Shown here piece after piece: positions 1 through 64,000 of a DNA stretch of 64,000 nucleotides; the stretch's first letter is position 1; every line of letters begins with the position of its first letter. The translations under genes and the position numbers were made by a program. The stretch lies in NCBI GenBank assembly GCA_002633005.1, contig NMRA01000393.1, positions 234,034 to 298,033 on the forward strand. The letters are read 5' to 3'. Under the pieces are notes generated by a model. That model was not told where the DNA came from. It was given only the letters and a program-made list of their open reading frames with translations, and did no database searches. Source of the stretch: Phoronis australis. Taxonomy: Eukaryota; Animalia; Phoronida.

Positions 1-123
1 AAAATGGCGGGAAAATTTTGCGACCTGGCATTTACGAATGCGAGCTGGATTTTGAAAATGCGACCTGGGATTTTGGCTAGGTCGCAAAATGCGACCTGGC
101 GATTTTAATAGCGTCGAGCCCTG
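1..123. mobile_element. Right end of a non-autonomous hAT-like DNA transposon/MITE in the TRMT9B intron
   Basis: Repeated subterminal motif (t)gcgacctgg/gcgagctgg, about 5 copies, ending in gtcgagccctg (CAGGG terminus on the minus strand). The other end lies outside the window. Confidence 0.45.
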
Positions 124-161
124 TAACGCATAATCATATTAATATTTCATCAGAAGCCTAC

Positions 162-339
162 CTATGTCTGCCAAAAGTGAGCCAGCTTGCAAAGACAAAA
201 TAAATTCTTTGACCAATGGCCATGCTCGCAGTCGGCGGTCACTGAAGTGTGGCGCCATCTTGTTGTAGACATCATGAACGTAAGTTCTCTCCAGGTGCTC
301 TGGATTCGATTCATGGTCTCTGCGGGAGTCGCCATCCAT
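162..339 (-). CDS. TRMT9B: First coding exon of a Trm9-family tRNA (carboxymethyluridine-34) methyltransferase, TRMT9B/KIAA1456-like; the gene continues beyond the left edge
   Basis: Translation MDGDSRRDHESNPEHLERTYVHDVYNKMAPHFSDRRLRAWPLVKEFILSLQAGSLLADIG matches the Trm9/ALKBH8/TRMT9B N-terminal signature (E..yVH.VY..iA.HFs.tR...WP.V..Fl..l..gs.laDiGCG). A polypyrimidine acceptor (tttttcttctttgactctag) lies just before 342 and a donor ATAG|GTAGG at 162/161. No AlkB or RRM exons were seen upstream, which favours TRMT9B over ALKBH8. Confidence 0.85.
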
Positions 340-1869
340 TGCCTAGAGTCAAAGAAGAAAATAAGCACCAGCTTTGAAATACTTCAGCACACTTGTGTTG
401 CCTCTAGGAAATATTTACTGAAAACATAGCAAACATGATTGTCTGGAGTGAAGTACAAAGTTTGATGATAATTCATAATATCCATGCAATCGTTACTGAA
501 GAAATGCAACAGAAACTTTCAGTGATGTCACCCATATGAAGGCCCTGCCATTTGTACTAACACATCTGGTTATTGCGCTGTATGGGTCTCCCATAAATGC
601 TAAGAGGAAAATGTATTAAAAAGGCCTCTTTCAATCAATCATTCGCGGGATTGCTGGTTCCCATCAGTGGTGAAGGGACCAAGACTGGAACATAAAGGAG
701 TACAACTGTTTATTTCCTGGCTGGACAACAAGAAACTTAAACAACTTTTGTTGGTATGTTGCCGAGGACAGTATATTTGGAACAGACAACTAGTAAACAA
801 CATTTCCAAGTGTAGCAGAGGTGAATCAATAAACAACATGCCCTGGGCCACTGGTAGCTATTGAAAGCTTTCACATAAATAATCTCTTCCAGAGTTAATT
901 GTAAATGTCAATGGCTTTGTTGGATTTATTTTTAGGCTAACACACTCACATGAGTGTGTACTCCCTGCCCTGTTGTAATCTCAAATTAGGGTAAAATTTT
1001 GAAAGTTAATGTCCACAAACACTTTAATGTCTAAATGCCTTTATATTTAATTGCACTTTGTACTGAATGTTAAACCTAACATCAACAAGCCTTTAAGACC
1101 AGTGCAACAGTACATGAGATTGGCAAGCAAGGCATGTAGAAACACAAATGTCAGTTCAGTTTTTATAAGAAAGTAAATGAAGGAAAGACAGCTTTACACA
1201 ACAATAGAGGGGTTTAACACAATTAAAAGCAAAGCTAAAGCATGTAAACAATACAAGAAAAACTCAAGCACAAACGACAGGTACAAATAGATAACCTTTA
1301 GGTCTTCAAAACTGACCCATAGATTTGAAGCCTTGTGCTCAATTGACCTTATAATAGACACATCCCCGATGCATACCTGTGTTAAGGTAATCATTGTCTT
1401 CGTGCAATGTAAATTCAGTTAAAATTTTAGGACAATTCTCTAACATTCCTATGTTGGCACTCAAATATGTGCTGGTAGCGAGACTTAAAAGGGGACTGTA
1501 GTCAAAATAATGTTGCAGTTAATCGGTTCTAACATACAAATAAAACTCACATTTGCCTGACTTGCGTGCCAAAACAAAAGCCAATTCGTATACATGGTTA
1601 AAACACTGAATTCCAAAAGCGATCGCTGATTGGCTGATGTGCCAGTGACGTGAATGGCGGGGTATCCTCTGCTTTACACATTCATTGCATATGTCATATT
1701 TTGAAGACTTTACATCATAATTTATCATTGTATCAATCGTCCTTATTTTTATTGTTTGCCACAGTGCTGTAAAAGGTTCGCTATGCCTTTTTTATGGCAC
1801 CTGGTTGCTCAAACTCTTCGAAAAAGGTGTCTTCTAAAGGGTTGGTCATCGCACACCATCGCCGAGTTA

Positions 1870-2670
1870 CCCAAGCCTTGGCCCAAAGCTGTATACTAAA
1901 TATAGGCTTACAGGTTTGAGCCGATATGGGTAAAAAATGGACAAATAAAATCTGACTCAAAATTAATGTCATTAAAACTAATCTCATCCTTGTGTAAACC
2001 TAGGAAACAGGGTCCTTGAGTAAACTAACTTCTGTATTTACCGGTGTTGGAAAAGTTAGCGATCCTTCATCGGCTGCTGTTAAAATTGTGATGTGCTCTC
2101 TTGAGTCAGCTTTTTGCGATTACGTCACCTGACCTTTATCAGTTTCTTTTCCCCCGATTCTTTTATCAAGTGTTCGTCGCTGACGGTACCTATAGGTTAC
2201 GTACATGTTATAACAAATTATCGGAACTTGTTTCATTTTGTTACAAGTTTTTAGTATTTTTATACCAGCAAACTGTATTTCAAAACAACCTTGGTGCTGC
2301 GAAGCTGTCATCATGTCTCGAAAGACGTCTCAATTTTTAGGAAATGGCATGTGCGCCGTGTCACGAGCGTGCTGTTTTTGAAACGACGACACACTTCTTT
2401 GTTAAAAAGGCGACAAATTATGCTACCAAATGACGTTTATTTGATTGTTTTCCACTTAAACGGCTGCAACGAACAATGGGAGTGCCGGGTAACTACCAGA
2501 TTTTGCATGTGCCCCCGCCGGTCCGTTAGCTTTATATGTTGATGTAGCCTAAGCTTTACGACGAGGTGACGAACACAAGTCAACTATACCCAGGTAGTCA
2601 ACGGCTGTCTGAAATTTCGGGGTTAACGGAGCTCAAATAACAGTGGTAAGATAGTCTTCATACAGCTGTA
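1870..2670 (+). repeat. Dispersed repeat, diverged paralogue of 60795-61712
   Basis: Colinear similarity, e.g. aatgacgtttatttgattgttttccacttaaacggctgca vs aatgacgtttattgcattgtttttcacttaaacggctgca, and a shared gtcttcatacagc end. Confidence 0.8.
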
Positions 2671-3017
2671 GTAGGTAACTAATACCAACCCTTCAAGTTT
2701 ACAGAGCTGAGTATTATTCAGAATAAAATACAGTTCCCTATTAATAATCTCTTTCCTTGTCACTCCACGCAAAACCTCGAGTCTTGAAGGGCTACTACAG
2801 CACCTGAGTATGCTCCTGCATGCCATCAATACTTCGCTTACAAGGAAAACACACTTCTAAAGACACGCAAAGATTTACACCGCTGCTCCTTCAGCCATGT
2901 TCTTACAGGTTTTCACCAGAATCATAGAGAGCGTGGGGCCTGTCAGTCGGACACAGTTGTGAAGACTCTATTATGGATTGAAGATAAACGAACATGTGTA
3001 TAGGTAAACTGGGAGGA

Positions 3018-3203
3018 TTTACAAACGCTGGTCATAATTAACAATACCATAAACTTATTATGGTTTACAAACGCTGGTCATAATTAACAATACCATAAAC
3101 TTATTATGGTTTACAAACGCTGGTCATAATTAACAATACCATAAACTTATTATGATTTACAAACGCTGGTCATAATTAACAATACCATAAACTTATTATG
3201 GTT
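3018..3203. repeat. 46-bp minisatellite, 4 copies
   Basis: Unit tttacaaacgctggtcataattaacaataccataaacttattatgg repeated in tandem. Confidence 0.95.
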
Positions 3204-3657
3204 TATTCTTTTAGTATACAACTAATAAAACTACATTACAAAGAATTAACAGAAACAAAACACAGTGACAAATAAGATGTTGATAGCTTTTAAGACAATG
3301 CTTATTGCCCAGATTTGTTGAATTACTTTCTAACCGGAAAACTGATACATGGTAGTCAGCTGGTGATGAAACATGTGTGGTGAAGATTAACTATTACTAG
3401 CTTCAAAGTTAATGAGAAAATCCAATAGATGAATGAGGTGGGTTGGTGGGTGACAGCTGACTACTAAGTTTCACAGAGGATCAATATTCTGCCAATTTGT
3501 TTTGGCACTTCAAGCTTCAAAATAAAATCAAAAGATAGAGAACCCAGCAGGAAACAGAACAAAGTGCTACCTAGACTGGAGTATTAAAAATAAAATGATA
3601 AAAACAGTAATGAAACATATTTAAAACCAACGATAGTTTGGGAAATGCCCATTAAGA

Positions 3658-3838
3658 AAGTAATGCAAGCAGATTTATTTGCTTCAATACAAAGAGCATG
3701 CTGAATTATAAGCATTATAAAAGTAATGCAAGCAGATTCATTTGCTTCAATACAAAGAGCATGCTGAATTATAAGCATTATAAAAGTAATGCAAGCAGAT
3801 TCATTTGCTTCAATACAAAGAGCATGCTGAATTATAAA
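3658..3838. repeat. 63-bp minisatellite, about 3 copies
   Basis: Unit aagtaatgcaagcagattcatttgcttcaatacaaagagcatgctgaattataagcattataa. Confidence 0.95.
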
Positions 3839-3852
3839 AGTTGTCTGAGGGC

Positions 3853-4099
3853 AAATGGAATCTCAGCTGTGACTAGTATAATTGAGATATTCTCCAAATG
3901 TACCTCAACTTTCAAATGGAATCTCAGCTGTGACTAGTATAATTGAGATATTCTCCAAATGTATCTCAACTTTCAAATGGAATCTCAGCTGTGACTAGTA
4001 TAATTGAGATATTCTCCAAATGTATCTCAACTTTCAAATGGAATCTCAGCTGTGACTAGTATAATCGAGATATTCTCCAAATGTACCTCAACTTTCAAA
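3853..4099. repeat. 61-bp minisatellite, 4 copies
   Basis: Unit caaatggaatctcagctgtgactagtataattgagatattctccaaatgtacctcaacttt. Confidence 0.95.
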
Positions 4100-5303
4100 C
4101 CAATTAAAACAAAATAAATTACCAAATATGTATTTCTGTATTTCTCAAGTCCTTCAAATATTCAGTTGTCAGCACAAACCACTCCAAATGTGTGATCAGA
4201 GCTATTTATTGGAAAAACTTGAACAGGAAAAGAATTAAACATGACGTAGCATATCTTTCATTCACTGAAAAATGATGAAATAAAATTTCCCTTGTCAGCC
4301 ATTGTGTCCTTATTAGGTGAGATCAGTTTGCAGTGGTCACAGCTGCTCAGAATCTGTAAAATTAATCCAGACCCTAGATATATTACACGTTATTACATCA
4401 GACAGTTAGGCCTGGCTATGGCCCTTTGTTGAAAACTGCATAGAATTTGGGGTGTTTTTTGTGTAACTTAGATAATTCATTATGTTTTGATGGGACTGAC
4501 CAACTCAACAGACATGTTAGATATTAGTTATTATTAAGTCTAAATTAAGATTATTGGTTTGGCGTACTAGGAAGGGTCACTAGATTTGCTCATCCCTTTT
4601 TACAATCACGTCAGTGTTACCATTGCCATATAGACACATCTTCTCACATCAACTGGAATGTGTTACAACACGACTGGTTAATAACACAGAGTAGGTTTTA
4701 GATACACGGGCAAATCAAAAAGAAGTGCAAAATAGAAATCAATTTTATTGTCTGCAAAACACTAATGCCAACAACCAAACGCGCGCCAACCAAACAAAGC
4801 CAGGATTCCGTGAAGATGACAAGGTTTTGATTGAAAAAGCAGGCGTCGCAACTGTATGTACTCCCAGTTGGAAGGACATGCAAACAACTTCTTAAACAGA
4901 CCCATGTTCAGCGGCGAATTCCATATCCACCATCATTCACACAGATGGAGACAAACCCCAACACAAGAAATCCCGCGGTGAAACTGTCTAGCTGTGCTGT
5001 CTCATTAGGTCAAGCCATTGCTCATGTGGGGAAGCCCTGCTGACTTATTTATTTACAAATATTTGAAGTTTTAGTGTTACAACTTCAAAAACTATTTATT
5101 ACGGTAGATTCTAACTTAAACATTTGTTCGAAAGCTGAATGCAGTTTTATGGTTAATTTTGAAATGAAACAGTTAACAATAAGTAACCAAGTTTACTTTA
5201 CATTGCACAAGTTAGCATGTTTTTACAAAGTTGCGTCAAGTGGTTGAAAGTTTCAGACACGTGAAGTTTTTCGACAAAAAATATTGTTTTCTCAGTTCAT
5301 GTG

Positions 5304-5458
5304 AATAAACAAATCCTACAATCGTCTCAGGTTTATGACATGGGCAAAACCTCTTAGAAATTACATCAAAATCCCTCGGCGAGCCTCGGGATTTTGAGGA
5401 CATTTCTAAGAGGTTTTGCCCGTGTCAAAAACGTGAGACTCGAGTAGGATTCTCTATT
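5304..5458. mobile_element. Palindromic fold-back MITE (~155 bp)
   Basis: Arms aatcctac..gtctca.gttt.tgaca.gggcaaaacctcttagaaat..tcaaaatccc and gggattttga..atttctaagaggttttgccc.tgtca.aaac.tgagac..gtaggatt surround a central tcggcgagcctc loop. Confidence 0.85.
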
Positions 5459-6299
5459 AATATTAAACTTATGTCAAGCATTCCATTTCATACCAACTTA
5501 TCTCAACTTTCATTCCAATCTGTACAAAGGCATTTGGTGGTTCAAGATCCATAAAATTTTCGGTTTCCCGTCGGTTGATACCTTTAATATCGAGTGAGTC
5601 ATATTACTTTTTCAACGCCACTCTCTGTACGTTTTGTATTTATCCCATACGCTTTGAATTCCTAAGTTTCATTCATTTTTTGGCAGATTTTTTAAATACT
5701 TCACCCAAACTGTTCACGTGGCAGATCACATTGACCTTAAGTACCCTTTGAACATTTCATGTCAGAGAGAACTGTTAAAGTACAGTAGTACTGGATACGG
5801 GGATAAATTGAACAATGGGAAGGCACCCCGTCTCCTTAATAGATATGCCACGAGTCTAAGGTAAATTGTCCACCATCTCGAATAATTAATACCCTGGAAA
5901 AACAAACTCTATGCCTTTCCCACGTAATTGGATGAGAGATTATTAGGAATTAAAAGAGTTCAAAGCGCTATTTTGCGAAAATACCAATTTGATTCTCAAG
6001 TGGTTGCAGTCATGTCCTTCCCAACATGTTGAGGATTGTCACACTAATTTTTCTTCCAGATTATACCTTGTAATTGCTCAATTATTGGAGTGCATTGTAG
6101 AATTCCGATGTTGTCGGTAAAAATCCATTGATTAGCAAGGTACGACCCAAGTTTTCATGAAGTCCACACCAGAGTCTAAGTATTCAGATCCAGTGTTTGC
6201 CCAAGATATGAAGTAAAAGCAAGTCTTTAAATGATTTCAATTGATGAAGCCTTCAGTCCCCGACATCAGGTCAGTCCCCGACATCAGGTCAGTCCCCGA

Positions 6300-9110
6300 C
6301 ATCAAAATTCACCATATTTCATAAAAATCTGTCAAGGAACTTCAAACAAACAAAGGAAAAACAAAAAAAAATGAAATTGCCACATTAGGGGGCACAGCGT
6401 CAACCTGAAAGCTGTCGTCTATTGTTATCTTCATATAAATACACTTACTTATAATGATCCTGCAGTGAGTTTAGGAGATACAGCTATGGGCGCAAAACAA
6501 AACTACCACTAAGAGGCACCACAGTATTCAAAGCCGACATCGTCAACGTTCTCATCACACTGAAAACATATACGCCAATTTTCAAAATCATTCTTAGAGT
6601 GGTTTGGTTGATAGAGAGGTGGACGCTTAAAAAACAGACTCAAAAACAGTAAAGCAAAATACCTCGAATCCATCCAAAAGTAGCAGGATAGCGTCCTCTC
6701 ACTAATACATGCCTTAAATCTGTCAAATTTTATGAAAATCCGTTGAGGACCTTTGAAGATACAAAGGTTAACGTAAAAACTAAAATTGACACAAGGGGGC
6801 GCAACTGTAGTCCGATCGATGTGAAAGTCGTCGATGTTCTTTCCCAACATCATATAAATATACTTGCAACATTTAGTAAAAGATCCTGCAAATGGTTTAG
6901 GAGATACAGCCATGGGCGCAAAAGAACAAAATTGCCACTAGGAGGTGCCACAGTAGTTGAAGTCGTCAGAAAATCATCGTCATCTGCCCTCTTTACAGTA
7001 AGAACAAATATGCCAATTTTCGAAATCATACCCAGAGCGGTTTGGTTGATAGAAGGGCGGACGCAAAAAAAAAGATTCGAAAACAGTAAAAATGGCCACT
7101 AGGTGGCGCAAAGTATCTCAAATCCACTTGAAAACGAGTGGATGGTATCATAGATGCCTAACTGCCAACTTTTATGACAAGAGCAACGCAGAGCGTTGAA
7201 ATGCGCCCACAATTGCACCGCATATGGTATCCTTCTAGGGTTGTTTATTGGTACCATAAAGTGGCCAGTAGGCTGTACTTTGCAAAATGGAAAGGCATGG
7301 TCATTGTCTCCTCAATAGGCTAGGGGCAAAATGTGAGTAATCTTCATAATACAAGCACATCCTATACACCAGTTGCTTAAAGCACCACAGAAACATAGAA
7401 TTAAAAACAAATTCACCAACATACGAGATTAGCACAGCATTAGAATGCCAGAAACAAATTTCTACTTGGAACTTTTCCTTCACAGTCACGAAGTAACACA
7501 AAGTATACACCTGAAGACCTATGAAAATACAGAGGTCAATGTAAAATACTAAAATTGCCACTAGAGGCAAATACTAAAATTGCCACTAGAGGCATACCGG
7601 TAATCAGAATCATCCTAAAGTCGTCATCGTCCGTTGTCAACATCACATAAATACACTTGCTAAATTTAGTAAAGATCCTGCAAACGGTTTGGGAGATACA
7701 GCCATGGGCGCAAAAAAAAAAAACTGCCACTAGGAGGCGCCACAGTAGTCCAAATCGTCTGAAAATCATTGTCAGCTGTCTTCCTTATAGTAAGCACATA
7801 CACGCCAATTTTCACAATCATCCTTTGAGCGGTTTGGTTGATAGAGGGGTGGACGCAAAAATACAGACTCGAAAACAGTAAAAATGGCCACTAGGTGGCG
7901 CAAACTACGTCGAATCCATCTGAAAACAGTAGGATAGCGTCATCTCACTAATAGGTGCCTACATACCAAATTTCATGAAAATCCGTTCAATACTTTTGAA
8001 GATACAAAGGTAAGCGTAAAAAACTAAAATTGCCACTAGGGGGCACACCGGTAGTCGGATCCGACCAAAAGTCGTCATCTTCCGTTGTTAACATCATATA
8101 AATATACTTACACAATTTGTAAAGATCCTGCGAACGGTTTAGGAGATACAGCCATAGGCGCAAAAAAACAAAACTGCCACTAGGAGGCGCCACAGTAGTC
8201 GAAATCGTCGGAAAATCATCGTCAACCATCCTCTACATAGTAAGCATATACATGCCAATTTTCACAATCATCCTTCGAGCGGTTTGGTTGATAGAGGGGT
8301 GGACGCACAAAAACAGACTCGAAAACACTAAAAATGGCCACTAGGTGGCGCAAACTATGTCGAATCCATCTGAAAACGGCACGATAACGTCATCTCACTA
8401 ATAGGTGCCTACATATCAAATTTCAAAATAATCCGTTCAGGACTTTTGAAGATAGAAAGGTAAGCGTAAAAAACTAAAATTGCCACTAGGGGGCACACCG
8501 GTAGTCGAATCCGTCCCAAAGTTCGCACATGCCGTCCCATTCATGAATGGAACATATGTGCCAAATTTCATGAACGTATGTCAAAGGGTTTTGGAGATAG
8601 AGCAGCGGACGCCGGACGCCGGACGGACGCCGCCCGGACGGACGGACGGACGGACAAAGATGACTGCATAATGCGTCCACATATAAATATGTGGGCACAT
8701 AAAAATCCATTGAGGACCTCCAAAGATACAGAAGTAAGCATAAAAAACTAAAATTGCCACTTGGGGGCACATCAGTAGTCGGAGAGGTCTGAAATTTGTT
8801 GTCATTCGTCGTCAGCTTGATAGGAGCACATTCTGCCACATCTCATAAAGATCCTGAGTGGTTTAGGATATACAGCTGCGGATGCCGGACAACGGACGCC
8901 CGGACAGAGATATATATATGCGACCACAGCGCATAATAATCATCACATTAGGTGGCACAGAGGTTGCCCGATCGGTCTGAAACTCGTCAGCTGTCACCAG
9001 CTTCATAGGAACAAATCTGCAAAATCACATTAAAACCTTGCAAGGGGTTTAGGAGAAACAGCAGAGGCAGCCTGACGCCCAGACAGAGAGCATGTCACGC
9101 ACACATGTAC
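6300..9110 (-). mobile_element. Nest of non-autonomous Helentron-like (HINE/DINE-1-type) elements; the complete youngest copy spans 7177-8700
   Basis: Terminal acaagag plus stem-loop CAACGC-aga-GCGTTG (7184-7198), subterminal inverted repeat atgcgcccac (7201) / gtgggcacat (8691), hairpin ccacatat-aa-atatgtgg, (GGAC)n microsatellite 8607-8655 and internal ~450-bp higher-order tandem core. It is inserted at an AA/TT site within an older copy of the same family. Confidence 0.8.
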
Positions 9111-10561
9111 ATATTTATTATTTATTATTTATTATAATGAATGCTATGCAAAAAATAACAGCTATGCCTCTTGGGCTTATGGTCACCTGACACAATTAAA
9201 CATATGAGTGGTACTAGTTCATGGCACAGGCTTAACTCTTGTGGCAATCTTGAGGGCATTACAATATTATAAAAACTGCAAGAGCTTCTGGATAACTCAG
9301 AAACAAGTCTAGAAGGGAGGACTCACCCTGGACTCCCATCTTAAATGACTGATGTCTTGTGCAAACTGTGTTCTAAATGTTTGGTCAACAATCTATCTCC
9401 TTCAGGTGACACAGGGTTATGATTGGCTGCATGGTACATTGGACTATTGACAAGTATGCAGCCATTGACAAACAATGAACAAACACTTCAACAATGAGCA
9501 ATCAATAACTTATTAACTTATACCCTGTGGTCATCCTAGTTTCAGTGTGCAAAGATGAACCAAGAGCATCAGAGGAAAGAAAATTGAGCAGTTCAGAAAG
9601 CAGACCTGAGTATGACAGATGGTCTGAGTAAGCTAAATGTTGGCATGATATTCTATGAACACTAGAACAAGATATAATACAATGAGCTAAATGTTGGAAT
9701 GATATTCTATGAACAGTGTCCTGAGCATGTTTACAACACCAATATTTAGAATCAACACTCAGCTCCTGTCACTTCTTCAAGTGGTTCACTCTGATTACAT
9801 TCGACATGCAAAAAATCCATACTAAATACGTAAAACAAAGAGGAATACATCTGATGTAAGTTTGTCTCAACTTTCCCAAATGAGCCAACCATGCCAAAGA
9901 TAAGAACATCTGCATGACAACTTTTTCTGTCTCCAATGTTGAATGGTGCTCAACACCAAATCTGGCCACATTGCGTATAATGGGTATATTTCACCTCAAG
10001 TAAAACAAGAAGGAAATGAAAGCGCTCTGATGAGCGACACCTGGTGAAATCAATTGAAAATTTAAAGGTGAGTTGGACAACAAAACTTTTCAATAACCAG
10101 TAATTTCCTGACTTAAACCAACCTACATCAAATGATAAACCAATGAAAGTGTTGAGAAATGTGGTAATAAAAGCAGTCAATAAATCAGTAAATCTTGAAT
10201 AACTTGAAAACAATGAGTCATAGCGAGAAACCAAGTTGAACACACATTGCAAATAGCTCACGAGGCGATCCATTTACATACAAAATTTGAAACGGTGAGG
10301 TGAAAGGATCACAGAGCTAGAATTAAAAATATGTTGGTCACTGAGCAACAATAAATTGCACCAGAATTTGCCCCCAAAACAATAGTCTACAAGCTATTTA
10401 TTAGATAAACAATGTATAAAAATTTCATGTTGATCAGACAAAAAATGCAATCTTTAACACAAATAAATTGACAGGCCAACAAAGTAGAGTTAGAAATAAA
10501 TGAATTCAAGAAATCTCAAATTTAATGTTAAGTCGTAGCGAGATTGCACAACACTTGAAAT

Positions 10562-10780
10562 CATTCAACACACCAATATTGAGAATTATTCAACACACCA
10601 ATATTGAGAATTATTCAACACACCAATATTGAGAATTATTCAACACACCAATATTGAGAATTATTCAACACACCAATATTGAGAATTATTCGACACACCA
10701 ATATTGAGAATTATTCAACACACCAATATTGAGAATTATTCAACACACCAATATTGAGAATTATTCAACACACCAATATT
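10562..10780. repeat. 25-bp minisatellite, about 9 copies
   Basis: Unit attcaacacaccaatattgagaatt, nearly invariant. Confidence 0.95.
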
Positions 10781-11479
10781 CACACAGATTTGTCAAGGAA
10801 CGCCGAAGATATGGCACAAAAACTCAATTAATAGGAAATCAGTCATCAGAAAATCTGGAATAACTCAAGAACAAGTAAAACAAATGGCAAACTTCCGATA
10901 GCCAGGAAAATGATCTATTCAGAGAAAACAGAAATATCCCTCAAGAGACAGCCGAGCAAATATGGCTCTGCAAAGAAAGATGTTGAAAAATAACCATTTC
11001 AACTCCATCTAATGCCTCAAAAACCAAGAGAAATTATAAGACTTCAAGCTTTATTCATGGGACACATGCTGTGTGTTTACATTCTACGTTGATCAGATAC
11101 AAAATGCAATCTGTAGCGCGCGAACAAAGAATAAAACATTTTTTTACAAATCCAAAGACTTGGAATAATGAGATTTCTCCAAGTAACATCTCCAAATGAA
11201 AATAAACCATAGCACAAAACACCATCTTCATCTATTATCACATCAATAAGCAAATAGAACAGGTTACCATAGAAACTGTCACTTTACATCATTTGGACAG
11301 GTAAATGCTACTAATCACCAAGTTGAAGGTGAATAATCATAGTTATACTCACCCACAAGAAAAGCAACAAAATATGCATGTGTTTTTGACATAAAAACAT
11401 CCAATATAAGTAATGTCACTGAATACGACTGAATACAGTTGGCAATATGACAAATCAAAGTAATGTCAGTGAATATGAC

Positions 11480-12690
11480 TTAAAGGCGAAGGCAACCTGT
11501 TTTCGTGTCATTTTTAGCATAAATAAGGTTCATTGACTATCCCAGACATATTTTCCACTTAATTACAGATTTTCGTTATCTAATTAATTATTCGTTCTCT
11601 ACTGCGGAAGTGACATTTTGGGAGGCAATAATTTCGTGCCAATTTCTTTTCATATAGTCCGACTTATGGCTTTGGCTTTTACCTTCATTCTCTGTGATGA
11701 GAGACGACTATGGACTGTGAGGAATTCAGCTTCTGCCTAACTATTGTGACGGGACATTTAGGGTCATTTTGTCTCAATACTTTTCCAGAACAGATAACAC
11801 CAGGTCAAATATGTGATAATAAGGGAAGTTTTAGTCCCTGAAGTCCCTACAATTAAGTCACAACCATTTTGCGTTATGAAAGCGACAAAACTCTATTCTG
11901 TCTCAGTTCTGTTTAAGTCTGGATGCAGGATAAAGAAATAGGGAAATTGATCAGATAGTTGTAAAAGCAGAAAACACACTATTATCTAGACTATTGTCAG
12001 CATTTTCAGCTGGGTGCTGTCAAAATGATTTCAGACAGTTTTTTCAACAATAGTTACTACGAAATCATCTTACCTTCAGTAAAAGTAACAGGACTAACAC
12101 AGCAACATAAAAGGAAGTTGCTGATAATTTTTTTCAGTTGCAAGGAGGTTCCTATTTTTAAGAGCTCATAATTTAAGATTAATACTTCCAAATATTTACA
12201 CTTAAAGTACAGGTTGCTAAGTTATTGTGCTAACCATACAGCAATCAACATTTGCGGGTTGCATGGAATAGTTGAGTTTAAATATTGAATTTCAGTGTAT
12301 AATATTTCATAATGGTTATTTTGAATTGTGTGTGTCCTTGGGCACTTTTTCTTAGCACCAGTTATTAGGTAATTCTTTGTAATTATAGCAATAGTCCTCC
12401 AACAACAGAACACAGCCAGATGAAGTAAAGTATTATATACAAAGTAGTATCACCTCGTGTTCTGAATTCTTGAGAAAAAAAGTGAGTCTCATTCTGAATA
12501 TTTGTGAACTGAAAAATTGTAAAGCCTTAAAGATGGTGCCTGAAGCCAGTCAAAATACTAAAATAAGACTACGCGTAGGGTACTATCAACAGCAAAAGTG
12601 GGCTTTTCTCAAGTTACTTTTCATACTATAATTATGACGAAGCTCTGTACACAATTTTCAAACACGAACACCAGCCTTGCCTCCCCTTGC
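11480..12690. mobile_element. Old non-autonomous TIR DNA transposon (TTAA-GG termini, Kolobok-like)
   Basis: Left end ttaaaggcgaaggcaacctgttttcgtgt; right end acacgaacaccagccttgcctcccctt is an imperfect reverse complement. No ORF. Confidence 0.45.
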
Positions 12691-13519
12691 TCTATGATTA
12701 TGAATAATACAGTTGGCAAAATGTTAGTTCTTATGACCTAGTCACTTGAAGTTATGTGGTACCTTCAATTGACATGTCTTTGCATTAAACAAGAGATCTA
12801 GAAAACTATAGATATTAACACAGTAAAAATATACACTTTCTGAAAATGCAAAGCCTGTAGAAGTTTGCTTTTCAGATTTTTTGAGAATCTGTTGTTATTA
12901 ATCGGGTCACATGACTATATCCTTTTAGTAAAATATAGTAAAAAGAAAGGCACAATTGCATAGCATAATAATGTTATCGACTACATGATCAAATTTTATT
13001 GGATATAAATATTCAAGGTGAGAGCTCAAAAACGTTGAAATATCATTTCATTTTTGTTCTATGCAATTTTAAAAGTCTTTCATGAAAATTGTGAAAGTTT
13101 TATTTGTATATCCCCTCCTGCAAAAGTGGATCATTTTAAAAACAATTCCTATCCGCGTTCTTAAAAACAGGGCATAAAACAATAGTAAGTTAAAGCCTCA
13201 TATTTATGTTCGGAATATGTCCCGAAAATAATAGGTGCGTCGCAAGCTCCATTTCCAGAGATACAAAGCACTCTAATGCAAAACTTTATCCCATTCTCAG
13301 CAATGTTTATCACCATGAACCCAGACCAGTTAATTTAACTTTTGATTTAGACTGCTTTCTAACTAGTCTCAGCCTGTTCCTAACTCAGATGAGAAGTCAT
13401 TTCTGGGTTTACAAAGAACTCACACAACCATGGTTATAGCATAAAAGGACACTCCTGCACACATCCATGGGTAGAGCATAAAAGGATACTCTGTGACTAT
13501 TAGCTAACTTGTAGAGCAC

Positions 13520-14803
13520 ATTAGACCTTCTCCTGTAAGTTAAAGTTGTCATCGTCAACCATCCTCTTCGCACTGAGAATATACACGCCAATTTTCAAAA
13601 CCATACTTAGAATAATTTGGTTGATAGAGGAGTAGACACCAAAAAACAAGACTCGAAAACAGCAAAAATGGCCACTAGGTGGTGCAAAATACCTTGATTC
13701 CATCCGAAAACAGGAGGATAGCATCACGTCACCAATAGAAGCCCGTATTCAAAATCTTATGAATATCTGTTGTCAACATCAAAAAACACTTGACAAAGAT
13801 CCTGCAAATGGTTTAGTAGATACAGCAATAGGCGAAAAAATGAAACTGCCACTAGGAGGCGCCACAGTAGTCGAAGTCATCAGAAAATCATCACCACCCG
13901 TCCACTTCATAACAAAAACATACATGCCAATTTTCACAATTATTCTGAAAGCGGTTTGGAGGGGTGGACTCCAAAAAACAGACTCAAAAACAGTAAATAT
14001 GGCCTCTAGATGGCGCAAACTAGGTCGAATCCATTTGAAAACACAAAGATAGCGTCACCTCACTAACAGAAGCTTGTACACCAAATTTTATATGTTGACG
14101 ACCTTTGAAGATACAGAGGTAAACATAAAAAAATAAAATTGCCACTAGGTGGCACACCAGTAGTCAGATCTGTCCGAAAGTTGTCGTCGTCCGTTGTCAT
14201 CATCATATTAATTCACTTAGTACTAAATTTAGTAAAGATCCTGCAAATGGTTTAGGAAATATAGCCATAGGCACAAAAAACAAAACTGCCACTAGGAGGC
14301 GCCACAGTACTCGAAGTCCTCAGAAAATCATCGTCAACCGTTGTCTTCAAAGTAAGAACATACATGCCACTTTTCACAACCATGCTTAGAGTGGTTTGGT
14401 TGATAGAGGGTTGGACGTTAAAAACACATTCGAAAAGAGTAAAAATGGCCACTAGGTGATGCAAACTATGTCGAATCCATCAGAAAATGGGGGGATGCCG
14501 TCGTCTCACTAATAGATGCCTATATACCAAATTTTGTGAAAATATGCAGAGGACCTTTGAAGATACAGAAGTAAACGTAAAAAAATAAAATTGCCACTAG
14601 GGGGCACACCGGTAGCCGGATCCGTCCGAAACTTCGCTCATGCCGTCCCATCCATGAAAGAAGCATGTGAGCAAAATTTCATGAACATACGTCAACCAGT
14701 TTTGGAGATAGAGCAACGGACGCCGGACGGACGCCAAACAGACGGACGACGGACGGACAGAGATGACGGCTAATGTGTCCACATATAAATATGTGGGCGC
14801 ATA
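13520..14803 (-). mobile_element. Helentron-like non-autonomous element, same family as 7177-8700, truncated at the stem-loop end
   Basis: Same core subunits (gccactagg..ggc), (GGAC/AGAC)n tract 14717-14760 and terminal hairpin gtccacatataaatatgtgggcgcataa. Confidence 0.8.
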
Positions 14804-14967
14804 ACAGTGAACTGTAAGTTTGTTCCAAGCCTAGCCATCACTCCTCTGTGAGTAGTAAGTAAAGACCTGAATCTTACATTCTACGAAGTGGTCCCAATCA
14901 AAAGGTAGTTACTTGACAGAAGGCAAGGAAAACACCCTGTTACACAATTAATGCAGTTGTACAATCT

Positions 14968-15306
14968 GAGAGTTGCATGGACAGCGGTGCCCTCAAGGCA
15001 CGTTTTTCAATGGCCAAAATTGCTCTTTGTGAGTGAGAGTTGCGTGGACAGTAGCCCCCTCAAGGCATGTTTTTCAATGACGCAAGGTGCTCTTTCTGAG
15101 TGAGAGTTGCCTGGACAGTGGCCACCTCAAGGCATGNCCCGCAAGGCATTCAATGGCCAAAAGTGCTTTTTGTGAGTGAGAGTTGGGTGGACAGTGGCCC
15201 TTTCAAGGCATTCAATGGCCAAAGGTGCTCTTTATGAGTGAGAGTTGCGTAGACAGTGGTGCCCTTGAGGCATTCAATGTCCAAAGGCACTCATTTTGAG
15301 TGAGAT
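14968..15306. repeat. Degenerate ~57-65-bp minisatellite, about 5 copies
   Basis: Unit approximately gagtgagagttgcgtggacagtggcccctcaaggcattcaatggccaaaggtgctcttt; contains a single N at 15137. Confidence 0.85.
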
Positions 15307-17218
15307 TTTAACAACCCATCAAACGTTATGTAACTAAACACCATACGTTAGTATTATAGGTTATTAGGAATTACATCAATGTAAATAAACAGTGCTTAAT
15401 TGTTTTCTGTAATTAACATTTTGAATAAAACTAGTCTCAAAGGAAATGCCTAATTAAGGAAAAATGTCTCAGTTCACAAAATGATGAAAATTCTACCTAC
15501 CGGTCACCATCAAAAGCATCCCCAACCCTGTTGGATGCCCTCATTGGCTCTGCATCAAGTAGCGAAAACTAACACTTTGTGCACTGGAGAATATGTTCAC
15601 ATACGTTCAAATCACTGACAGTTTCACTAATAAATTAAAACGCTATTGAAAAAGCTAGTATGTTTGCCAAACAGACGGTTGTACACAAAATTGATGTCAA
15701 AACTGGCTGCTCTAAATGGATGATGAACAAAACTTCTTACCCCTGCACATGGTGTGTCCTTTGAAGTAACGGTCTGACTACAAAAGTGCCGGTCCCAGCT
15801 GTTTGAGGTAACTAAAGTCTTCGGCATTTAGTAAAAGAACCATTAAAGGTTACACACTGTTCAAATCACTGGTATTATTGCTACTTCATAACAGCAAAAG
15901 CACTTTGCAAAAGGGGTGATGGTTAATAAGAATCTAACAACAATGCAAAAATCCAATAAAAAACAAGCTACACACACATATGTAACAGGAAACACCTGGT
16001 TGTAACCAGTAGCAGAAGGTGTAGTTACAAGGTTGCTAGGAGACCAGAGCCATATTATCAAGGTGCTTATTCAAGTCAAAGAACAGGTGGTTTGTTACCA
16101 TTTGATCTGGGTTCTTCTAATAATCACATGTGATGAAACATGATTGGCTGTCTCTGATAACAACTGACAACTTTGTTGTTCACAGCACTCACTTGACTGA
16201 CAAACTGACTCATGCAGTGATGTGTGCAAAGGATGTGAAAGTTAGCACTCTCCATCATCATTTTTCAGTGTCATTTGGCTGTCTAAACAGAAAACGCTGA
16301 TATAGCCCACAATCTGCCTTCCTTAAACAGCCTCCAACACAGATTACCCCATGCCAAAAGATCTCTTCCTATTAAGATCAATCAATTTCTAGAAGTGCAT
16401 CACCAATCAACAGTGAAGTGATCTTTCTCATTGGCTTCACTACTCAACCAGCCCCCATCAAATTTAAATTGTTTAGTGATAACAGGATCATTGAAGTTAT
16501 CAATAGGAAGTGCAGCGACTACCGAGAGGATAGAAATACTATATGTGAATTTTTTAAATGTTGTTTACGTATTTTAAAAACAACTAAAATGAAATGCTTA
16601 TAGAAGTTGGTTGTTCTTCATTTATTATACACATAAATAATTGCCAAAATTTTCACATTTCAAGGACAGGTTATTTTGTTGTTGGAAACGTTTCCCATGT
16701 AGATTTACACAGTCGGTGAAAACCAAGCTAATATAGACCAACATTATCTCATAATTTTATTGTGAAATTTGACAAACTATTGATGTGCCATTTGTGCTTA
16801 ATTGGTGGACAACAGTTAATATTTTAACCAAATTTCTACACATTTCTGAGACAACACCTGCTGTTCATGATGGCAACATGTGCTGATAACTTCAGTGACA
16901 CCCAGCGGCCCAAGTTAAGTGTTTCCACTAGTCCCACTGCCAAGTAAATCCACATGTTTACTGCAAAGTATTTAGCATTCTCACAGACTAAGTATTCCTC
17001 TAAACACTGAAGTCAGAGTTAACCACAAGTGGTTCCATAGGTTTACTATAAATTGTAAAAAATGTATAAACCATTATTATTCAATATTTTCCATTTACCT
17101 TTTTGATCAAGCATAATTATAATCAGGATGTTTTAGGTATTAGGCCTGATAAGAACAGATATTGATGTTATGACTGAACTGATTAAACTTGAGGTTTAAT
17201 GGCACGCTGTAATAAACA

Positions 17219-17620
17219 TGGTGTTCCTTCGAAGCTGGAATCCCGGTGTAAAACAGATATCCCGGAGTCGAAAACAGACTTCCAAACATTCAAAACAGTT
17301 AACCAGCCCAAAACACAAACCCCAACCTTTAAACAAGAACCCCAGGGATTGGACAGGAAACCTGGACAATTTTTTTAGGTCTCTGGGTTTCCTGTTCAAT
17401 CCCTGGGGTTCCTGCTTTAAAGGTGGGGGTTTGTGTTTTCCGGGCTGGCTAGCTCAGTTTTGAAGGTGCAGGAACCTGTTTTCCACTGTGAGATATCTGT
17501 TTTACACCGTGAGATATCTGTTTTACACCGTGAGATATCTGTTTTACACCGTGAGATATCTGTTTTACACCGTGAGATATCTGTTTTACACCAGGGTTTC
17601 TGTTTCGATGGAACACCCTA
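17219..17620. mobile_element. MITE with ~40-bp TIRs and an amplified 21-bp subterminal repeat (second copy 18790-19588)
   Basis: Left ggtgttccttcgaagctggaatcccggtgtaaaacagatat; right atatctgttttacaccagggtttctgtttcgatggaacaccc. The unit ctgttttacac(c/t)gtgagatat occurs about 6 times here and about 25 times at 19047-19560. Confidence 0.75.
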
Positions 17621-19912
17621 ATAAAGAACCTGCATGGTTTGACAGAAGAAAATCCTTAAAATTGATGACAGCCTGATGGGAACTACAGTTAACATTTCCT
17701 TAAAGGACTGGGTCATTATGCCATCTCATCACATTTCATTTTCTTTATTCAGGACATGCGAGTTTTTTTGTAAACCACTTTCATCATAATTTGAGACATC
17801 TTGCTTGAACCATGACTTCTCAAGTCCATCAAACTTACAGGCATGACCCTGAAAAGAAAGTCGTACAATGCATACCAGTGATTTTGTCCTTGAACAATTT
17901 ACCTTCAATCTCCCTTGAAGCTATCAATCCCATCGACTGCTCATATCAATCTCACCGACTGCTCATCTTTCACTGCCCTGGAAGCAAAAAAGAAATCAAA
18001 ACTTAACAACTGGTCAGCTCTTAAAAGCAAATAACAGCCTGTAGTGAACTCGGAGCTAGGCCATGAGACAACTCTTACGTTAACATTTGGGATTTTGTTA
18101 CCCCAACGCCTAAGCGAGCCCAAGCCAGACGGCGAGCCCAAGCCAGACGNAACTAAAATGAAATGCTTATAGAAGTTGGTTGTTCTTCATTTATTATACA
18201 CATAAATAATTGCCAAAATTTTCACATTTCAAGGACAGGTTATTTTGTTGTTGGAAACGTTTCCCATGTAGATTTACACAGTCGGTGAAAACCAAGCTAA
18301 TATAGACCAACATTATCTCATAATTTTATTGTGAAATTTGACAAACTATTGATGTGCCATTTGTGCTTAATTGGTGGACAACAGTTAATATTTTAACCAA
18401 ATTTCTACACATTTCTAAGACAACACCTGCTGTTAATGACTGCAACATGTGCTGATAACTTCAGTGACACCCAGCCAAAGTTAAGTGTTTCCACTAGTCC
18501 CACTGCCAAGTAAATCCACATGTTTACTGCAAAGTATTTTTAGCATTCTCACAGACTAAGTATTCCTCTAAACACTGAAGCCAGAGTTAACCACAAATGG
18601 TTCCATAGGTTTACTATAAACTGTAAAAAATGTATAAACCATTATTATTATTCAATATTTTTCATTTACCTTTTTGATCAAGCATAATTATTATAATCGG
18701 TATTTTTAGATATTAAGGCCTGATAAGAACAGATATTGTTATGACTGAACTGATTAAACTTGAGGTTTAATGGCACGCTGTAATACACATGGTGTTCCTT
18801 CAAAGCTGGAATCCTGGTGTAAAACAGATATCCCGGAGTTGAAAACAGACTTCCGATCATCCAAAACAGCTAACCAGCCCAAAACACAAACCCCAACCTT
18901 TAAATAGGAACCCCAGGGATTGGACAGTAAACCTGGACAATTGTTTTAGGTCTCTGGGTTTCCTGTTCAACCCCTGGGGTTCCTGCTTTAAAGGTGGGGG
19001 TTTGTGTTGTCCGGGCTGTCTAGCTCAGTTTTGTAGGTGCAGGAATCTGTCTTCCACTGTGAGATATCTGTTTTACAGTGTGAGATATCTGTTTTACAGT
19101 GTGGGATATCTGTTTTACACTGTGAGATATCTGTTTTCCACTGTGAGATATCTGTGTTACACTGTGAGATATCTGTGTTACACTGTGAGATATCTGTTTT
19201 CCACTGTGAGATATCTGTTTTACACTGTGAGATATCTGCTTTAAACTGTGAGCTATCTGCTTTACACTGTGAGATATCTGTTTAACACTGTGAGATAACT
19301 GTTTTCCACTGTGAGATATCTGTGTTACACTGAGAGATATCTGTTTTCCACTGTGAGATATCTGTTTTACACTGTGAGATATCTGCTTTACACTGTGACA
19401 TATTTGCTTTACACTGTGAGATATCTGTTTTACACTGTGAGATATCTGTTTAACACTGTGAGATATCTGTTTAACACTGTGAGATAACTGTTTTACACTG
19501 TGAGATATCTGTTTTACACTGTGAGATATGTTTTACACTGTGAGATATCTGTTTTACACCGGGGTTTCTGTTTCGATGGAACACCCTAATAAAGAACCTG
19601 CACGGTATGACAAAAGAAAACCCTTAACATTGACGACAGCCTGATGGGAACTACAGTTAACATTTCCTTAAAGGAGTGGCTCATTATACCATCTCACCAC
19701 AAAATGTGAACATTTCATTTTATTTATTCAGGACATGTGAGTTTTTTGTAAACCACTTTCATCATAATTTGAGACATCTTGTTTGAACCATGACTTCTCA
19801 AGTCCTTCAAACTTACAGGCATGACCCTGAAAAGAAAGTCGTACATTATTTTTCAAAATTTACATACAAGTGATTTTGTACTTTAACAATTTACCTTCAA
19901 TATCCCTTGAAG

Positions 19913-20047
19913 CTATCAATCCCATCGACTGCTCATATCAATCCCATCGACTGCTCATATCAATCTCACCGACTGCTCATATCAATCTCATCGACTGCTC
20001 ATATCAATCTCATCGACTGCTCATATCAATCTCACCGACTGCTCATC
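19913..20047. repeat. 22-bp minisatellite, about 6 copies
   Basis: Unit atcaatctcatcgactgctcat; only 2 copies in the other unit at 17923-17967. Confidence 0.9.
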
Positions 20048-20194
20048 TTTCACTGCCCCTGGAAGCAAAAAAGAAATCAAAACTTTAACAACTGGTCAGC
20101 TCTTAAAAGCAAATAACAGCCTGCAGTGAACTCGGAGCTAGGCCATGAGACAACTCCTACGTTAACATTTGGGATTTTGTTATCCCAACGCCTA

Positions 20195-20362
20195 AGCGAG
20201 CCCAAGCCAGACTGCGAGCCCATGCCAGACAGCAAGCCCAAGCCAGACAGCGAGCCCATGCCAGACAGCGAGCCCAAGCCAGACAGCGAGCCCAAGCCAG
20301 ACAGCGAGCCCAAGCCAGACAGCGAGCCCAAGCCAGACTACGAGCCTAAGCCAGACTGCGAC
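20195..20362. repeat. 18-bp minisatellite, about 9 copies
   Basis: Unit agcgagcccaagccagac; produces the spurious SEPKPD and GLGSLS ORFs. Confidence 0.9.
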
Positions 20363-20535
20363 TAACCCCTACCCATCCTAACAGATTACCAAATAAATGC
20401 TCGTGGCTTAATAGCGGTGATGGTGAAGAAAACCTATTCAATAATGTCTTTTATAATGCATCAATTTTAAAAATTAATACAAACTACTATTTGCTTTTCA
20501 AGTTTAACAAGAGTCATGTTGGTTGTTTGTCTTAC

Positions 20536-20605
20536 CGTACTTATTGTTGGCTTTTGGATTTAGAAACTGGTACGCTAAACTGGCTTGTTGGTTTATGAAC
20601 TTCAT
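20536..20605 (-). other. Candidate 70-nt spliced exon (5' leader of the TRMT9B-like gene or a lncRNA)
   Basis: Acceptor tttgctcatttttacctag| and donor CG|GTAAGA on the minus strand. No recognisable protein. Confidence 0.4.
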
Positions 20606-21414
20606 CTAGGTAAAAATGAGCAAATTTTTTATTAAACACTAAACAAACATTTGTCTTCACCACACAGATGGTTTCTAACTGCAATAAACAAATTTTACAT
20701 CATGCTTCCCCCCCTCCTCCGAAGTTCAACACAAGCACTTAAGCTCTTCATCAACAGTCCAAGCTGACATTACATGACATGCAGATATCCATTTTATAGT
20801 ATTCACACAAAATGACACACACATCCATCTTCGTTAAATGAGAATCATTTATTTAGTCACTATTGTTTGCTGTCATCAGTGCCAATAAGGCAGTCACCTT
20901 CAATTGAATATCTGCACTAGCAATGCCATGTCTGTCTATGGACAAAAAACTAGCTTCGTAAAATCTGGTATGTCTTGAAATTTAAAAGTAGTTACACAAA
21001 GGCACTGGCTCTGAGATCAGACTGTTCCACTGGCTCTGATATCTGACTTTTCCACTGCAGCCAATGGTGAAATGTCAATTTCATACAAAAATGACTCTTT
21101 TTCATTTTTCAGACAGTCATATTCCTTCAAAACAGTAACTGATGGTACCGTAGTTACAGTATACAACTTCAACATGGAAAAGCATTAATTTAATGCCGCA
21201 ACAAATCTCCCATGAAAAATTAATAAAAACATTTCAATTGCATCCTGAATTGGTGCTTTTACCATGATTATGTTCATTTCTATGTGGAGTACTTAAATAC
21301 CACTTAGTTCAATAATTTCCTCACTCAAATTCTAACAAAAATAACTGCCAAATTTTTCATTTCTCAAAAGTTCATTGCATGCATTGTTAAAAGTTTTCAA
21401 AATTTCATCACATA

Positions 21415-21716
21415 TTTCTTGTTGACATAAAGACGGAGTGAATGGGGAGGGATTGCGTTGCAGTTCGTATCCATAAAATTAGCAATTTCACTCTTGCTGA
21501 CATAAAGACAGGGTGAATGGGGAGGGACTGCGTTGCAGTTCGTATCCATCAAATTAGCAATTTCACTCTTGCTGACATAAAGACAGGGTGAATGGGGAGG
21601 GACTGCGTTGCAGTTCGTATCCATAAAATTAGCAATTTCACTCTTGCTGACATAAAGACTGGGTGAATCGGGAGGGATTGCATTGCGGTTCGTATCCATA
21701 AAATTAGCAATTTCAC
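21415..21716. repeat. 78-bp minisatellite, about 4 copies
   Basis: Unit tcttgctgacataaagacagggtgaatggggagggactgcgttgcagttcgtatccataaaattagcaatttcac. Confidence 0.95.
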
Positions 21717-21781
21717 ATACCATATATTTTCAAGTTTCCCAAATCACGACAGACGTTTATTCTTACCATGCTCCCCACCAG

Positions 21782-21900
21782 TTCTCCACCCCGGGTATTC
21801 CTAATTCTCCACCCCGGGCATTCCTAATTCTCCACCCCGGGTATTCCTAATTCTCCACCCCGGGTATTCCTAATTCTCCACCCCGGGCATTCCTAATTCT
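21782..21900. repeat. 23-bp minisatellite, 5 copies
   Basis: Unit ttctccaccccgggtattcctaa. Confidence 0.95.
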
Positions 21901-22393
21901 TGGGTCCATTGCCATCAAGCAACTCCCTCATTACCTTGATCTCAATTTTTGCTCATGTTGAAGGACTCGGACTAATTTTATGGCTTGCGGCAGCCTAAAC
22001 ATACTGAATCATGTTCACAGAGACCTTCAAATGAAATCACAGCTCACGGGTACAAATGCCATACTCTATTCTCAGAAACTTACACCTAAATTTCTCCCCG
22101 TTCAAAACATGTGCCGTTTAATTTCTAATTCAATTCTGCCTGCCAACGAAGATATAACACGGACCATTGCATACACCGATCTTGCCCGATTTTTTCCGGA
22201 ACAGTGCTGACTTTTGTCTGTTTACTTCCTGTTGTAAATTAAGCGCGTTTGATGTGTGATGTCTGCTGTGATGATTAATGCACTGATTTCATGAAACAAA
22301 TGGAACAATTGTGAACAAATCTAAGAAAACTGTTAGTAATTCAAAGTTTGGATAAATCAACACAAACTTCAAACAAATTTCAGGGGAACTCAC

Positions 22394-22526
22394 TGTCTGA
22401 CTTTGATACTCGCAGTGGCGACTTTGAGACCACCTGTATTTTTGCCAGCTCGCCAGTTCAATCTGAGGTCACATTGGTGACCTGCAGCTCACCAAATTGA
22501 GCATCGACTAATTTGGAGCTTTTGAT
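22394..22526 (-). other. Candidate 133-nt spliced exon with stops in all three frames
   Basis: Very strong acceptor attgatttttttattttcttttag| and donor ACA|GTGAGT on the minus strand. Confidence 0.45.
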
Positions 22527-25051
22527 CTAAAAGAAAATAAAAAAATCAATTTCACAAATTCCAGTATTCCACCATAATGTGTCCCAAATTGCAGACAAAT
22601 GAGGTAACGGCATGTAATATAAACTACGCAAAATAATTCCAAAATGTGAAAAATCCTACATAGATTATTCAAACAATACCTGACGAACTGTCATGAAATT
22701 GTAATTAACAAGTCAAAATTACAAAACACAGGAAGGTAGACTTGTTCAAACAACTGGTGACTAGAAGGAGGTGAATAACTATTCCCATCTGTGCTCTAGT
22801 TAATTGACTTGGTCGTCAGACAGGTAAAGACTGTATTGATCCAACTGCTAGAGTTAGTATGTACCAGAAGCAGGCAGTATTTGAACCAGTATAAATACAA
22901 TGGTAAACAAACAGATCCCTGCGACAGAGCTGCATGCCTAAACCCTCCTGGCATTCTGTCACAGAAACAAACAGATCACTGCGACACAGACACATGATTG
23001 TATAAACCCTCCTCACATTGAGAGAAAAGAGAGGAAATAAATTTATTACAGTGACCATTATGTAAGTTAAACACCAACCCCACTGAACTTATTAGTCACT
23101 TTAAACAAAATACAAGAACAGGAATGCACATACAATTTCATATGAAGCTCAAAACCTATTTCAGAAATTAAGTGAACAGAAAATTTCATCCTCTATTAAA
23201 GAGTTCCCAGCATGCATTTTCTTAGTTTTTGAGGTTTCAATTAGCTAATATGAAATGAATACCATAAAATCGAACTAAATAACCACTTTTTATGCCAAAT
23301 ACTCGCGAATTTTTTAATTTTGAAGAAAAATTAGTTATTTCTAAGTTTCCTGCGAAATGATGCAATGGGTGGAAGACGGTTGGCCACTTGACAACCATCT
23401 GCAATGTCAGAACACAACAAGTTGAAAGACAAGGATGATTTTGAGCGAGAACTGGACAGTTATTAATGCAGACAGAGTGGAGAGTGGAAATGGGCATCAC
23501 TTTCATGGGCTTTAAGGCCATATGAACTCGACCCACATGCACCAGAAATGCTGCAGACACATGTGAGCCACAACTAACTGAACCAAGGGGGTGGTCAATA
23601 TTCACAAAACATGCACTTTATAATCACTGACGAAGGCCACAGTAAGCTTATGTCACTTGTATTCACCATTGCCAATTGAAGACAGAATGAGCACAGTCTA
23701 AAGATGAATAAGCCTATGTGTGTAGTAGCACTAAATGTGGGGTAGATGGCCTGGCATCACTCGCGTGGAAGCAGTTTGTTCATTATTTATAAAATTTGCA
23801 AATGCACTTTCAAGGTGGTGAGTCTTTCATCGTAACGCCGCTTTTTGTGTGTGGTCGAAACACGATTCATTGAAATGTGTGGCTGCGGCCGACTGAATCG
23901 CATTTTCCACACTGAAATTCCCGCGACACTCGTGTCGTTCCCAAACCGATGCAACTTACACTTACTTACAAAATTTGGAACATAGAGGAGGCGTTCTTAG
24001 TCAACTTGTTGTTTCCACAGCCTCCACAAACGCACCTATTCATGTCTGAAAAAAGCCGCTCTCCGCAGACTTTCCCCACAACTCCTCAGTATCGCACTGG
24101 TAAAAACAACAACGGGGGCGACGGTCTTCCACCCATTAAGTGCAAACCCGATAACAGAAAAATATATTTTTTGACTTGCTTCTTGGCAACAGGTGTACTA
24201 AAGGCTATTAAATCTCCCAAGATGATAAATAAAATTTCTTTTGAGGCATAAGGTAATGGTGGGAGTTCTTTAAAAGCACAACTTGCCAGGTGACTACAAA
24301 AATTATTAAATATTTCAAAATTTATTAAATATTTCAAAATTTAACAGAAATCGGGAAGAATTAGTGTGATATTATCAAAAAACAAATTTCTTAAATATTT
24401 GTAAAAATGACAATGGCAAAGAAAATGAATTTCAGCCTCTACAGCGTGCAAATTACAAAGCAAACAATATCTGTTACAGAGGTCAGTGTTAGAAAACCTA
24501 CGAAGAGGGAGAACTCCAAAATGAAACTGCGATAAAAGTGATCTACAAGGAGAGTAGTTTTCATTAAAAAAGTCCTTTTTAAAATGTTCTCAATTTAGGT
24601 GATTAATTAACAGCATTTTCCCGATCATCAACCACAGTTAAGTACATTTCAACGGAAGGTACTCATTTAAGAACCCTTCATAAAAGGGAGACCACCAGTC
24701 AATCATGTGATGAAATGTAGAATCAAATATACCAGTACAAGATTCAGAGAACTATGGATGGAAGAAAGACGTCATCGACAGCGCTAGTGAGACAAGTCAA
24801 GTGACGTCTCACTACACTGAACTACAATTCCGAACTAAAATTCAGAGTGATGTCCAACTCAAACCCCACCCAAACCACCCGACTGCATATTCAATACGAT
24901 GATTAGATGTAGCTGCAAAAGGTCAGATTCCATGTAATTCAAGTAGATGCAGTTGTAATGTCAATTGTCTACGCTTCACAGTGTTTTGTGTGAAAATCAC
25001 ATAGTTACCAGTGTGCTCACATTCTGAATTGCTATTTGAAACACTTTGTAA

Positions 25052-25265
25052 TTATGCACCATACAATTAGGCTCTTGTCCTGAGTTTATGCACCATTCAA
25101 TTAATAGGCTCTTGTCCTGAGTTTATGCACCATTCAATTAGGCTCTTGTCCTGAGTTTATGCACCATTCAATTAGGCTCTTGTCCTGAGTTTATGCACCA
25201 TTCAATTAGGCTCTTGTCCTGAGTTTATGCACCATTCAATTAGGCTCTTGTTCTCAGTTTATGCA
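25052..25265. repeat. 34-bp minisatellite, about 6 copies
   Basis: Unit ttatgcaccattcaattaggctcttgtcctgagt. Confidence 0.95.
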
Positions 25266-26239
25266 ATTAAACAATTAGATCATCTGCTACATCTACCGTG
25301 GGTATCGGAGAAAACTGAAATTTGAAATGCCTGCAATAAATTACAAATTATATTAATTTACAATATAATTACCTGCAAACAGATTCTATAAAATTCATTG
25401 ACCACGAAAGCATCAGGATACCAATACCAAAATAATCTAGTTGCATATGGTGTCCCATAAGAAAGTTATGAGCTGCGAGAAACAGAATTTTTAAAACCGA
25501 CACCTCTGTTTGTATAAATTATATTAATTTATCATGCAGTAACATGCAAACCAGTTTCATCTAATTGACCACGATACTTCACCTGTGGTGCCTTAAGTAC
25601 CGTAACAATAGGCATCAATAGAATTTTGAATAATGGCGACCTTAGTTTGTATATTTATATAACGCTCAATTATTGGGAACAGTCAGCACTCTGAATTACC
25701 TAAGGCTACATGAAACAGCAAAGAAAAAACTTTATCCGATAAATCCCAATTCAGCCACTTCAGGCTCCCTGACCAATCAGTTTCAAATAGCGCTGTTGTC
25801 TAAAAGGCTCTTAGGAGTTGTTTTTGAAATGATCAACTTTTGCTAGAGAGGACACCAAATATAAAATTTTAATCACTTTTATGAAAAACTCAAACACTGC
25901 AAAAACAGAGATAAAAAAACAATTTTGAAAAATGTAAAAACGTTTAGATTTTACCTTGAACATTAATATCAACTGCAATATAGTCATCAGTTATTGATGC
26001 CATTATATTGTTAGCAATGTACCTAATCTTTTTGCTTAAACATGATCACATGATCCAATCTATGACAGTTTAACTGGTGTAACTCCAACATTAAATTGTA
26101 CAGGCTTTTTGCTTTCAGATAATAAATGCTCTTGTCGAGTTAAACGTTATAGTTTCATTGATTAAGGCTGTCCATAAGATCCTACACACCCTTAAGCAAG
26201 CTAAAAGCCAGAAAATTGTACCATTAAACAAAAACATAA

Positions 26240-28600
26240 AATTGAGAGTGCTCGCAGGAGCGACACTTGGCGAAACTACGCGAAAACTGGACGATGGGGA
26301 GGACGACTACGATCACGACGATGAAGGCGGAGATTATGAACAACATGATAACATTCATGTGACTAGCGAACAAATCAGTAAAAAATAACCTGCAGTCTTG
26401 TTCTCGCACTTGGTTTCTCGGATGGCAGACGAGAGGTTGATGGCAAATGCCAGCCACCGGTTTGCATCAAAAGTAGGTAAAAACTTGGCTTTTCTCATTC
26501 AAAAACACAAATAAATCAGTTTCCTGGCATCTGTTTACAACAGATTCCTCGAACAATGAGCCAAACCTGACATATGCCCAGTATATGAATTTTAGGCACT
26601 ACAAAATGCCCCGTGAACGCGGCCTAACTGTCACTAGAAAATGCCCCGTGGCCGTGGCCGACAATAGGCGAAATGAACAACAATGATTGTGATGATGAAG
26701 GTGGCGATTATGAGCAACACTATAACACTCATGTGACTACAGAAGATGTGAGAAATCAGTAAATAGGCTACAGTCTTGAGCGACACTTGGCGAACAGCAA
26801 AATCGGTCAACAAAGGAACAGCATTTTCAGAAACTCTAATAATTCAAAAAGTAGACGTCCTACAGACAAATTGAAAATCTCTTCTGAAAGTTCGTTCAAA
26901 ACTCTATGTAACCTGGCAGTTTCGCAACATTCCAGGAATTTTTGGAAAAATTGAAATTTTGGGGTTTTTTTTGAAATTCAAAATCAAATTCCTCGAAAAC
27001 GGTAAGTCTGAGAAAAATGTTATCGCAGAACTTTTAAAAGAGCATACTTCCAGGAATCCACATGCAAAATTCACGTCATTTGCTCTTCCCGTTCAAAATG
27101 CGACAGCAGAACGATCGAAAATGGGTGAAAATGCGCCAGGCCGCTATCTTGAAAGTGACTTCCGGTTTAACAAAATTTTATAAAAGCTGATCAAAAGCTA
27201 CAAACACGTGACCAGTTTGAAAATGATTGGTTCGCCAATGCGCCTTTTACAGGAGAAAATGTTTTCGGCCAGTTATCGAGGTGCGCATGCGCTATTGCCG
27301 ATATTTCCGCCATCTTTGACCAAAAGCTAAAGATTTACGGAGCCGTTGTAGTGCTTGTCTGCTATAATAATAGTACCAATTTTCAGCCCTGCACGTTGAA
27401 ACATGCAGCCTCTATGAGCTATGTCTTCATGGTCTTGTTCAACAGACGCTAAACCAACATCAGTGCAGCAACAGCTGTCAACAAAGGAACAGCGCTATCA
27501 GAAAATCTCGAATAATTCAAAAAGTAGACGTTGTAGCGAAAAATGGAAAATATCTTGTGGAAGCCCGTCAAAAACTCTATCTAAATTGATAGTTTCGCAA
27601 CATTCCATAAATTTTTCAAAAAAATTGAAATTTTCGTTTTTTTTTTGAAATTCAAAGTCAAATAACTCGAAAACAGAAAGTCTGAGAAACACGTTATCAC
27701 AGAACTTTTGAAATAGCATACCATAACGTAGAATTGTCGTGAGGGCTTGACAGGGACCTCAGGGGTCTCACACTCCATTGATTTATCCACATTATTTTGA
27801 AAACGCTTTGCCCAGTCAAACATTGTGTGTCATAAAAGTGATAAGCACATCAGCAGCTGACGCAGCAAGTAGAACTACTCTCGTTTATCACATTGGTGTA
27901 GACTCACAGTTGAACTGTGGTTTTCTGTTGACCTCAGACCGTCTGGAGTTGCACCATATACCAACTCCGGACGGTCTCTCACGACAATTTAGTGTTATGT
28001 TCAAGGAATCCACATGCAAAAATTCATGTCATTTGCTCTTCCTGTTAAAAATATGACAGCAGAACGATTGAAAATGGGTGAAAATGCGCCAGAGCCGCCA
28101 TCTTGAAAGTGACTTCTGGTTAAACAAATTTTTTTAAAATTTAAAAGCTGATGAATAGCAACAAATATGTAAACAATTTGAAAGTGATTGGTTCGCCAAT
28201 GCGCCCTCCACAAGAGAAAACGTTTTTGGCCAGATATCGAGGTGCACATGCGCCATTGTCAAAATTTCCGCCACCTTGACTGGAAGTCAACGTTTTTCAG
28301 CACAGTTGTACTACATGTGTTCTATAATAATCGTACTAAGTTTCAGTCTTGTACGTCAAAAATTGCGGCCTCTATGAGCATTTGAATCTGAAACCGGAAA
28401 CAAAATGGCCGCCACATCTGCCATTTTGAATTCGATCATGACCAAAAACTATAGGCTTCCAGGACTTTCTGATCTACACGTAGTGTGCAAAATTTGTGCG
28501 GATCGGACAAAAGTTGCGACCTGTAGAGTGCAAACATAAAACAAAAAATTTGATGGCAGAGCAACATACTTGTCGGAATTCGGAGAATTCCGCCAAGTAA
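26240..28600 (-). mobile_element. Second Helentron-like non-autonomous family with two ~670-bp internal tandem units
   Basis: Terminal agagtgctcgcaggagcgacac stem-loop followed by the subTIR acttggcgaa (26265; repeated at 26785). The opposite end has the hairpin acttgtcggaattc-gga-gaattccgccaagt (28569-28598) containing the complementary subTIR. Units 26805-27420 and 27478-28380 are colinear. Confidence 0.65.
27722..27999. mobile_element. 278-bp TIR MITE inserted into the second core unit
   Basis: TIRs cataacgtagaattgtcgtgag / ctcacgacaatttagtgttatg. The element is absent from the homologous position of unit 1 (agcatac|ttccagg at ~27041-27054). Confidence 0.85.
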
Positions 28601-29927
28601 CTAGATTGACAAAATGCATGTACCGGGTAGTACCATTCAAACTTTCATGCAGATAATGCCTAGTCAGTCAGCTAACATTAGTATCTACAACCATCTATTA
28701 AATAGTCATTTTCGGACACAGCCACAGCTGTGACATGCTAAAATTTGTTGTGTGCTGTGCTTTATCTGGTGTCAGATAGACTATAATATGTGCAACCCCC
28801 CCCCCCCACAATGTCATCAATGGAGATATTAAGCAATAACAGTTTGTTTTAACTCTTTGCTACCACCATGATGTCATTAAACCACTATTGTTGACAATGC
28901 GATAATCAAGTGATTCCTAAAAAATGTCTGTCACTAAAACGAGCTTAGGTTTTGTCTTCATTACTCTATCTATCTTATGACTAGCCACAATTTGAAAATG
29001 TGACATACAAGTCATTTTTATAGCATTGCAACACTTAAACACTCGTAGTCCTATGTTGAATTTTTCCCATTATGTACTAGAATCTTGTATCAACCCAGGA
29101 ATCTTTACCGTTTACTGCTCTGATAGGCAGTAAGTCATGCTAAGGCTACACATAATTCTTACCTTAAACTTTAATAATCAAATATCAGTGCGAATACTGA
29201 AAGTGTATACTTTAGCACTCAAAAGTGTTGTTTCAATTCTGATGAAACACCTTGACTAAAAACTCAGAATACACGCTTAAGACTTAGGTGTCAATATCAA
29301 ACAAGACTGCAGAGGAGATACAAAATTGACAACAAGACAAACTGTTAATATGCTAACAAGTGAAGAGCATTTAGAGACTCAGACACAGACAGGTACTTAT
29401 TTCAATAACAATATGTGACCAGGGCAAGAAAACCAAAGTATAATCTCCCTGTCAAATGTGTACTCACACAATAACTACTCTCATCTGTGTAGACTGTTCA
29501 CCTGGCTTGCCTGAATATATCTTATGTGCTATAAGTCATACTTGGTGTCGAATGCAATGCACAAGCACACCGAGGAAGCCACGATATGTAGTAGCAGTTT
29601 GTATGATGATATTAAGCCCAACAATCTAGAAAGATGGTCAGCATTATTTAATCATTTGCACACTATTGATCTCTTGATGTAAAAATAGCTATTCATCAAG
29701 CAAAAATAATCCCCCAAGAATGATTACAGTGACAGATATGATGATATGATAGTGCTAAAAACACAAAGTATTTGTACATGTATTTTGGTACCAATCCAAA
29801 ACTATTTGTTTTATACCGTATTGCAAAAAAATATCCAAAATCACCTGGCATTTCCCTTATTACCTGGCCTTCATCTAAGTGATCAATTACAAGAAGGAGC
29901 AATAGTGACTGGCCAAATACCACACAC

Positions 29928-30800
29928 AAGTAAGGTGTACACCTAACTAGTTGGCTGACATCCATGTAAGATGTACACCTAACTAGTTTTCGGACATCCA
30001 AGTAAGGCGTACACCTAACTAGTTGGTTGTGCTAATACTACTGCTGACTGCTTTATAGTGCTAATAAACTACTGCTGACTGCTTCATAGTGCTAACTTTA
30101 TTTTTTCATTTGTGCTTCTGTTTTCGGAGTTCCTTGACAAATTGTCATGATACCTGGCAAATAGATTGCTATCAGGAAAATGGCAAGGGCCTCAGTTCAA
30201 TGTATTCTTCCACACGCATTGACCATGTTTATGTTACACATGAACAACTCGGTTCACCCAACTAAGGTGTACACCTTCCATGGATGTCAACCAACTAGCT
30301 AGGTGTACACCTTACTTGCTTGACACCCAACAAAATTTGCAGCAAAACACACTGTCAACCAACCATACATCTCCGACTTGGATTTCAACAAGCCAGTTGG
30401 ACAGCACACCATCGGGTGTTAAGGACTGAGTACTCCAAAAGAGTAGGTGGAGCTGATTAATTGGCTGCAAACTCAGAAGCAATAGTAACTCCACCAGCGG
30501 TACTGTTGGACAAAATGATCTAAGAGACAGATGGGGAATTGGTTGCTTATCTTAAAACCAATAGCTGCCCCACCTGGTGGTGGAAGCAAAATGGGTGTAC
30601 ACTGGGAGTGCCTTTTTGGTTGTCAACTAATCACTAAGTGCTCCACCAGATAAGGAATCAGAGACAGAGAGTGAGTTGACTGATCCAGAGGGTGTTGAAA
30701 TGTAAGTGAAGTTGGTTGAGTGACACATTATTAAGTCTCTCTTATCACACTTTGATAACTCAATGTGTACACCTGAGTTGGTTGACATCCATGTCAGATT
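29928..30800. repeat. Cluster of ~37-bp repeats in direct and inverted orientation (probable MITE relic)
   Basis: aaggtgtacacctaactagttggctgacatccatgt x3 at 29930-30030, inverted copies at 30258-30320 and another copy near 30765. Confidence 0.6.
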
Positions 30801-31883
30801 TTGACATGTATGGATATTCAGTGAGGGTCAGATAAAAAACAAAATTGCCACCCGAGCATGTCACATGTGTTCCGACCCATCAAAACAATGTTAGCTACGA
30901 TCTCTTTAATGCAAAAACATCTGCAAAATCTCATGACAGTCCTGCTGGCTATGGTATTTAGCCCATAGAGACAGATGGCAAAGTGGCAGATACAGAGACA
31001 AAGTTAACGTAAAACTAAAATAGAACTAGCACACCAGTATTCAGATATGTCTGTCGGTCATCTTTCGTCCGCTTCACAGAAACACACCGGCCAAATTTCA
31101 TAAATATCCATGGGCAGCGCACCACTAAAAAAGTGGGGGCTAAAGCCCCCTCGGCCCCCTGTGGTGCATCGCCTATAGACCATGTGCGGCATAGCACTGA
31201 AAAAAGTGGGGGACTATAGCCCCCAGCCCCCTGAGGTGTGCCGACCAGGCTATCCTACAAGCAATTCAAGAGATACAGCTGTGTCCGACACCAAACACCA
31301 GACTAAAATGACAGCAATATACACACACATTTGGTTAAATTTGCATTTATTTAGAACACTCACCTCATTTCATAGCCTCAAAATTATATGGTAAAATTTA
31401 TAATACTTGGTTCCTCACTTTTTCACACACGGCTACTAATGGTGGGAATTTCTTGCCTGAACTTGATTCACACACTCTCAGTTTTGCACCTAGTTTGAAA
31501 ATGTCTATGCAAACTCCTATTGACACGTCTTTATGGTAACTATTTTGATAAGGTATGATGAACAATGGCTACATTGACCACTATCTATCCACATGGGATA
31601 TCCCATGCTTTATTGTAAATTAAAGGTGAAAGGGCCACTGACTAATAGTGACTGTCATGTAATCCAGAGACATTTTCACAAGAGAATTTCACCAACAATG
31701 AGGCAAAGTACAATAAAGAATTACCTATTTGTGGGAGTACAAAAATGTTCAATACAGGTGTGCAGGCAATTTCGGATGGTTCACTACAATTAACTTGCAT
31801 TAAGTCTAAACATAATGAAGGCTGCCTTAGACCACCAAACAGTCTTTGATGGTCATCCTCTCCAAAGACTACACCACATAAAA

Positions 31884-33155
31884 ACAAGAGCAACGTGAAG
31901 CGTTGAAATGCACCCACGAATGCACTGCAAACGGTGTGCTTCTATGGTGTATATTTGCGTCATAAAAATGGCCATTAGATAGTGCAAAATATTTCGAATC
32001 CATCAAAAAACTGGAAAATGTCTCTGTTTTTTAACAGAAAGTTATTTATCACATTTCATGAAAAACGTCAAGAAACTTTAGCAAAACGGTAAAAATGAAT
32101 TTGCCACTAGGGGACAACGGTTCATTGGATCTGTCTGAAAGTTGTCGTCTTCCATGGCCTGAACGTCATATCAATACACTCTCTAAATTTAATAAATATT
32201 CTGTAGAGGGCTTAGGAGATAAAGGTAAGGGCGCAAAAATGCCACTAGGAAGCGCCACAGTAATTGTAGCTGGAAAATCATCGTCAAACGTCCTGTACAC
32301 ACTAACAATACATAAGCCAATTTTCACAATCATCCTAATCGTGGTTAATGGTTGACAGATTGCGGACAGCAAAAACAGACTAGAAAACAGTAAAAATGGC
32401 CATTAGATGGCGCAAAATATGTCGAATCCATCTGTAACCACTTCTTTAAAAGAAAGATATTTAACAAATTTCATGAAAATTCGTCAAGGAACTTCAGAGA
32501 AACAGGAATACAGAAAAATGAAATTGCCACTAGGGGGCAGCGTTAGTCGGACTCGTCTGAAAGTCATCGTCTTCTGTTGTTAACTTCATATAAACACATT
32601 TACTACATTTAACAAAGATCTTGTAGAAAGTTTAGGAGATATGGCCATGGGCACAAAAACAAACAAAACTGCCACTAGGAGGCACCACAGAAATTGAAGT
32701 CGTCAAAAAATTATCAACCATCCTCTTCATAGTAAGAGCATACATGCCAATTTTCACAAATATCCTTAGAGCGGATCTGTTGATGGAGCGGCAAAAAATG
32801 GACTCCAAAATAGTAAAAATGGCCACTAGATAGCGCAAATGCCTCGAATCCATCCGAAAACAAGAGGATAGCGTCACCTCATTAATAGATGCCTGTGTGC
32901 CAAATTTCATGAGAATCGGTAGAGGACCTTTGAAGATAGAGAGGTAAACGTAAAAAAATAAAATTGCCAACAGGGGGCACAGTGGTATTTGGGTCGGTCC
33001 GAAACTCTTCGCCCTCTGTCGTCAACCCCATAGGAACACACCTGCCAAATTTCAATAATATCCAGCAAGGGGTTTAGGAGATACAGCCGCAGACGTCGAA
33101 TGCCCAGACAGAGATGATGGCAATATGCACCCACATATAATTATGTGGGCGCATA
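31884..33155 (-). mobile_element. Complete Helentron-like non-autonomous element, same family as 7177-8700
   Basis: acaagag-CAACG..CGTTG stem-loop plus atgcacccac subTIR on the left; gcacccacatataattatgtgggcgcat hairpin on the right; about 8 core subunits; A-rich flanks. Confidence 0.8.
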
Positions 33156-33258
33156 ATAATAAAAGTCAGAAGAGTGATTCAATCTGGTAGTTCTCGTATT
33201 AAATTAGTCAGCTCCTCACCACATCTATGCGCAAATTCCTTTTCCCTATTCTTGAACC

Positions 33259-33894
33259 TGTAACGGGGGCGGTATCTCCGACCAAGGCGCCCCGATTTTA
33301 CGAGCCCGGTGCGGACTGAGGGTGATATTGAAAACTAAAAGTTGGTGAATAATACATAGGTTTATTGTAAGAATATATAACTACAATATCTCACACTTAC
33401 AAGCAATCCAGTTGTTCCATGATTTAGTATCGCAGCGTTGTGATTTATACAGTTCTGATAAACGGGCAAGCCAGTCGCCAATTAATAGTTGTGTGTGCAA
33501 GAACGGGGCAATTTGGTTATTCAGATCCGAAAGGTGAGATGCAATCAAGCTCGGGAGGAGCCCGAGAATTGCTGGGGCTAAACTATTGGCAACCAAGTTC
33601 GGGAGGAGCCCGAAAGCTGCACAAACAGTTGTAATTTGGCGTGAGTGAAGGTGTGTTTGCTTCTTGAACTCTGCGACTGGACTCCTCGTGTCTGACAGAG
33701 ACAAAGCTTAAGTACACAATTTCAACCAAACAGACACGATCTGAAGGGCAAGGCCCATAGCTCCTAGCTTCTGACCATATTTGGCCATGTCCAAAGGACT
33801 CAACATCATAGCAAAATTTCATACGTAATACACAGCTTGACCACTAGAGGGCGCATATATCTTACATAATCATGTCCAGGGCACTCCTGTTACA
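33259..33894 (-). mobile_element. Solo LTR (636 bp) of a Gypsy-type retrotransposon
   Basis: TGTAAC...GTTACA termini, perfect 4-bp TSD AACC (33255-33258 and 33895-33898), and AATAAA on the minus strand at 33361-33366. Confidence 0.85.
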
Positions 33895-36801
33895 AACCTA
33901 ATGAATTTCTTGACTCAGGAGTTTTGGCACACTCTATGTCAGTCACTCTAGGGGAAGGGCAGGGCTTCCAGCCAGTGTGTTTTCCTGTTGCATATTTCAA
34001 GGTTTCTCGTCCGGAAAATGTACAGTGTAATGTTACCATTCATTAATTTCTTGTATTTAAGCATTAGAGCAGTTGAAATTTTCAATAAAATTTGAATAAC
34101 GTAAATAATTAGCTTCAACATTTTCCATTTACCATCCACTCAGTAATTATGCTATTCGGAGCTCATTGCACTACAGTGCGCTTCAACTTGCGTTGATTTT
34201 TTCGTTTTGTTCTTTGGAATCGTGTACCTCTATGAAAAACAACAGCAACAATGCCATAACAGAAATTTATAATTTTAACTACTACGTGTTTGATAAGCTG
34301 AAGGCCACCATGGGAAGCAGTGTGAACTGATGGGGCTACCCTCATTGTAAATATTACATTAATAATTAATAAGTGAACGTTAGTGAGACCATGTAGATCT
34401 TTACACACAGCATAAATTAGAGAGCATGTTGTACATGCAGCCTTAAGTTTGACAGAACGACTTGCTAGATTCACATTACTATAAAAACGGCCTGGACTAA
34501 GACCTTCAACATTTGAATTTTCTCCACAAGGAAGGTAGACTGAATGATTACTACCATTTAATTGCAAGAAACGTTGGCACCTTTTTTGTTTTGCATCTTC
34601 TTTCTGATATCAGCACTGCAATTACTCACATTCCAAATTGAACAGGTAAGGCACCTGGAACTAAAGGTACTTCTGAACCACAATGTCTGCAGCAATGGCA
34701 CTGTTAGACATGATGCTGATGTTATTTCTATTTAAGTCATGGAACTGGAAATATGAGATTTGAATAGTATGGAAAACCACAAAAATAAACAACCATTGCA
34801 GTAATACGATGGAGTGAGTACACCGTCAACATCGTCAAGTGTGTCAAAAAGTGGGGCATTCTGATCCTGAAGCAGGATGTAAGATGCAACTTTTAAGAGC
34901 AGGATGGCCCACCAATAACGAGGCAGAACCGAAAGCTCTGTGCTTCACTGCCAAGCAGATCAGTTTTCATCTAAATTTTTGGCAGACGGATGTTGGCTAT
35001 CAAGAAAATATTTTCGTAATCAGAAAATGATCATAGCAGTGTTCTCCACACTCTGTTTTGACTCAATTGGGGAATGCGCCGCGCCAAGTTAAAGTTGGCT
35101 GGCTAGGCACTTTTGACCTCAGAATCAAAGTTGAGTGTGATCTTGCCAACATCAACCATACTTCCAAATGCTAAGAGGCAGTTAACAATAAAAATATGAC
35201 CCAATTTTAGTAATAATAGAGTGCAAATTATTGCTCAGAAAATCTGAAGAAATTCTTTTTCTAACATAATTTGATGTGTCAGATACCTGACTTTATTGAT
35301 TGACTAGCCAGCAATATTATTTTAACATTAAAATTTTGTACTTAAACCTCTAAATTAACAATTTGATAGGCTTAATTTAAAGGATTTTAATTTTGACTGA
35401 CATCTGGTGGCGAATTAGAAATTAGCAGCTTATTCAACTGGACAACAGGTGTCACTAAAAATTAGGACACACCAGAATACATGTTAGTAGTATTTACTAA
35501 GTATAACTGATACTAGAATTGACATTTTTATTATTAAGCGAACTTATAACCTTTTGCTTGCTTTTCTGAGTCTGTCATGAATGCTTTGGAGGACTTTTGG
35601 TGATACAATGGTGGGCAGTCAAGAAGTAGGTCACACCAGTTCAGTGTACATTTTTGAAACCTATATATATACACAGTGAACATGCTACTAATATCAGGAA
35701 GAGATAACCAGGAAGGGACAACTGTTTTAGCGCATTTTAACGTGATTTCAAACGTGATTTCAAAAGTAAATGTTCAAGTTATCTGGAAGCCAAGCATTAT
35801 TTTTGAAAGATTAACTCTTTAGCTATAAAATGACACCACTTTGGTCCTCAAAGACTGCATATTACTGGCACTGGGATGCTTTGAACGTGACATGTTTACC
35901 CTTCCAAAAGATGCTTCTTCCCAGGCATGTACTCGGGCATGAGCCTCTTTTTTGAACCAACAGATGTCANACATTTTTGAAACCTATATATATATACACA
36001 GTGAACATGCTGTCATTAGGGAAAGGACAGTGCTTACTACTAATATTGAATTTATGAAATTTGCCTGGAGTTTGGGATTCTTGTTGTGGAGAACACTGCA
36101 AAGCACACTGGGTGACAAAAAGCATCTGTCATTACTGCATGCGACAACAGTAGTTTTTAGCTTGTCTATTCAACAATGACGAAAATTGTTATCATTCGTA
36201 CTTAAGAAAGGATCAGAGTGCTAGAGAGAAAAATATGCGAAAATGATCAATAATTATTGGTGGTAGTGTTATGTTATGGTGTTTGTAATCGGATGTATAT
36301 TCAAGAGAGTATATAGACAATTCATGCTGTGAATAATTTACTTACATTTCATACGAACTTATATTTCTACAGGTACGTGGGAATTTTCACCACTGCTTGT
36401 TCATTGTGACCTTCTGAGCGACTTCACGTGGATCAAAGAGAGGGCTGAGCACCAGTCATCAAACGCAGTGCTGATGCATTGTACAGTGCAAGCAAGACCC
36501 AATTAAGTGTAATTACCCGACCACATACTGTGGTAAACATCTCCACCGGTACATAATGGCGAATTTTCAAAATGCATAAACCACTAATATTCATTAAAAA
36601 TAAACATTACGATGGTATTCAACTGGAAAAAATAACATAGTATGGTTTTCCATTTTTAAATATCGAATTATTAAGCTAAAAACTACAAACATCGGTTAGG
36701 CATTGAAGATAACGACAATGCGTGTTGATATACTTGGAGGATTTACGAACACTGCTAATAATTAACAATACCACATGGTTTATTCTTTTAGTATACAACT
36801 A

Positions 36802-39085
36802 CCGTAAACATTCGGGTTAACGCCCTCAGGGCGGTTAAATTGACAAACCCAAAAAATTGGGGGTGGGCGGTTAACCAGACATGGGCGCTTAAACGAGAAA
36901 TTTCAAGAAATCCAGGGTGGGCGGTTCACCAAACAAGGGCGCTTATTACGACAGACAACCCCCCTGGGCGGTTAATCTTACCTCATGATCTAAGTCCCTA
37001 CACGACACACGTACTCGAAACGCGTGGCACTTTTCAAATACCTTTATCGTCACGTCGCCAAATGACGGTAAAAATTTCATAACAGCGGATGATCCCAACA
37101 AAGGTTGTTGCCTTCACAATAGTCATTCACGATTAAATGTAAAAAATTGCTGAGTAATAGACCCATGTCATCCTGCGGTCTTGTTAGTTTGTTAGAACTG
37201 TAGTGCGCAGATGACCAGTGACCACGCAGCGCTCCACTTGGATTGCAAGCGGTGACACTGCAAAAGTGCACGCGTGCAAGCTTCACGTGTTGCAGAGGTC
37301 ACAGCTGACATCAAGGTTGCAGTCCTGGGCTAGCTTTCAAGTTTGAGTCAGACGCAGTTTTAAAATTAAATATAATAAAGTTTGAAAACTAATCCAGGTG
37401 CTTTTTTGTGTTTGAGATGTTTATAGTCGACACTCCATGACTTTCACTTCCCGTTGTGCGAAATATGCTCGGCAAAGAAGTAAGACAAGAATCAGGGGGG
37501 GGGAGAAAAGTTCGAACCACGGCATAAATATGTGATAAACGTCACAAAACATCGATGTTTCAATTCATTCTTAAACGACCAACTTTGTGGTGGAAAATAC
37601 AATTTATTTTACATGCAAGATGTCCAGATTATATCCTATAATTTCACCTACACTATCGCACTGCGTCACTGGTCGATCCCACTGTTTGCGCGCAATGTCC
37701 CGGCAGGCAACCTTGACTTGGAAAGGCTGTCAAGTAATACAACGGCTTCTTTCAATATGCGTCTCGTTTTTAATGGCCAAAGATTAGTGGTGGGATTCAA
37801 CATGCACGTAGGGCCTATGTATGAGTAACCTGTCAATCACGTGTTGGTGTCAAGGTAACATGCACTCAGTGTGGGAACTTATGCGCGTGCACCACTACTA
37901 AGTTACACATCAAAAGAGAACAGCGACAGTCCTAAGTAAAAGGAACCGGCGTGACACTGTACTTTTAAGCTCTTGTTAGGAAAGACCCAGTGCTTTACGA
38001 TATTCCTCCATTCCAATGTCCCCCAAAACTGCGATGTCAAGTCTAGTTCCTACTTCGATATTTTCCAGCTCAATGTTCCCTAGGCCCGAGTGTGTCATGC
38101 CCGTAGCTAGCTGCGTGCACCTCCTACCAACTATCGCCAATTTTCAGTCAGTCTGCGTCGTAGACATTTCAGGCTCGAATGGTAAGAATTTTGTTCAGGC
38201 AGAAACTGGTCAATGTAGAAACAAAATTATTCTGGATGGCTAAAAAGGGAATATGGAAGCGATAATTCACACAGTCAGGCGGGGGTTGACGTAAGAAATC
38301 GTAATTACAGCGAGCAACATTAGTTAAATCTGCTAACGCCAGATTGACTGAGATGCAATAAGCGAAAAACAAAATTTGACTAGAAGTTTTTTATTACTTT
38401 AAGATGATACACCAACATACAGTAATGTATTGCCAACCTTTGAACTCAGAAATCGAGAGGCAGCAAATCGGTAACCCAGTGAGGCACACTGTCCCTTTGG
38501 TCGCCACACATCCTCGATAACTTGGCAATAACATTCATCAAAACAGGGAGAATTTGACATCTTGCCGTGAGTTATGGGAATTAATTCTTCAAAATACAAG
38601 AACTTCCCACCAACAGAGAATTTGGAGGGTTGGCAAAACCATTGTCACATTTCTCTGGCCCAATTATTTTGAAAAAAAAATTTTATCTAGCGCACTGCAG
38701 ACGGAAACTCAGCGCAGCAGACAGCTTCGCTGAAAGCGGAGGTATTGATGCCGGCGGGGTTCTAAATATACTTTGCAAACATGGGAAGAAGATAAAATGA
38801 CAAAAACGTTCAAGTATTATATTTTGATGTAAGTCCATGACCCAGGACAATAATTTGTTACTTGTATAATGTAATTGACATTGCCAAACCGCCGCCCCCG
38901 GAGGCCCACCATCGTTGCGCTCGTTGTGATCATCATCTGTATCTAAGTCGGGAATCTCCCGTTTCCTAGCACTGGGCGCTAAATCTTCAATCTTAAAAAG
39001 TCGGGGATGGGCGCTTAATTGGAAATCCACCTAAAGTACGGGGTGGGCAGTTTACTAAGCATGGGGTTAACCCGAATGTTTACGG
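36802..39085. mobile_element. 2.3-kb non-autonomous Tc1/mariner-superfamily (pogo/Tigger-like) DNA transposon
   Basis: TIRs ccgtaaacattcgggttaac / gttaacccgaatgtttacgg, TA TSD on both sides and subterminal gggcggttaa/gggcgcttaa repeats. It interrupts the repeat whose uninterrupted copy lies at 3200-3300. Confidence 0.9.
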
Positions 39086-39104
39086 TAAACTATATTACGA
39101 CAAA

Positions 39105-39869
39105 TGAAAACAACAAACGGTGACCAAATTAGATGTCAATAGCTTTTAAGACAGCGCTTATCACCCAGTAGTGTTGAACTACTTTATTCGAGGAGGAGCA
39201 CCTAACCGGAAAACTGTGATATTCGGTAATCAGTTGTCGATGAAGCACGTGTCATGAAGATTAACTATGGCTAGCGTCAGTTAATGAGAAAATCCAAGCA
39301 GTAGATGAGGTGGATCAATCAGACTTCTAAGTTTCACTGACGAACAAAATCTGCCACTGATTTGGCACTTAAAGTTTAAACATAAAATCAAAAGATAGCA
39401 ACCTGGCGGGAACCAAAACATAAATTTAAATCCTACGATGGTTTGGGAAATAGCCCATGACAAGGTGAACCAAAGATACCACTCTCNTGAAAACAACAAA
39501 CGGTGACCAAATTCGATGTCAATAGCTTTTAAGACAGCGCTTATCACCCAGTAGTGTTGAACTACTTTATTCGAGGAGGAGCACCTAACCGGAAAACTGT
39601 GATATTTGGTAATCAGTTGTCGATGAAGCACGTGTCATGAAGATTAACTATGGCTAGCGTCAGTTAATGAGAAAATCCAAGCAGTAGATGAGGTGGATCA
39701 ATCAGACTTCTAAGTTTCACTGACGAACAAAATCTGCCACTGATTTGGCACTTAAAGTTTAAACATAAAATCAAAAGATAGCAACCTGGCGGGAACCAAA
39801 ACATAAATTTAAATCCTACGATGGTTTGGGAAATAGCCCATGACAAGGTGAACCAAAGATACCACTCTC
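39105..39869. repeat. Near-identical ~382-bp direct duplication across the single N at 39487 (likely assembly overlap)
   Basis: 39105-39486 and 39488-39869 are almost identical. Confidence 0.85.
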
Positions 39870-40910
39870 AGTTATTTTATCTAAAATGTCATCAAAGCCT
39901 TTAACTTTCCACAGGCTGCGCATGTAACTGTCCAATTATTTCACTGTAACAACCACCATTGTCCAGAGAGTGCTAGCCATTACCTTTCTGCTTCATGAGC
40001 AGAACACAAAGGGCATGCTGAATAAGCATTATCAAAGCTGTCTCAGGGCACATGGAATCTCAAGGGTGGCCAGTGTAAGCCAGAAAATTTCCACCTTACC
40101 CTTGAACACCTGCAGTCTGAGGGGAGAGATGCCTCTGCCTGACAGAGGCCATACGTGATTTTTCTTGGAATTGCACTACCCTCAGTAGTAGGGATGTCAG
40201 ATTGTGAACCCAGGAATCCAATCAATGACCTCCTTTGCTCAAATCTATGTGACCACCCCACCATTTGCGGAAAAAAATTAATTTACCATCTGTTAACCAC
40301 ATAAACACTATAAATAGCAATTGGCTTGACTGACAAGTTAGGATTTTCAAAGGGCCTGTGAGTTAAAAGTGATTCTATCCTTGAGGGGAATTTTTAAATC
40401 ACTGGGTATGATAGGATTTTTGCGTCATTTTCAAATATTTTTCAGAAGGGAATTCGGCCGATATTCAGCCCCAGAATGAAGGCATCAAGGGTTCTGTTCC
40501 TGTATCGCATCCTAAGCCTAATAACACTATGTTCATGCAATAAATTTTAACAATTGTCAAGTTAATCTAATATTTTATTCTGTATTCGAATGTGAGCTAG
40601 GGGCATCATTATTAAATCTTTTATTTTAACCAACAATGAGATGATAAGCAAAAATATGTGTTTGTCTTCTTAAAGAATTATTATTTTGAAGACCTAAGGT
40701 TACACTGCTTTGTCATCCAACCACAATTCACTGAAGAGTGGTGAAGTTTCTAAATGCTAATCAGGACCAAGTGGAAACAACACTCTGAAAATAACAGACC
40801 CACGTAATAAGTTCAGGAAACCGCACCTGTCGAGGCAATTATTTTAATTGGGTGTAATCTTTAGAAGACTTTAGGTACAAACAGGAATATAATTACACTA
40901 ATTCATCTAC

Positions 40911-41272
40911 TTAAAAGGAAACTAAACCCTGTTTTAATGATTTCAACAAATCTTTGTTCCATCACCTGCTAATGCATTATTGACGTCAACCTTCTAAGTT
41001 AAAGGCAGGAATCAACTAAATACTCATGCTTCCTGTGCCATAGATTGGATGTTATGGTCCTTGGTGTGTCAGTCCTTTCTCACAGTTGCCGTGTAATTCG
41101 CTAAATGGGTAGGTCACACTTGCCCCTAAAGCAGACTTCAAAAGAAGTTCAAATTTTCCACCAACTTCTGAGGGCTGTCAAGGGTTACACAGCATATTCT
41201 GTTTCAAGGAACTGGATGCGAAAGTCGTTTTTCAAATCTTAAGGCCAAAACCGGGTTTGGTATCCTTTTTAA
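40911..41272. mobile_element. ~360-bp TTAA-flanked MITE (Kolobok-like); second copy at 52008-52343
   Basis: TIRs ttaaaaggaaactaaaccctgtttt / aaaaccgggtttggtatcctttttaa. The interior is homologous to 52008-52343. Confidence 0.75.
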
Positions 41273-44200
41273 GCCATACAAAGAACCGGAACAAAGAGGT
41301 GCGGTGATTTGCACCTTCTGCAACTTGGTCCAGATATGTAATTTATGATTTACTCAGGCATCAAAAATAATCAAAATAGCTTTGAAAGTTACATTGTAAT
41401 GTGGGCCATTGCAATAAAATAATGTACCCATCCAGGTTACAACCAAAAGCTTTTAAAATCAGATTGTGCAGCAGAGCACATTTTCATTTGTACTTGTATA
41501 ATAAAAGGAACACCTACACTTTATAAATGCCAAGGGTGAATTGTTGTGAAGTTGACACTGTGATTCTCAGTTGGACATATTTTGTTTGTGATAACTAGAA
41601 GTGGGAATAACTGCACAAGTTTCCGATGACAGCATTCAACAATTCAAGCATGTGAGTATCTTGTGACATTTCATTGACTTTTCATTGTGAAGACATTCAA
41701 ATTATTTCAATTCATAGTTTTGCCCCTAGGGAATAATATAGCAAATTCCAGTAACTGGGTTGTGTTTCTTTGTCAGATCAAGTTAACATGTCAACAGAAA
41801 ATAACAAAAACTTGTAAAATTTTTTTATTCTTTCGAATCTCAATTATCGCTCCATATGGCATTTGAGCAAGTTGGCGAAGGCAAATAAATGGTTATCAGG
41901 GACAAAATTTAAAGTCATTCGTCATTGAACAGCTGACTGGCAAATAATAGAACTTACACAAAAATGACCACCTGGCTATTGATCAAGCGCAACAGAGATT
42001 TCTATCATTCAGTAACTTTTCCAGACGGGAGGGGTGCTGAATGTGCCATAACATCTGGCTCTTTTGTTAACTGCCCAGCTCAGTCTTTTGTCCCGTATGA
42101 TAACAAGCAGGCCAAGTATCTCCCAGGCTTCAAAGGAAACCTATGGTGGTTGCACCCTATTACCGAACGCTTATGAACACAGCCAAACCCAGTGTGTTGG
42201 TAATGCGTTTGGACACTAGATTGTCTTAACTTCTGTTGTAGTTGGGTAATTTTGGCGATTAAAAAAACGGAAAATGATCAGCATTTGATGAGGAATTCAG
42301 AAATGCTATTTGTTTAAGCTCAAATATGTTATAACTTAACTTTCATTTTTATCAGCCCAGCCCAGTCAGGCAATACAATTTGATCAGAGATTAGAGCAAT
42401 TATCGAACAAAAGAGCGCAGGCCCTCCAACCATCAATGCCAGAATGGAGTTAATCAGTTGTGTAAGATATTGGCTACAGGGGTAAACTTCCAAACTTGTA
42501 GTTGGGCTATAGAATCGAACAAGTTGGGAGCAACGGGATGTCACCGTCATGATTGATCTCTTCCACGTTGCAACAGTTTTGCAGATGCAAGTAGTTGACA
42601 GAGAATAAGATGATGGGTTGCAACTGATGCTATATTTAACCTCACAAATGGGTGACTAGTGTCAGACTGCTCCACATCAGTTCTGCTTACCTTGCACCCA
42701 ATCATATTCTTCCGTGCCAGTTGATCCATGTCAACTTTTGCAGTGAAAATGTAACTTAGTCGTCAAGTTTAGAGGCACCCTATAATTAGTAATAAACATG
42801 CAAATATGCATGACATTTAATCTCTCACTACCACTATCTTGAATCCATTGCCCTACATCATCAACTCTATAGTTTACTGCAAGGCATATTAAAGAAAAGA
42901 AGACATAATTTACAACAAATCAATGACACATAACATTTTGATAATTGAAGGGATAATTTTAGGAGGCCACCAGTACATCAATGTCATATAAAAATTTTCA
43001 CTTTGGCAGACTTTTAACTCGGGCAATCAGTCATATTCACCTTGCACTGTAAACTCACCTTGAAACAATCAGACTCTTACAAAACGACAATGCAAAGCAA
43101 CTTATATCAAAATTAATATCAGTGACGAAAACAATAGTGTAAGATACCAGTGACGAAAACAACAGTGTAAGAGATGCGGGGTTTACAGTAAAAAGTCTCC
43201 TGAGTTTGGGAAGTCTTGAAAATTTGGGACACCGCTCCAGCAGAAATATTGAATTGTCATGATTCCAATAAAAGGAACATGCACAATGTTGACATTCATC
43301 GCCGTTTCTCAAATTATGGATACTGTGTTTTGTATCAACAAAGTCTGAAAACAAACTAACAGCAGTACAAAAATCATCAAAAATGGCTGAAGAAGCAACG
43401 TTGTCATGCCTCCTCATGTAAAATATGGGCAGCAAAAAGGTTCAAAACAGACAACACTGTTAAACAACAAGTTAATTTTCAGACAAGTTGTTAAATTTTG
43501 ACAAACGAGTTATTTAGGGAGCGAACAAGTTAGTTGGCCTGAACAGACAGGTTATTTTTCAAACCACACTAGCAGACAGTTTAGTCATAGAATGAACATG
43601 TTGGTAATGTCAAACAGACAGATTAGTCATGGAATGGACATGATGGTAATGCCAAACAGTAGTGGAACAGACAGGACAGAGGGCGCTATCACAACTCAAG
43701 AAATAGCTGATGCCACGAAGTGATGTAATATGAGCCCCATCACAAACAATCCACAAAGTTCCTTTTGGTGGTTTGCACTCATGAACTTCCTTCATAGAAC
43801 TGTGTTCTTAAATTGTCATCGACCATTCCTTGAATAAACTATGTAATCATGATGCGTTAGCTTGTTGAAGTCAAGCTGCTGATTAAAAGCAAATAGTAGA
43901 ACTGTTTACGACCACATACGTAAATACACATTAAAAGCTTGGTTTGGCCATCCCGTCAATTAATTGTCAATTCATAATTTGAAATAAACTGTTAATATTA
44001 TGATACACAATCACGTCTGATCCAGTTTTTTACTTTGCGATTAAATATTGTACTGGGTTATCTTCTTTTTTGAAGAAATTTGAAGTTTGTGGGGCGCTGA
44101 CGTTGGGTGTGTTATTGCATAGTTATTGTATATTAAACTTTTTGTTTCAAATTTCGAAAACACCATATTAAAGTCACTTTCTTCAATCATGTTTGTCCGA

Positions 44201-44480
44201 AATGAAATACCCGCTAATCTCGTAATTATTTTGAGTTACCTTTACTGACTGTGTACAACCATTTTTCCCTTTGAGTCAATAATACTCTGCATCACATACA
44301 TGTACTAAGGATCAATGTTATCAAAACTGCAACAATCACATTCGTTACCTTAGTATCACACCCGCAAATCCATTACATGATTTTGTTTCCGCATCATATG
44401 AAATTATGATTATAGCGAGTCTTACATCACAGTTTTAAGCACCCAGTATGATTAATTGCCAACAGCTAACAACATTTCTC

Positions 44481-44649
44481 GGAATGGACCTTATCTCTTT
44501 ATTACCATTTCCTGACCAAACCCCCTTCCACAGTAGGAATGGACCTTATCTCTCCATTACCATTTCCTGACCAAACCCCCTTCCACAGTAGGAATGGACC
44601 TTATCTCTCCATTACCATTTCCTGACCAAACCCCCTTCCACAGTAGGAA
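44481..44649. repeat. 55-bp minisatellite, 3 copies
   Basis: Unit ggaatggaccttatctctccattaccatttcctgaccaaacccccttccacagta. Confidence 0.95.
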
Positions 44650-44784
44650 AATTAGGAATTTAGGAAGGGGCGCTGAAACTGAAAAGAAAAAAGGCTCAAA
44701 TCCCGAGTTGGGTAACTGAATGGAGAAATGCAGGACTATTTTTTCAAGTTGGGGGAATTTGAAGACTCCAACATGTGCCCACTG

Positions 44785-44934
44785 TGTTGTAAATGTGCTT
44801 CGGGTGAATCATATGAGCCTCTGTTAGCTACTCGCTAACGGGCAATTGCCCATTAGTTGAATGGTTAAGCACGCTCGCCAGTTTTATGGGGGTAGCTGGT
44901 TCGATTCCCAGGTCGGGTAATCTCAGCTATTACA
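44785..44934 (+). mobile_element. ~150-bp tRNA-box-containing short interspersed element (copy 1)
   Basis: A-box-like TAGTTGAATGGTTAAGC and B-box GGTTCGATTCC; homologous to 61395-61546 and 62555-62714. Confidence 0.85.
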
Positions 44935-46896
44935 CTCCGGGAAACCAATGGTTGTCCACCTAAGTGTAAAACCGACTCGTTATACTAATCGTATCATTCT
45001 ATTTTAAAGTTATGCTCTGGATAGGATTTGATTTAACTATCACAAATATATAGCATTCGTTGATTCGAAAGTTGAAAGTTTTCTTTAATTTGTTCCTAGT
45101 TGTTTCAATCTACAGTGCTTTTCAGCAGCCATTTTAGTACGAATCCTATGGTTATCATGTGCTGCCTAGTTTTATAAGAACAGAAACACACACAGAAAAA
45201 ACTCAAGGAAAGAGTGGAAAGTGGTTAACAACAATTCGATTTTCAAATCGATTAAAATTGGATCAAAGTTTCAGTTCTAGAAAATAAATTATTTTGAAAT
45301 TTAAACCATAAAATAACCAGAACATGAAAATTAGAGATAACATTCAAACACGTTTACAACAACCTAACATTTTTGTTCTAAATAATTACCCTACTAATAA
45401 ATGTTCAATAATCTGTAATGGGCAATTCCATTTGTGACGGACGTACAGCCAGAGAACATTTTGATCAATTGTGAAAAAAGTGTTCATGGTAGGAAAACAA
45501 TTAATACATCAATTGATAGGTCTCATTGATAGCTTTCACAGCGTGTATCAACCTTTCCACTACCTTTTTATCTGATTCAGAAATTGGCTTAAAAGGGGTG
45601 TGATGGACGTATGCAGAGAATTCGGATTTCATGAAAAAAAAATTTTAACGTTAATTTTCTGTGAGCTACATTAAGTTACAATTTTTTTGTTTTATAAGAT
45701 GATTTAGTGGAATATTTGCAAAGTACAACACACTAATTTTTTGATGATATCTTCTAAGAAATTTTTGTCAGACAGCTCGATGTAAGTTGAGTTAGTGTGA
45801 CGGACGTACGCTCTGAATTTCTAGTATTGTTTCTTGTGACTATGATATCAATTCAGAATGATTCAAACTTTTGCAGTATTTAAGCTAAATTGGTCTTTTC
45901 GTGCTAATTCAATGTTTTTTAATTAAAATCACAGGTAAGCCTATGCTAAGAATATACTCTAGGAGTTTAACTTTTCAATACATTTGATTAAAGATATAAA
46001 ACAATGGTACCCCCTAAAATCTTCACTTCCCTTTGAAGATGGTAAGCAATATAGATGAGAATAATAATCATTTTGTACTTGACAACTATAAAATTCTCAG
46101 GAAACCTCTGTTTTCATTCATTAAATAGAATACTAATTCTTAAATAGAATACTAATTCAAAGCTAATAATTAAATGTGACTGTCAAAATATAAAATGTGA
46201 AACAAAGTTTAAAACATTACTAATCACTGTCATAAAAACATAATTTTTATTTTAATTATTGTTTTTTAAATTAGAGCTCCGCTTAAGATTGTACAATCTT
46301 ATTCTCCGAGCCACATCATTGAATGTTCTGTAACATGCCCATGTAAGTAATCAAGGAGATGTTTAAAAAGTATTATGGTAGTAACAGGACTTCAGTATCT
46401 TCTTAAAACAAAATGTGAAGCATGGTTTAGTTGACAGCATCGACTTTTGGCATTTATATTTTGATTCAAATCACCCGTGCTGTCTTCCAGTGTGAAAACA
46501 AGACATTTTAAATTAATTGCATTTAGAATTATGATTTACGAATATGTAGAGCTAACTTACTAGACGCTGATCTCTATTTAATGATTAGCATGATTAGCTT
46601 TTCATCCTGCATTTTAACTCATGACTTCTCAAATTTAAAGAGAGGCCTTAAATAATGTCACATCACATTAAGCGCAAGTAAAATTATGAATTTCTTGACC
46701 CAAGATGACATTTTTTTCGAGTTTCAGAGAATATTCAGGCAGATATTTATTCTTCTCCCAGAACAATTTCTCATGGTTTGTTGAACCCGTTTTGTGTAAA
46801 TTTATTGAGTTAAATGTCTTTGACATGGACGGCTGAATCGAAGCACCGGTGGAATTTCTAGTCACCAGTAAGTATCATACCTTGCAGTAATATATG

Positions 46897-47703
46897 TACA
46901 CATAGTGTACCTAATTATCGGACGGACCCTAAATATCGGACATTACATAAAATCTTACTTGAAGCATAATCTGAGAAATATATGACACAATTTTTTGTTC
47001 CGCTGAAATGCATTCAATGTCCAGCACTGTCTCGTTTTTTTCTAGCGTTGCCTCATTTTGACTTTAGCGAGAGAGGGTGCAATTTAGACCTTCAAGTCGG
47101 TCTAAAATGGACGATCGCATAAATCGGTTATAAAAGTTGAAAACAAAATCTTTTTCCACAATGAAATCATCTAATTGAACTAACAATGTCACTGTTTCAT
47201 TTTTTCATTTGTTTTTAAAGTTAAGTCACACCCCGGCCGCGCATGTGCATGTGTCATATCAAGAAGGCAAAGAGATACTAAAAACTTCAATGAGTTTGCA
47301 CGCGCTTTAGTCGTCTGCACTGATTCATCGAAACGACTTGGTGCTGTCGTCAGACTTCATGTTATGGATAATTTTGTTGCGAATGGAGCTGTGTTTTAGC
47401 AGCATGTGTCAAAACACTCAAGCTGAAATTTGGCTACAAGGTGCCCGAGGCCACTACTTGGTTAGTCACTTTTCCGCAGTGTGGCGTATAGGAAAACATG
47501 GTTCTTCGAAGGTTTGCTAGTTGTGTTTTTTAAAGATCAGTTGAAACATAAATGTGGCTTTCGGTGACAAGATATAGTAACAGAACAATTCTATAAAGGT
47601 AAGCATTTATTTCAGCAAAGAATTTACAACAATCCATAGTATTTTCAATTAAATTTAATGCAAAATGTGCCAAAACGTCCGATAATTAGGTCACTTGACT
47701 GTA
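46897..47703. mobile_element. ~800-bp non-autonomous TIR element (Tc1/mariner-like)
   Basis: TIR core acctaattatcggacg (46908) / cgtccgataattaggt (47676); TA at the outer ends. Confidence 0.65.
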
Positions 47704-47741
47704 GTGTATTGGGGACGCGATCAGAAGCTGAGAACTGAATG

Positions 47742-48815
47742 AAGGACTGCTCGAAGGAAAAGTGTGTATTTGTTCAAGTTGGAAGGAATTAAAGACATCG
47801 ACGGCCTCCTAAAGGTGTCCCTTTTTTATAACAACCTGACTCATTTTTAATCAGTGTGAGGCATATTTCGCCGTAGGGAATGACCGTCGCCTCTGTTGGC
47901 CCGAACCAGAGGCGATGCAGCTCCTATAGGCGCTCTGTACGTGGGAAGCTTTTCGGCGAATTATGCCTCGCACCGACTAAACCATCAAAGTCACGTTGTT
48001 ATAAATACCTTTTGCGCATAGAGGAACACCTTAGGAGGTTGTCGATGTGTTTAATTCCTCGAACAAATTCTCCCGTTATCAAACTTTTTTTTCGAGCAGT
48101 CCCTATTTCAGTTGCCGAAATCGTGAACTCAACATTTTCACTCGGCGCACGCCAAAAGACTCTTTTAACCAGGCCGAAGGTCAGAAGTTGCGGTCCTACC
48201 GGCGAACTTTGAAAGCTGAAGTTCCCGCCCTTTGCGTAAGTGCTGCCGGGAACCAGCCATGCATTTGCCGTGTTGTTAAACATTAAAATGTCAAATATGT
48301 GCACAAGGACTATTAAATGTCATATCAACAGCATTTATTTTTATCAAATACAAACAATAATTCATTGAAATCAGTTTCAAGTAACGCCAATTAAAGACAA
48401 GTATAAGAGGTGGCATTTTGGAAACGAACATTTGACTGACAAGACCGCAATGGCTCACCCTTAGCCTATTTAAAGATTGAGGTCATGAAGACACATCACC
48501 TAGCGAGCGCGGTAAAAATTGGAGCGTGCGCAGTATAAAAATGGTGAGTTCACGATTTTGGCAACTGAAATAGGGACTGCTCGAAGAAAAAGTTTGATAA
48601 CGGAAATATTTGTTGGAAGGAATTAAACACATCGTCAACCTCCTAAGGTGTTCCTCTATGCGCAAAAGGTATTTACAACAAACGTGACTTTGACGGTTTA
48701 GTCGGTGCGAGGCATAATTCGCCGTAAAGCTTCCGGCATACAGAGCGCCTATAGGAGCTGCATCGCCTCTGGTTCGGGCCAACAGAGACGATGGTCATTG
48801 CCCAATTTCGCCGAA
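47742..48815. repeat. Long inverted repeat (47868-48160 vs 48520-48815) plus a partial direct copy at 47742-47825
   Basis: ctctgttggcccgaaccagaggcgatgcagctcctataggcgctctgta is mirrored at 48739-48788 and similarity extends about 290 bp. The ORF track shows matching peptides on opposite strands (47880+ and 48673-/48483-). Confidence 0.85.
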
Positions 48816-51547
48816 AAGCTTCCTGGGTATAAAGCTTCGCGATATGTAGTTCACTAGAAACGGTGGTCACTGTCTCTGTTTTGACGTGTCGTGTTCAGTA
48901 TTCGGCAATATTCAAATATAAACTGATGCCCATATTTTGAAAACCAGTTTGATGCCTGTTATTCGGTGGAGAAATCTGGTTCTCAAAAATGCGGGCTCGT
49001 ATATCTGGCACTGCAGCTGGCTAGGATCACCCCCGTTCTCGCCTCCCATACGTCTGACCAATGCACATAAGTTACAATGAAAAAATCAAATTTGTTGTAA
49101 ACATGTGAATTGTCTTACCAGCAGCATGACCTCGAAAAAACTTCAACCAAGCAAAATTTCTGCTACAACTGTTCCCCACGGGCAGACGACAAAACCGGAA
49201 GTCTTTGTCATGTTCCCGGTAGATGGCACTGGCATGCATTCAGTAGATGCTAGGACCTAGCTAAACCGTAGTCAAAGTCACGTGTTCTTATTAAAATACA
49301 CGGCAATATTTCACGTAATCTCGCGAAGTCTTGCTTTTTAGCGGGGTCCTAGCGCTACTGAACGGGAGGCTGGAGTACCCGCGGTCTTTGACACAGCGCC
49401 ACCTATACTTTCGCAGCACTTTGAAGGGGTGCGTAACTTCGGAACTGGAAATTCATTAAGCCAATCAAGCCAGTGAATTTTTTTGCTCAGTGTAAAGAAT
49501 TTTTGTAATAACTGGCCTCATTATCACCAATGTCTCCTCTATCCTAATATGTTTCAAAGAATTGGAGGAATGTGAATAGTTAAATCAATTATTGTTTGGT
49601 GAAAATGATTGCCCGGCTGAAAAAGAATTAGCTAGAATTTACCTTATTTTATTAAAATGTAATTTCATTTAGTGCGCTAATAATTTTTATCAACCTGAAC
49701 GTGATTATTTGAGTGAACTTGTCAAGTTTCCTGATGCATTACAAGTTCACACTATACGCCATCTAGAGAGAAAGCAAGATTCCACATGTTGGCACCCATC
49801 GATCTTGCCTGAGAAGTTTGTAGATTCCAACCAGCTCCCTCAGCGGCAACTGCCAAGCGACGACCTGTGACCGGTCAAGAGATGATGTAAACAAGTGACC
49901 TATACATGCACGCACCCAGGGGGGCTCGGGGNGAAAGCGCAAAGTCTCCATGAATATTCGTGTCCCCGCCCGCACCCGGCCGGCATCTTCAAGCATATGG
50001 GAGTACCGTACATCGTTTGCAACAAAAGTTTTTAAAAGGATATCAAACCGTTCTGTTTTGGCCTATTAACAGATGTTAAAATTACAATCGGAAATCTCTG
50101 AAAAATAGTGTGTGACAACATGGGGGCTGGGGGCTATAGCCATCCACTTTTTCAGTGCTGCGCCGCCCGGCATGCACAAGTGCGGCCGGAGGGCATTTTG
50201 ACGACCTAAGCGTGGCCTACGCTTTAAGCGAATACACAGCAACTGCGGGGACAGACTAGTACCCACCAAAAAAAGAACTACAATATTCAATCTCTGACAC
50301 AGGGAGTATGATTTTTAAGTAGTGTCTGGCCTGCTTTTTATTCAACTCGAATGAGTGGCAATGATGATGCACACGAATTTACAGAGGACAAAGCTAATGC
50401 ATGCCAAGAATTTACGATATGGCATTTAATTGGCTTACCTCCAACTGCTGCCAGATAGTTTGATCACCGCACAAAAAAAACAGAATTAATGACCTTGCAC
50501 CGCGACAAGAAGCATAATGTGGCAAAACTGTACAACAGTCAAAAATTTCTTGTTCGATTTTAATTAAAAAATAACCACGTGTACTTTTCATGAACTATAC
50601 GATACACCTGTTTAGCTACCAAACCCACTTTTCGTTCTACGGTTCACAGATATTATAAAAACGACCTCAAGTTCCCACCATTCAGTTCTCTGCCAAAATA
50701 ATAGTGTAACCCTCCACAACCGCTACGCGTTAGGAACAAAAGTTGAAAACTGTTTTCTTAGTCTGCTAAACAGGCAAGCGTGACCTACACTTTAGGCGAG
50801 TTATACGATAACTGTAAGGAAAGACTGATGACCACCAAGAACCAGGAAACGTTGTGAGATCACATGGCTCGGAAAGAAATTCAAAATGAAACAGTGAAAC
50901 ATTTACCGCACTGGGAGTTACACAAAGTGTAGACCTAGAGAATGTTCCAAATTTAGACTACGGGCGAAAGGGAAGTAAAAACTACAGCACTGAATGGCTG
51001 GTCTAGGCGTACTTACAGCGCTTGGGAGAGTAACAGTTGTGAAAACGATTCTATTAACAAAACTTACACATGTTGTTCATCACACTCCCGTCTCATTCCC
51101 AAACTACATTACAAATTTAGAGAAAACATTTTAAAATTTATTAAGGTCAAGGTAAGAGAACAGTTATGAGCCAAGAATATGAGAGAGGCGTATGTAGAAT
51201 GGTCAACTGCTCCTTACTAAAGAGGCTCCGACACTTACGTGGATCCGACAGTAAATGCGAAATATGCTTGTGGAGGTATTTGTACTGATGCATTCTGGAA
51301 AAAATTGAGATTTTTGTGGTGTTTAGGAGATGATTATTGTAATGTTATCTGGGAATAAATGTCCATTGTCAAAAAAGAACCATAGTATCCAATCTGTGAC
51401 ATAGAAAGCGTGATTTTTTGTTGAATCCTGATTTAATTATTCATGTGGGACGCCAGAGGTGCATCTGACGGAACGGAGACTAGTTGGACCAAAATAAGGT
51501 TTAGTATTCTTTTAAGAAAAACTTTCAAAACGAAAATTTAAAAAATA

Positions 51548-51780
51548 NNNNNNNNNNNNNNNNNNNNNNNNNNNNNNNNNNNNNNNNNNNNNNNNNNNNN
51601 NNNNNNNNNNNNNNNNNNNNNNNNNNNNNNNNNNNNNNNNNNNNNNNNNNNNNNNNNNNNNNNNNNNNNNNNNNNNNNNNNNNNNNNNNNNNNNNNNNNN
51701 NNNNNNNNNNNNNNNNNNNNNNNNNNNNNNNNNNNNNNNNNNNNNNNNNNNNNNNNNNNNNNNNNNNNNNNNNNNNNNNN
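51548..51780. other. Assembly gap (N run)
   Basis: Run of N. Confidence 1.
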
Positions 51781-52010
51781 CACAATATGACTACTTGAAA
51801 GGTTCTAATACCTACTGGTGGTTTAAGTTAAATGCATCCTCACAATATGACTACTTGAAAGGTTCTAATACCTACTGGTGGTTTAAGTTAAATGCATCCT
51901 CACAATATGACTACTTGAAAGGTTCTAATACCTACTGGTGGTTTAAGTTAAATGCATCCTCACAATATGACTACTTGAAAGGTTCTAATACCTACTGGTA
52001 GTTTAAGTTA
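51781..52010. repeat. 60-bp tandem repeat, at least ~4 copies, abutting the gap
   Basis: Unit cacaatatgactacttgaaaggttctaatacctactggtggtttaagttaaatgcatcct; the array probably extends into the gap. Confidence 0.95.
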
Positions 52011-52343
52011 AAAGGATACTAATCCCTGTTTTGATAATTTCAACCAATCTTCGTTCTGTTTCCTGCTAATCCATCGTTGGCGTCAACCTTCCAAGTTCCA
52101 ACTGATAACTCATACGCTCTATGGCACAGATTGGACATTATGGTCCTCAGTGGGTGGTGTTTTCCCACAGTTGCCCGTAGGTCACCTCCTTAGGTTGACT
52201 TTGAAAGGAGTTTTCAAATTTTCCTCAAAGCGTTTGGGGTTTGTCAGGGTTACAAAGCATTATTTTGTTTCACAGAATTGGATGGGAAAGTCGTTTTTTT
52301 GTATATGTTTATAAGCCAAAGCCGGGTTTGGTATTTTTTTTAA
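52008..52343. mobile_element. TTAA-flanked MITE, copy 2
   Basis: ttaaaaggatactaatccctgtttt ... aaagccgggtttggtattttttttaa; homologous to 40911-41272. Confidence 0.7.
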
Positions 52344-53556
52344 AATCAAGAATACATTTTAGAGACCTACATTTTTATTTTTAAGGATGGTAACTATTTA
52401 CATGTTAGGGCGACATGATGGGCTGGAATTATTAACTTGAATCCAATAGGCCAGCTGTAGTGTAACTGAAAGACCATACATGCCAATTTAAATCAGGGAA
52501 AAGCAAAATAGGAAAACTAGTCAGGTAAGGATGCTTTGTGAAATTAGTCAGTCAAACCCATCGTGGAATTTCAGGCTCACTATACTGACTGTTGACTTTC
52601 ACAAGAGAAAACTGGAAAAGATGTGACTGAAATCAAAGACACCACCTTTTCAAAGTCATCATATTTGCATACCTTCCATAAAGTCAAGTTTATGATATAA
52701 ACTTCCAATGTTTCAAAATAGTCTTTAGTAGAATCCAAGCAAGCATTTTTGGGATTAACACAGTGAGAAGTATTTTGCAAAATGCAACAATCTGTAATGG
52801 ATTAGGTTCATGTTGAGAATGGAATGCTACAAAATTCAAACAATTAAATGGCAACAATGCTGCCTTCTATATTTGTTTCCATTGCAACAATACACTACTT
52901 TTTTGCAAAAAATAATTACAAATTTGACATTTTTTATTTCTCAAAGCTGATTTGTTTTCATCAAATAATAAAAACTGCACTAAAGTTTGTTTTGTAACAT
53001 CTATAAAGTAAAAACCATGCTGGTAATAGAATAAAAATTTCTCCATTGTTATTTTTGGGGAGAAACTTGACAAACAGAATATAACTCATGGCCATACTGT
53101 GTGCTAGGTAAGTGACAAAAATTACTGTACATTGAAACAGGATCTTCTTGGCAATTCTTCACAATTTGTTACAAACAGGGGGCAGTGCAGATGCTTAATC
53201 TAGAATTGGTTTCAGATGCAACAAAATGACAATTTGAGTACAATGAACATTGTTATCTGTATTAACATGTGCAACAACACAAATGCTGAGTACATGACAG
53301 GTATTTTAGTAACCACGGACGCTCAAATTTTTAAGTACTTCCAAAGAAAATACAAAATTGGTTCAGCTCCTTAACTGGTTTGGATCATGAACGGCAGAGC
53401 TCATTTGTGAGGTAGTAAATTCATTCAACACATTTCCTGTCAGAGCTCATTTAACACATTTTTCTGCTTGGAGAGGTAGACAAGTCTGTACATTTACTCC
53501 TAAATGGACGGACATTCCTATTTGCAGCAGACTTTCGGTATTATGCTTGAAAGCCA

Positions 53557-53885
53557 CAAGGCCCTCAATCCCTCAGTTTTGGGGCCAAACAACAGCCTCA
53601 TTCCCTCTGAAAAATCATGAGAAATTCCCTCAAAAGGACCAAAAATTGCTCTCAAGTGATTGAAAAATTCCCCTCGAGGCTCGAGTTTCTTGTAGCTTAC
53701 ACAGGTGATAATTTGCTAGAGCAAAAAAGTATGTTTTTTCTACTTGAAGAAGAGCCCATGAGGGATTGTAACAGTGGTGAGGGTGCTAATGATGGTGATT
53801 GAGGAGTAGAATTTTCCCCTCACACCCAAAAATTCCCCTCTCAGAAGGCACAGGCACTTTTCCCCTCGGGTGATCCATGACCCTG
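53557..53885 (-). mobile_element. hAT-like CAGGG..CCCTG MITE; relatives at 58757-59082 (+) and partially at 40350-40490
   Basis: Reverse-complement homology to 58757-59082 (atcaccatcattagcaccct, gggaattttt, ggccccaa..gagggattga). No clear TSD. Confidence 0.6.
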
Positions 53886-54781
53886 GGTTACTACACGTAC
53901 TATATTACAATTGTAATATAAGAGAGATCCATGACCCTGGGTTACTACACGTACTATATTACAATTGTAATATAAGAGAGGCCATAATCCAAAACTCTGC
54001 AAAATGAGATTTTTCATTAGTTTTTGTGCCACACACTAATTTTGCCAGAGCTGCACAAAAATTTGAAACACAGAGTGGACTGGTAAAAACACAGACATGT
54101 CTGGCCACCTACGTTGACTGAAGGAGGTTGATCCTTACAGTTGCAAACTACAGTGCTTGACATTCAGCATGTCAACTCATCAAATGCGACCTAACAAAAT
54201 TGCCATGTCACTAGGTAGAAAAACAGGGNAGGTTCGAGTTTCTTGTAGCTTACACAGGTGATAATTTGCTAGAGCAAAAAAGTATGTTTTTTCTACTTGA
54301 AGCAGAGCCCATGAGGGATTGTAACAGTGGTGAGGGTGCTAATGATGGTGATTGAGGAGTAGAATTTTCCCCTCACACCCAAAAATTCCCCTCTCAGAAG
54401 GCACAGGCACTTTTCCCCTCGGGTGATCCATGACCCTGGGTTACTACACGTACTATATTACAATTGTAATATAAGAGAGATCCATGACCCTGGGTTACTA
54501 CACGTACTATATTACAATTGTAATATAAGAGAGGCCATAATCCAAAACTCTGCAAAATGAGATTTTTCATTAGTTTTTGTGCCACACACTAATTTTGCCA
54601 GAGCTGCACAAAAATTTGAAACACAGAGTGGACTGGTAAAAACACAGACATGTCTGGCCACCTACGTTGACTGAAGGAGGTTGATCCTTACAGTTGCAAA
54701 CTACAGTGCTTGACATTCAGCATGTCAACTCATCAAATGCGACCTAACAAAATTGCCATGTCACTAGGTAGAAAAACAGGG
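53677..54781. repeat. Near-identical ~552-bp direct duplication across the single N at 54229 (likely assembly overlap)
   Basis: 53677-54228 and 54230-54781 are almost identical, including the internal 54-bp tandem pair. Confidence 0.85.
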
Positions 54782-55515
54782 AAATCCCAAGTAAAATGGG
54801 ATATCTGAACTAAGAACTGGCAAACTAAACAAATGCCTGCCAGAACACCTGAGATCAAGAGATTGTTAGTCCAAAAAAATCAGCAGTGTACCACGTGCCC
54901 AGTAACGACCAATCTCACCCTAGCACCCAGTGTTCAGTGTTAGTACACCTCCTACTTAGGTGAGATGCAGATGATCAGGATACATTATATGTGCATGAGT
55001 CATGTATGAGTCCTTCCAGTTTTTGACGAACGAATCCAAATCCTGTTCGTTTACTTCCCGTCACATTTTGAGTATGTGCTCAGATGTGGTTGGTGCGTCG
55101 GTGGGATTTTTATCAGCAGTTTGTTTCATTTAAGTGACGTAAGATGGAAGACAGAAATACTACATAATGTAATTATCAGCCCATGACTGGCTGTAAATAA
55201 TTTGTACCAATTTTCTCAGTAAGCAAAAGTTATGGGTATATTATCAGTTATTTTGTTAATTAAACTAAGTTTTCATTTTTTTCCAGAAATGGCAAAGTGG
55301 AGCGTGAGACTAAGTTTCTGTTTTCAGTCTTAAGTCAGTTTTCATGACACAGACCCCTGAACACACACTTTTCATAACACAGACCCCTGTGCCCAGTTTG
55401 CATGAAACAGTCCCAAACAGGGACTCAACTAAGGTCCCTAAATCTTTTTTGTATTTGTTTCGTTCTTTAGACACAGTGTAATATTTTTTCTATAATTTAA
55501 TCTTTATAATGAGCT

Positions 55516-55521
55516 TTTATT
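55516..55521 (-). promoter_or_regulatory. Candidate polyadenylation signal of CEP19
   Basis: AATAAA on the minus strand about 420 nt downstream of the CEP19 stop. Confidence 0.4.
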
Positions 55522-55940
55522 TGACTAATGACATTTTCTAATAATATAACTAAAAACAGTGCCCTCAATTCAATCAAAACAGTTAGGGACTTACTCCTTA
55601 AATTGGGTGTGTTGCATGAAAAGATTCCTACTTGTTTTCAATAATATTTACAATTCAATCTAGATTTCACTCTCGATTTGTATCAAAGCCAAAAATTGGC
55701 ATAGACACAGTAGTGATACTCAAACAGCATAAGATAGGACAACCAGTGTTTTTACAAGCCTGCAAATACGCAGTAGATTTAGGAACCTCAGTTGAATACC
55801 TATTTTGGACTGTTTCATGCAACCGGGCACTGGTCACCAAACAAAATTTAAGGTTACATTTCCGACCTTCAGGTCGCCAAATGGAGCTCTGTAGTTCCAG
55901 AACACACAACTTTTAGTGCAAAAAGTCTGTTGCCTTGAAA

Positions 55941-56441
55941 CTAAAACTCTTCATCAGACTCTTCATCCCAGTCTATGGATTCAATCTGTCCATTGTCCTG
56001 CTCAAAATCCACCTCGATATCGTACTGAAAATCCGGATCACCTATTTTCTTCCTGTTCCTTTCAAATGACTCATCCATCACAGCTTTCTTCCTAGCAAGA
56101 ACGTCTTCATCCACTTTATTTAGGTCTTCATTTGGATCAATAGCACTGAGTTCATTGTTCTTTTTCAAACTGTCATCCAGACTAATTCCTTTCATCTTAT
56201 CTTGAATTATTGTTAACAGTTTATGAAGCTGTACAGTGGTCATATTTTCAAAGAACTTTCCATGACGAGGGTGCTGTCTTAAGTCTGATGCCAACTTATC
56301 AATACCACTGGTTTTGGTGAAGCCACGTAACGGCATTGTTCGTCGGTGAAGTTTGTCTGTCGCTTTAACACGATAGGTTATCACTATGGCTGGTGGGTCA
56401 AACTTCACTCCACACTGCTCAAGTTGATACAGTGCAGACAT
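55941..56441 (-). CDS. CEP19: Centrosomal protein of 19 kDa (RABL2-recruiting ciliogenesis factor), complete CDS in one exon
   Basis: The 166-aa ORF carries CEP19 motifs: CGVKFDPPAIVITY, RRTMPLRGF, L..HPRH, IDPNEDLNKVDE..LARKKAVMDESFERN, DPDFQYDIEVDF and C-terminal WDEESDEEF. A splice acceptor (tctgtattccag|) at 56461/56460 lies 19 nt upstream of the ATG. Confidence 0.96.
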   Translation of the reverse strand: MSALYQLEQCGVKFDPPAIVITYRVKATDKLHRRTMPLRGFTKTSGIDKLASDLRQHPRHGKFFENMTTVQLHKLLTIIQDKMKGISLDDSLKKNNELSAIDPNEDLNKVDEDVLARKKAVMDESFERNRKKIGDPDFQYDIEVDFEQDNGQIESIDWDEESDEEF

Positions 56442-57133
56442 GTTGAATCAATGGCTGGTGCTGGAATACAGACAACTGAGTAATTACCATATGTATTACA
56501 CAAAATCATTTACCAAATAAAAGAGAAAAATGTTTCAGATAAATATTATGTACTTTTCAATTATTTCCCTTCCCTCGTGAAACATGGGAAGTTGATTTTT
56601 GCCCACAATAACCAGAGGCTATTAGTAGTAAGCAGCTCAATAGATGGAGCTACACTAAAATAAAAGTGAATGTAACCTAACCGCAATTTCTGTTTTGCAA
56701 ACAACTTAACTTCGAAATCCAAATTTTACTTCACCACAGCTGTAACCTTGTTTCAAGTGACTATAAACCTGCGTTTCATCCAAGATGCGCACTTTTGATT
56801 TCGGAGCATTTACTGCTCTACAATTGGTCTCAACTTGTTCCTTATTCAGATGAGAAGTGATTTACAGGTTTGCAAAGAACAGGCAGTTCATTATTCATTG
56901 ACATTTTAGTTGGAGCTTAGAATGACACGGCATGACTAAGTCAAGTTGTAGTGCCTTATCTTAACAAAGAGTAAAGAGCCTAAAATCATCTCATTCTCTA
57001 ATTCGACTAGGGAACAATTTGAGACCAGTTTCATAGCAGCATGTGGTCTAAATCAAAAATTGACAAAGTCACTTTAGTGTCATATCCATGTAAGAAGTTC
57101 ATTTGAAGTGACATTACTAAAACAGCACCAAAC

Positions 57134-57712
57134 TTAGGCTTTTTGTAAAGACCTAACTAATACTAACGTAACTCCATACTAACAACACTTTATACTAATG
57201 TAACTCCAGTACGAGTGGAGCGTCAATGTAAACTCAAAGTTAATTGAATCGTTCATGCCGGCTTCGCTAGTTAACTGCATTGAAGTAAACGATAAGTGAC
57301 GCTGTAGTCATCGAAGAAATTGCAAGGTAGCGCTGATGCATCCCATGCACCAGGCTGCTGTGCACGCTAAGATTTTTTTCAATGTGACAATTTGAGAACA
57401 TTTACATTTTCTAATTGACATAAAACTTATTTCTATATCGATTGGTGATTATTCGAGGAAACTATAAGCAACTTAGTGACGACATTGCCCTTTAATTGTT
57501 GACGATGGCAGTGGTCCCTGGAGATAACTTTGATGAGACCAAAGTTGACCCTTCATACTGCACCGCAGCGTCAATGCTCCAATGTTAAATACACTTGTTT
57601 ACTGCGAAGTAAACTGGTGTTGTTAACTTAGATCCAGGACCAAAGTTAACCGTTCATACTGACGGCAACTCTCTAAAACATCGACGCGTCAACGTTAGCA
57701 TGAAAAGGCCTT
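57134..57712. mobile_element. Degenerate PIF/Harbinger-like MITE
   Basis: Imperfect TIRs ttaggctttttg..ctaac / gttagcatgaaaaggcctta and internal repeats ccaaagtt.acc.ttcatactg. Confidence 0.35.
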
Positions 57713-58756
57713 AAAAAGACAAGTTTTGATTTAGAAAACTTGATATAAAATTGTGACAAAGTGAAAAGACAATAAAACTTCAGATAATACAGTGTTTTGA
57801 AATTTTATGAGCCACGTACAAAAAATAGGCAAATTTTATTGCAGCAAATAGCCTGAATTAAAACTTGTTTTTGACAGAAACAGTTTATTATTTACATGCA
57901 ATGCATGTTTATGAGGTATACATAATACACCACATGTTCACTGGACATAGACCTAATTCACGTGGCAGACATTAAAATCCAAAGCGAGGCTCACTGCAAT
58001 AAACAAAGCGGAAGTTGACATTGCGGGAGTTAAATGGCTGGTCTTTCGAGTCCAATCTGGATATTAAATCTTAAAAATGCATGGATAATTAACCACAGAG
58101 ACGTAGAAAAAAACATTTAGAGAATAAGTCAATGCATCAAAGAGTTGTCTGATGAAATGGTATAAGTTATTTTTTGGAAAACTAGATTCGAAACATGAAA
58201 GGTAAATATGACCAAATTGCGGCAATCGTGTGTTACGTATTAGGTATTATGCTGTTTCTTCTTGTAAATTGTTGATACAAACGCTTTCTACATGAACCAG
58301 GTCATTTGCTTGTATTTCTGACGAGTTGAAGATAAATTCGACAGTGGTGGCTCATCACATTTTGCTGTCATGTGCAAGTCACATCTGGTTTAATTTGTTG
58401 ATCAAGAATATTAACATCAAGCATAGCCTAGGAAGGTCCTGCAGTGTAGTGAAGTAGGGACTAACAGTTAATTTGTCATTGATCTGCAAGAATAATTGAT
58501 GTTATTAAATATATTTTTATTAAAATAAAAAACCAGGTTCGTAATTGAAAATAAAAATTATTTGACCATCAATTCTGCTTTCTTGGTTTTAATAATTCTT
58601 ACGTCTATTTCATGTGTCAGTAGATTTCAAATATCAATCTGGACCACGTTGAAACTTAAAATTAAAACACCTAATTTGTCCGTCCAAAGCATAACCTCGT
58701 TATAGAGCTCAATTTCAGTTAACTCGACAGAGCAAGCATAGTTATCATGTTTCTTC

Positions 58757-59082
58757 AGGGTCCTCATTCATCCGAGGGAAAGGTGCCTGCCATGTGCCTG
58801 ACTGGGGGAATTTTTTAGTCGAGTGGGGGAAAATCTACCTCCTGATCACCATCATTAGCACCCTCTGTTGCAAGTTCTCATAAGCTCTGTCTCAAGTAGC
58901 AATTTGGGCTCTTTCAAATTGTCACCTGTGTGGTTACGGGTAATTTGAACTTCGGAGGTAAATTTTCAATCACTAGGGGAATTTTTAGGCCTCATTGGGG
59001 GAATTTCGCGAGATTTTTCAATATTTTTGAGAGGGGAATAAGGCCAATATTCGGCCCCAAGATCGAGGGATTGACAGCCCTG
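58757..59082 (+). mobile_element. hAT-like CAGGG..CCCTG MITE
   Basis: caggg ... gacagccctg termini; homologous to 53557-53885. Confidence 0.6.
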
Positions 59083-59531
59083 TCCATTTGGAAAGAAAAA
59101 TGCGTCATGTTTCAACCCATAGTCATGAAAACACAGCCTGGCTGGCCAAAGATTCACCAGTCGTTGCTGTGATGCTCGTCAACCGAGATGCGACAAAATA
59201 TCTAACTTTTTGAAACATTTATAACTTTTACACGGAAATATTTTCCTTCATCGTGGCGTATGACAACAACCCAACGTTTCCTCAACATCCTTAGGGATTC
59301 ATTGTAAAACAAACAGTTGAGTGTCCGTATATTTTCTATCGTCGTTCGAGCAACGCGAAATACAACTATGCCGATAAACCAACAGAGCTATCATAGCAAG
59401 CCTCGTTTTGGAACGCGCCTGCTGTCAGCGTGAATTACGTCTATAGCACTTTAGAATTAACATATTCATCTGGTAATAACAGTACTCGTTTGCATTGAAT
59501 GCCTCGAGCGCTTGAGCTAGGAAAATTCCGG

Positions 59532-59648
59532 GTGTGGGCACTGAACCAAGTATGGGCACTGAACCAAGTGTGGGCACTGAACCAAGTATGGGCACTGAAC
59601 CAAGTGTGGGCACAGAACCAAGTATGGGCACTGAACCAAGTATGGGCA
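59532..59648. repeat. 18-bp minisatellite, about 6.5 copies
   Basis: Unit gtatgggcactgaaccaa. Confidence 0.95.
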
Positions 59649-60495
59649 TTCAAAAACAATTTTGGGTAATTGTTTACAATATTACGACATTGACTTACAC
59701 ACATGATTTTGGTATCGTTCGATTCGTCGCAACATTATCTGTCCAAAAATATATGAATGTATCCCCTACCGCATTTCTTCCGTGTTTTATCGTCTAATTT
59801 CTGTTTGCACTATTTCCTGGCCTGAAACCGGCAAGTTAGCTCAACTCAAGACTACAGCGACACCTGTTGTTAATGAATGAAACAGCATCATTGATTCTGA
59901 ATGGTGTTTGCCGGCGCGAGATTGCCGCTTAAGTTTTCCTGACATAATATGGAGGATCAAGTGGCAACATTTCACTTTTTTCCAAATTTTTTTACAATTG
60001 TGACCATTTTTCCATGAAATTATCTTAAGTGATACCCTTTTCACCAATTTGGACATCAAAAACAACATCCGCTTTTTTCGCGGATTCTTGCTAGCAGATG
60101 CGTACCAGGATCACCATAGGATCGAATTCCAACCCTTGGGACCGTAACTAGGGCAGTGGATAGACGTGTCTCGGTCAATTTGAACTCATGAAAAGTGACA
60201 ATCTGCAGAAGTCGGTAGATTAATTTAGTTTTTGACCACCATGTGACTCCTTCCATTCAACATGGCAGTATTTACTCTAGAGTACCGAGAAATAGTGCGA
60301 GCAGAAATACTTAGGTAACGGGGTAGGAGAAATTTTTGTGCATTTTTGGAAAGATAAAGTTGCAAGGAATCGAACGATACCAAAGACAAAGTCATATGTG
60401 TAAGTCAATGTTGTCATATTCTAAATAATTACCCAATTTTGATAAGTTGGGGGTGGATGCTCAAACTAAACATTCGATCCAGATGAATGCCCAGG
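59640..60495. mobile_element. ~850-bp element with long (~170-bp) diverged TIRs
   Basis: ttgggtaatt..gacattgacttacacacatga..ttggtatcgttcgattc..gcaac..tatct.tccaaaaat is mirrored at 60340-60440. Confidence 0.7.
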
Positions 60496-60794
60496 TATCT
60501 ACATTGAGATCAGACTTTACGTGCAAATTTTGAACAGAGTTGAAGTGTAGTGACAGTGAGACTGATATATTTTAGTGAATTCGACCTGTCTCTGCTGCGC
60601 TGACCTTCTGCCGCACGCATCCGCTATCGGCATCGAAAGACGACAGTTGTTGGCCTTGGAGACTGCCGACGTTGGCTGTCGCGGCCCGTATGCCGGTGCT
60701 GGCCGAAGGGCGCAACATGAATATTCGGCACTGGTCGAATATAATGAGAAAGCCGAGAACCAGTTTCATCTACTTGACTTGGCTGAACCGGTGG

Positions 60795-61712
60795 TAGCCT
60801 TGGTAAAAAGCTGTATATAAATATACAGCTTTGCACCGATGCAGGTAAAAAAGTGGTAAGATAAAATCTGCCACAAAATTAGTGTCATTAAAAACTACAG
60901 CCTTGCTTGAGTAAATTAAATTATTTAACGGTGTTGGCAAAAATGGCATTCTACCGTTATTCTGCTGCTAAAGTTGTGGAGCGATCTTTAGTGATGGCTT
61001 TCAGCGCCATGAAATTTTGCGTCACATATTGGCCAGCTTCTTTTTTCGCCGATTCTTCAATCAACTGTTGTTTTTTCACAAGGTTGCGTACACGTCACAA
61101 TAAATTATTAGAACTGGTTTCACTTCATTAAAAATTTTAAGAATTTTGGTACCAAAAAATCGAATTTCAGGAGAAATTTTGTTGCTGCCAAGCTATCATC
61201 ATCTCCCGAGAGACGTCGCAAAAATTTAGGAAATGGCGCGTGCATGTGACACGAGCGTACTGTTTTCAAAATGACGAAATACTTATCATTGTTAGAAAAG
61301 GCAGAGAGCTACGCAAGAAAATGACGTTTATTGCATTGTTTTTCACTTAAACGGCTGCATGAACGGGCAAGGTGAGTGTCGGTTGACTCCCAGATGTAGT
61401 AATAGCCGAGATTACCCGACCCGGGGATCTAACCCGCGACCCCCATAAAACCGGCAAGCGTGCTAACCATTCAGCTAATAGGCAATTGCCCGTTAGCGAG
61501 TAGCTAACAGAGGCCCATATAATTCACCGGAAGCACATCTACAACACAGATTTTGCATGTACACCGTCCGGTCTTTAGCTTTACATGTTGATAAAAGTTT
61601 CACGGCGCGCTGACGAGCAGAACTACACTGGCTGCGTGCAATTTCGGGGTCTACGGAAGAAATACATGCAGTGGTACCTAGCTGTATTTTGAAGACAGTC
61701 TTCATACAGCCA
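60795..61712 (+). repeat. Dispersed repeat paralogous to 1870-2670, interrupted by the tRNA-box element
   Basis: Colinear similarity on both sides of the 61395-61546 insertion. Confidence 0.8.
61395..61546 (-). mobile_element. 152-bp tRNA-box-containing element (copy 2), TG..CA ends, 4-bp TSD
   Basis: caga|TGTAGTA...TACAACA|caga; empty site accaga|ttttgc at 2495-2506. Confidence 0.9.
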
Positions 61713-61883
61713 GCTGGCTGGCTACCGCCCGGTGGTGGCAGTGGCAGCTGAACCTGTGCACTTTTAGCCTACAGTCATATCATCAGGAATTAGCATGAAA
61801 TAAGTTAATGTTGACGTCTATGTCGTCGCATAGGCAGCGCTACAGAGTTGTTAAGACTAATCAGAACTACCAAAACACTTCAC

Positions 61884-61950
61884 CTGTTCACAGCTGGTCT
61901 TCGATTCAAAACTCAAGGTGTCTGCTCAAAATTCCCCGCCATTGTTGACC
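61884..61950 (-). promoter_or_regulatory. Candidate promoter and first non-coding exon of CEP19
   Basis: YY1-like CAACAATGGCG on the minus strand, a donor-like CAG|GTGAAG at 61884/61883 and an adjacent very AT-rich tract 61980-62140. Inference only. Confidence 0.3.
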
Positions 61951-62554
61951 TATAAAACATAGAGCAGTCTAAAAAGCAATAATCAAGAAGCTGTTATTAT
62001 TTTTAAAAAATATAGTATTTAACTAAAAAATATACTTTATTTATAAGAAAAAATATTTTAATACCGTAAAAATATAAAATTATTATATTCATAATAAAAT
62101 TATTTGTATATTTGTGTTTAATATTTTATATGTTTTAAGACAGTCATGCGTATTTGAGTCGACAATGGACGGAAGTCGCTGCTTTACTCCGGGTGCTGGC
62201 GTAAAACTTTCACCGCTGGAGGATTAACAAGGTTGATTTCTTGCTGCGCACGTTCATTTAGCTGTTTTATTACAATTGTGATAGCTATTGTACGAGAGGT
62301 TTTTAGTTTCTCTGTATCTTCCAGGAGGACAACCTAGGTTCTTCCGTCTGACACTTTGTTCTCTCATGAACCAAGCTGCACCAAGCACAACAACAAAAGC
62401 AGGTTCTCAAATCGGGAGAATTTCACTGTAGTTTGTAAACTAGTGTAGTCTTTGTGGGAGAATTTCACCGTGTCAGGAGATCTGGCTCAGGGACACATAA
62501 ATCTCTCGATCTGAAGTATTTGATTTCACATATTTGAAAATTAAATTTTGCTAA

Positions 62555-62714
62555 TCTAGTATTCTAGTAATAGCCGAGATTACCCGACCCGGGAATCGAA
62601 CCAGCGACCCCCATAAAACCAGCAACCGTGCTAACCATTCAGCTAATAGGCAATTGCCCGTTAGCTAGTAGCTAACAGAGGCTCATATGATTCACCGGAA
62701 GCACATCTACAACA
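62555..62714 (-). mobile_element. tRNA-box-containing element (copy 3)
   Basis: Intact A box TAGCTGAATGG and B box GGTTCGATTCC on the minus strand; flanked by ctaa on both sides if the duplicated terminal tctagta is included. Confidence 0.85.
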
Positions 62715-64000
62715 CTAAATTCCCAGAAAAGAGAAAAAATTGATTTGACATTCAATCATGTAGTAAAGTCTAAGGCATCTTGAATTCTGGTCATCCTCGG
62801 TCCGAGCTGAATACATCTGGTTGGTGTGCAGTATGGTTATCTTAGCACGTGTATCAGCCACATGGCTGCTTAATATTCATGTTGTGCCCTCACTGGCCAT
62901 TACTGGCACGATATGGGCTGGAAAGTCAATGTCGGCATTCTCCAAGACGAAGAACAGTCGTTTTCCGATGCCAACAGAGGCGCGGCTGAAAGCCAGCACA
63001 GCAGTGAGACAAGTTAAATAACATCTCACTACACTCTCCGCCGTGTTATTTGATTAGAGCTGAAACGTAACAGAGAAGTCATTTTGATTTCTAAGGCGAG
63101 CCAATTCCTACACCAGCAGTCATTGCACAACAGAAAGTTTAGAAATAACCGTGACCATCTGTGCGCTGCCACAATGCAGTGCGACGTATAATTGTTAAGG
63201 GTCAGCATATACTACTGTACATATATTGATAACGTCTCACTACATCAATAACAATGCCGAGGTGAAGTTCTCCATGTGTTTTTTTGTTACTTGCTTTGTA
63301 TGTTCAGTGTTTTGTATCATCTACTGTTGTTATTGATTTACAACAGTATTGTCAGGTTATTTTCTTTCACTAGAGTTGAAAGGTCATGATCACTTGTCAA
63401 ATCAAATCAACCTGGTCAATTTTTAATTAGTGCTGTCAATCCTAGTAATTTTTCAAACTCTATTCAATGGTGTCAATCTTGAATATTCCCTGATTGAATA
63501 CTTTTTTCCACTAAGAACGTGAAATTCATTCTCGAATTGGGACTACTAGTATTTCTCCAGATTAAGAAAAATTTCACCCGATGAGGAGAATTCACCCTGA
63601 TCAGAAGAAATTCTCATAATTTGAGTACCTCCTTGGCTTCTGCTGTCGATTTTCAACTCGCCTTTGTTCAGTTCTTGTCTCTTAAAGTGCCAGAGGTAAT
63701 GCTACGCTGGACAACAGACAACTTTGTTGTATTGTTGCAATGTATTAACAGCTAAATTGGTTTCAATAATTGTTTTTGAGTCACTTTCAGGACTAGAACT
63801 ACAGGTGTGTATGTGTGCTTATAGTCGTGCAGATATTCCCACGCTTACTACTACACTTACAAATATTGCTGAACTCAGAGAATTTTCTGTTGCACTAAAG
63901 AAACATTTGCACAGTTTGACCATTCTTCAATTCTGGTATCCCAACTTTCTATGAATTGTTGTACGCCACCTTGTGAATGAACGGATGATTAGAGAATGTG

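What the first reader, a model, noticed from the sequence alone, without database searches (positions are those of the whole stretch)
6370..33000. Rolling-circle (Helentron-like) element whose satellite core is an array of co-oriented CTCF-consensus motifs at roughly nucleosome spacing
Seen: each ~150-bp subunit of this family contains a conserved GC island: TGGCCACTAGGTGGCGC (7093, 7885, 8335), TGCCACTAGGGGGCA (8031, 8481, 14592, 32525), TGCCACTAGGAGGCGCC (7725, 8175, 13847, 14287) and TGGCCTCTAGATGGCGC (14000). In the best copy the motifs are spaced 161/145/144/161/145 bp, forming a 450-bp three-subunit higher-order repeat. About 30 intact or degenerate motifs occur over three loci (6.4-8.9, 13.7-14.6 and 32.0-33.0 kb), all on the + strand, and the motif looks better conserved than the flanking subunit sequence. 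Known: the CTCF core consensus is approximately TGGCCACCAGGGGGCGC with YAGRKGGC tolerated; CTCF is a bilaterian insulator/loop-anchor protein; mammalian B2 SINEs spread single CTCF sites. Inference: a non-autonomous Helentron could be seeding phased, directional CTCF arrays genome-wide (mobile insulator cassettes), or recruiting CTCF to protect itself. I do not recall such an array-carrying rolling-circle element being described.
Basis: partly seen in the sequence, partly recalled or inferred. Interest (0 to 1): 0.85.

Follow-up and report, generated by a model that had tools for sequence, protein, structure and literature searches.

The report
Rolling-circle transposon carrying CTCF-motif arrays
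A very common non-coding jumping element of a marine invertebrate carries rows of ~150-base repeats, each with a close match to the binding site of the chromosome-organising protein CTCF; the match has outlasted heavy change in the rest of the repeat, so CTCF likely binds it, but binding and any insulating effect are untested.

Summary
Observation confirmed. The window holds four co-oriented copies (one nested in another) of a non-autonomous Helentron (HINE/DINE-1/pearl type) in a probable lophotrochozoan: subterminal repeats, hairpins, microsatellite, no target duplication. Each ~150-bp subunit carries a CTCF core: type A equals a published in vitro reference site over 14 of 14 bases; type C scores p=3e-8 with the fly matrix. 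Subunit types are 59-63% identical yet share 12 of 14 motif bases, differing only at two tolerant positions. A distantly homologous repeat family from another bilaterian has the same box, inverted; oyster HINE arrays lack it. Against the 'mobile insulator' reading: other boxes are equally conserved, substitutions in copies do not spare high-information bases, the second family's copies decay neutrally, co-orientation and 150-bp period are generic for HINEs, the vertebrate upstream module is absent, and no occupancy data exist. Best reading: CTCF-type sites kept by constraint on the element's source lineages, not host-selected insulators. Ten paper searches found no CTCF-array Helentron; Helitron-borne HSF-1 arrays and transposon-borne single CTCF sites are precedents. 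This scan flagged CTCF-like repeats in other genomes before, but not this family.

The parts
31884..33157 (-). Copy W: full-length non-autonomous Helentron (HINE), 8 motif positions
   Evidence: both termini present; 80-81% identical to the other copies
33125..33156 (-). 5' subterminal inverted repeat nested in a 14-bp-stem hairpin (subTIR + IR) of copy W; same module at 8671-8702 and 14773-14804
   Evidence: fold z=-5.6 for W, -3.1 for X
31884..31918 (-). 3' module of copy W: 3' subTIR, short stem-loop, terminus before a T run
   Evidence: stem-loop z=-2.4 with flanks
7177..8703 (-). Copy X: complete ends, 450-bp three-subunit higher-order repeat (7569-8522); inserted into copy Y inside an A/T run without target duplication
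   Evidence: joined flanks restore the repeat consensus
7177..7211 (-). 3' module of copy X: 11-bp subTIR (7201-7211), 6-bp-stem/3-nt-loop hairpin (7184-7198)
8606..8658 (-). (GTCC)n-type microsatellite between the 5' hairpin and the central repeats; degenerate equivalents near 14720-14760 and 33085-33110
   Evidence: sequence
6340..7176 (-). Copy Y, left part (older copy interrupted by X); its 3' terminus was not found
8704..8938 (-). Copy Y, right part, ending in a degenerate microsatellite and a truncated hairpin
13540..14805 (-). Copy Z: 5' hairpin end intact, 3' end truncated, 7 motif positions
8033..8046 (+). Type A CTCF-consensus site (also 8483, 14142, 14594, 32527, 32967 and degenerate copies)
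   Evidence: 14 of 14 bases equal the start of the Spec-seq reference site of PMC5694663; zebrafish matrix p=3e-7, fly p=6e-5
8177..8190 (+). Type B CTCF-consensus site (also 7727, 13849, 14289, 32672)
   Evidence: fly p=1.5e-6, zebrafish p=5e-7
8338..8351 (+). Type C CTCF-consensus site (also 7096, 7888, 13672, 14003, 14449, 32400, 32823)
   Evidence: fly p=3e-8, zebrafish p=1e-5
8940..9100 (-). Single-subunit fragment of the same family
   Evidence: 71% to 32972-33122
55944..56441 (-). CEP19 coding exon; used only to place the host and to calibrate read depth and library strand
   Evidence: Pfam PF14933 E=1e-46; best named hits molluscs and an annelid, 57-60%

Best explanation
This is a high-copy non-autonomous Helentron (HINE) whose ~150-bp central repeats each keep a CTCF-consensus site, likely because host CTCF binds it and this would help the element's source copies stay open and get copied. 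Shown: the HINE anatomy, insertion in an A/T run without duplication, the motif match, and its retention while the three subunit types diverged by about 40%. Inferred: mobilisation in trans by a RepHel enzyme of an autonomous Helentron (none in the window); CTCF binding; a benefit to the element (with sites every 144-161 bp, full occupancy would leave too little room for a nucleosome between sites, so a bound array would be a nucleosome-poor patch rather than a phased one). After insertion the copies decay largely without regard to CTCF affinity, so any insulation of host genes would be a by-product.
For: Anatomy: searches match PMC4067079. Match: 25 of 28 homologous sites reach p<1e-4 with the fly or the zebrafish matrix (20 of 28 and 21 of 28). 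Deep retention: A/B/C consensus 59-63% identical, motif invariant at 12 of 14 columns against 49 of 114 elsewhere (Fisher p=0.003); the two variable columns are the N of AGGNGGC (PMC1904468) and position 13, where the reference and canonical sites of PMC5694663 differ. Variants shared between copies: 3 in 38 motif columns against 89 in 372 (p=0.018). Genome-wide: 0 of the 33 best-supported variant places fall in the motif windows (expected 4.2, P=0.012; 377 further rows were not shown), and summed contig depth peaks on the three motifs (mean 2.3M against 1.2M). Recurrence: a profile of the window's subunits without the motif finds units of a second family (loci L003, L018, L043, L045, L053; best E=0.002) on the strand opposite to their own CTCF box; that family's host is a bilaterian by a neighbouring TBC1D24 exon; both its subfamilies share the box. 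Among 19 clusters with 138-167-bp period, the two bases not specified in the search follow the CTCF consensus (R-C) in 7, expected 2.2 (p=0.004), against 1 of 15 short-period clusters. Oyster HINE arrays lack the box, so it is not a general transposase requirement. Annelid CTCF exists and its motif tops ATAC peaks (PMC7854359).
Against: No occupancy data; CTCF gene of this organism not checked. The 26 substitutions in 24 of the 28 sites cost as much matrix score as random ones (-2.91 against -2.87 bits, p=0.62; no correlation with information content). Other 12-mers are as conserved as the motif, and type C ranks unremarkably (12% mismatch). In the second family, units not selected by the search show no extra motif conservation (58 of 403 against 506 of 3890; 40 of 291 against 455 of 2814) and end the site in GT rather than GC. 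The vertebrate upstream module is absent (best p>=0.08 in 6 element sites). The metagenome scan was motif-selected, had no scrambled-pattern control, and also returned bacterial, viral and protein-coding repeats. Matrix p-values are optimistic: hits outside the elements were 30 and 33 against 11.7 expected. A/B/C descend from one monomer, so they are one origin, not three.
Confidence: 0.5

Rival explanations
1. The box is conserved for a protein other than CTCF (the Helentron's own RepHel or another host zinc-finger factor), or is a passenger kept with neighbouring conserved boxes; the likeness to CTCF is a chance of one ancestral monomer.
For: Several boxes are equally conserved and the conserved stretch extends into the A-rich run upstream of the motif; no matrix-guided sparing; a shuffled monomer reaches the A, B, C scores in 10, 4 and 0 of 5000 trials, which is not negligible over the many repeat families that exist; pattern hits occur in genomes without CTCF.
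Against: Variation between subunit types falls only on CTCF-tolerant positions; the box is inverted relative to the homologous boxes in a second family and absent from oyster HINEs, which is hard to square with a transposase site; unconstrained flanking bases follow the CTCF consensus more often than chance.
Confidence: 0.3
2. Host-selected mobile insulator cassettes: inserted arrays bind CTCF, insulate or anchor loops directionally, and are kept by selection on the host.
For: Singleton changes are also fewer in the motif (14 in 38 columns against 205 in 372, p=0.058; G/C columns only p=0.019); thousands of copies; transposons seed bound CTCF sites in zebrafish (PMC7182764).
Against: No sparing of high-information bases; neutral decay in the second family; singletons include once-sampled subfamily differences; CTCF orientation does not pattern boundaries in echinoderms (PMC13317027) and annelid active sites are mostly single and promoter-near; 8% of this window is the element, too dense for each copy to be a boundary.
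Confidence: 0.12
3. The motif is a palindromic stem-loop used in single-stranded rolling-circle intermediates or repeat expansion.
For: Type C is a perfect 5-bp palindrome around 3 bases (z=-2.0); a palindromic ancestor would also make inversion easy.
Against: Types A and B break the stem at the variable position and fold no better than shuffles (z=-0.3 and +0.3), while unpaired-side bases stay invariant.
Confidence: 0.08

Closest known systems
DINE-1 / HINE non-autonomous Helentrons (Thomas et al., PMC4067079; passages read)
   Same: subTIRs, 5' IR nested with the subTIR, microsatellite, central repeats, 3' stem-loop, T-rich target, no target modification, no coding capacity
   Different: central repeats form a three-subunit higher-order repeat with a CTCF-consensus box; autonomous partner not identified
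Oyster Cg_HINE elements with Cg170/HindIII-type arrays, pearl, DTC84, MgE (PMC7492417; part 1 of 7, passages, supplement searches)
   Same: short arrays of 140-180-bp monomers between HINE modules, fixed array orientation, conserved segments within monomers
   Different: oyster arrays lack the box (five 9-mers covering it: 0 hits; CCACTAG 54 and its complement 11 in 3.35 million characters, cells cut at 400 letters); the paper does not mention CTCF
Helitron-borne heat-shock-element clusters of Caenorhabditis (PMC6927752; passages)
   Same: a rolling-circle element spreads tandem, clustered sites of one host factor
   Different: there HSF-1 binding and gene regulation are shown; here the factor is architectural and binding is untested
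Transposon-borne CTCF sites: zebrafish non-autonomous DNA transposons such as TDR13B (PMC7182764; passages and supplement); rodent B2 SINEs (recalled)
   Same: a non-autonomous element carries a CTCF motif genome-wide
   Different: ChIP-verified there; no Helitron among the 40 listed zebrafish repeat types; arrays per element are not reported in what I read
Helitron minisatellite-derived PATC barriers of C. elegans (bioRxiv 10.64898/2026.08.08.743475; abstract and section 13)
   Same: Helitron tandem repeats linked to insulation
   Different: protein-free 10-bp periodicity there; none here (1016 of 2000 shuffles reach the observed power)

Membership tests
HINE / non-autonomous Helentron | Subterminal inverted repeats (about 11-15 bp), 5' one a few bases from the end | tested here: met
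   11-bp subTIR at 7201 and 31908 (one change) facing the copy in the hairpin at 8692-8702, 14794-14804, 33144-33154
HINE / non-autonomous Helentron | Short inverted repeat pairing with the 5' subTIR (DINE-1 type) | tested here: met
   14-bp stem, z=-5.6; present in 3 of 4 copies, truncated in Y
HINE / non-autonomous Helentron | Short stem-loop near the 3' end | tested here: met
   6-bp and 5-bp stems about 7 bases from the end in X and W; modest z (-1.6, -2.4)
HINE / non-autonomous Helentron | Insertion in T-rich target without target-site duplication | tested here: met
   one empty-site test: flanks of X restore the repeat of Y at an A/T run; W and Z flanks are A-rich on + but have no empty site here
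HINE / non-autonomous Helentron | Microsatellite and central tandem repeats, no coding capacity | tested here: met
   longest frames in the arrays 142 aa; frames inside the arrays were not scanned against Pfam; no Rfam match in 6000-34000
HINE / non-autonomous Helentron | Autonomous Helentron (RepHel-endonuclease) with the same termini | not testable with these tools
   no genome held; no RepHel family among 152 window frames scanned (152 of about 317 frames)
CTCF binding site | Core consensus CC(1-2), AG(6-7), GGC(10-12) | tested here: met
   PMC1904468; matrix scores; identity to the reference site
CTCF binding site | Upstream module at 8- or 12-bp spacer (a subset of vertebrate sites) | tested here: not met
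   best p 0.08-0.49 for 6 element sites
CTCF binding site | Substitutions spare high-information positions | tested here: inconclusive
   met between subunit types; not met among copies
CTCF binding site | CTCF orthologue in the organism | not testable with these tools
   no genome; host likely lophotrochozoan; CTCF reported in molluscs, annelids, rotifers and absent in flatworms (PMC10658182)
CTCF binding site | Occupancy in vivo or binding in vitro | not testable with these tools
   no run labelled ChIP or ATAC among the 17 listed
Chromatin insulator / loop anchor | Enhancer blocking or insulation at the element | not testable with these tools
   no contact data

The most novel reading that the evidence does not exclude
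Nucleosome-length central repeats of non-autonomous Helentrons in several bilaterian lineages have repeatedly kept CTCF sites, in either orientation, as a docking row for the host's architectural protein; one such family supplies tens of thousands of CTCF sites to a spiralian genome, making rolling-circle elements a main source of invertebrate CTCF clusters.
Probability: 0.3. Interest if true: 0.8.

Novelty: new variant of a known kind. Interest (0 to 1): 0.55.

Why it matters
What CTCF does outside vertebrates is open: in spiralians almost no data exist. A family with roughly 10^3-10^4 copies, each with about 8 near-consensus sites, would be a large share of the genome's CTCF motifs, would bias motif and boundary enrichment analyses, and gives a natural experiment: polymorphic insertions with and without an array. 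It would also offer a protein-based reason for the long-noted conserved boxes in HINE central repeats. If binding fails, it is an ordinary HINE.

Tried and rejected
Own genome: not held. Hairpin role of the motif: rejected for types A and B. 10-bp periodicity: none. Upstream CTCF module: absent. Rfam: 0 matches. Host gene around the copies: 146 frames gave no Pfam family and splice-like counts gave no strand, so whether the copies sit in introns is unresolved; base skews over 1-42 kb only hint at a - strand unit. Presence in other species: runs X6 and X8 (organisms B, C) hold the element with the same variants, but X8 does not cover the single-copy exon, so low-level DNA of the same or a close organism cannot be excluded; no claim made. 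No RNA holder listed by index; raw reads were laid instead. Pattern scans: the viral hit is a 14-bp minisatellite; 5 bacterial hits; L010 is a protein-coding repeat; these show chance background. No direct blastn relative of the element among 69 loci beyond one 38-bp match; HINE termini were not found in the second family's short loci, so its HINE status rests on box homology only. The 14-of-14 match between its subfamilies used motif-anchored units and is biased; (box-anchored) is the fair test. Cluster look-up gave no names. Earlier-findings look-ups by sequence and by genome returned nothing.
Full report
Observation. All 12 quoted motifs lie at the stated places, on + only. There are 28 homologous positions in three subunit types, A, B and C, spaced 161/145/144 bp in a 450-bp repeat.

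Host. No genome is held. A CEP19 exon at 55944-56441 has its best named relatives in molluscs and an annelid at 57-60%: a probable lophotrochozoan. Run X1 covers that exon with a 0-difference contig at depth 47.5, so organism A is the window's organism.

The element. Read on the - strand it has the DINE-1/HINE layout of PMC4067079 (passages): a 5' subTIR inside a long hairpin (z=-5.6), a (GTCC)n-type microsatellite, central repeats, a 3' subTIR, a short stem-loop, and an end before a T run. Copy W (31884-33157) is full length; X (7177-8703) sits inside an older copy Y, and its joined flanks restore Y's repeat at an A/T run with no duplication; Z (13540-14805) is truncated. Copies are 80-85% identical. 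27,712 contigs of run X1 lie on 656 bases of X; summed depth over single-copy depth bounds the family at about 850-26,000 ends, a wide range because short contigs overlap. The Helentron reading is about 90% safe; the autonomous partner was not found.

Is it a CTCF site? Type A equals the first 14 bases of the Spec-seq reference site for mouse CTCF (PMC5694663, passages). With the fly matrix (PMC1904468 Table S2) intact C sites score p=3e-8 and B 1.5e-6; with the zebrafish matrix (PMC7182764 Data S1) A scores 3e-7; 20 of 28 and 21 of 28 sites pass 1e-4, 25 of 28 with either. These p-values are optimistic, since hits outside the elements are 2.5-3 times the expectation. The vertebrate upstream module is absent.

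Conservation, for. Aligned without anchoring on the motif, motif cells differ from the majority in 24 of 327 cases and other cells in 503 of 3433. The three subunit types are 59-63% identical but share 12 of 14 motif bases against 49 of 114 other columns (p=0.003); the two free positions are the N of AGGNGGC and position 13. Variants shared among copies avoid the motif (3 in 38 columns against 89 in 372, p=0.018). In genome-wide contigs and reads, 0 of the 33 best-supported variant places fall in it (expected 4.2; 377 weaker rows not shown; many of the 33 are private changes of copy X) and depth peaks on the three motifs.

Conservation, against. Other 12-mers are as conserved, type C ranks unremarkably, and the 26 substitutions in 24 sites (4 of 28 dropped for indels or shifts) cost as much score as random changes (p=0.62). 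Singletons are only marginally rarer in the motif (p=0.058; 0.019 for G/C columns). This is the pattern of constraint on source lineages followed by mostly neutral decay.

Elsewhere. A scan for two cores 125-155 bases apart gave 63 metagenome loci, 1 viral, 5 bacterial, 40 clusters in all. Many are chance, and no control scan was possible. Two internal tests stand. The two bases after the searched 12-mer follow the CTCF consensus in 7 of 19 metagenome clusters with 138-167-bp period (expected 2.2, p=0.004) but 1 of 15 short-period clusters (the 6 bacterial and viral clusters left out). And a profile of the window's subunits with the motif cut out finds successive units of one subfamily of a 13-locus family (best E=0.002), on the strand opposite to that family's CTCF box: related repeats, inverted box. 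A TBC1D24 exon in L040 points to a bilaterian host (a relative at 82% identity has a leech protein, 41%, among its top named hits). Both subfamilies keep the box, but unselected units show no extra conservation and no matrix sparing. Oyster HINE arrays lack the box (PMC7492417 supplement, first 400 letters of each cell).

How it likely works. Shown: anatomy, insertion mode, motif, deep retention. Inferred: a Helentron RepHel copies the element in trans; CTCF binds the repeats; sites every 144-161 bp leave about 130-145 bp between cores, less than a nucleosome wraps (147 bp, recalled), so a bound array would be nucleosome-poor, which would favour access to source copies (confidence 0.5). Rivals: another protein or a passenger (0.3), host-selected insulators (0.12), hairpin (0.08; A and B do not fold). 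The 150-bp period and fixed orientation are generic for HINEs. CTCF orientation does not pattern boundaries in echinoderms (PMC13317027, passages); in an annelid CTCF motifs top ATAC peaks but are mostly single (PMC7854359, passages); spiralian data are scarce (PMC10658181, PMC10658182, passages).

An unexplained result. In RNA run X15, 23,098 of 12.75 million records lie on the element, 34:1 with the first mate on +. The - strand CEP19 gene gives first mates on + only, in X15 and X16, so the element RNA is its own HINE-sense, T-rich strand; other repeats in the control stretch are mixed (58:11, 15:10, 15:18). Either insertions in genes are strongly oriented or the element drives transcription; one run, no common start seen.

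Novelty. Ten searches (listings and abstract starts) found no Helentron with CTCF arrays; subscription papers, Repbase/Dfam entries and bioRxiv supplements were out of reach. Precedents: Helitron-borne HSF-1 clusters (PMC6927752, passages), CTCF-bound non-autonomous DNA transposons in zebrafish, protein-free Helitron barriers (bioRxiv 10.64898/2026.08.08.743475, abstract and section 13); B2 SINEs are recalled. This scan noted CTCF-like repeats in other genomes, unchecked here. Verdict: new variant of a known kind, interest 0.55.

Noticed in passing
window 8075-8730 (family-wide reads of run X15): Element RNA is 34:1 from the HINE-sense (-) strand, calibrated on CEP19; other repeats are mixed. 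Orientation bias in genes or an own promoter; unexplained.
   Followed up: partly
window 33841-33854 +: Solitary near-perfect CTCF-consensus site about 700 bp outside copy W.
   Followed up: no
window 56831 (loose end of run X15): Reads of another repeat family (also at 13351-13419) continue into a CTCF-like word, so a second family in this genome may carry the motif.
   Followed up: no
window 7272-7511: About 240 bp inside copy X, between the 3' module and the array, with no match elsewhere in the window: captured or inserted DNA.
   Followed up: no
window 7544-7594: Exact 25-bp tandem duplication of a degenerate type A motif.
   Followed up: no
L003, L005, L018, L036, L040, L041, L043, L045, L052, L053, L057, L061, L063: A 143-148-bp two-subunit repeat family from another bilaterian, distantly homologous, with the CTCF box inverted relative to the shared boxes.
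   Followed up: yes
L004, L016, L015, L035, L044, L047, L064: Further AT-rich 145-160-bp repeats with the core, most followed by GC; hosts not determined.
   Followed up: partly
L001 1400-1700: A 14-bp minisatellite with a CTCF-like core in a giant-virus contig; taken as chance background.
   Followed up: no
window 16582-20361: 1-kb duplication with internal inverted repeats and expanding 18-, 21- and 22-bp minisatellites, a different element.
   Followed up: no
window 55944-56441 -: Single-exon CEP19 coding sequence, expressed at low level.
   Followed up: yes
window 39105-39869 and 53677-54781: Near-identical tandem duplicates of 383 and 553 bp, each at a single N: probable assembly artefacts.
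   Followed up: no

Follow-up and report, generated by a model that had tools for sequence, protein, structure and literature searches.

What kind of mobile element ends in TGT..ACA and carries a tRNA-type promoter within about 150 bp? The question was raised by positions 61395..61546 of a 64,000-nucleotide stretch of the genome of Phoronis australis (contig NMRA01000393.1; the whole stretch is hereafter the window), in which an earlier note had seen either the solo LTR of a miniature retroelement or an integrase-mobilised, Ginger-like MITE, with a tRNA SINE as a caveat. The three copies in the window are best read, with a probability of about 0.86, as solo LTRs of an LTR retroelement with a decayed tRNA-type promoter, most likely a short, non-coding TRIM of the Helenus type moved by Gypsy enzymes. 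This identity is based on TGT..ACA ends, 4-bp TSDs in two of three copies, boxes A and B at tRNA spacing, and a PPT and a PBS in sister copies.

Copies and Target Sites

BLASTN with positions 61391-61550 as query revealed three copies in the window (GC content 38%) that were 90–95% identical, the two further matches lying at 44782-44933 (90.1%, E 6e-55) and 62565-62715 (94.7%, E 3e-65). The next-best match in the window (E 0.027) was a self-palindrome, and a profile built from the three copies found no fourth one there. Pairwise, the copies differed at 8–15 of ~150 aligned sites, and BLASTN and alignment confirmed the earlier report that all three share the fixed 5′ end TGTTGTA. Copy 1 (44785..44934, + strand) is a solo LTR of 150 bp ending in TATTACA. 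Copy 2 (61395..61546, − strand), a solo LTR of 152 bp, reads TGTTGTA...TACTACA in sense orientation, and read ends pile up at both of its limits. Copy 3 (62555..62714, − strand), also a solo LTR, measures 160 bp, its 3′ end being mutated and carrying an 8-bp duplication. The TG..CA termini are intact in copies 1 and 2, and the 3′ ends of the three copies are not uniform (TATTACA, TATTACTACA and one duplicated end).

Copy 2 is flanked by the 4-bp TSD CAGA on the left (61391..61394) and on the right (61547..61550). It lies in one member (60796-61592) of a pair of host repeats; in the other member (1874-2543) CAGA occurs once, at 2497..2500, so that the empty paralogous site proposed earlier for copy 2 held up. 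The two members are ~69% identical copies of an abundant, transcribed older repeat. The empty form was also found as a 156-base skip (152 + 4) in 8 + 4 contigs and in 46 + 36 RNA reads. The description of copy 1 as being without a perfect TSD was borne out in the TG..CA register, and the overall TSD picture had to be amended for copy 3, which also has a perfect 4-bp TSD (TTAG in sense orientation; 62551-62554 and 62715-62718), located behind its duplicated end. A 4-bp TSD was therefore present at two of the three sites examined. Since copies 2 and 3 each have their own TSD, the possibility that they are the paired LTRs of one element was rejected.

The exact register is ambiguous from the window alone, because each copy has a G just ahead of TGT. 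If the start is moved back by one base, copies 1 and 2 both show 4-bp repeats, and TSDs of 3–5 bp can be read in other registers. The window thus allows a shifted register, but the piles of read ends at 61546 and 61395, among the rows listed, favour TGT..ACA. The G directly 5′ of TGT at 44785, 61546 and 62714 (ACTG, TCTG and TTAG) could reflect a target preference of the integrase (n = 3).

Sequences Abutting the Element Ends

Junctions were analyzed in four runs carrying the same species label, from at most three samples and two studies, and come from one read-mapping result; X1 and X2 are DNA contigs (Logan), X5 and X6 are RNA reads, and all totals include the flanking host repeat. Among the rows listed, breaks immediately before 61395 were found in 43 of 2403 contigs (X1), 39 of 1903 contigs (X2), 100 of 1287 reads (X5) and 98 of 1103 reads (X6), and breaks behind 61546 in 29 contigs (X2), 61 reads (X5) and 74 reads (X6). 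Because the breaks at the element limits fall at 61395 and 61546, TGT..ACA are the modal ends among the rows listed.

The majority neighbours of the element in X5 and X6 agreed at 27 of 30 letters on each side (hand count). These neighbours are plurality letters of mixed reads, with an agreement of 0.37–0.51, and their match indicates that, in a considerable share of the reads, each end is bordered by a common sequence. The 14 nt directly before TGT were purines at 14 of 14 positions in X6 and 13 of 14 in X5 (agreement 0.44–0.51), constituting a PPT. After ACA, a 2-nt spacer was followed by 14 nt of which 13 were complementary to the 3′ end of mature tRNA-Ser (agreement 0.43–0.44), and the sequence downstream of ACA is accordingly taken as a primer-binding site for tRNA-Ser. 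A scan with a tRNA-end pattern made of the PBS-like letters and a T-loop returned 117 loci, which come from other organisms, with 116 ARAGORN calls; 105 of the 116 were tRNA-Ser and 75 ended exactly at the motif. A second round of tRNA calling on 40 loci gave tRNA-Ser for 35. Because the pattern included the T-loop, the tRNA-likeness of the matches follows by construction; the scan is informative for the isotype and for the terminal position of the motif.

In the DNA contigs, the PBS and PPT neighbours were faint and partial, as expected if many solo-LTR flanks count once each. Five contigs (two in X1 and three in X2) lead from an LTR start back to an LTR end; they are known as junctions, with the letters between not given, and look as an LTR-internal-LTR arrangement would. 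A complete two-LTR element was not seen as sequence in contigs or reads, and no PBS or PPT motif was found in the window. The summed contig depth, which is not a copy number, suggests thousands of copies. An exact 28-nt scan of metagenome contigs gave no matches, and neither did the tRNA-end pattern in viral contigs.

These neighbours bear on three other readings. The TGT..ACA ends, with a 6/7 inverted match, and the 4-bp TSD would suit a Ginger-like or other MITE moved by an integrase or transposase. Ginger elements and MITEs are defined by terminal inverted repeats and have no PBS or PPT; here no TIR extends past 7 bp, and common PBS and PPT neighbours would be unexpected, leaving this part of the earlier proposal without support and very improbable. 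SINEs, too, lack both PBS and PPT and have TSDs of variable length. If the element were a LINE-mobilised tRNA SINE whose 5′ leader is unusual and whose tail is (TAC)n, this would account for the differing 3′ ends of the copies (TATTACA, TATTACTACA and the duplicated end), for copy 1 being without a TSD and for the alternative registers of 3–5 bp. Nevertheless, read ends pile up at one 5′ and one 3′ base (among the rows listed) with PPT-like and PBS-like neighbours abutting, and 62 nt of fixed leader stand before tRNA position 1. The read-junction data thus largely refute an ordinary SINE, which we consider hardly credible. A SINE is expected to start at the tRNA head and to have a LINE-like tail (PMC10886601, introduction), and published Helenus LTRs, among those in the supplement of that paper, also end in both -TATTACA and -TACTACA. 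The PPT directly before TGT and the tRNA-Ser PBS after ACA in sister copies identify the element as an LTR instead.

The solo LTRs might also derive from a longer element, autonomous Gypsy or LARD-like, with a tRNA-like block in the LTR by chance. The PBS, the PPT, the TG..CA ends and the 4-bp TSD fit such an element equally well. Against it, five single Logan contigs span from LTR to LTR, which would be easier with a short internal part; the size and layout of the LTR match published TRIMs with internal parts of 43–621 bp, as given in the available portion of PMC10886601; and the processivity of Pol III favours short elements (PMC10886601, section 4.1). We judge a longer element to be improbable. 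The reading placed first in the earlier note, a miniature retroelement's solo LTR that has captured a tRNA promoter, is therefore supported by the PPT and tRNA-Ser PBS that abut its ends, the size of the element and the use of Pol III being set apart.

The RNA-seq reads showed no sharp RNA start or end, and element RNA may be read-through from host transcripts. A peak in RNA depth over LTR positions 68-103 was dropped as support for the predicted R, given that the DNA contigs peak at about the same place; it is probably an edge effect. Strand asymmetry of the reads was kept out of the argument because the library type is unspecified.

The tRNA-Like Block

In sense orientation, the LTR comprises TGTTGTA, a 62-nt leader, box A at LTR positions 70-80, a run of four T's at 97-100, box B at 113-123 and a short tail, with a one-base shift after box A in copy 1. 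In copy 2, the box A-like motif TAGCTGAATGG occupies 61467..61477 (−) and the box B-like motif 61424..61434 (−). The T4 run, the only one of the LTR, lies between the two boxes at 61447..61450 (−) and may act as a weak Pol III terminator; downstream of the tRNA-like block the LTR has no T run. The U5-like tail contains a short inverted repeat, GTAAT-n7-ATTAC, at 61399..61415 (−). The distance from T8 to G53 is 44–45 nt, placing boxes A and B at tRNA spacing. The boxes quoted in the earlier note were recovered in part: box A was exact in copies 2 and 3 only and box B in copies 1 and 3 only, so that copy 3 has both boxes intact, copies 1 and 2 keep one each, and copy 2, the focal one, has a mutated and thus damaged box B.

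The tRNA-like block is not a working tRNA. ARAGORN called no tRNA genes in it, Rfam gave no tRNA match at E ≤ 1, the acceptor stem pairs at four of seven positions and the T stem at two to four of five, and folding z-scores were +0.3 to +0.6.

Relationship to Helenus and Other Elements

Helenus (TRIMp3) elements are TRIMs with tRNA-derived sequence in their LTRs. They have been found in six animal phyla, and the animal families have 4-bp TSDs, solo LTRs and PBSs resembling those of Gypsy; mobilisation by Gypsy and multiple origins were proposed for them, and their Pol III activity is not validated (Kojima 2024; PMC10886601). A later meeting report, in its available portion, only restates the finding (PMC12859917). 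The animal tRNA analogue of Cassandra that the earlier note proposed, implicitly as new, has thus already been published as Helenus. Bivalve Helenus elements use tRNA-Ser primers (PMC10886601), and the LTRs given in the available part of that paper for bivalves, brachiopods and nemerteans measure 104–193 bp.

The phoronid element resembles Helenus in its TG..CA LTR of ~150 bp, made of a leader, a tRNA-like block with boxes A and B and a short tail, and in its 4-bp TSD, solo LTRs, PBS for a tRNA 3′ end and PPT. Helenus is recognized by box A (TRGCY..YGG) and box B (GGTTC) in the LTR, by a PBS after the 5′ LTR and a PPT before the 3′ LTR, and by a tRNA-like block unlikely to be a functional tRNA. 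In the phoronid element, both boxes and such a block were present, and PBS and PPT were found in two RNA samples as plurality letters. Among the animal Helenus families in the supplement of PMC10886601, none matched the element sequence by eye, and a string search of that supplement with six element motifs gave no matches, although line wrapping can hide matches. In its available portion, the paper also documents two differences: the PBS fits the tRNA-Ser end found here, unlike the two bivalve tRNA-Ser PBS types of its Figure S2, and most listed LTRs have a T run after the tRNA block, whereas the only T4 of the phoronid element lies between the boxes. The element most likely represents a new, unlisted Helenus family. 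Such a family would bear on repeat annotation and on false tRNA calls.

Cassandra of plants and Ajax of nemerteans also have a small-RNA-derived Pol III promoter inside the LTR, and Cassandra starts and stops inside its 5S sequence, much as the phoronid element would within its tRNA-like sequence; both, however, are derived from 5S rRNA rather than tRNA, and Ajax has 5-bp TSDs (PMC10886601). Like tRNA SINEs (SINE2), the element has a box A/B head that has lost the ability to fold as a tRNA.

Proposed Cycle and Predicted Leader Hairpin

In the proposed cycle, Pol III would initiate near LTR position 63 in the 5′ LTR, pass the weak T4 (97-100) there and continue through the PBS, the internal region and the PPT until it terminates at the T4 of the 3′ LTR, so that an R of ~38 nt would be present twice in the RNA. 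Minus-strand synthesis would be primed by host tRNA-Ser and plus-strand synthesis by the PPT, and integration by a Gypsy integrase would produce the 4-bp TSD. Recombination between the two LTRs would then reduce the element to a single LTR still framed by its original TSDs, the state of copies 2 and 3. The PBS, PPT and TSD steps are those of the standard LTR cycle (PMC10886601), while we infer the Pol III steps.

Folding predicted a long RNA hairpin at LTR positions 38-88 (61459..61509, −) that joins the leader to box A and encloses the palindrome GGGCAATTGCC (61481-61491, −). The small hairpin GTTAGC-n5-GCTAAC (61492-61508, −) is its rival. The sequence of this small hairpin, reported in the earlier note as GTTAGC-tactc-GCTAAC, is present, but pair probabilities predict that it loses to the longer hairpin using the same arm: in all three copies, the mean probability of the core pairs was 0.90–0.99 for the long hairpin versus 0.00–0.08 for the small one. 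Whole-LTR folding z-scores were only −1.9 to −2.1. The long hairpin is predicted to end 8 nt short of the T4. Because its 5′ arm precedes the predicted start, it could fold in the 3′ LTR only.

A comparable hairpin module before box A was recognized by eye in Helenus families in the supplement of PMC10886601, including LTR1_LCh, LTR2_Lch, LTR-11_DR and Helenus-1_CGi, as well as Helenus-5_PeMa, -4_ArIr, -1_MoPh and -1_LiLo. The module consists of a GCTAR arm, a short self-complementary core and a TTAGC where box A begins; immediately upstream there is a second sequence with which the arm could pair instead. Among the LTRs in the supplement it recurs by eye, with differing core letters, in coelacanth, cypriniform fish, oyster, scallop, mussel and nemertean elements; one 9-nt module motif occurs 12 times there by string count; and the module is absent, by eye, from the Lingula families and several bivalve Helenus families of the same supplement. 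This comparison was made by eye and with string counts. The words "hairpin" and "palindrom" do not occur in the available text of PMC10886601, figures aside.

The shared module admits a joint proposal, which we advance tentatively and consider possible but rather unlikely as a whole: that the phoronid family and the coelacanth, ostariophysan fish, bivalve and nemertean Helenus elements that have it belong to one ancient or horizontally spread lineage instead of separate SINE captures, and that the module senses position for Pol III termination. The upstream hairpin arm, lying in U3, would be transcribed only in the 3′ LTR, where a complete long hairpin 8 nt before the T4 might turn a leaky Pol III terminator into a working one. 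Such a switch would allow readthrough of the terminator in the first LTR and a stop at the identical terminator in the second. In yeast Pol III assays, as described in the available portion of PMC9278858, a T4 terminator becomes stronger with a hairpin 0 or 7 nt ahead of it, but not with one at 18 nt. For human Pol III, the accessible part of PMC13385618 gives an increase in T4 termination from 52% to 73% with an adjacent hairpin, an effect that drops with distance. Arguing against a termination switch, folding allows the small D-arm hairpin to form in the 5′ LTR transcript of copy 3 too, RNA-seq was without sharp ends, and in most published families, among those in the supplement, the T run follows the tRNA block, too far away for the same effect. 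If the hairpin is conserved in structure across animal Helenus elements, it would speak against the proposal that those families arose several times, and would offer a handle on how RNA with terminal redundancy is made by a Pol III retrotransposon whose two LTRs are identical.

Other Features of the Window

An uninterrupted CEP19 reading frame was found at 55941-56447 (−; PF14933, E 1e-46), whose best named relatives are from chiton, bivalves and annelids (57–60% identity). In a CEP19 tree, from which 4 short rows of 41 were left out, the phoronid sequence stood outside the pteriomorph bivalve cluster with weak support and an unsettled bootstrap, and the tree assigned it to no phylum. By its CEP19, the host is probably a spiralian.

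Further repeats were present in the window. Three clusters (6307-8950, 13542-14804 and 31884-33156) of one repeat family contain units of ~430–450 bp that are 70–89% identical, and 59657-60441 holds a MITE-like element whose inverted arms are long (55 nt at 85% and 80 nt at 76%). A pair of near-perfect tandem duplications at 39105-39869 (383 bp, 99.5%) and 53677-54781 (552 bp, 99.6%) are either very recent or assembly artefacts, and a larger duplication at 16582-19162 is 94.6% identical. Inverted GC-rich segments at 60584-60725 and 62872-63014, which are 73% identical and flank copies 2 and 3, are possibly host-element ends or paralogous exons.
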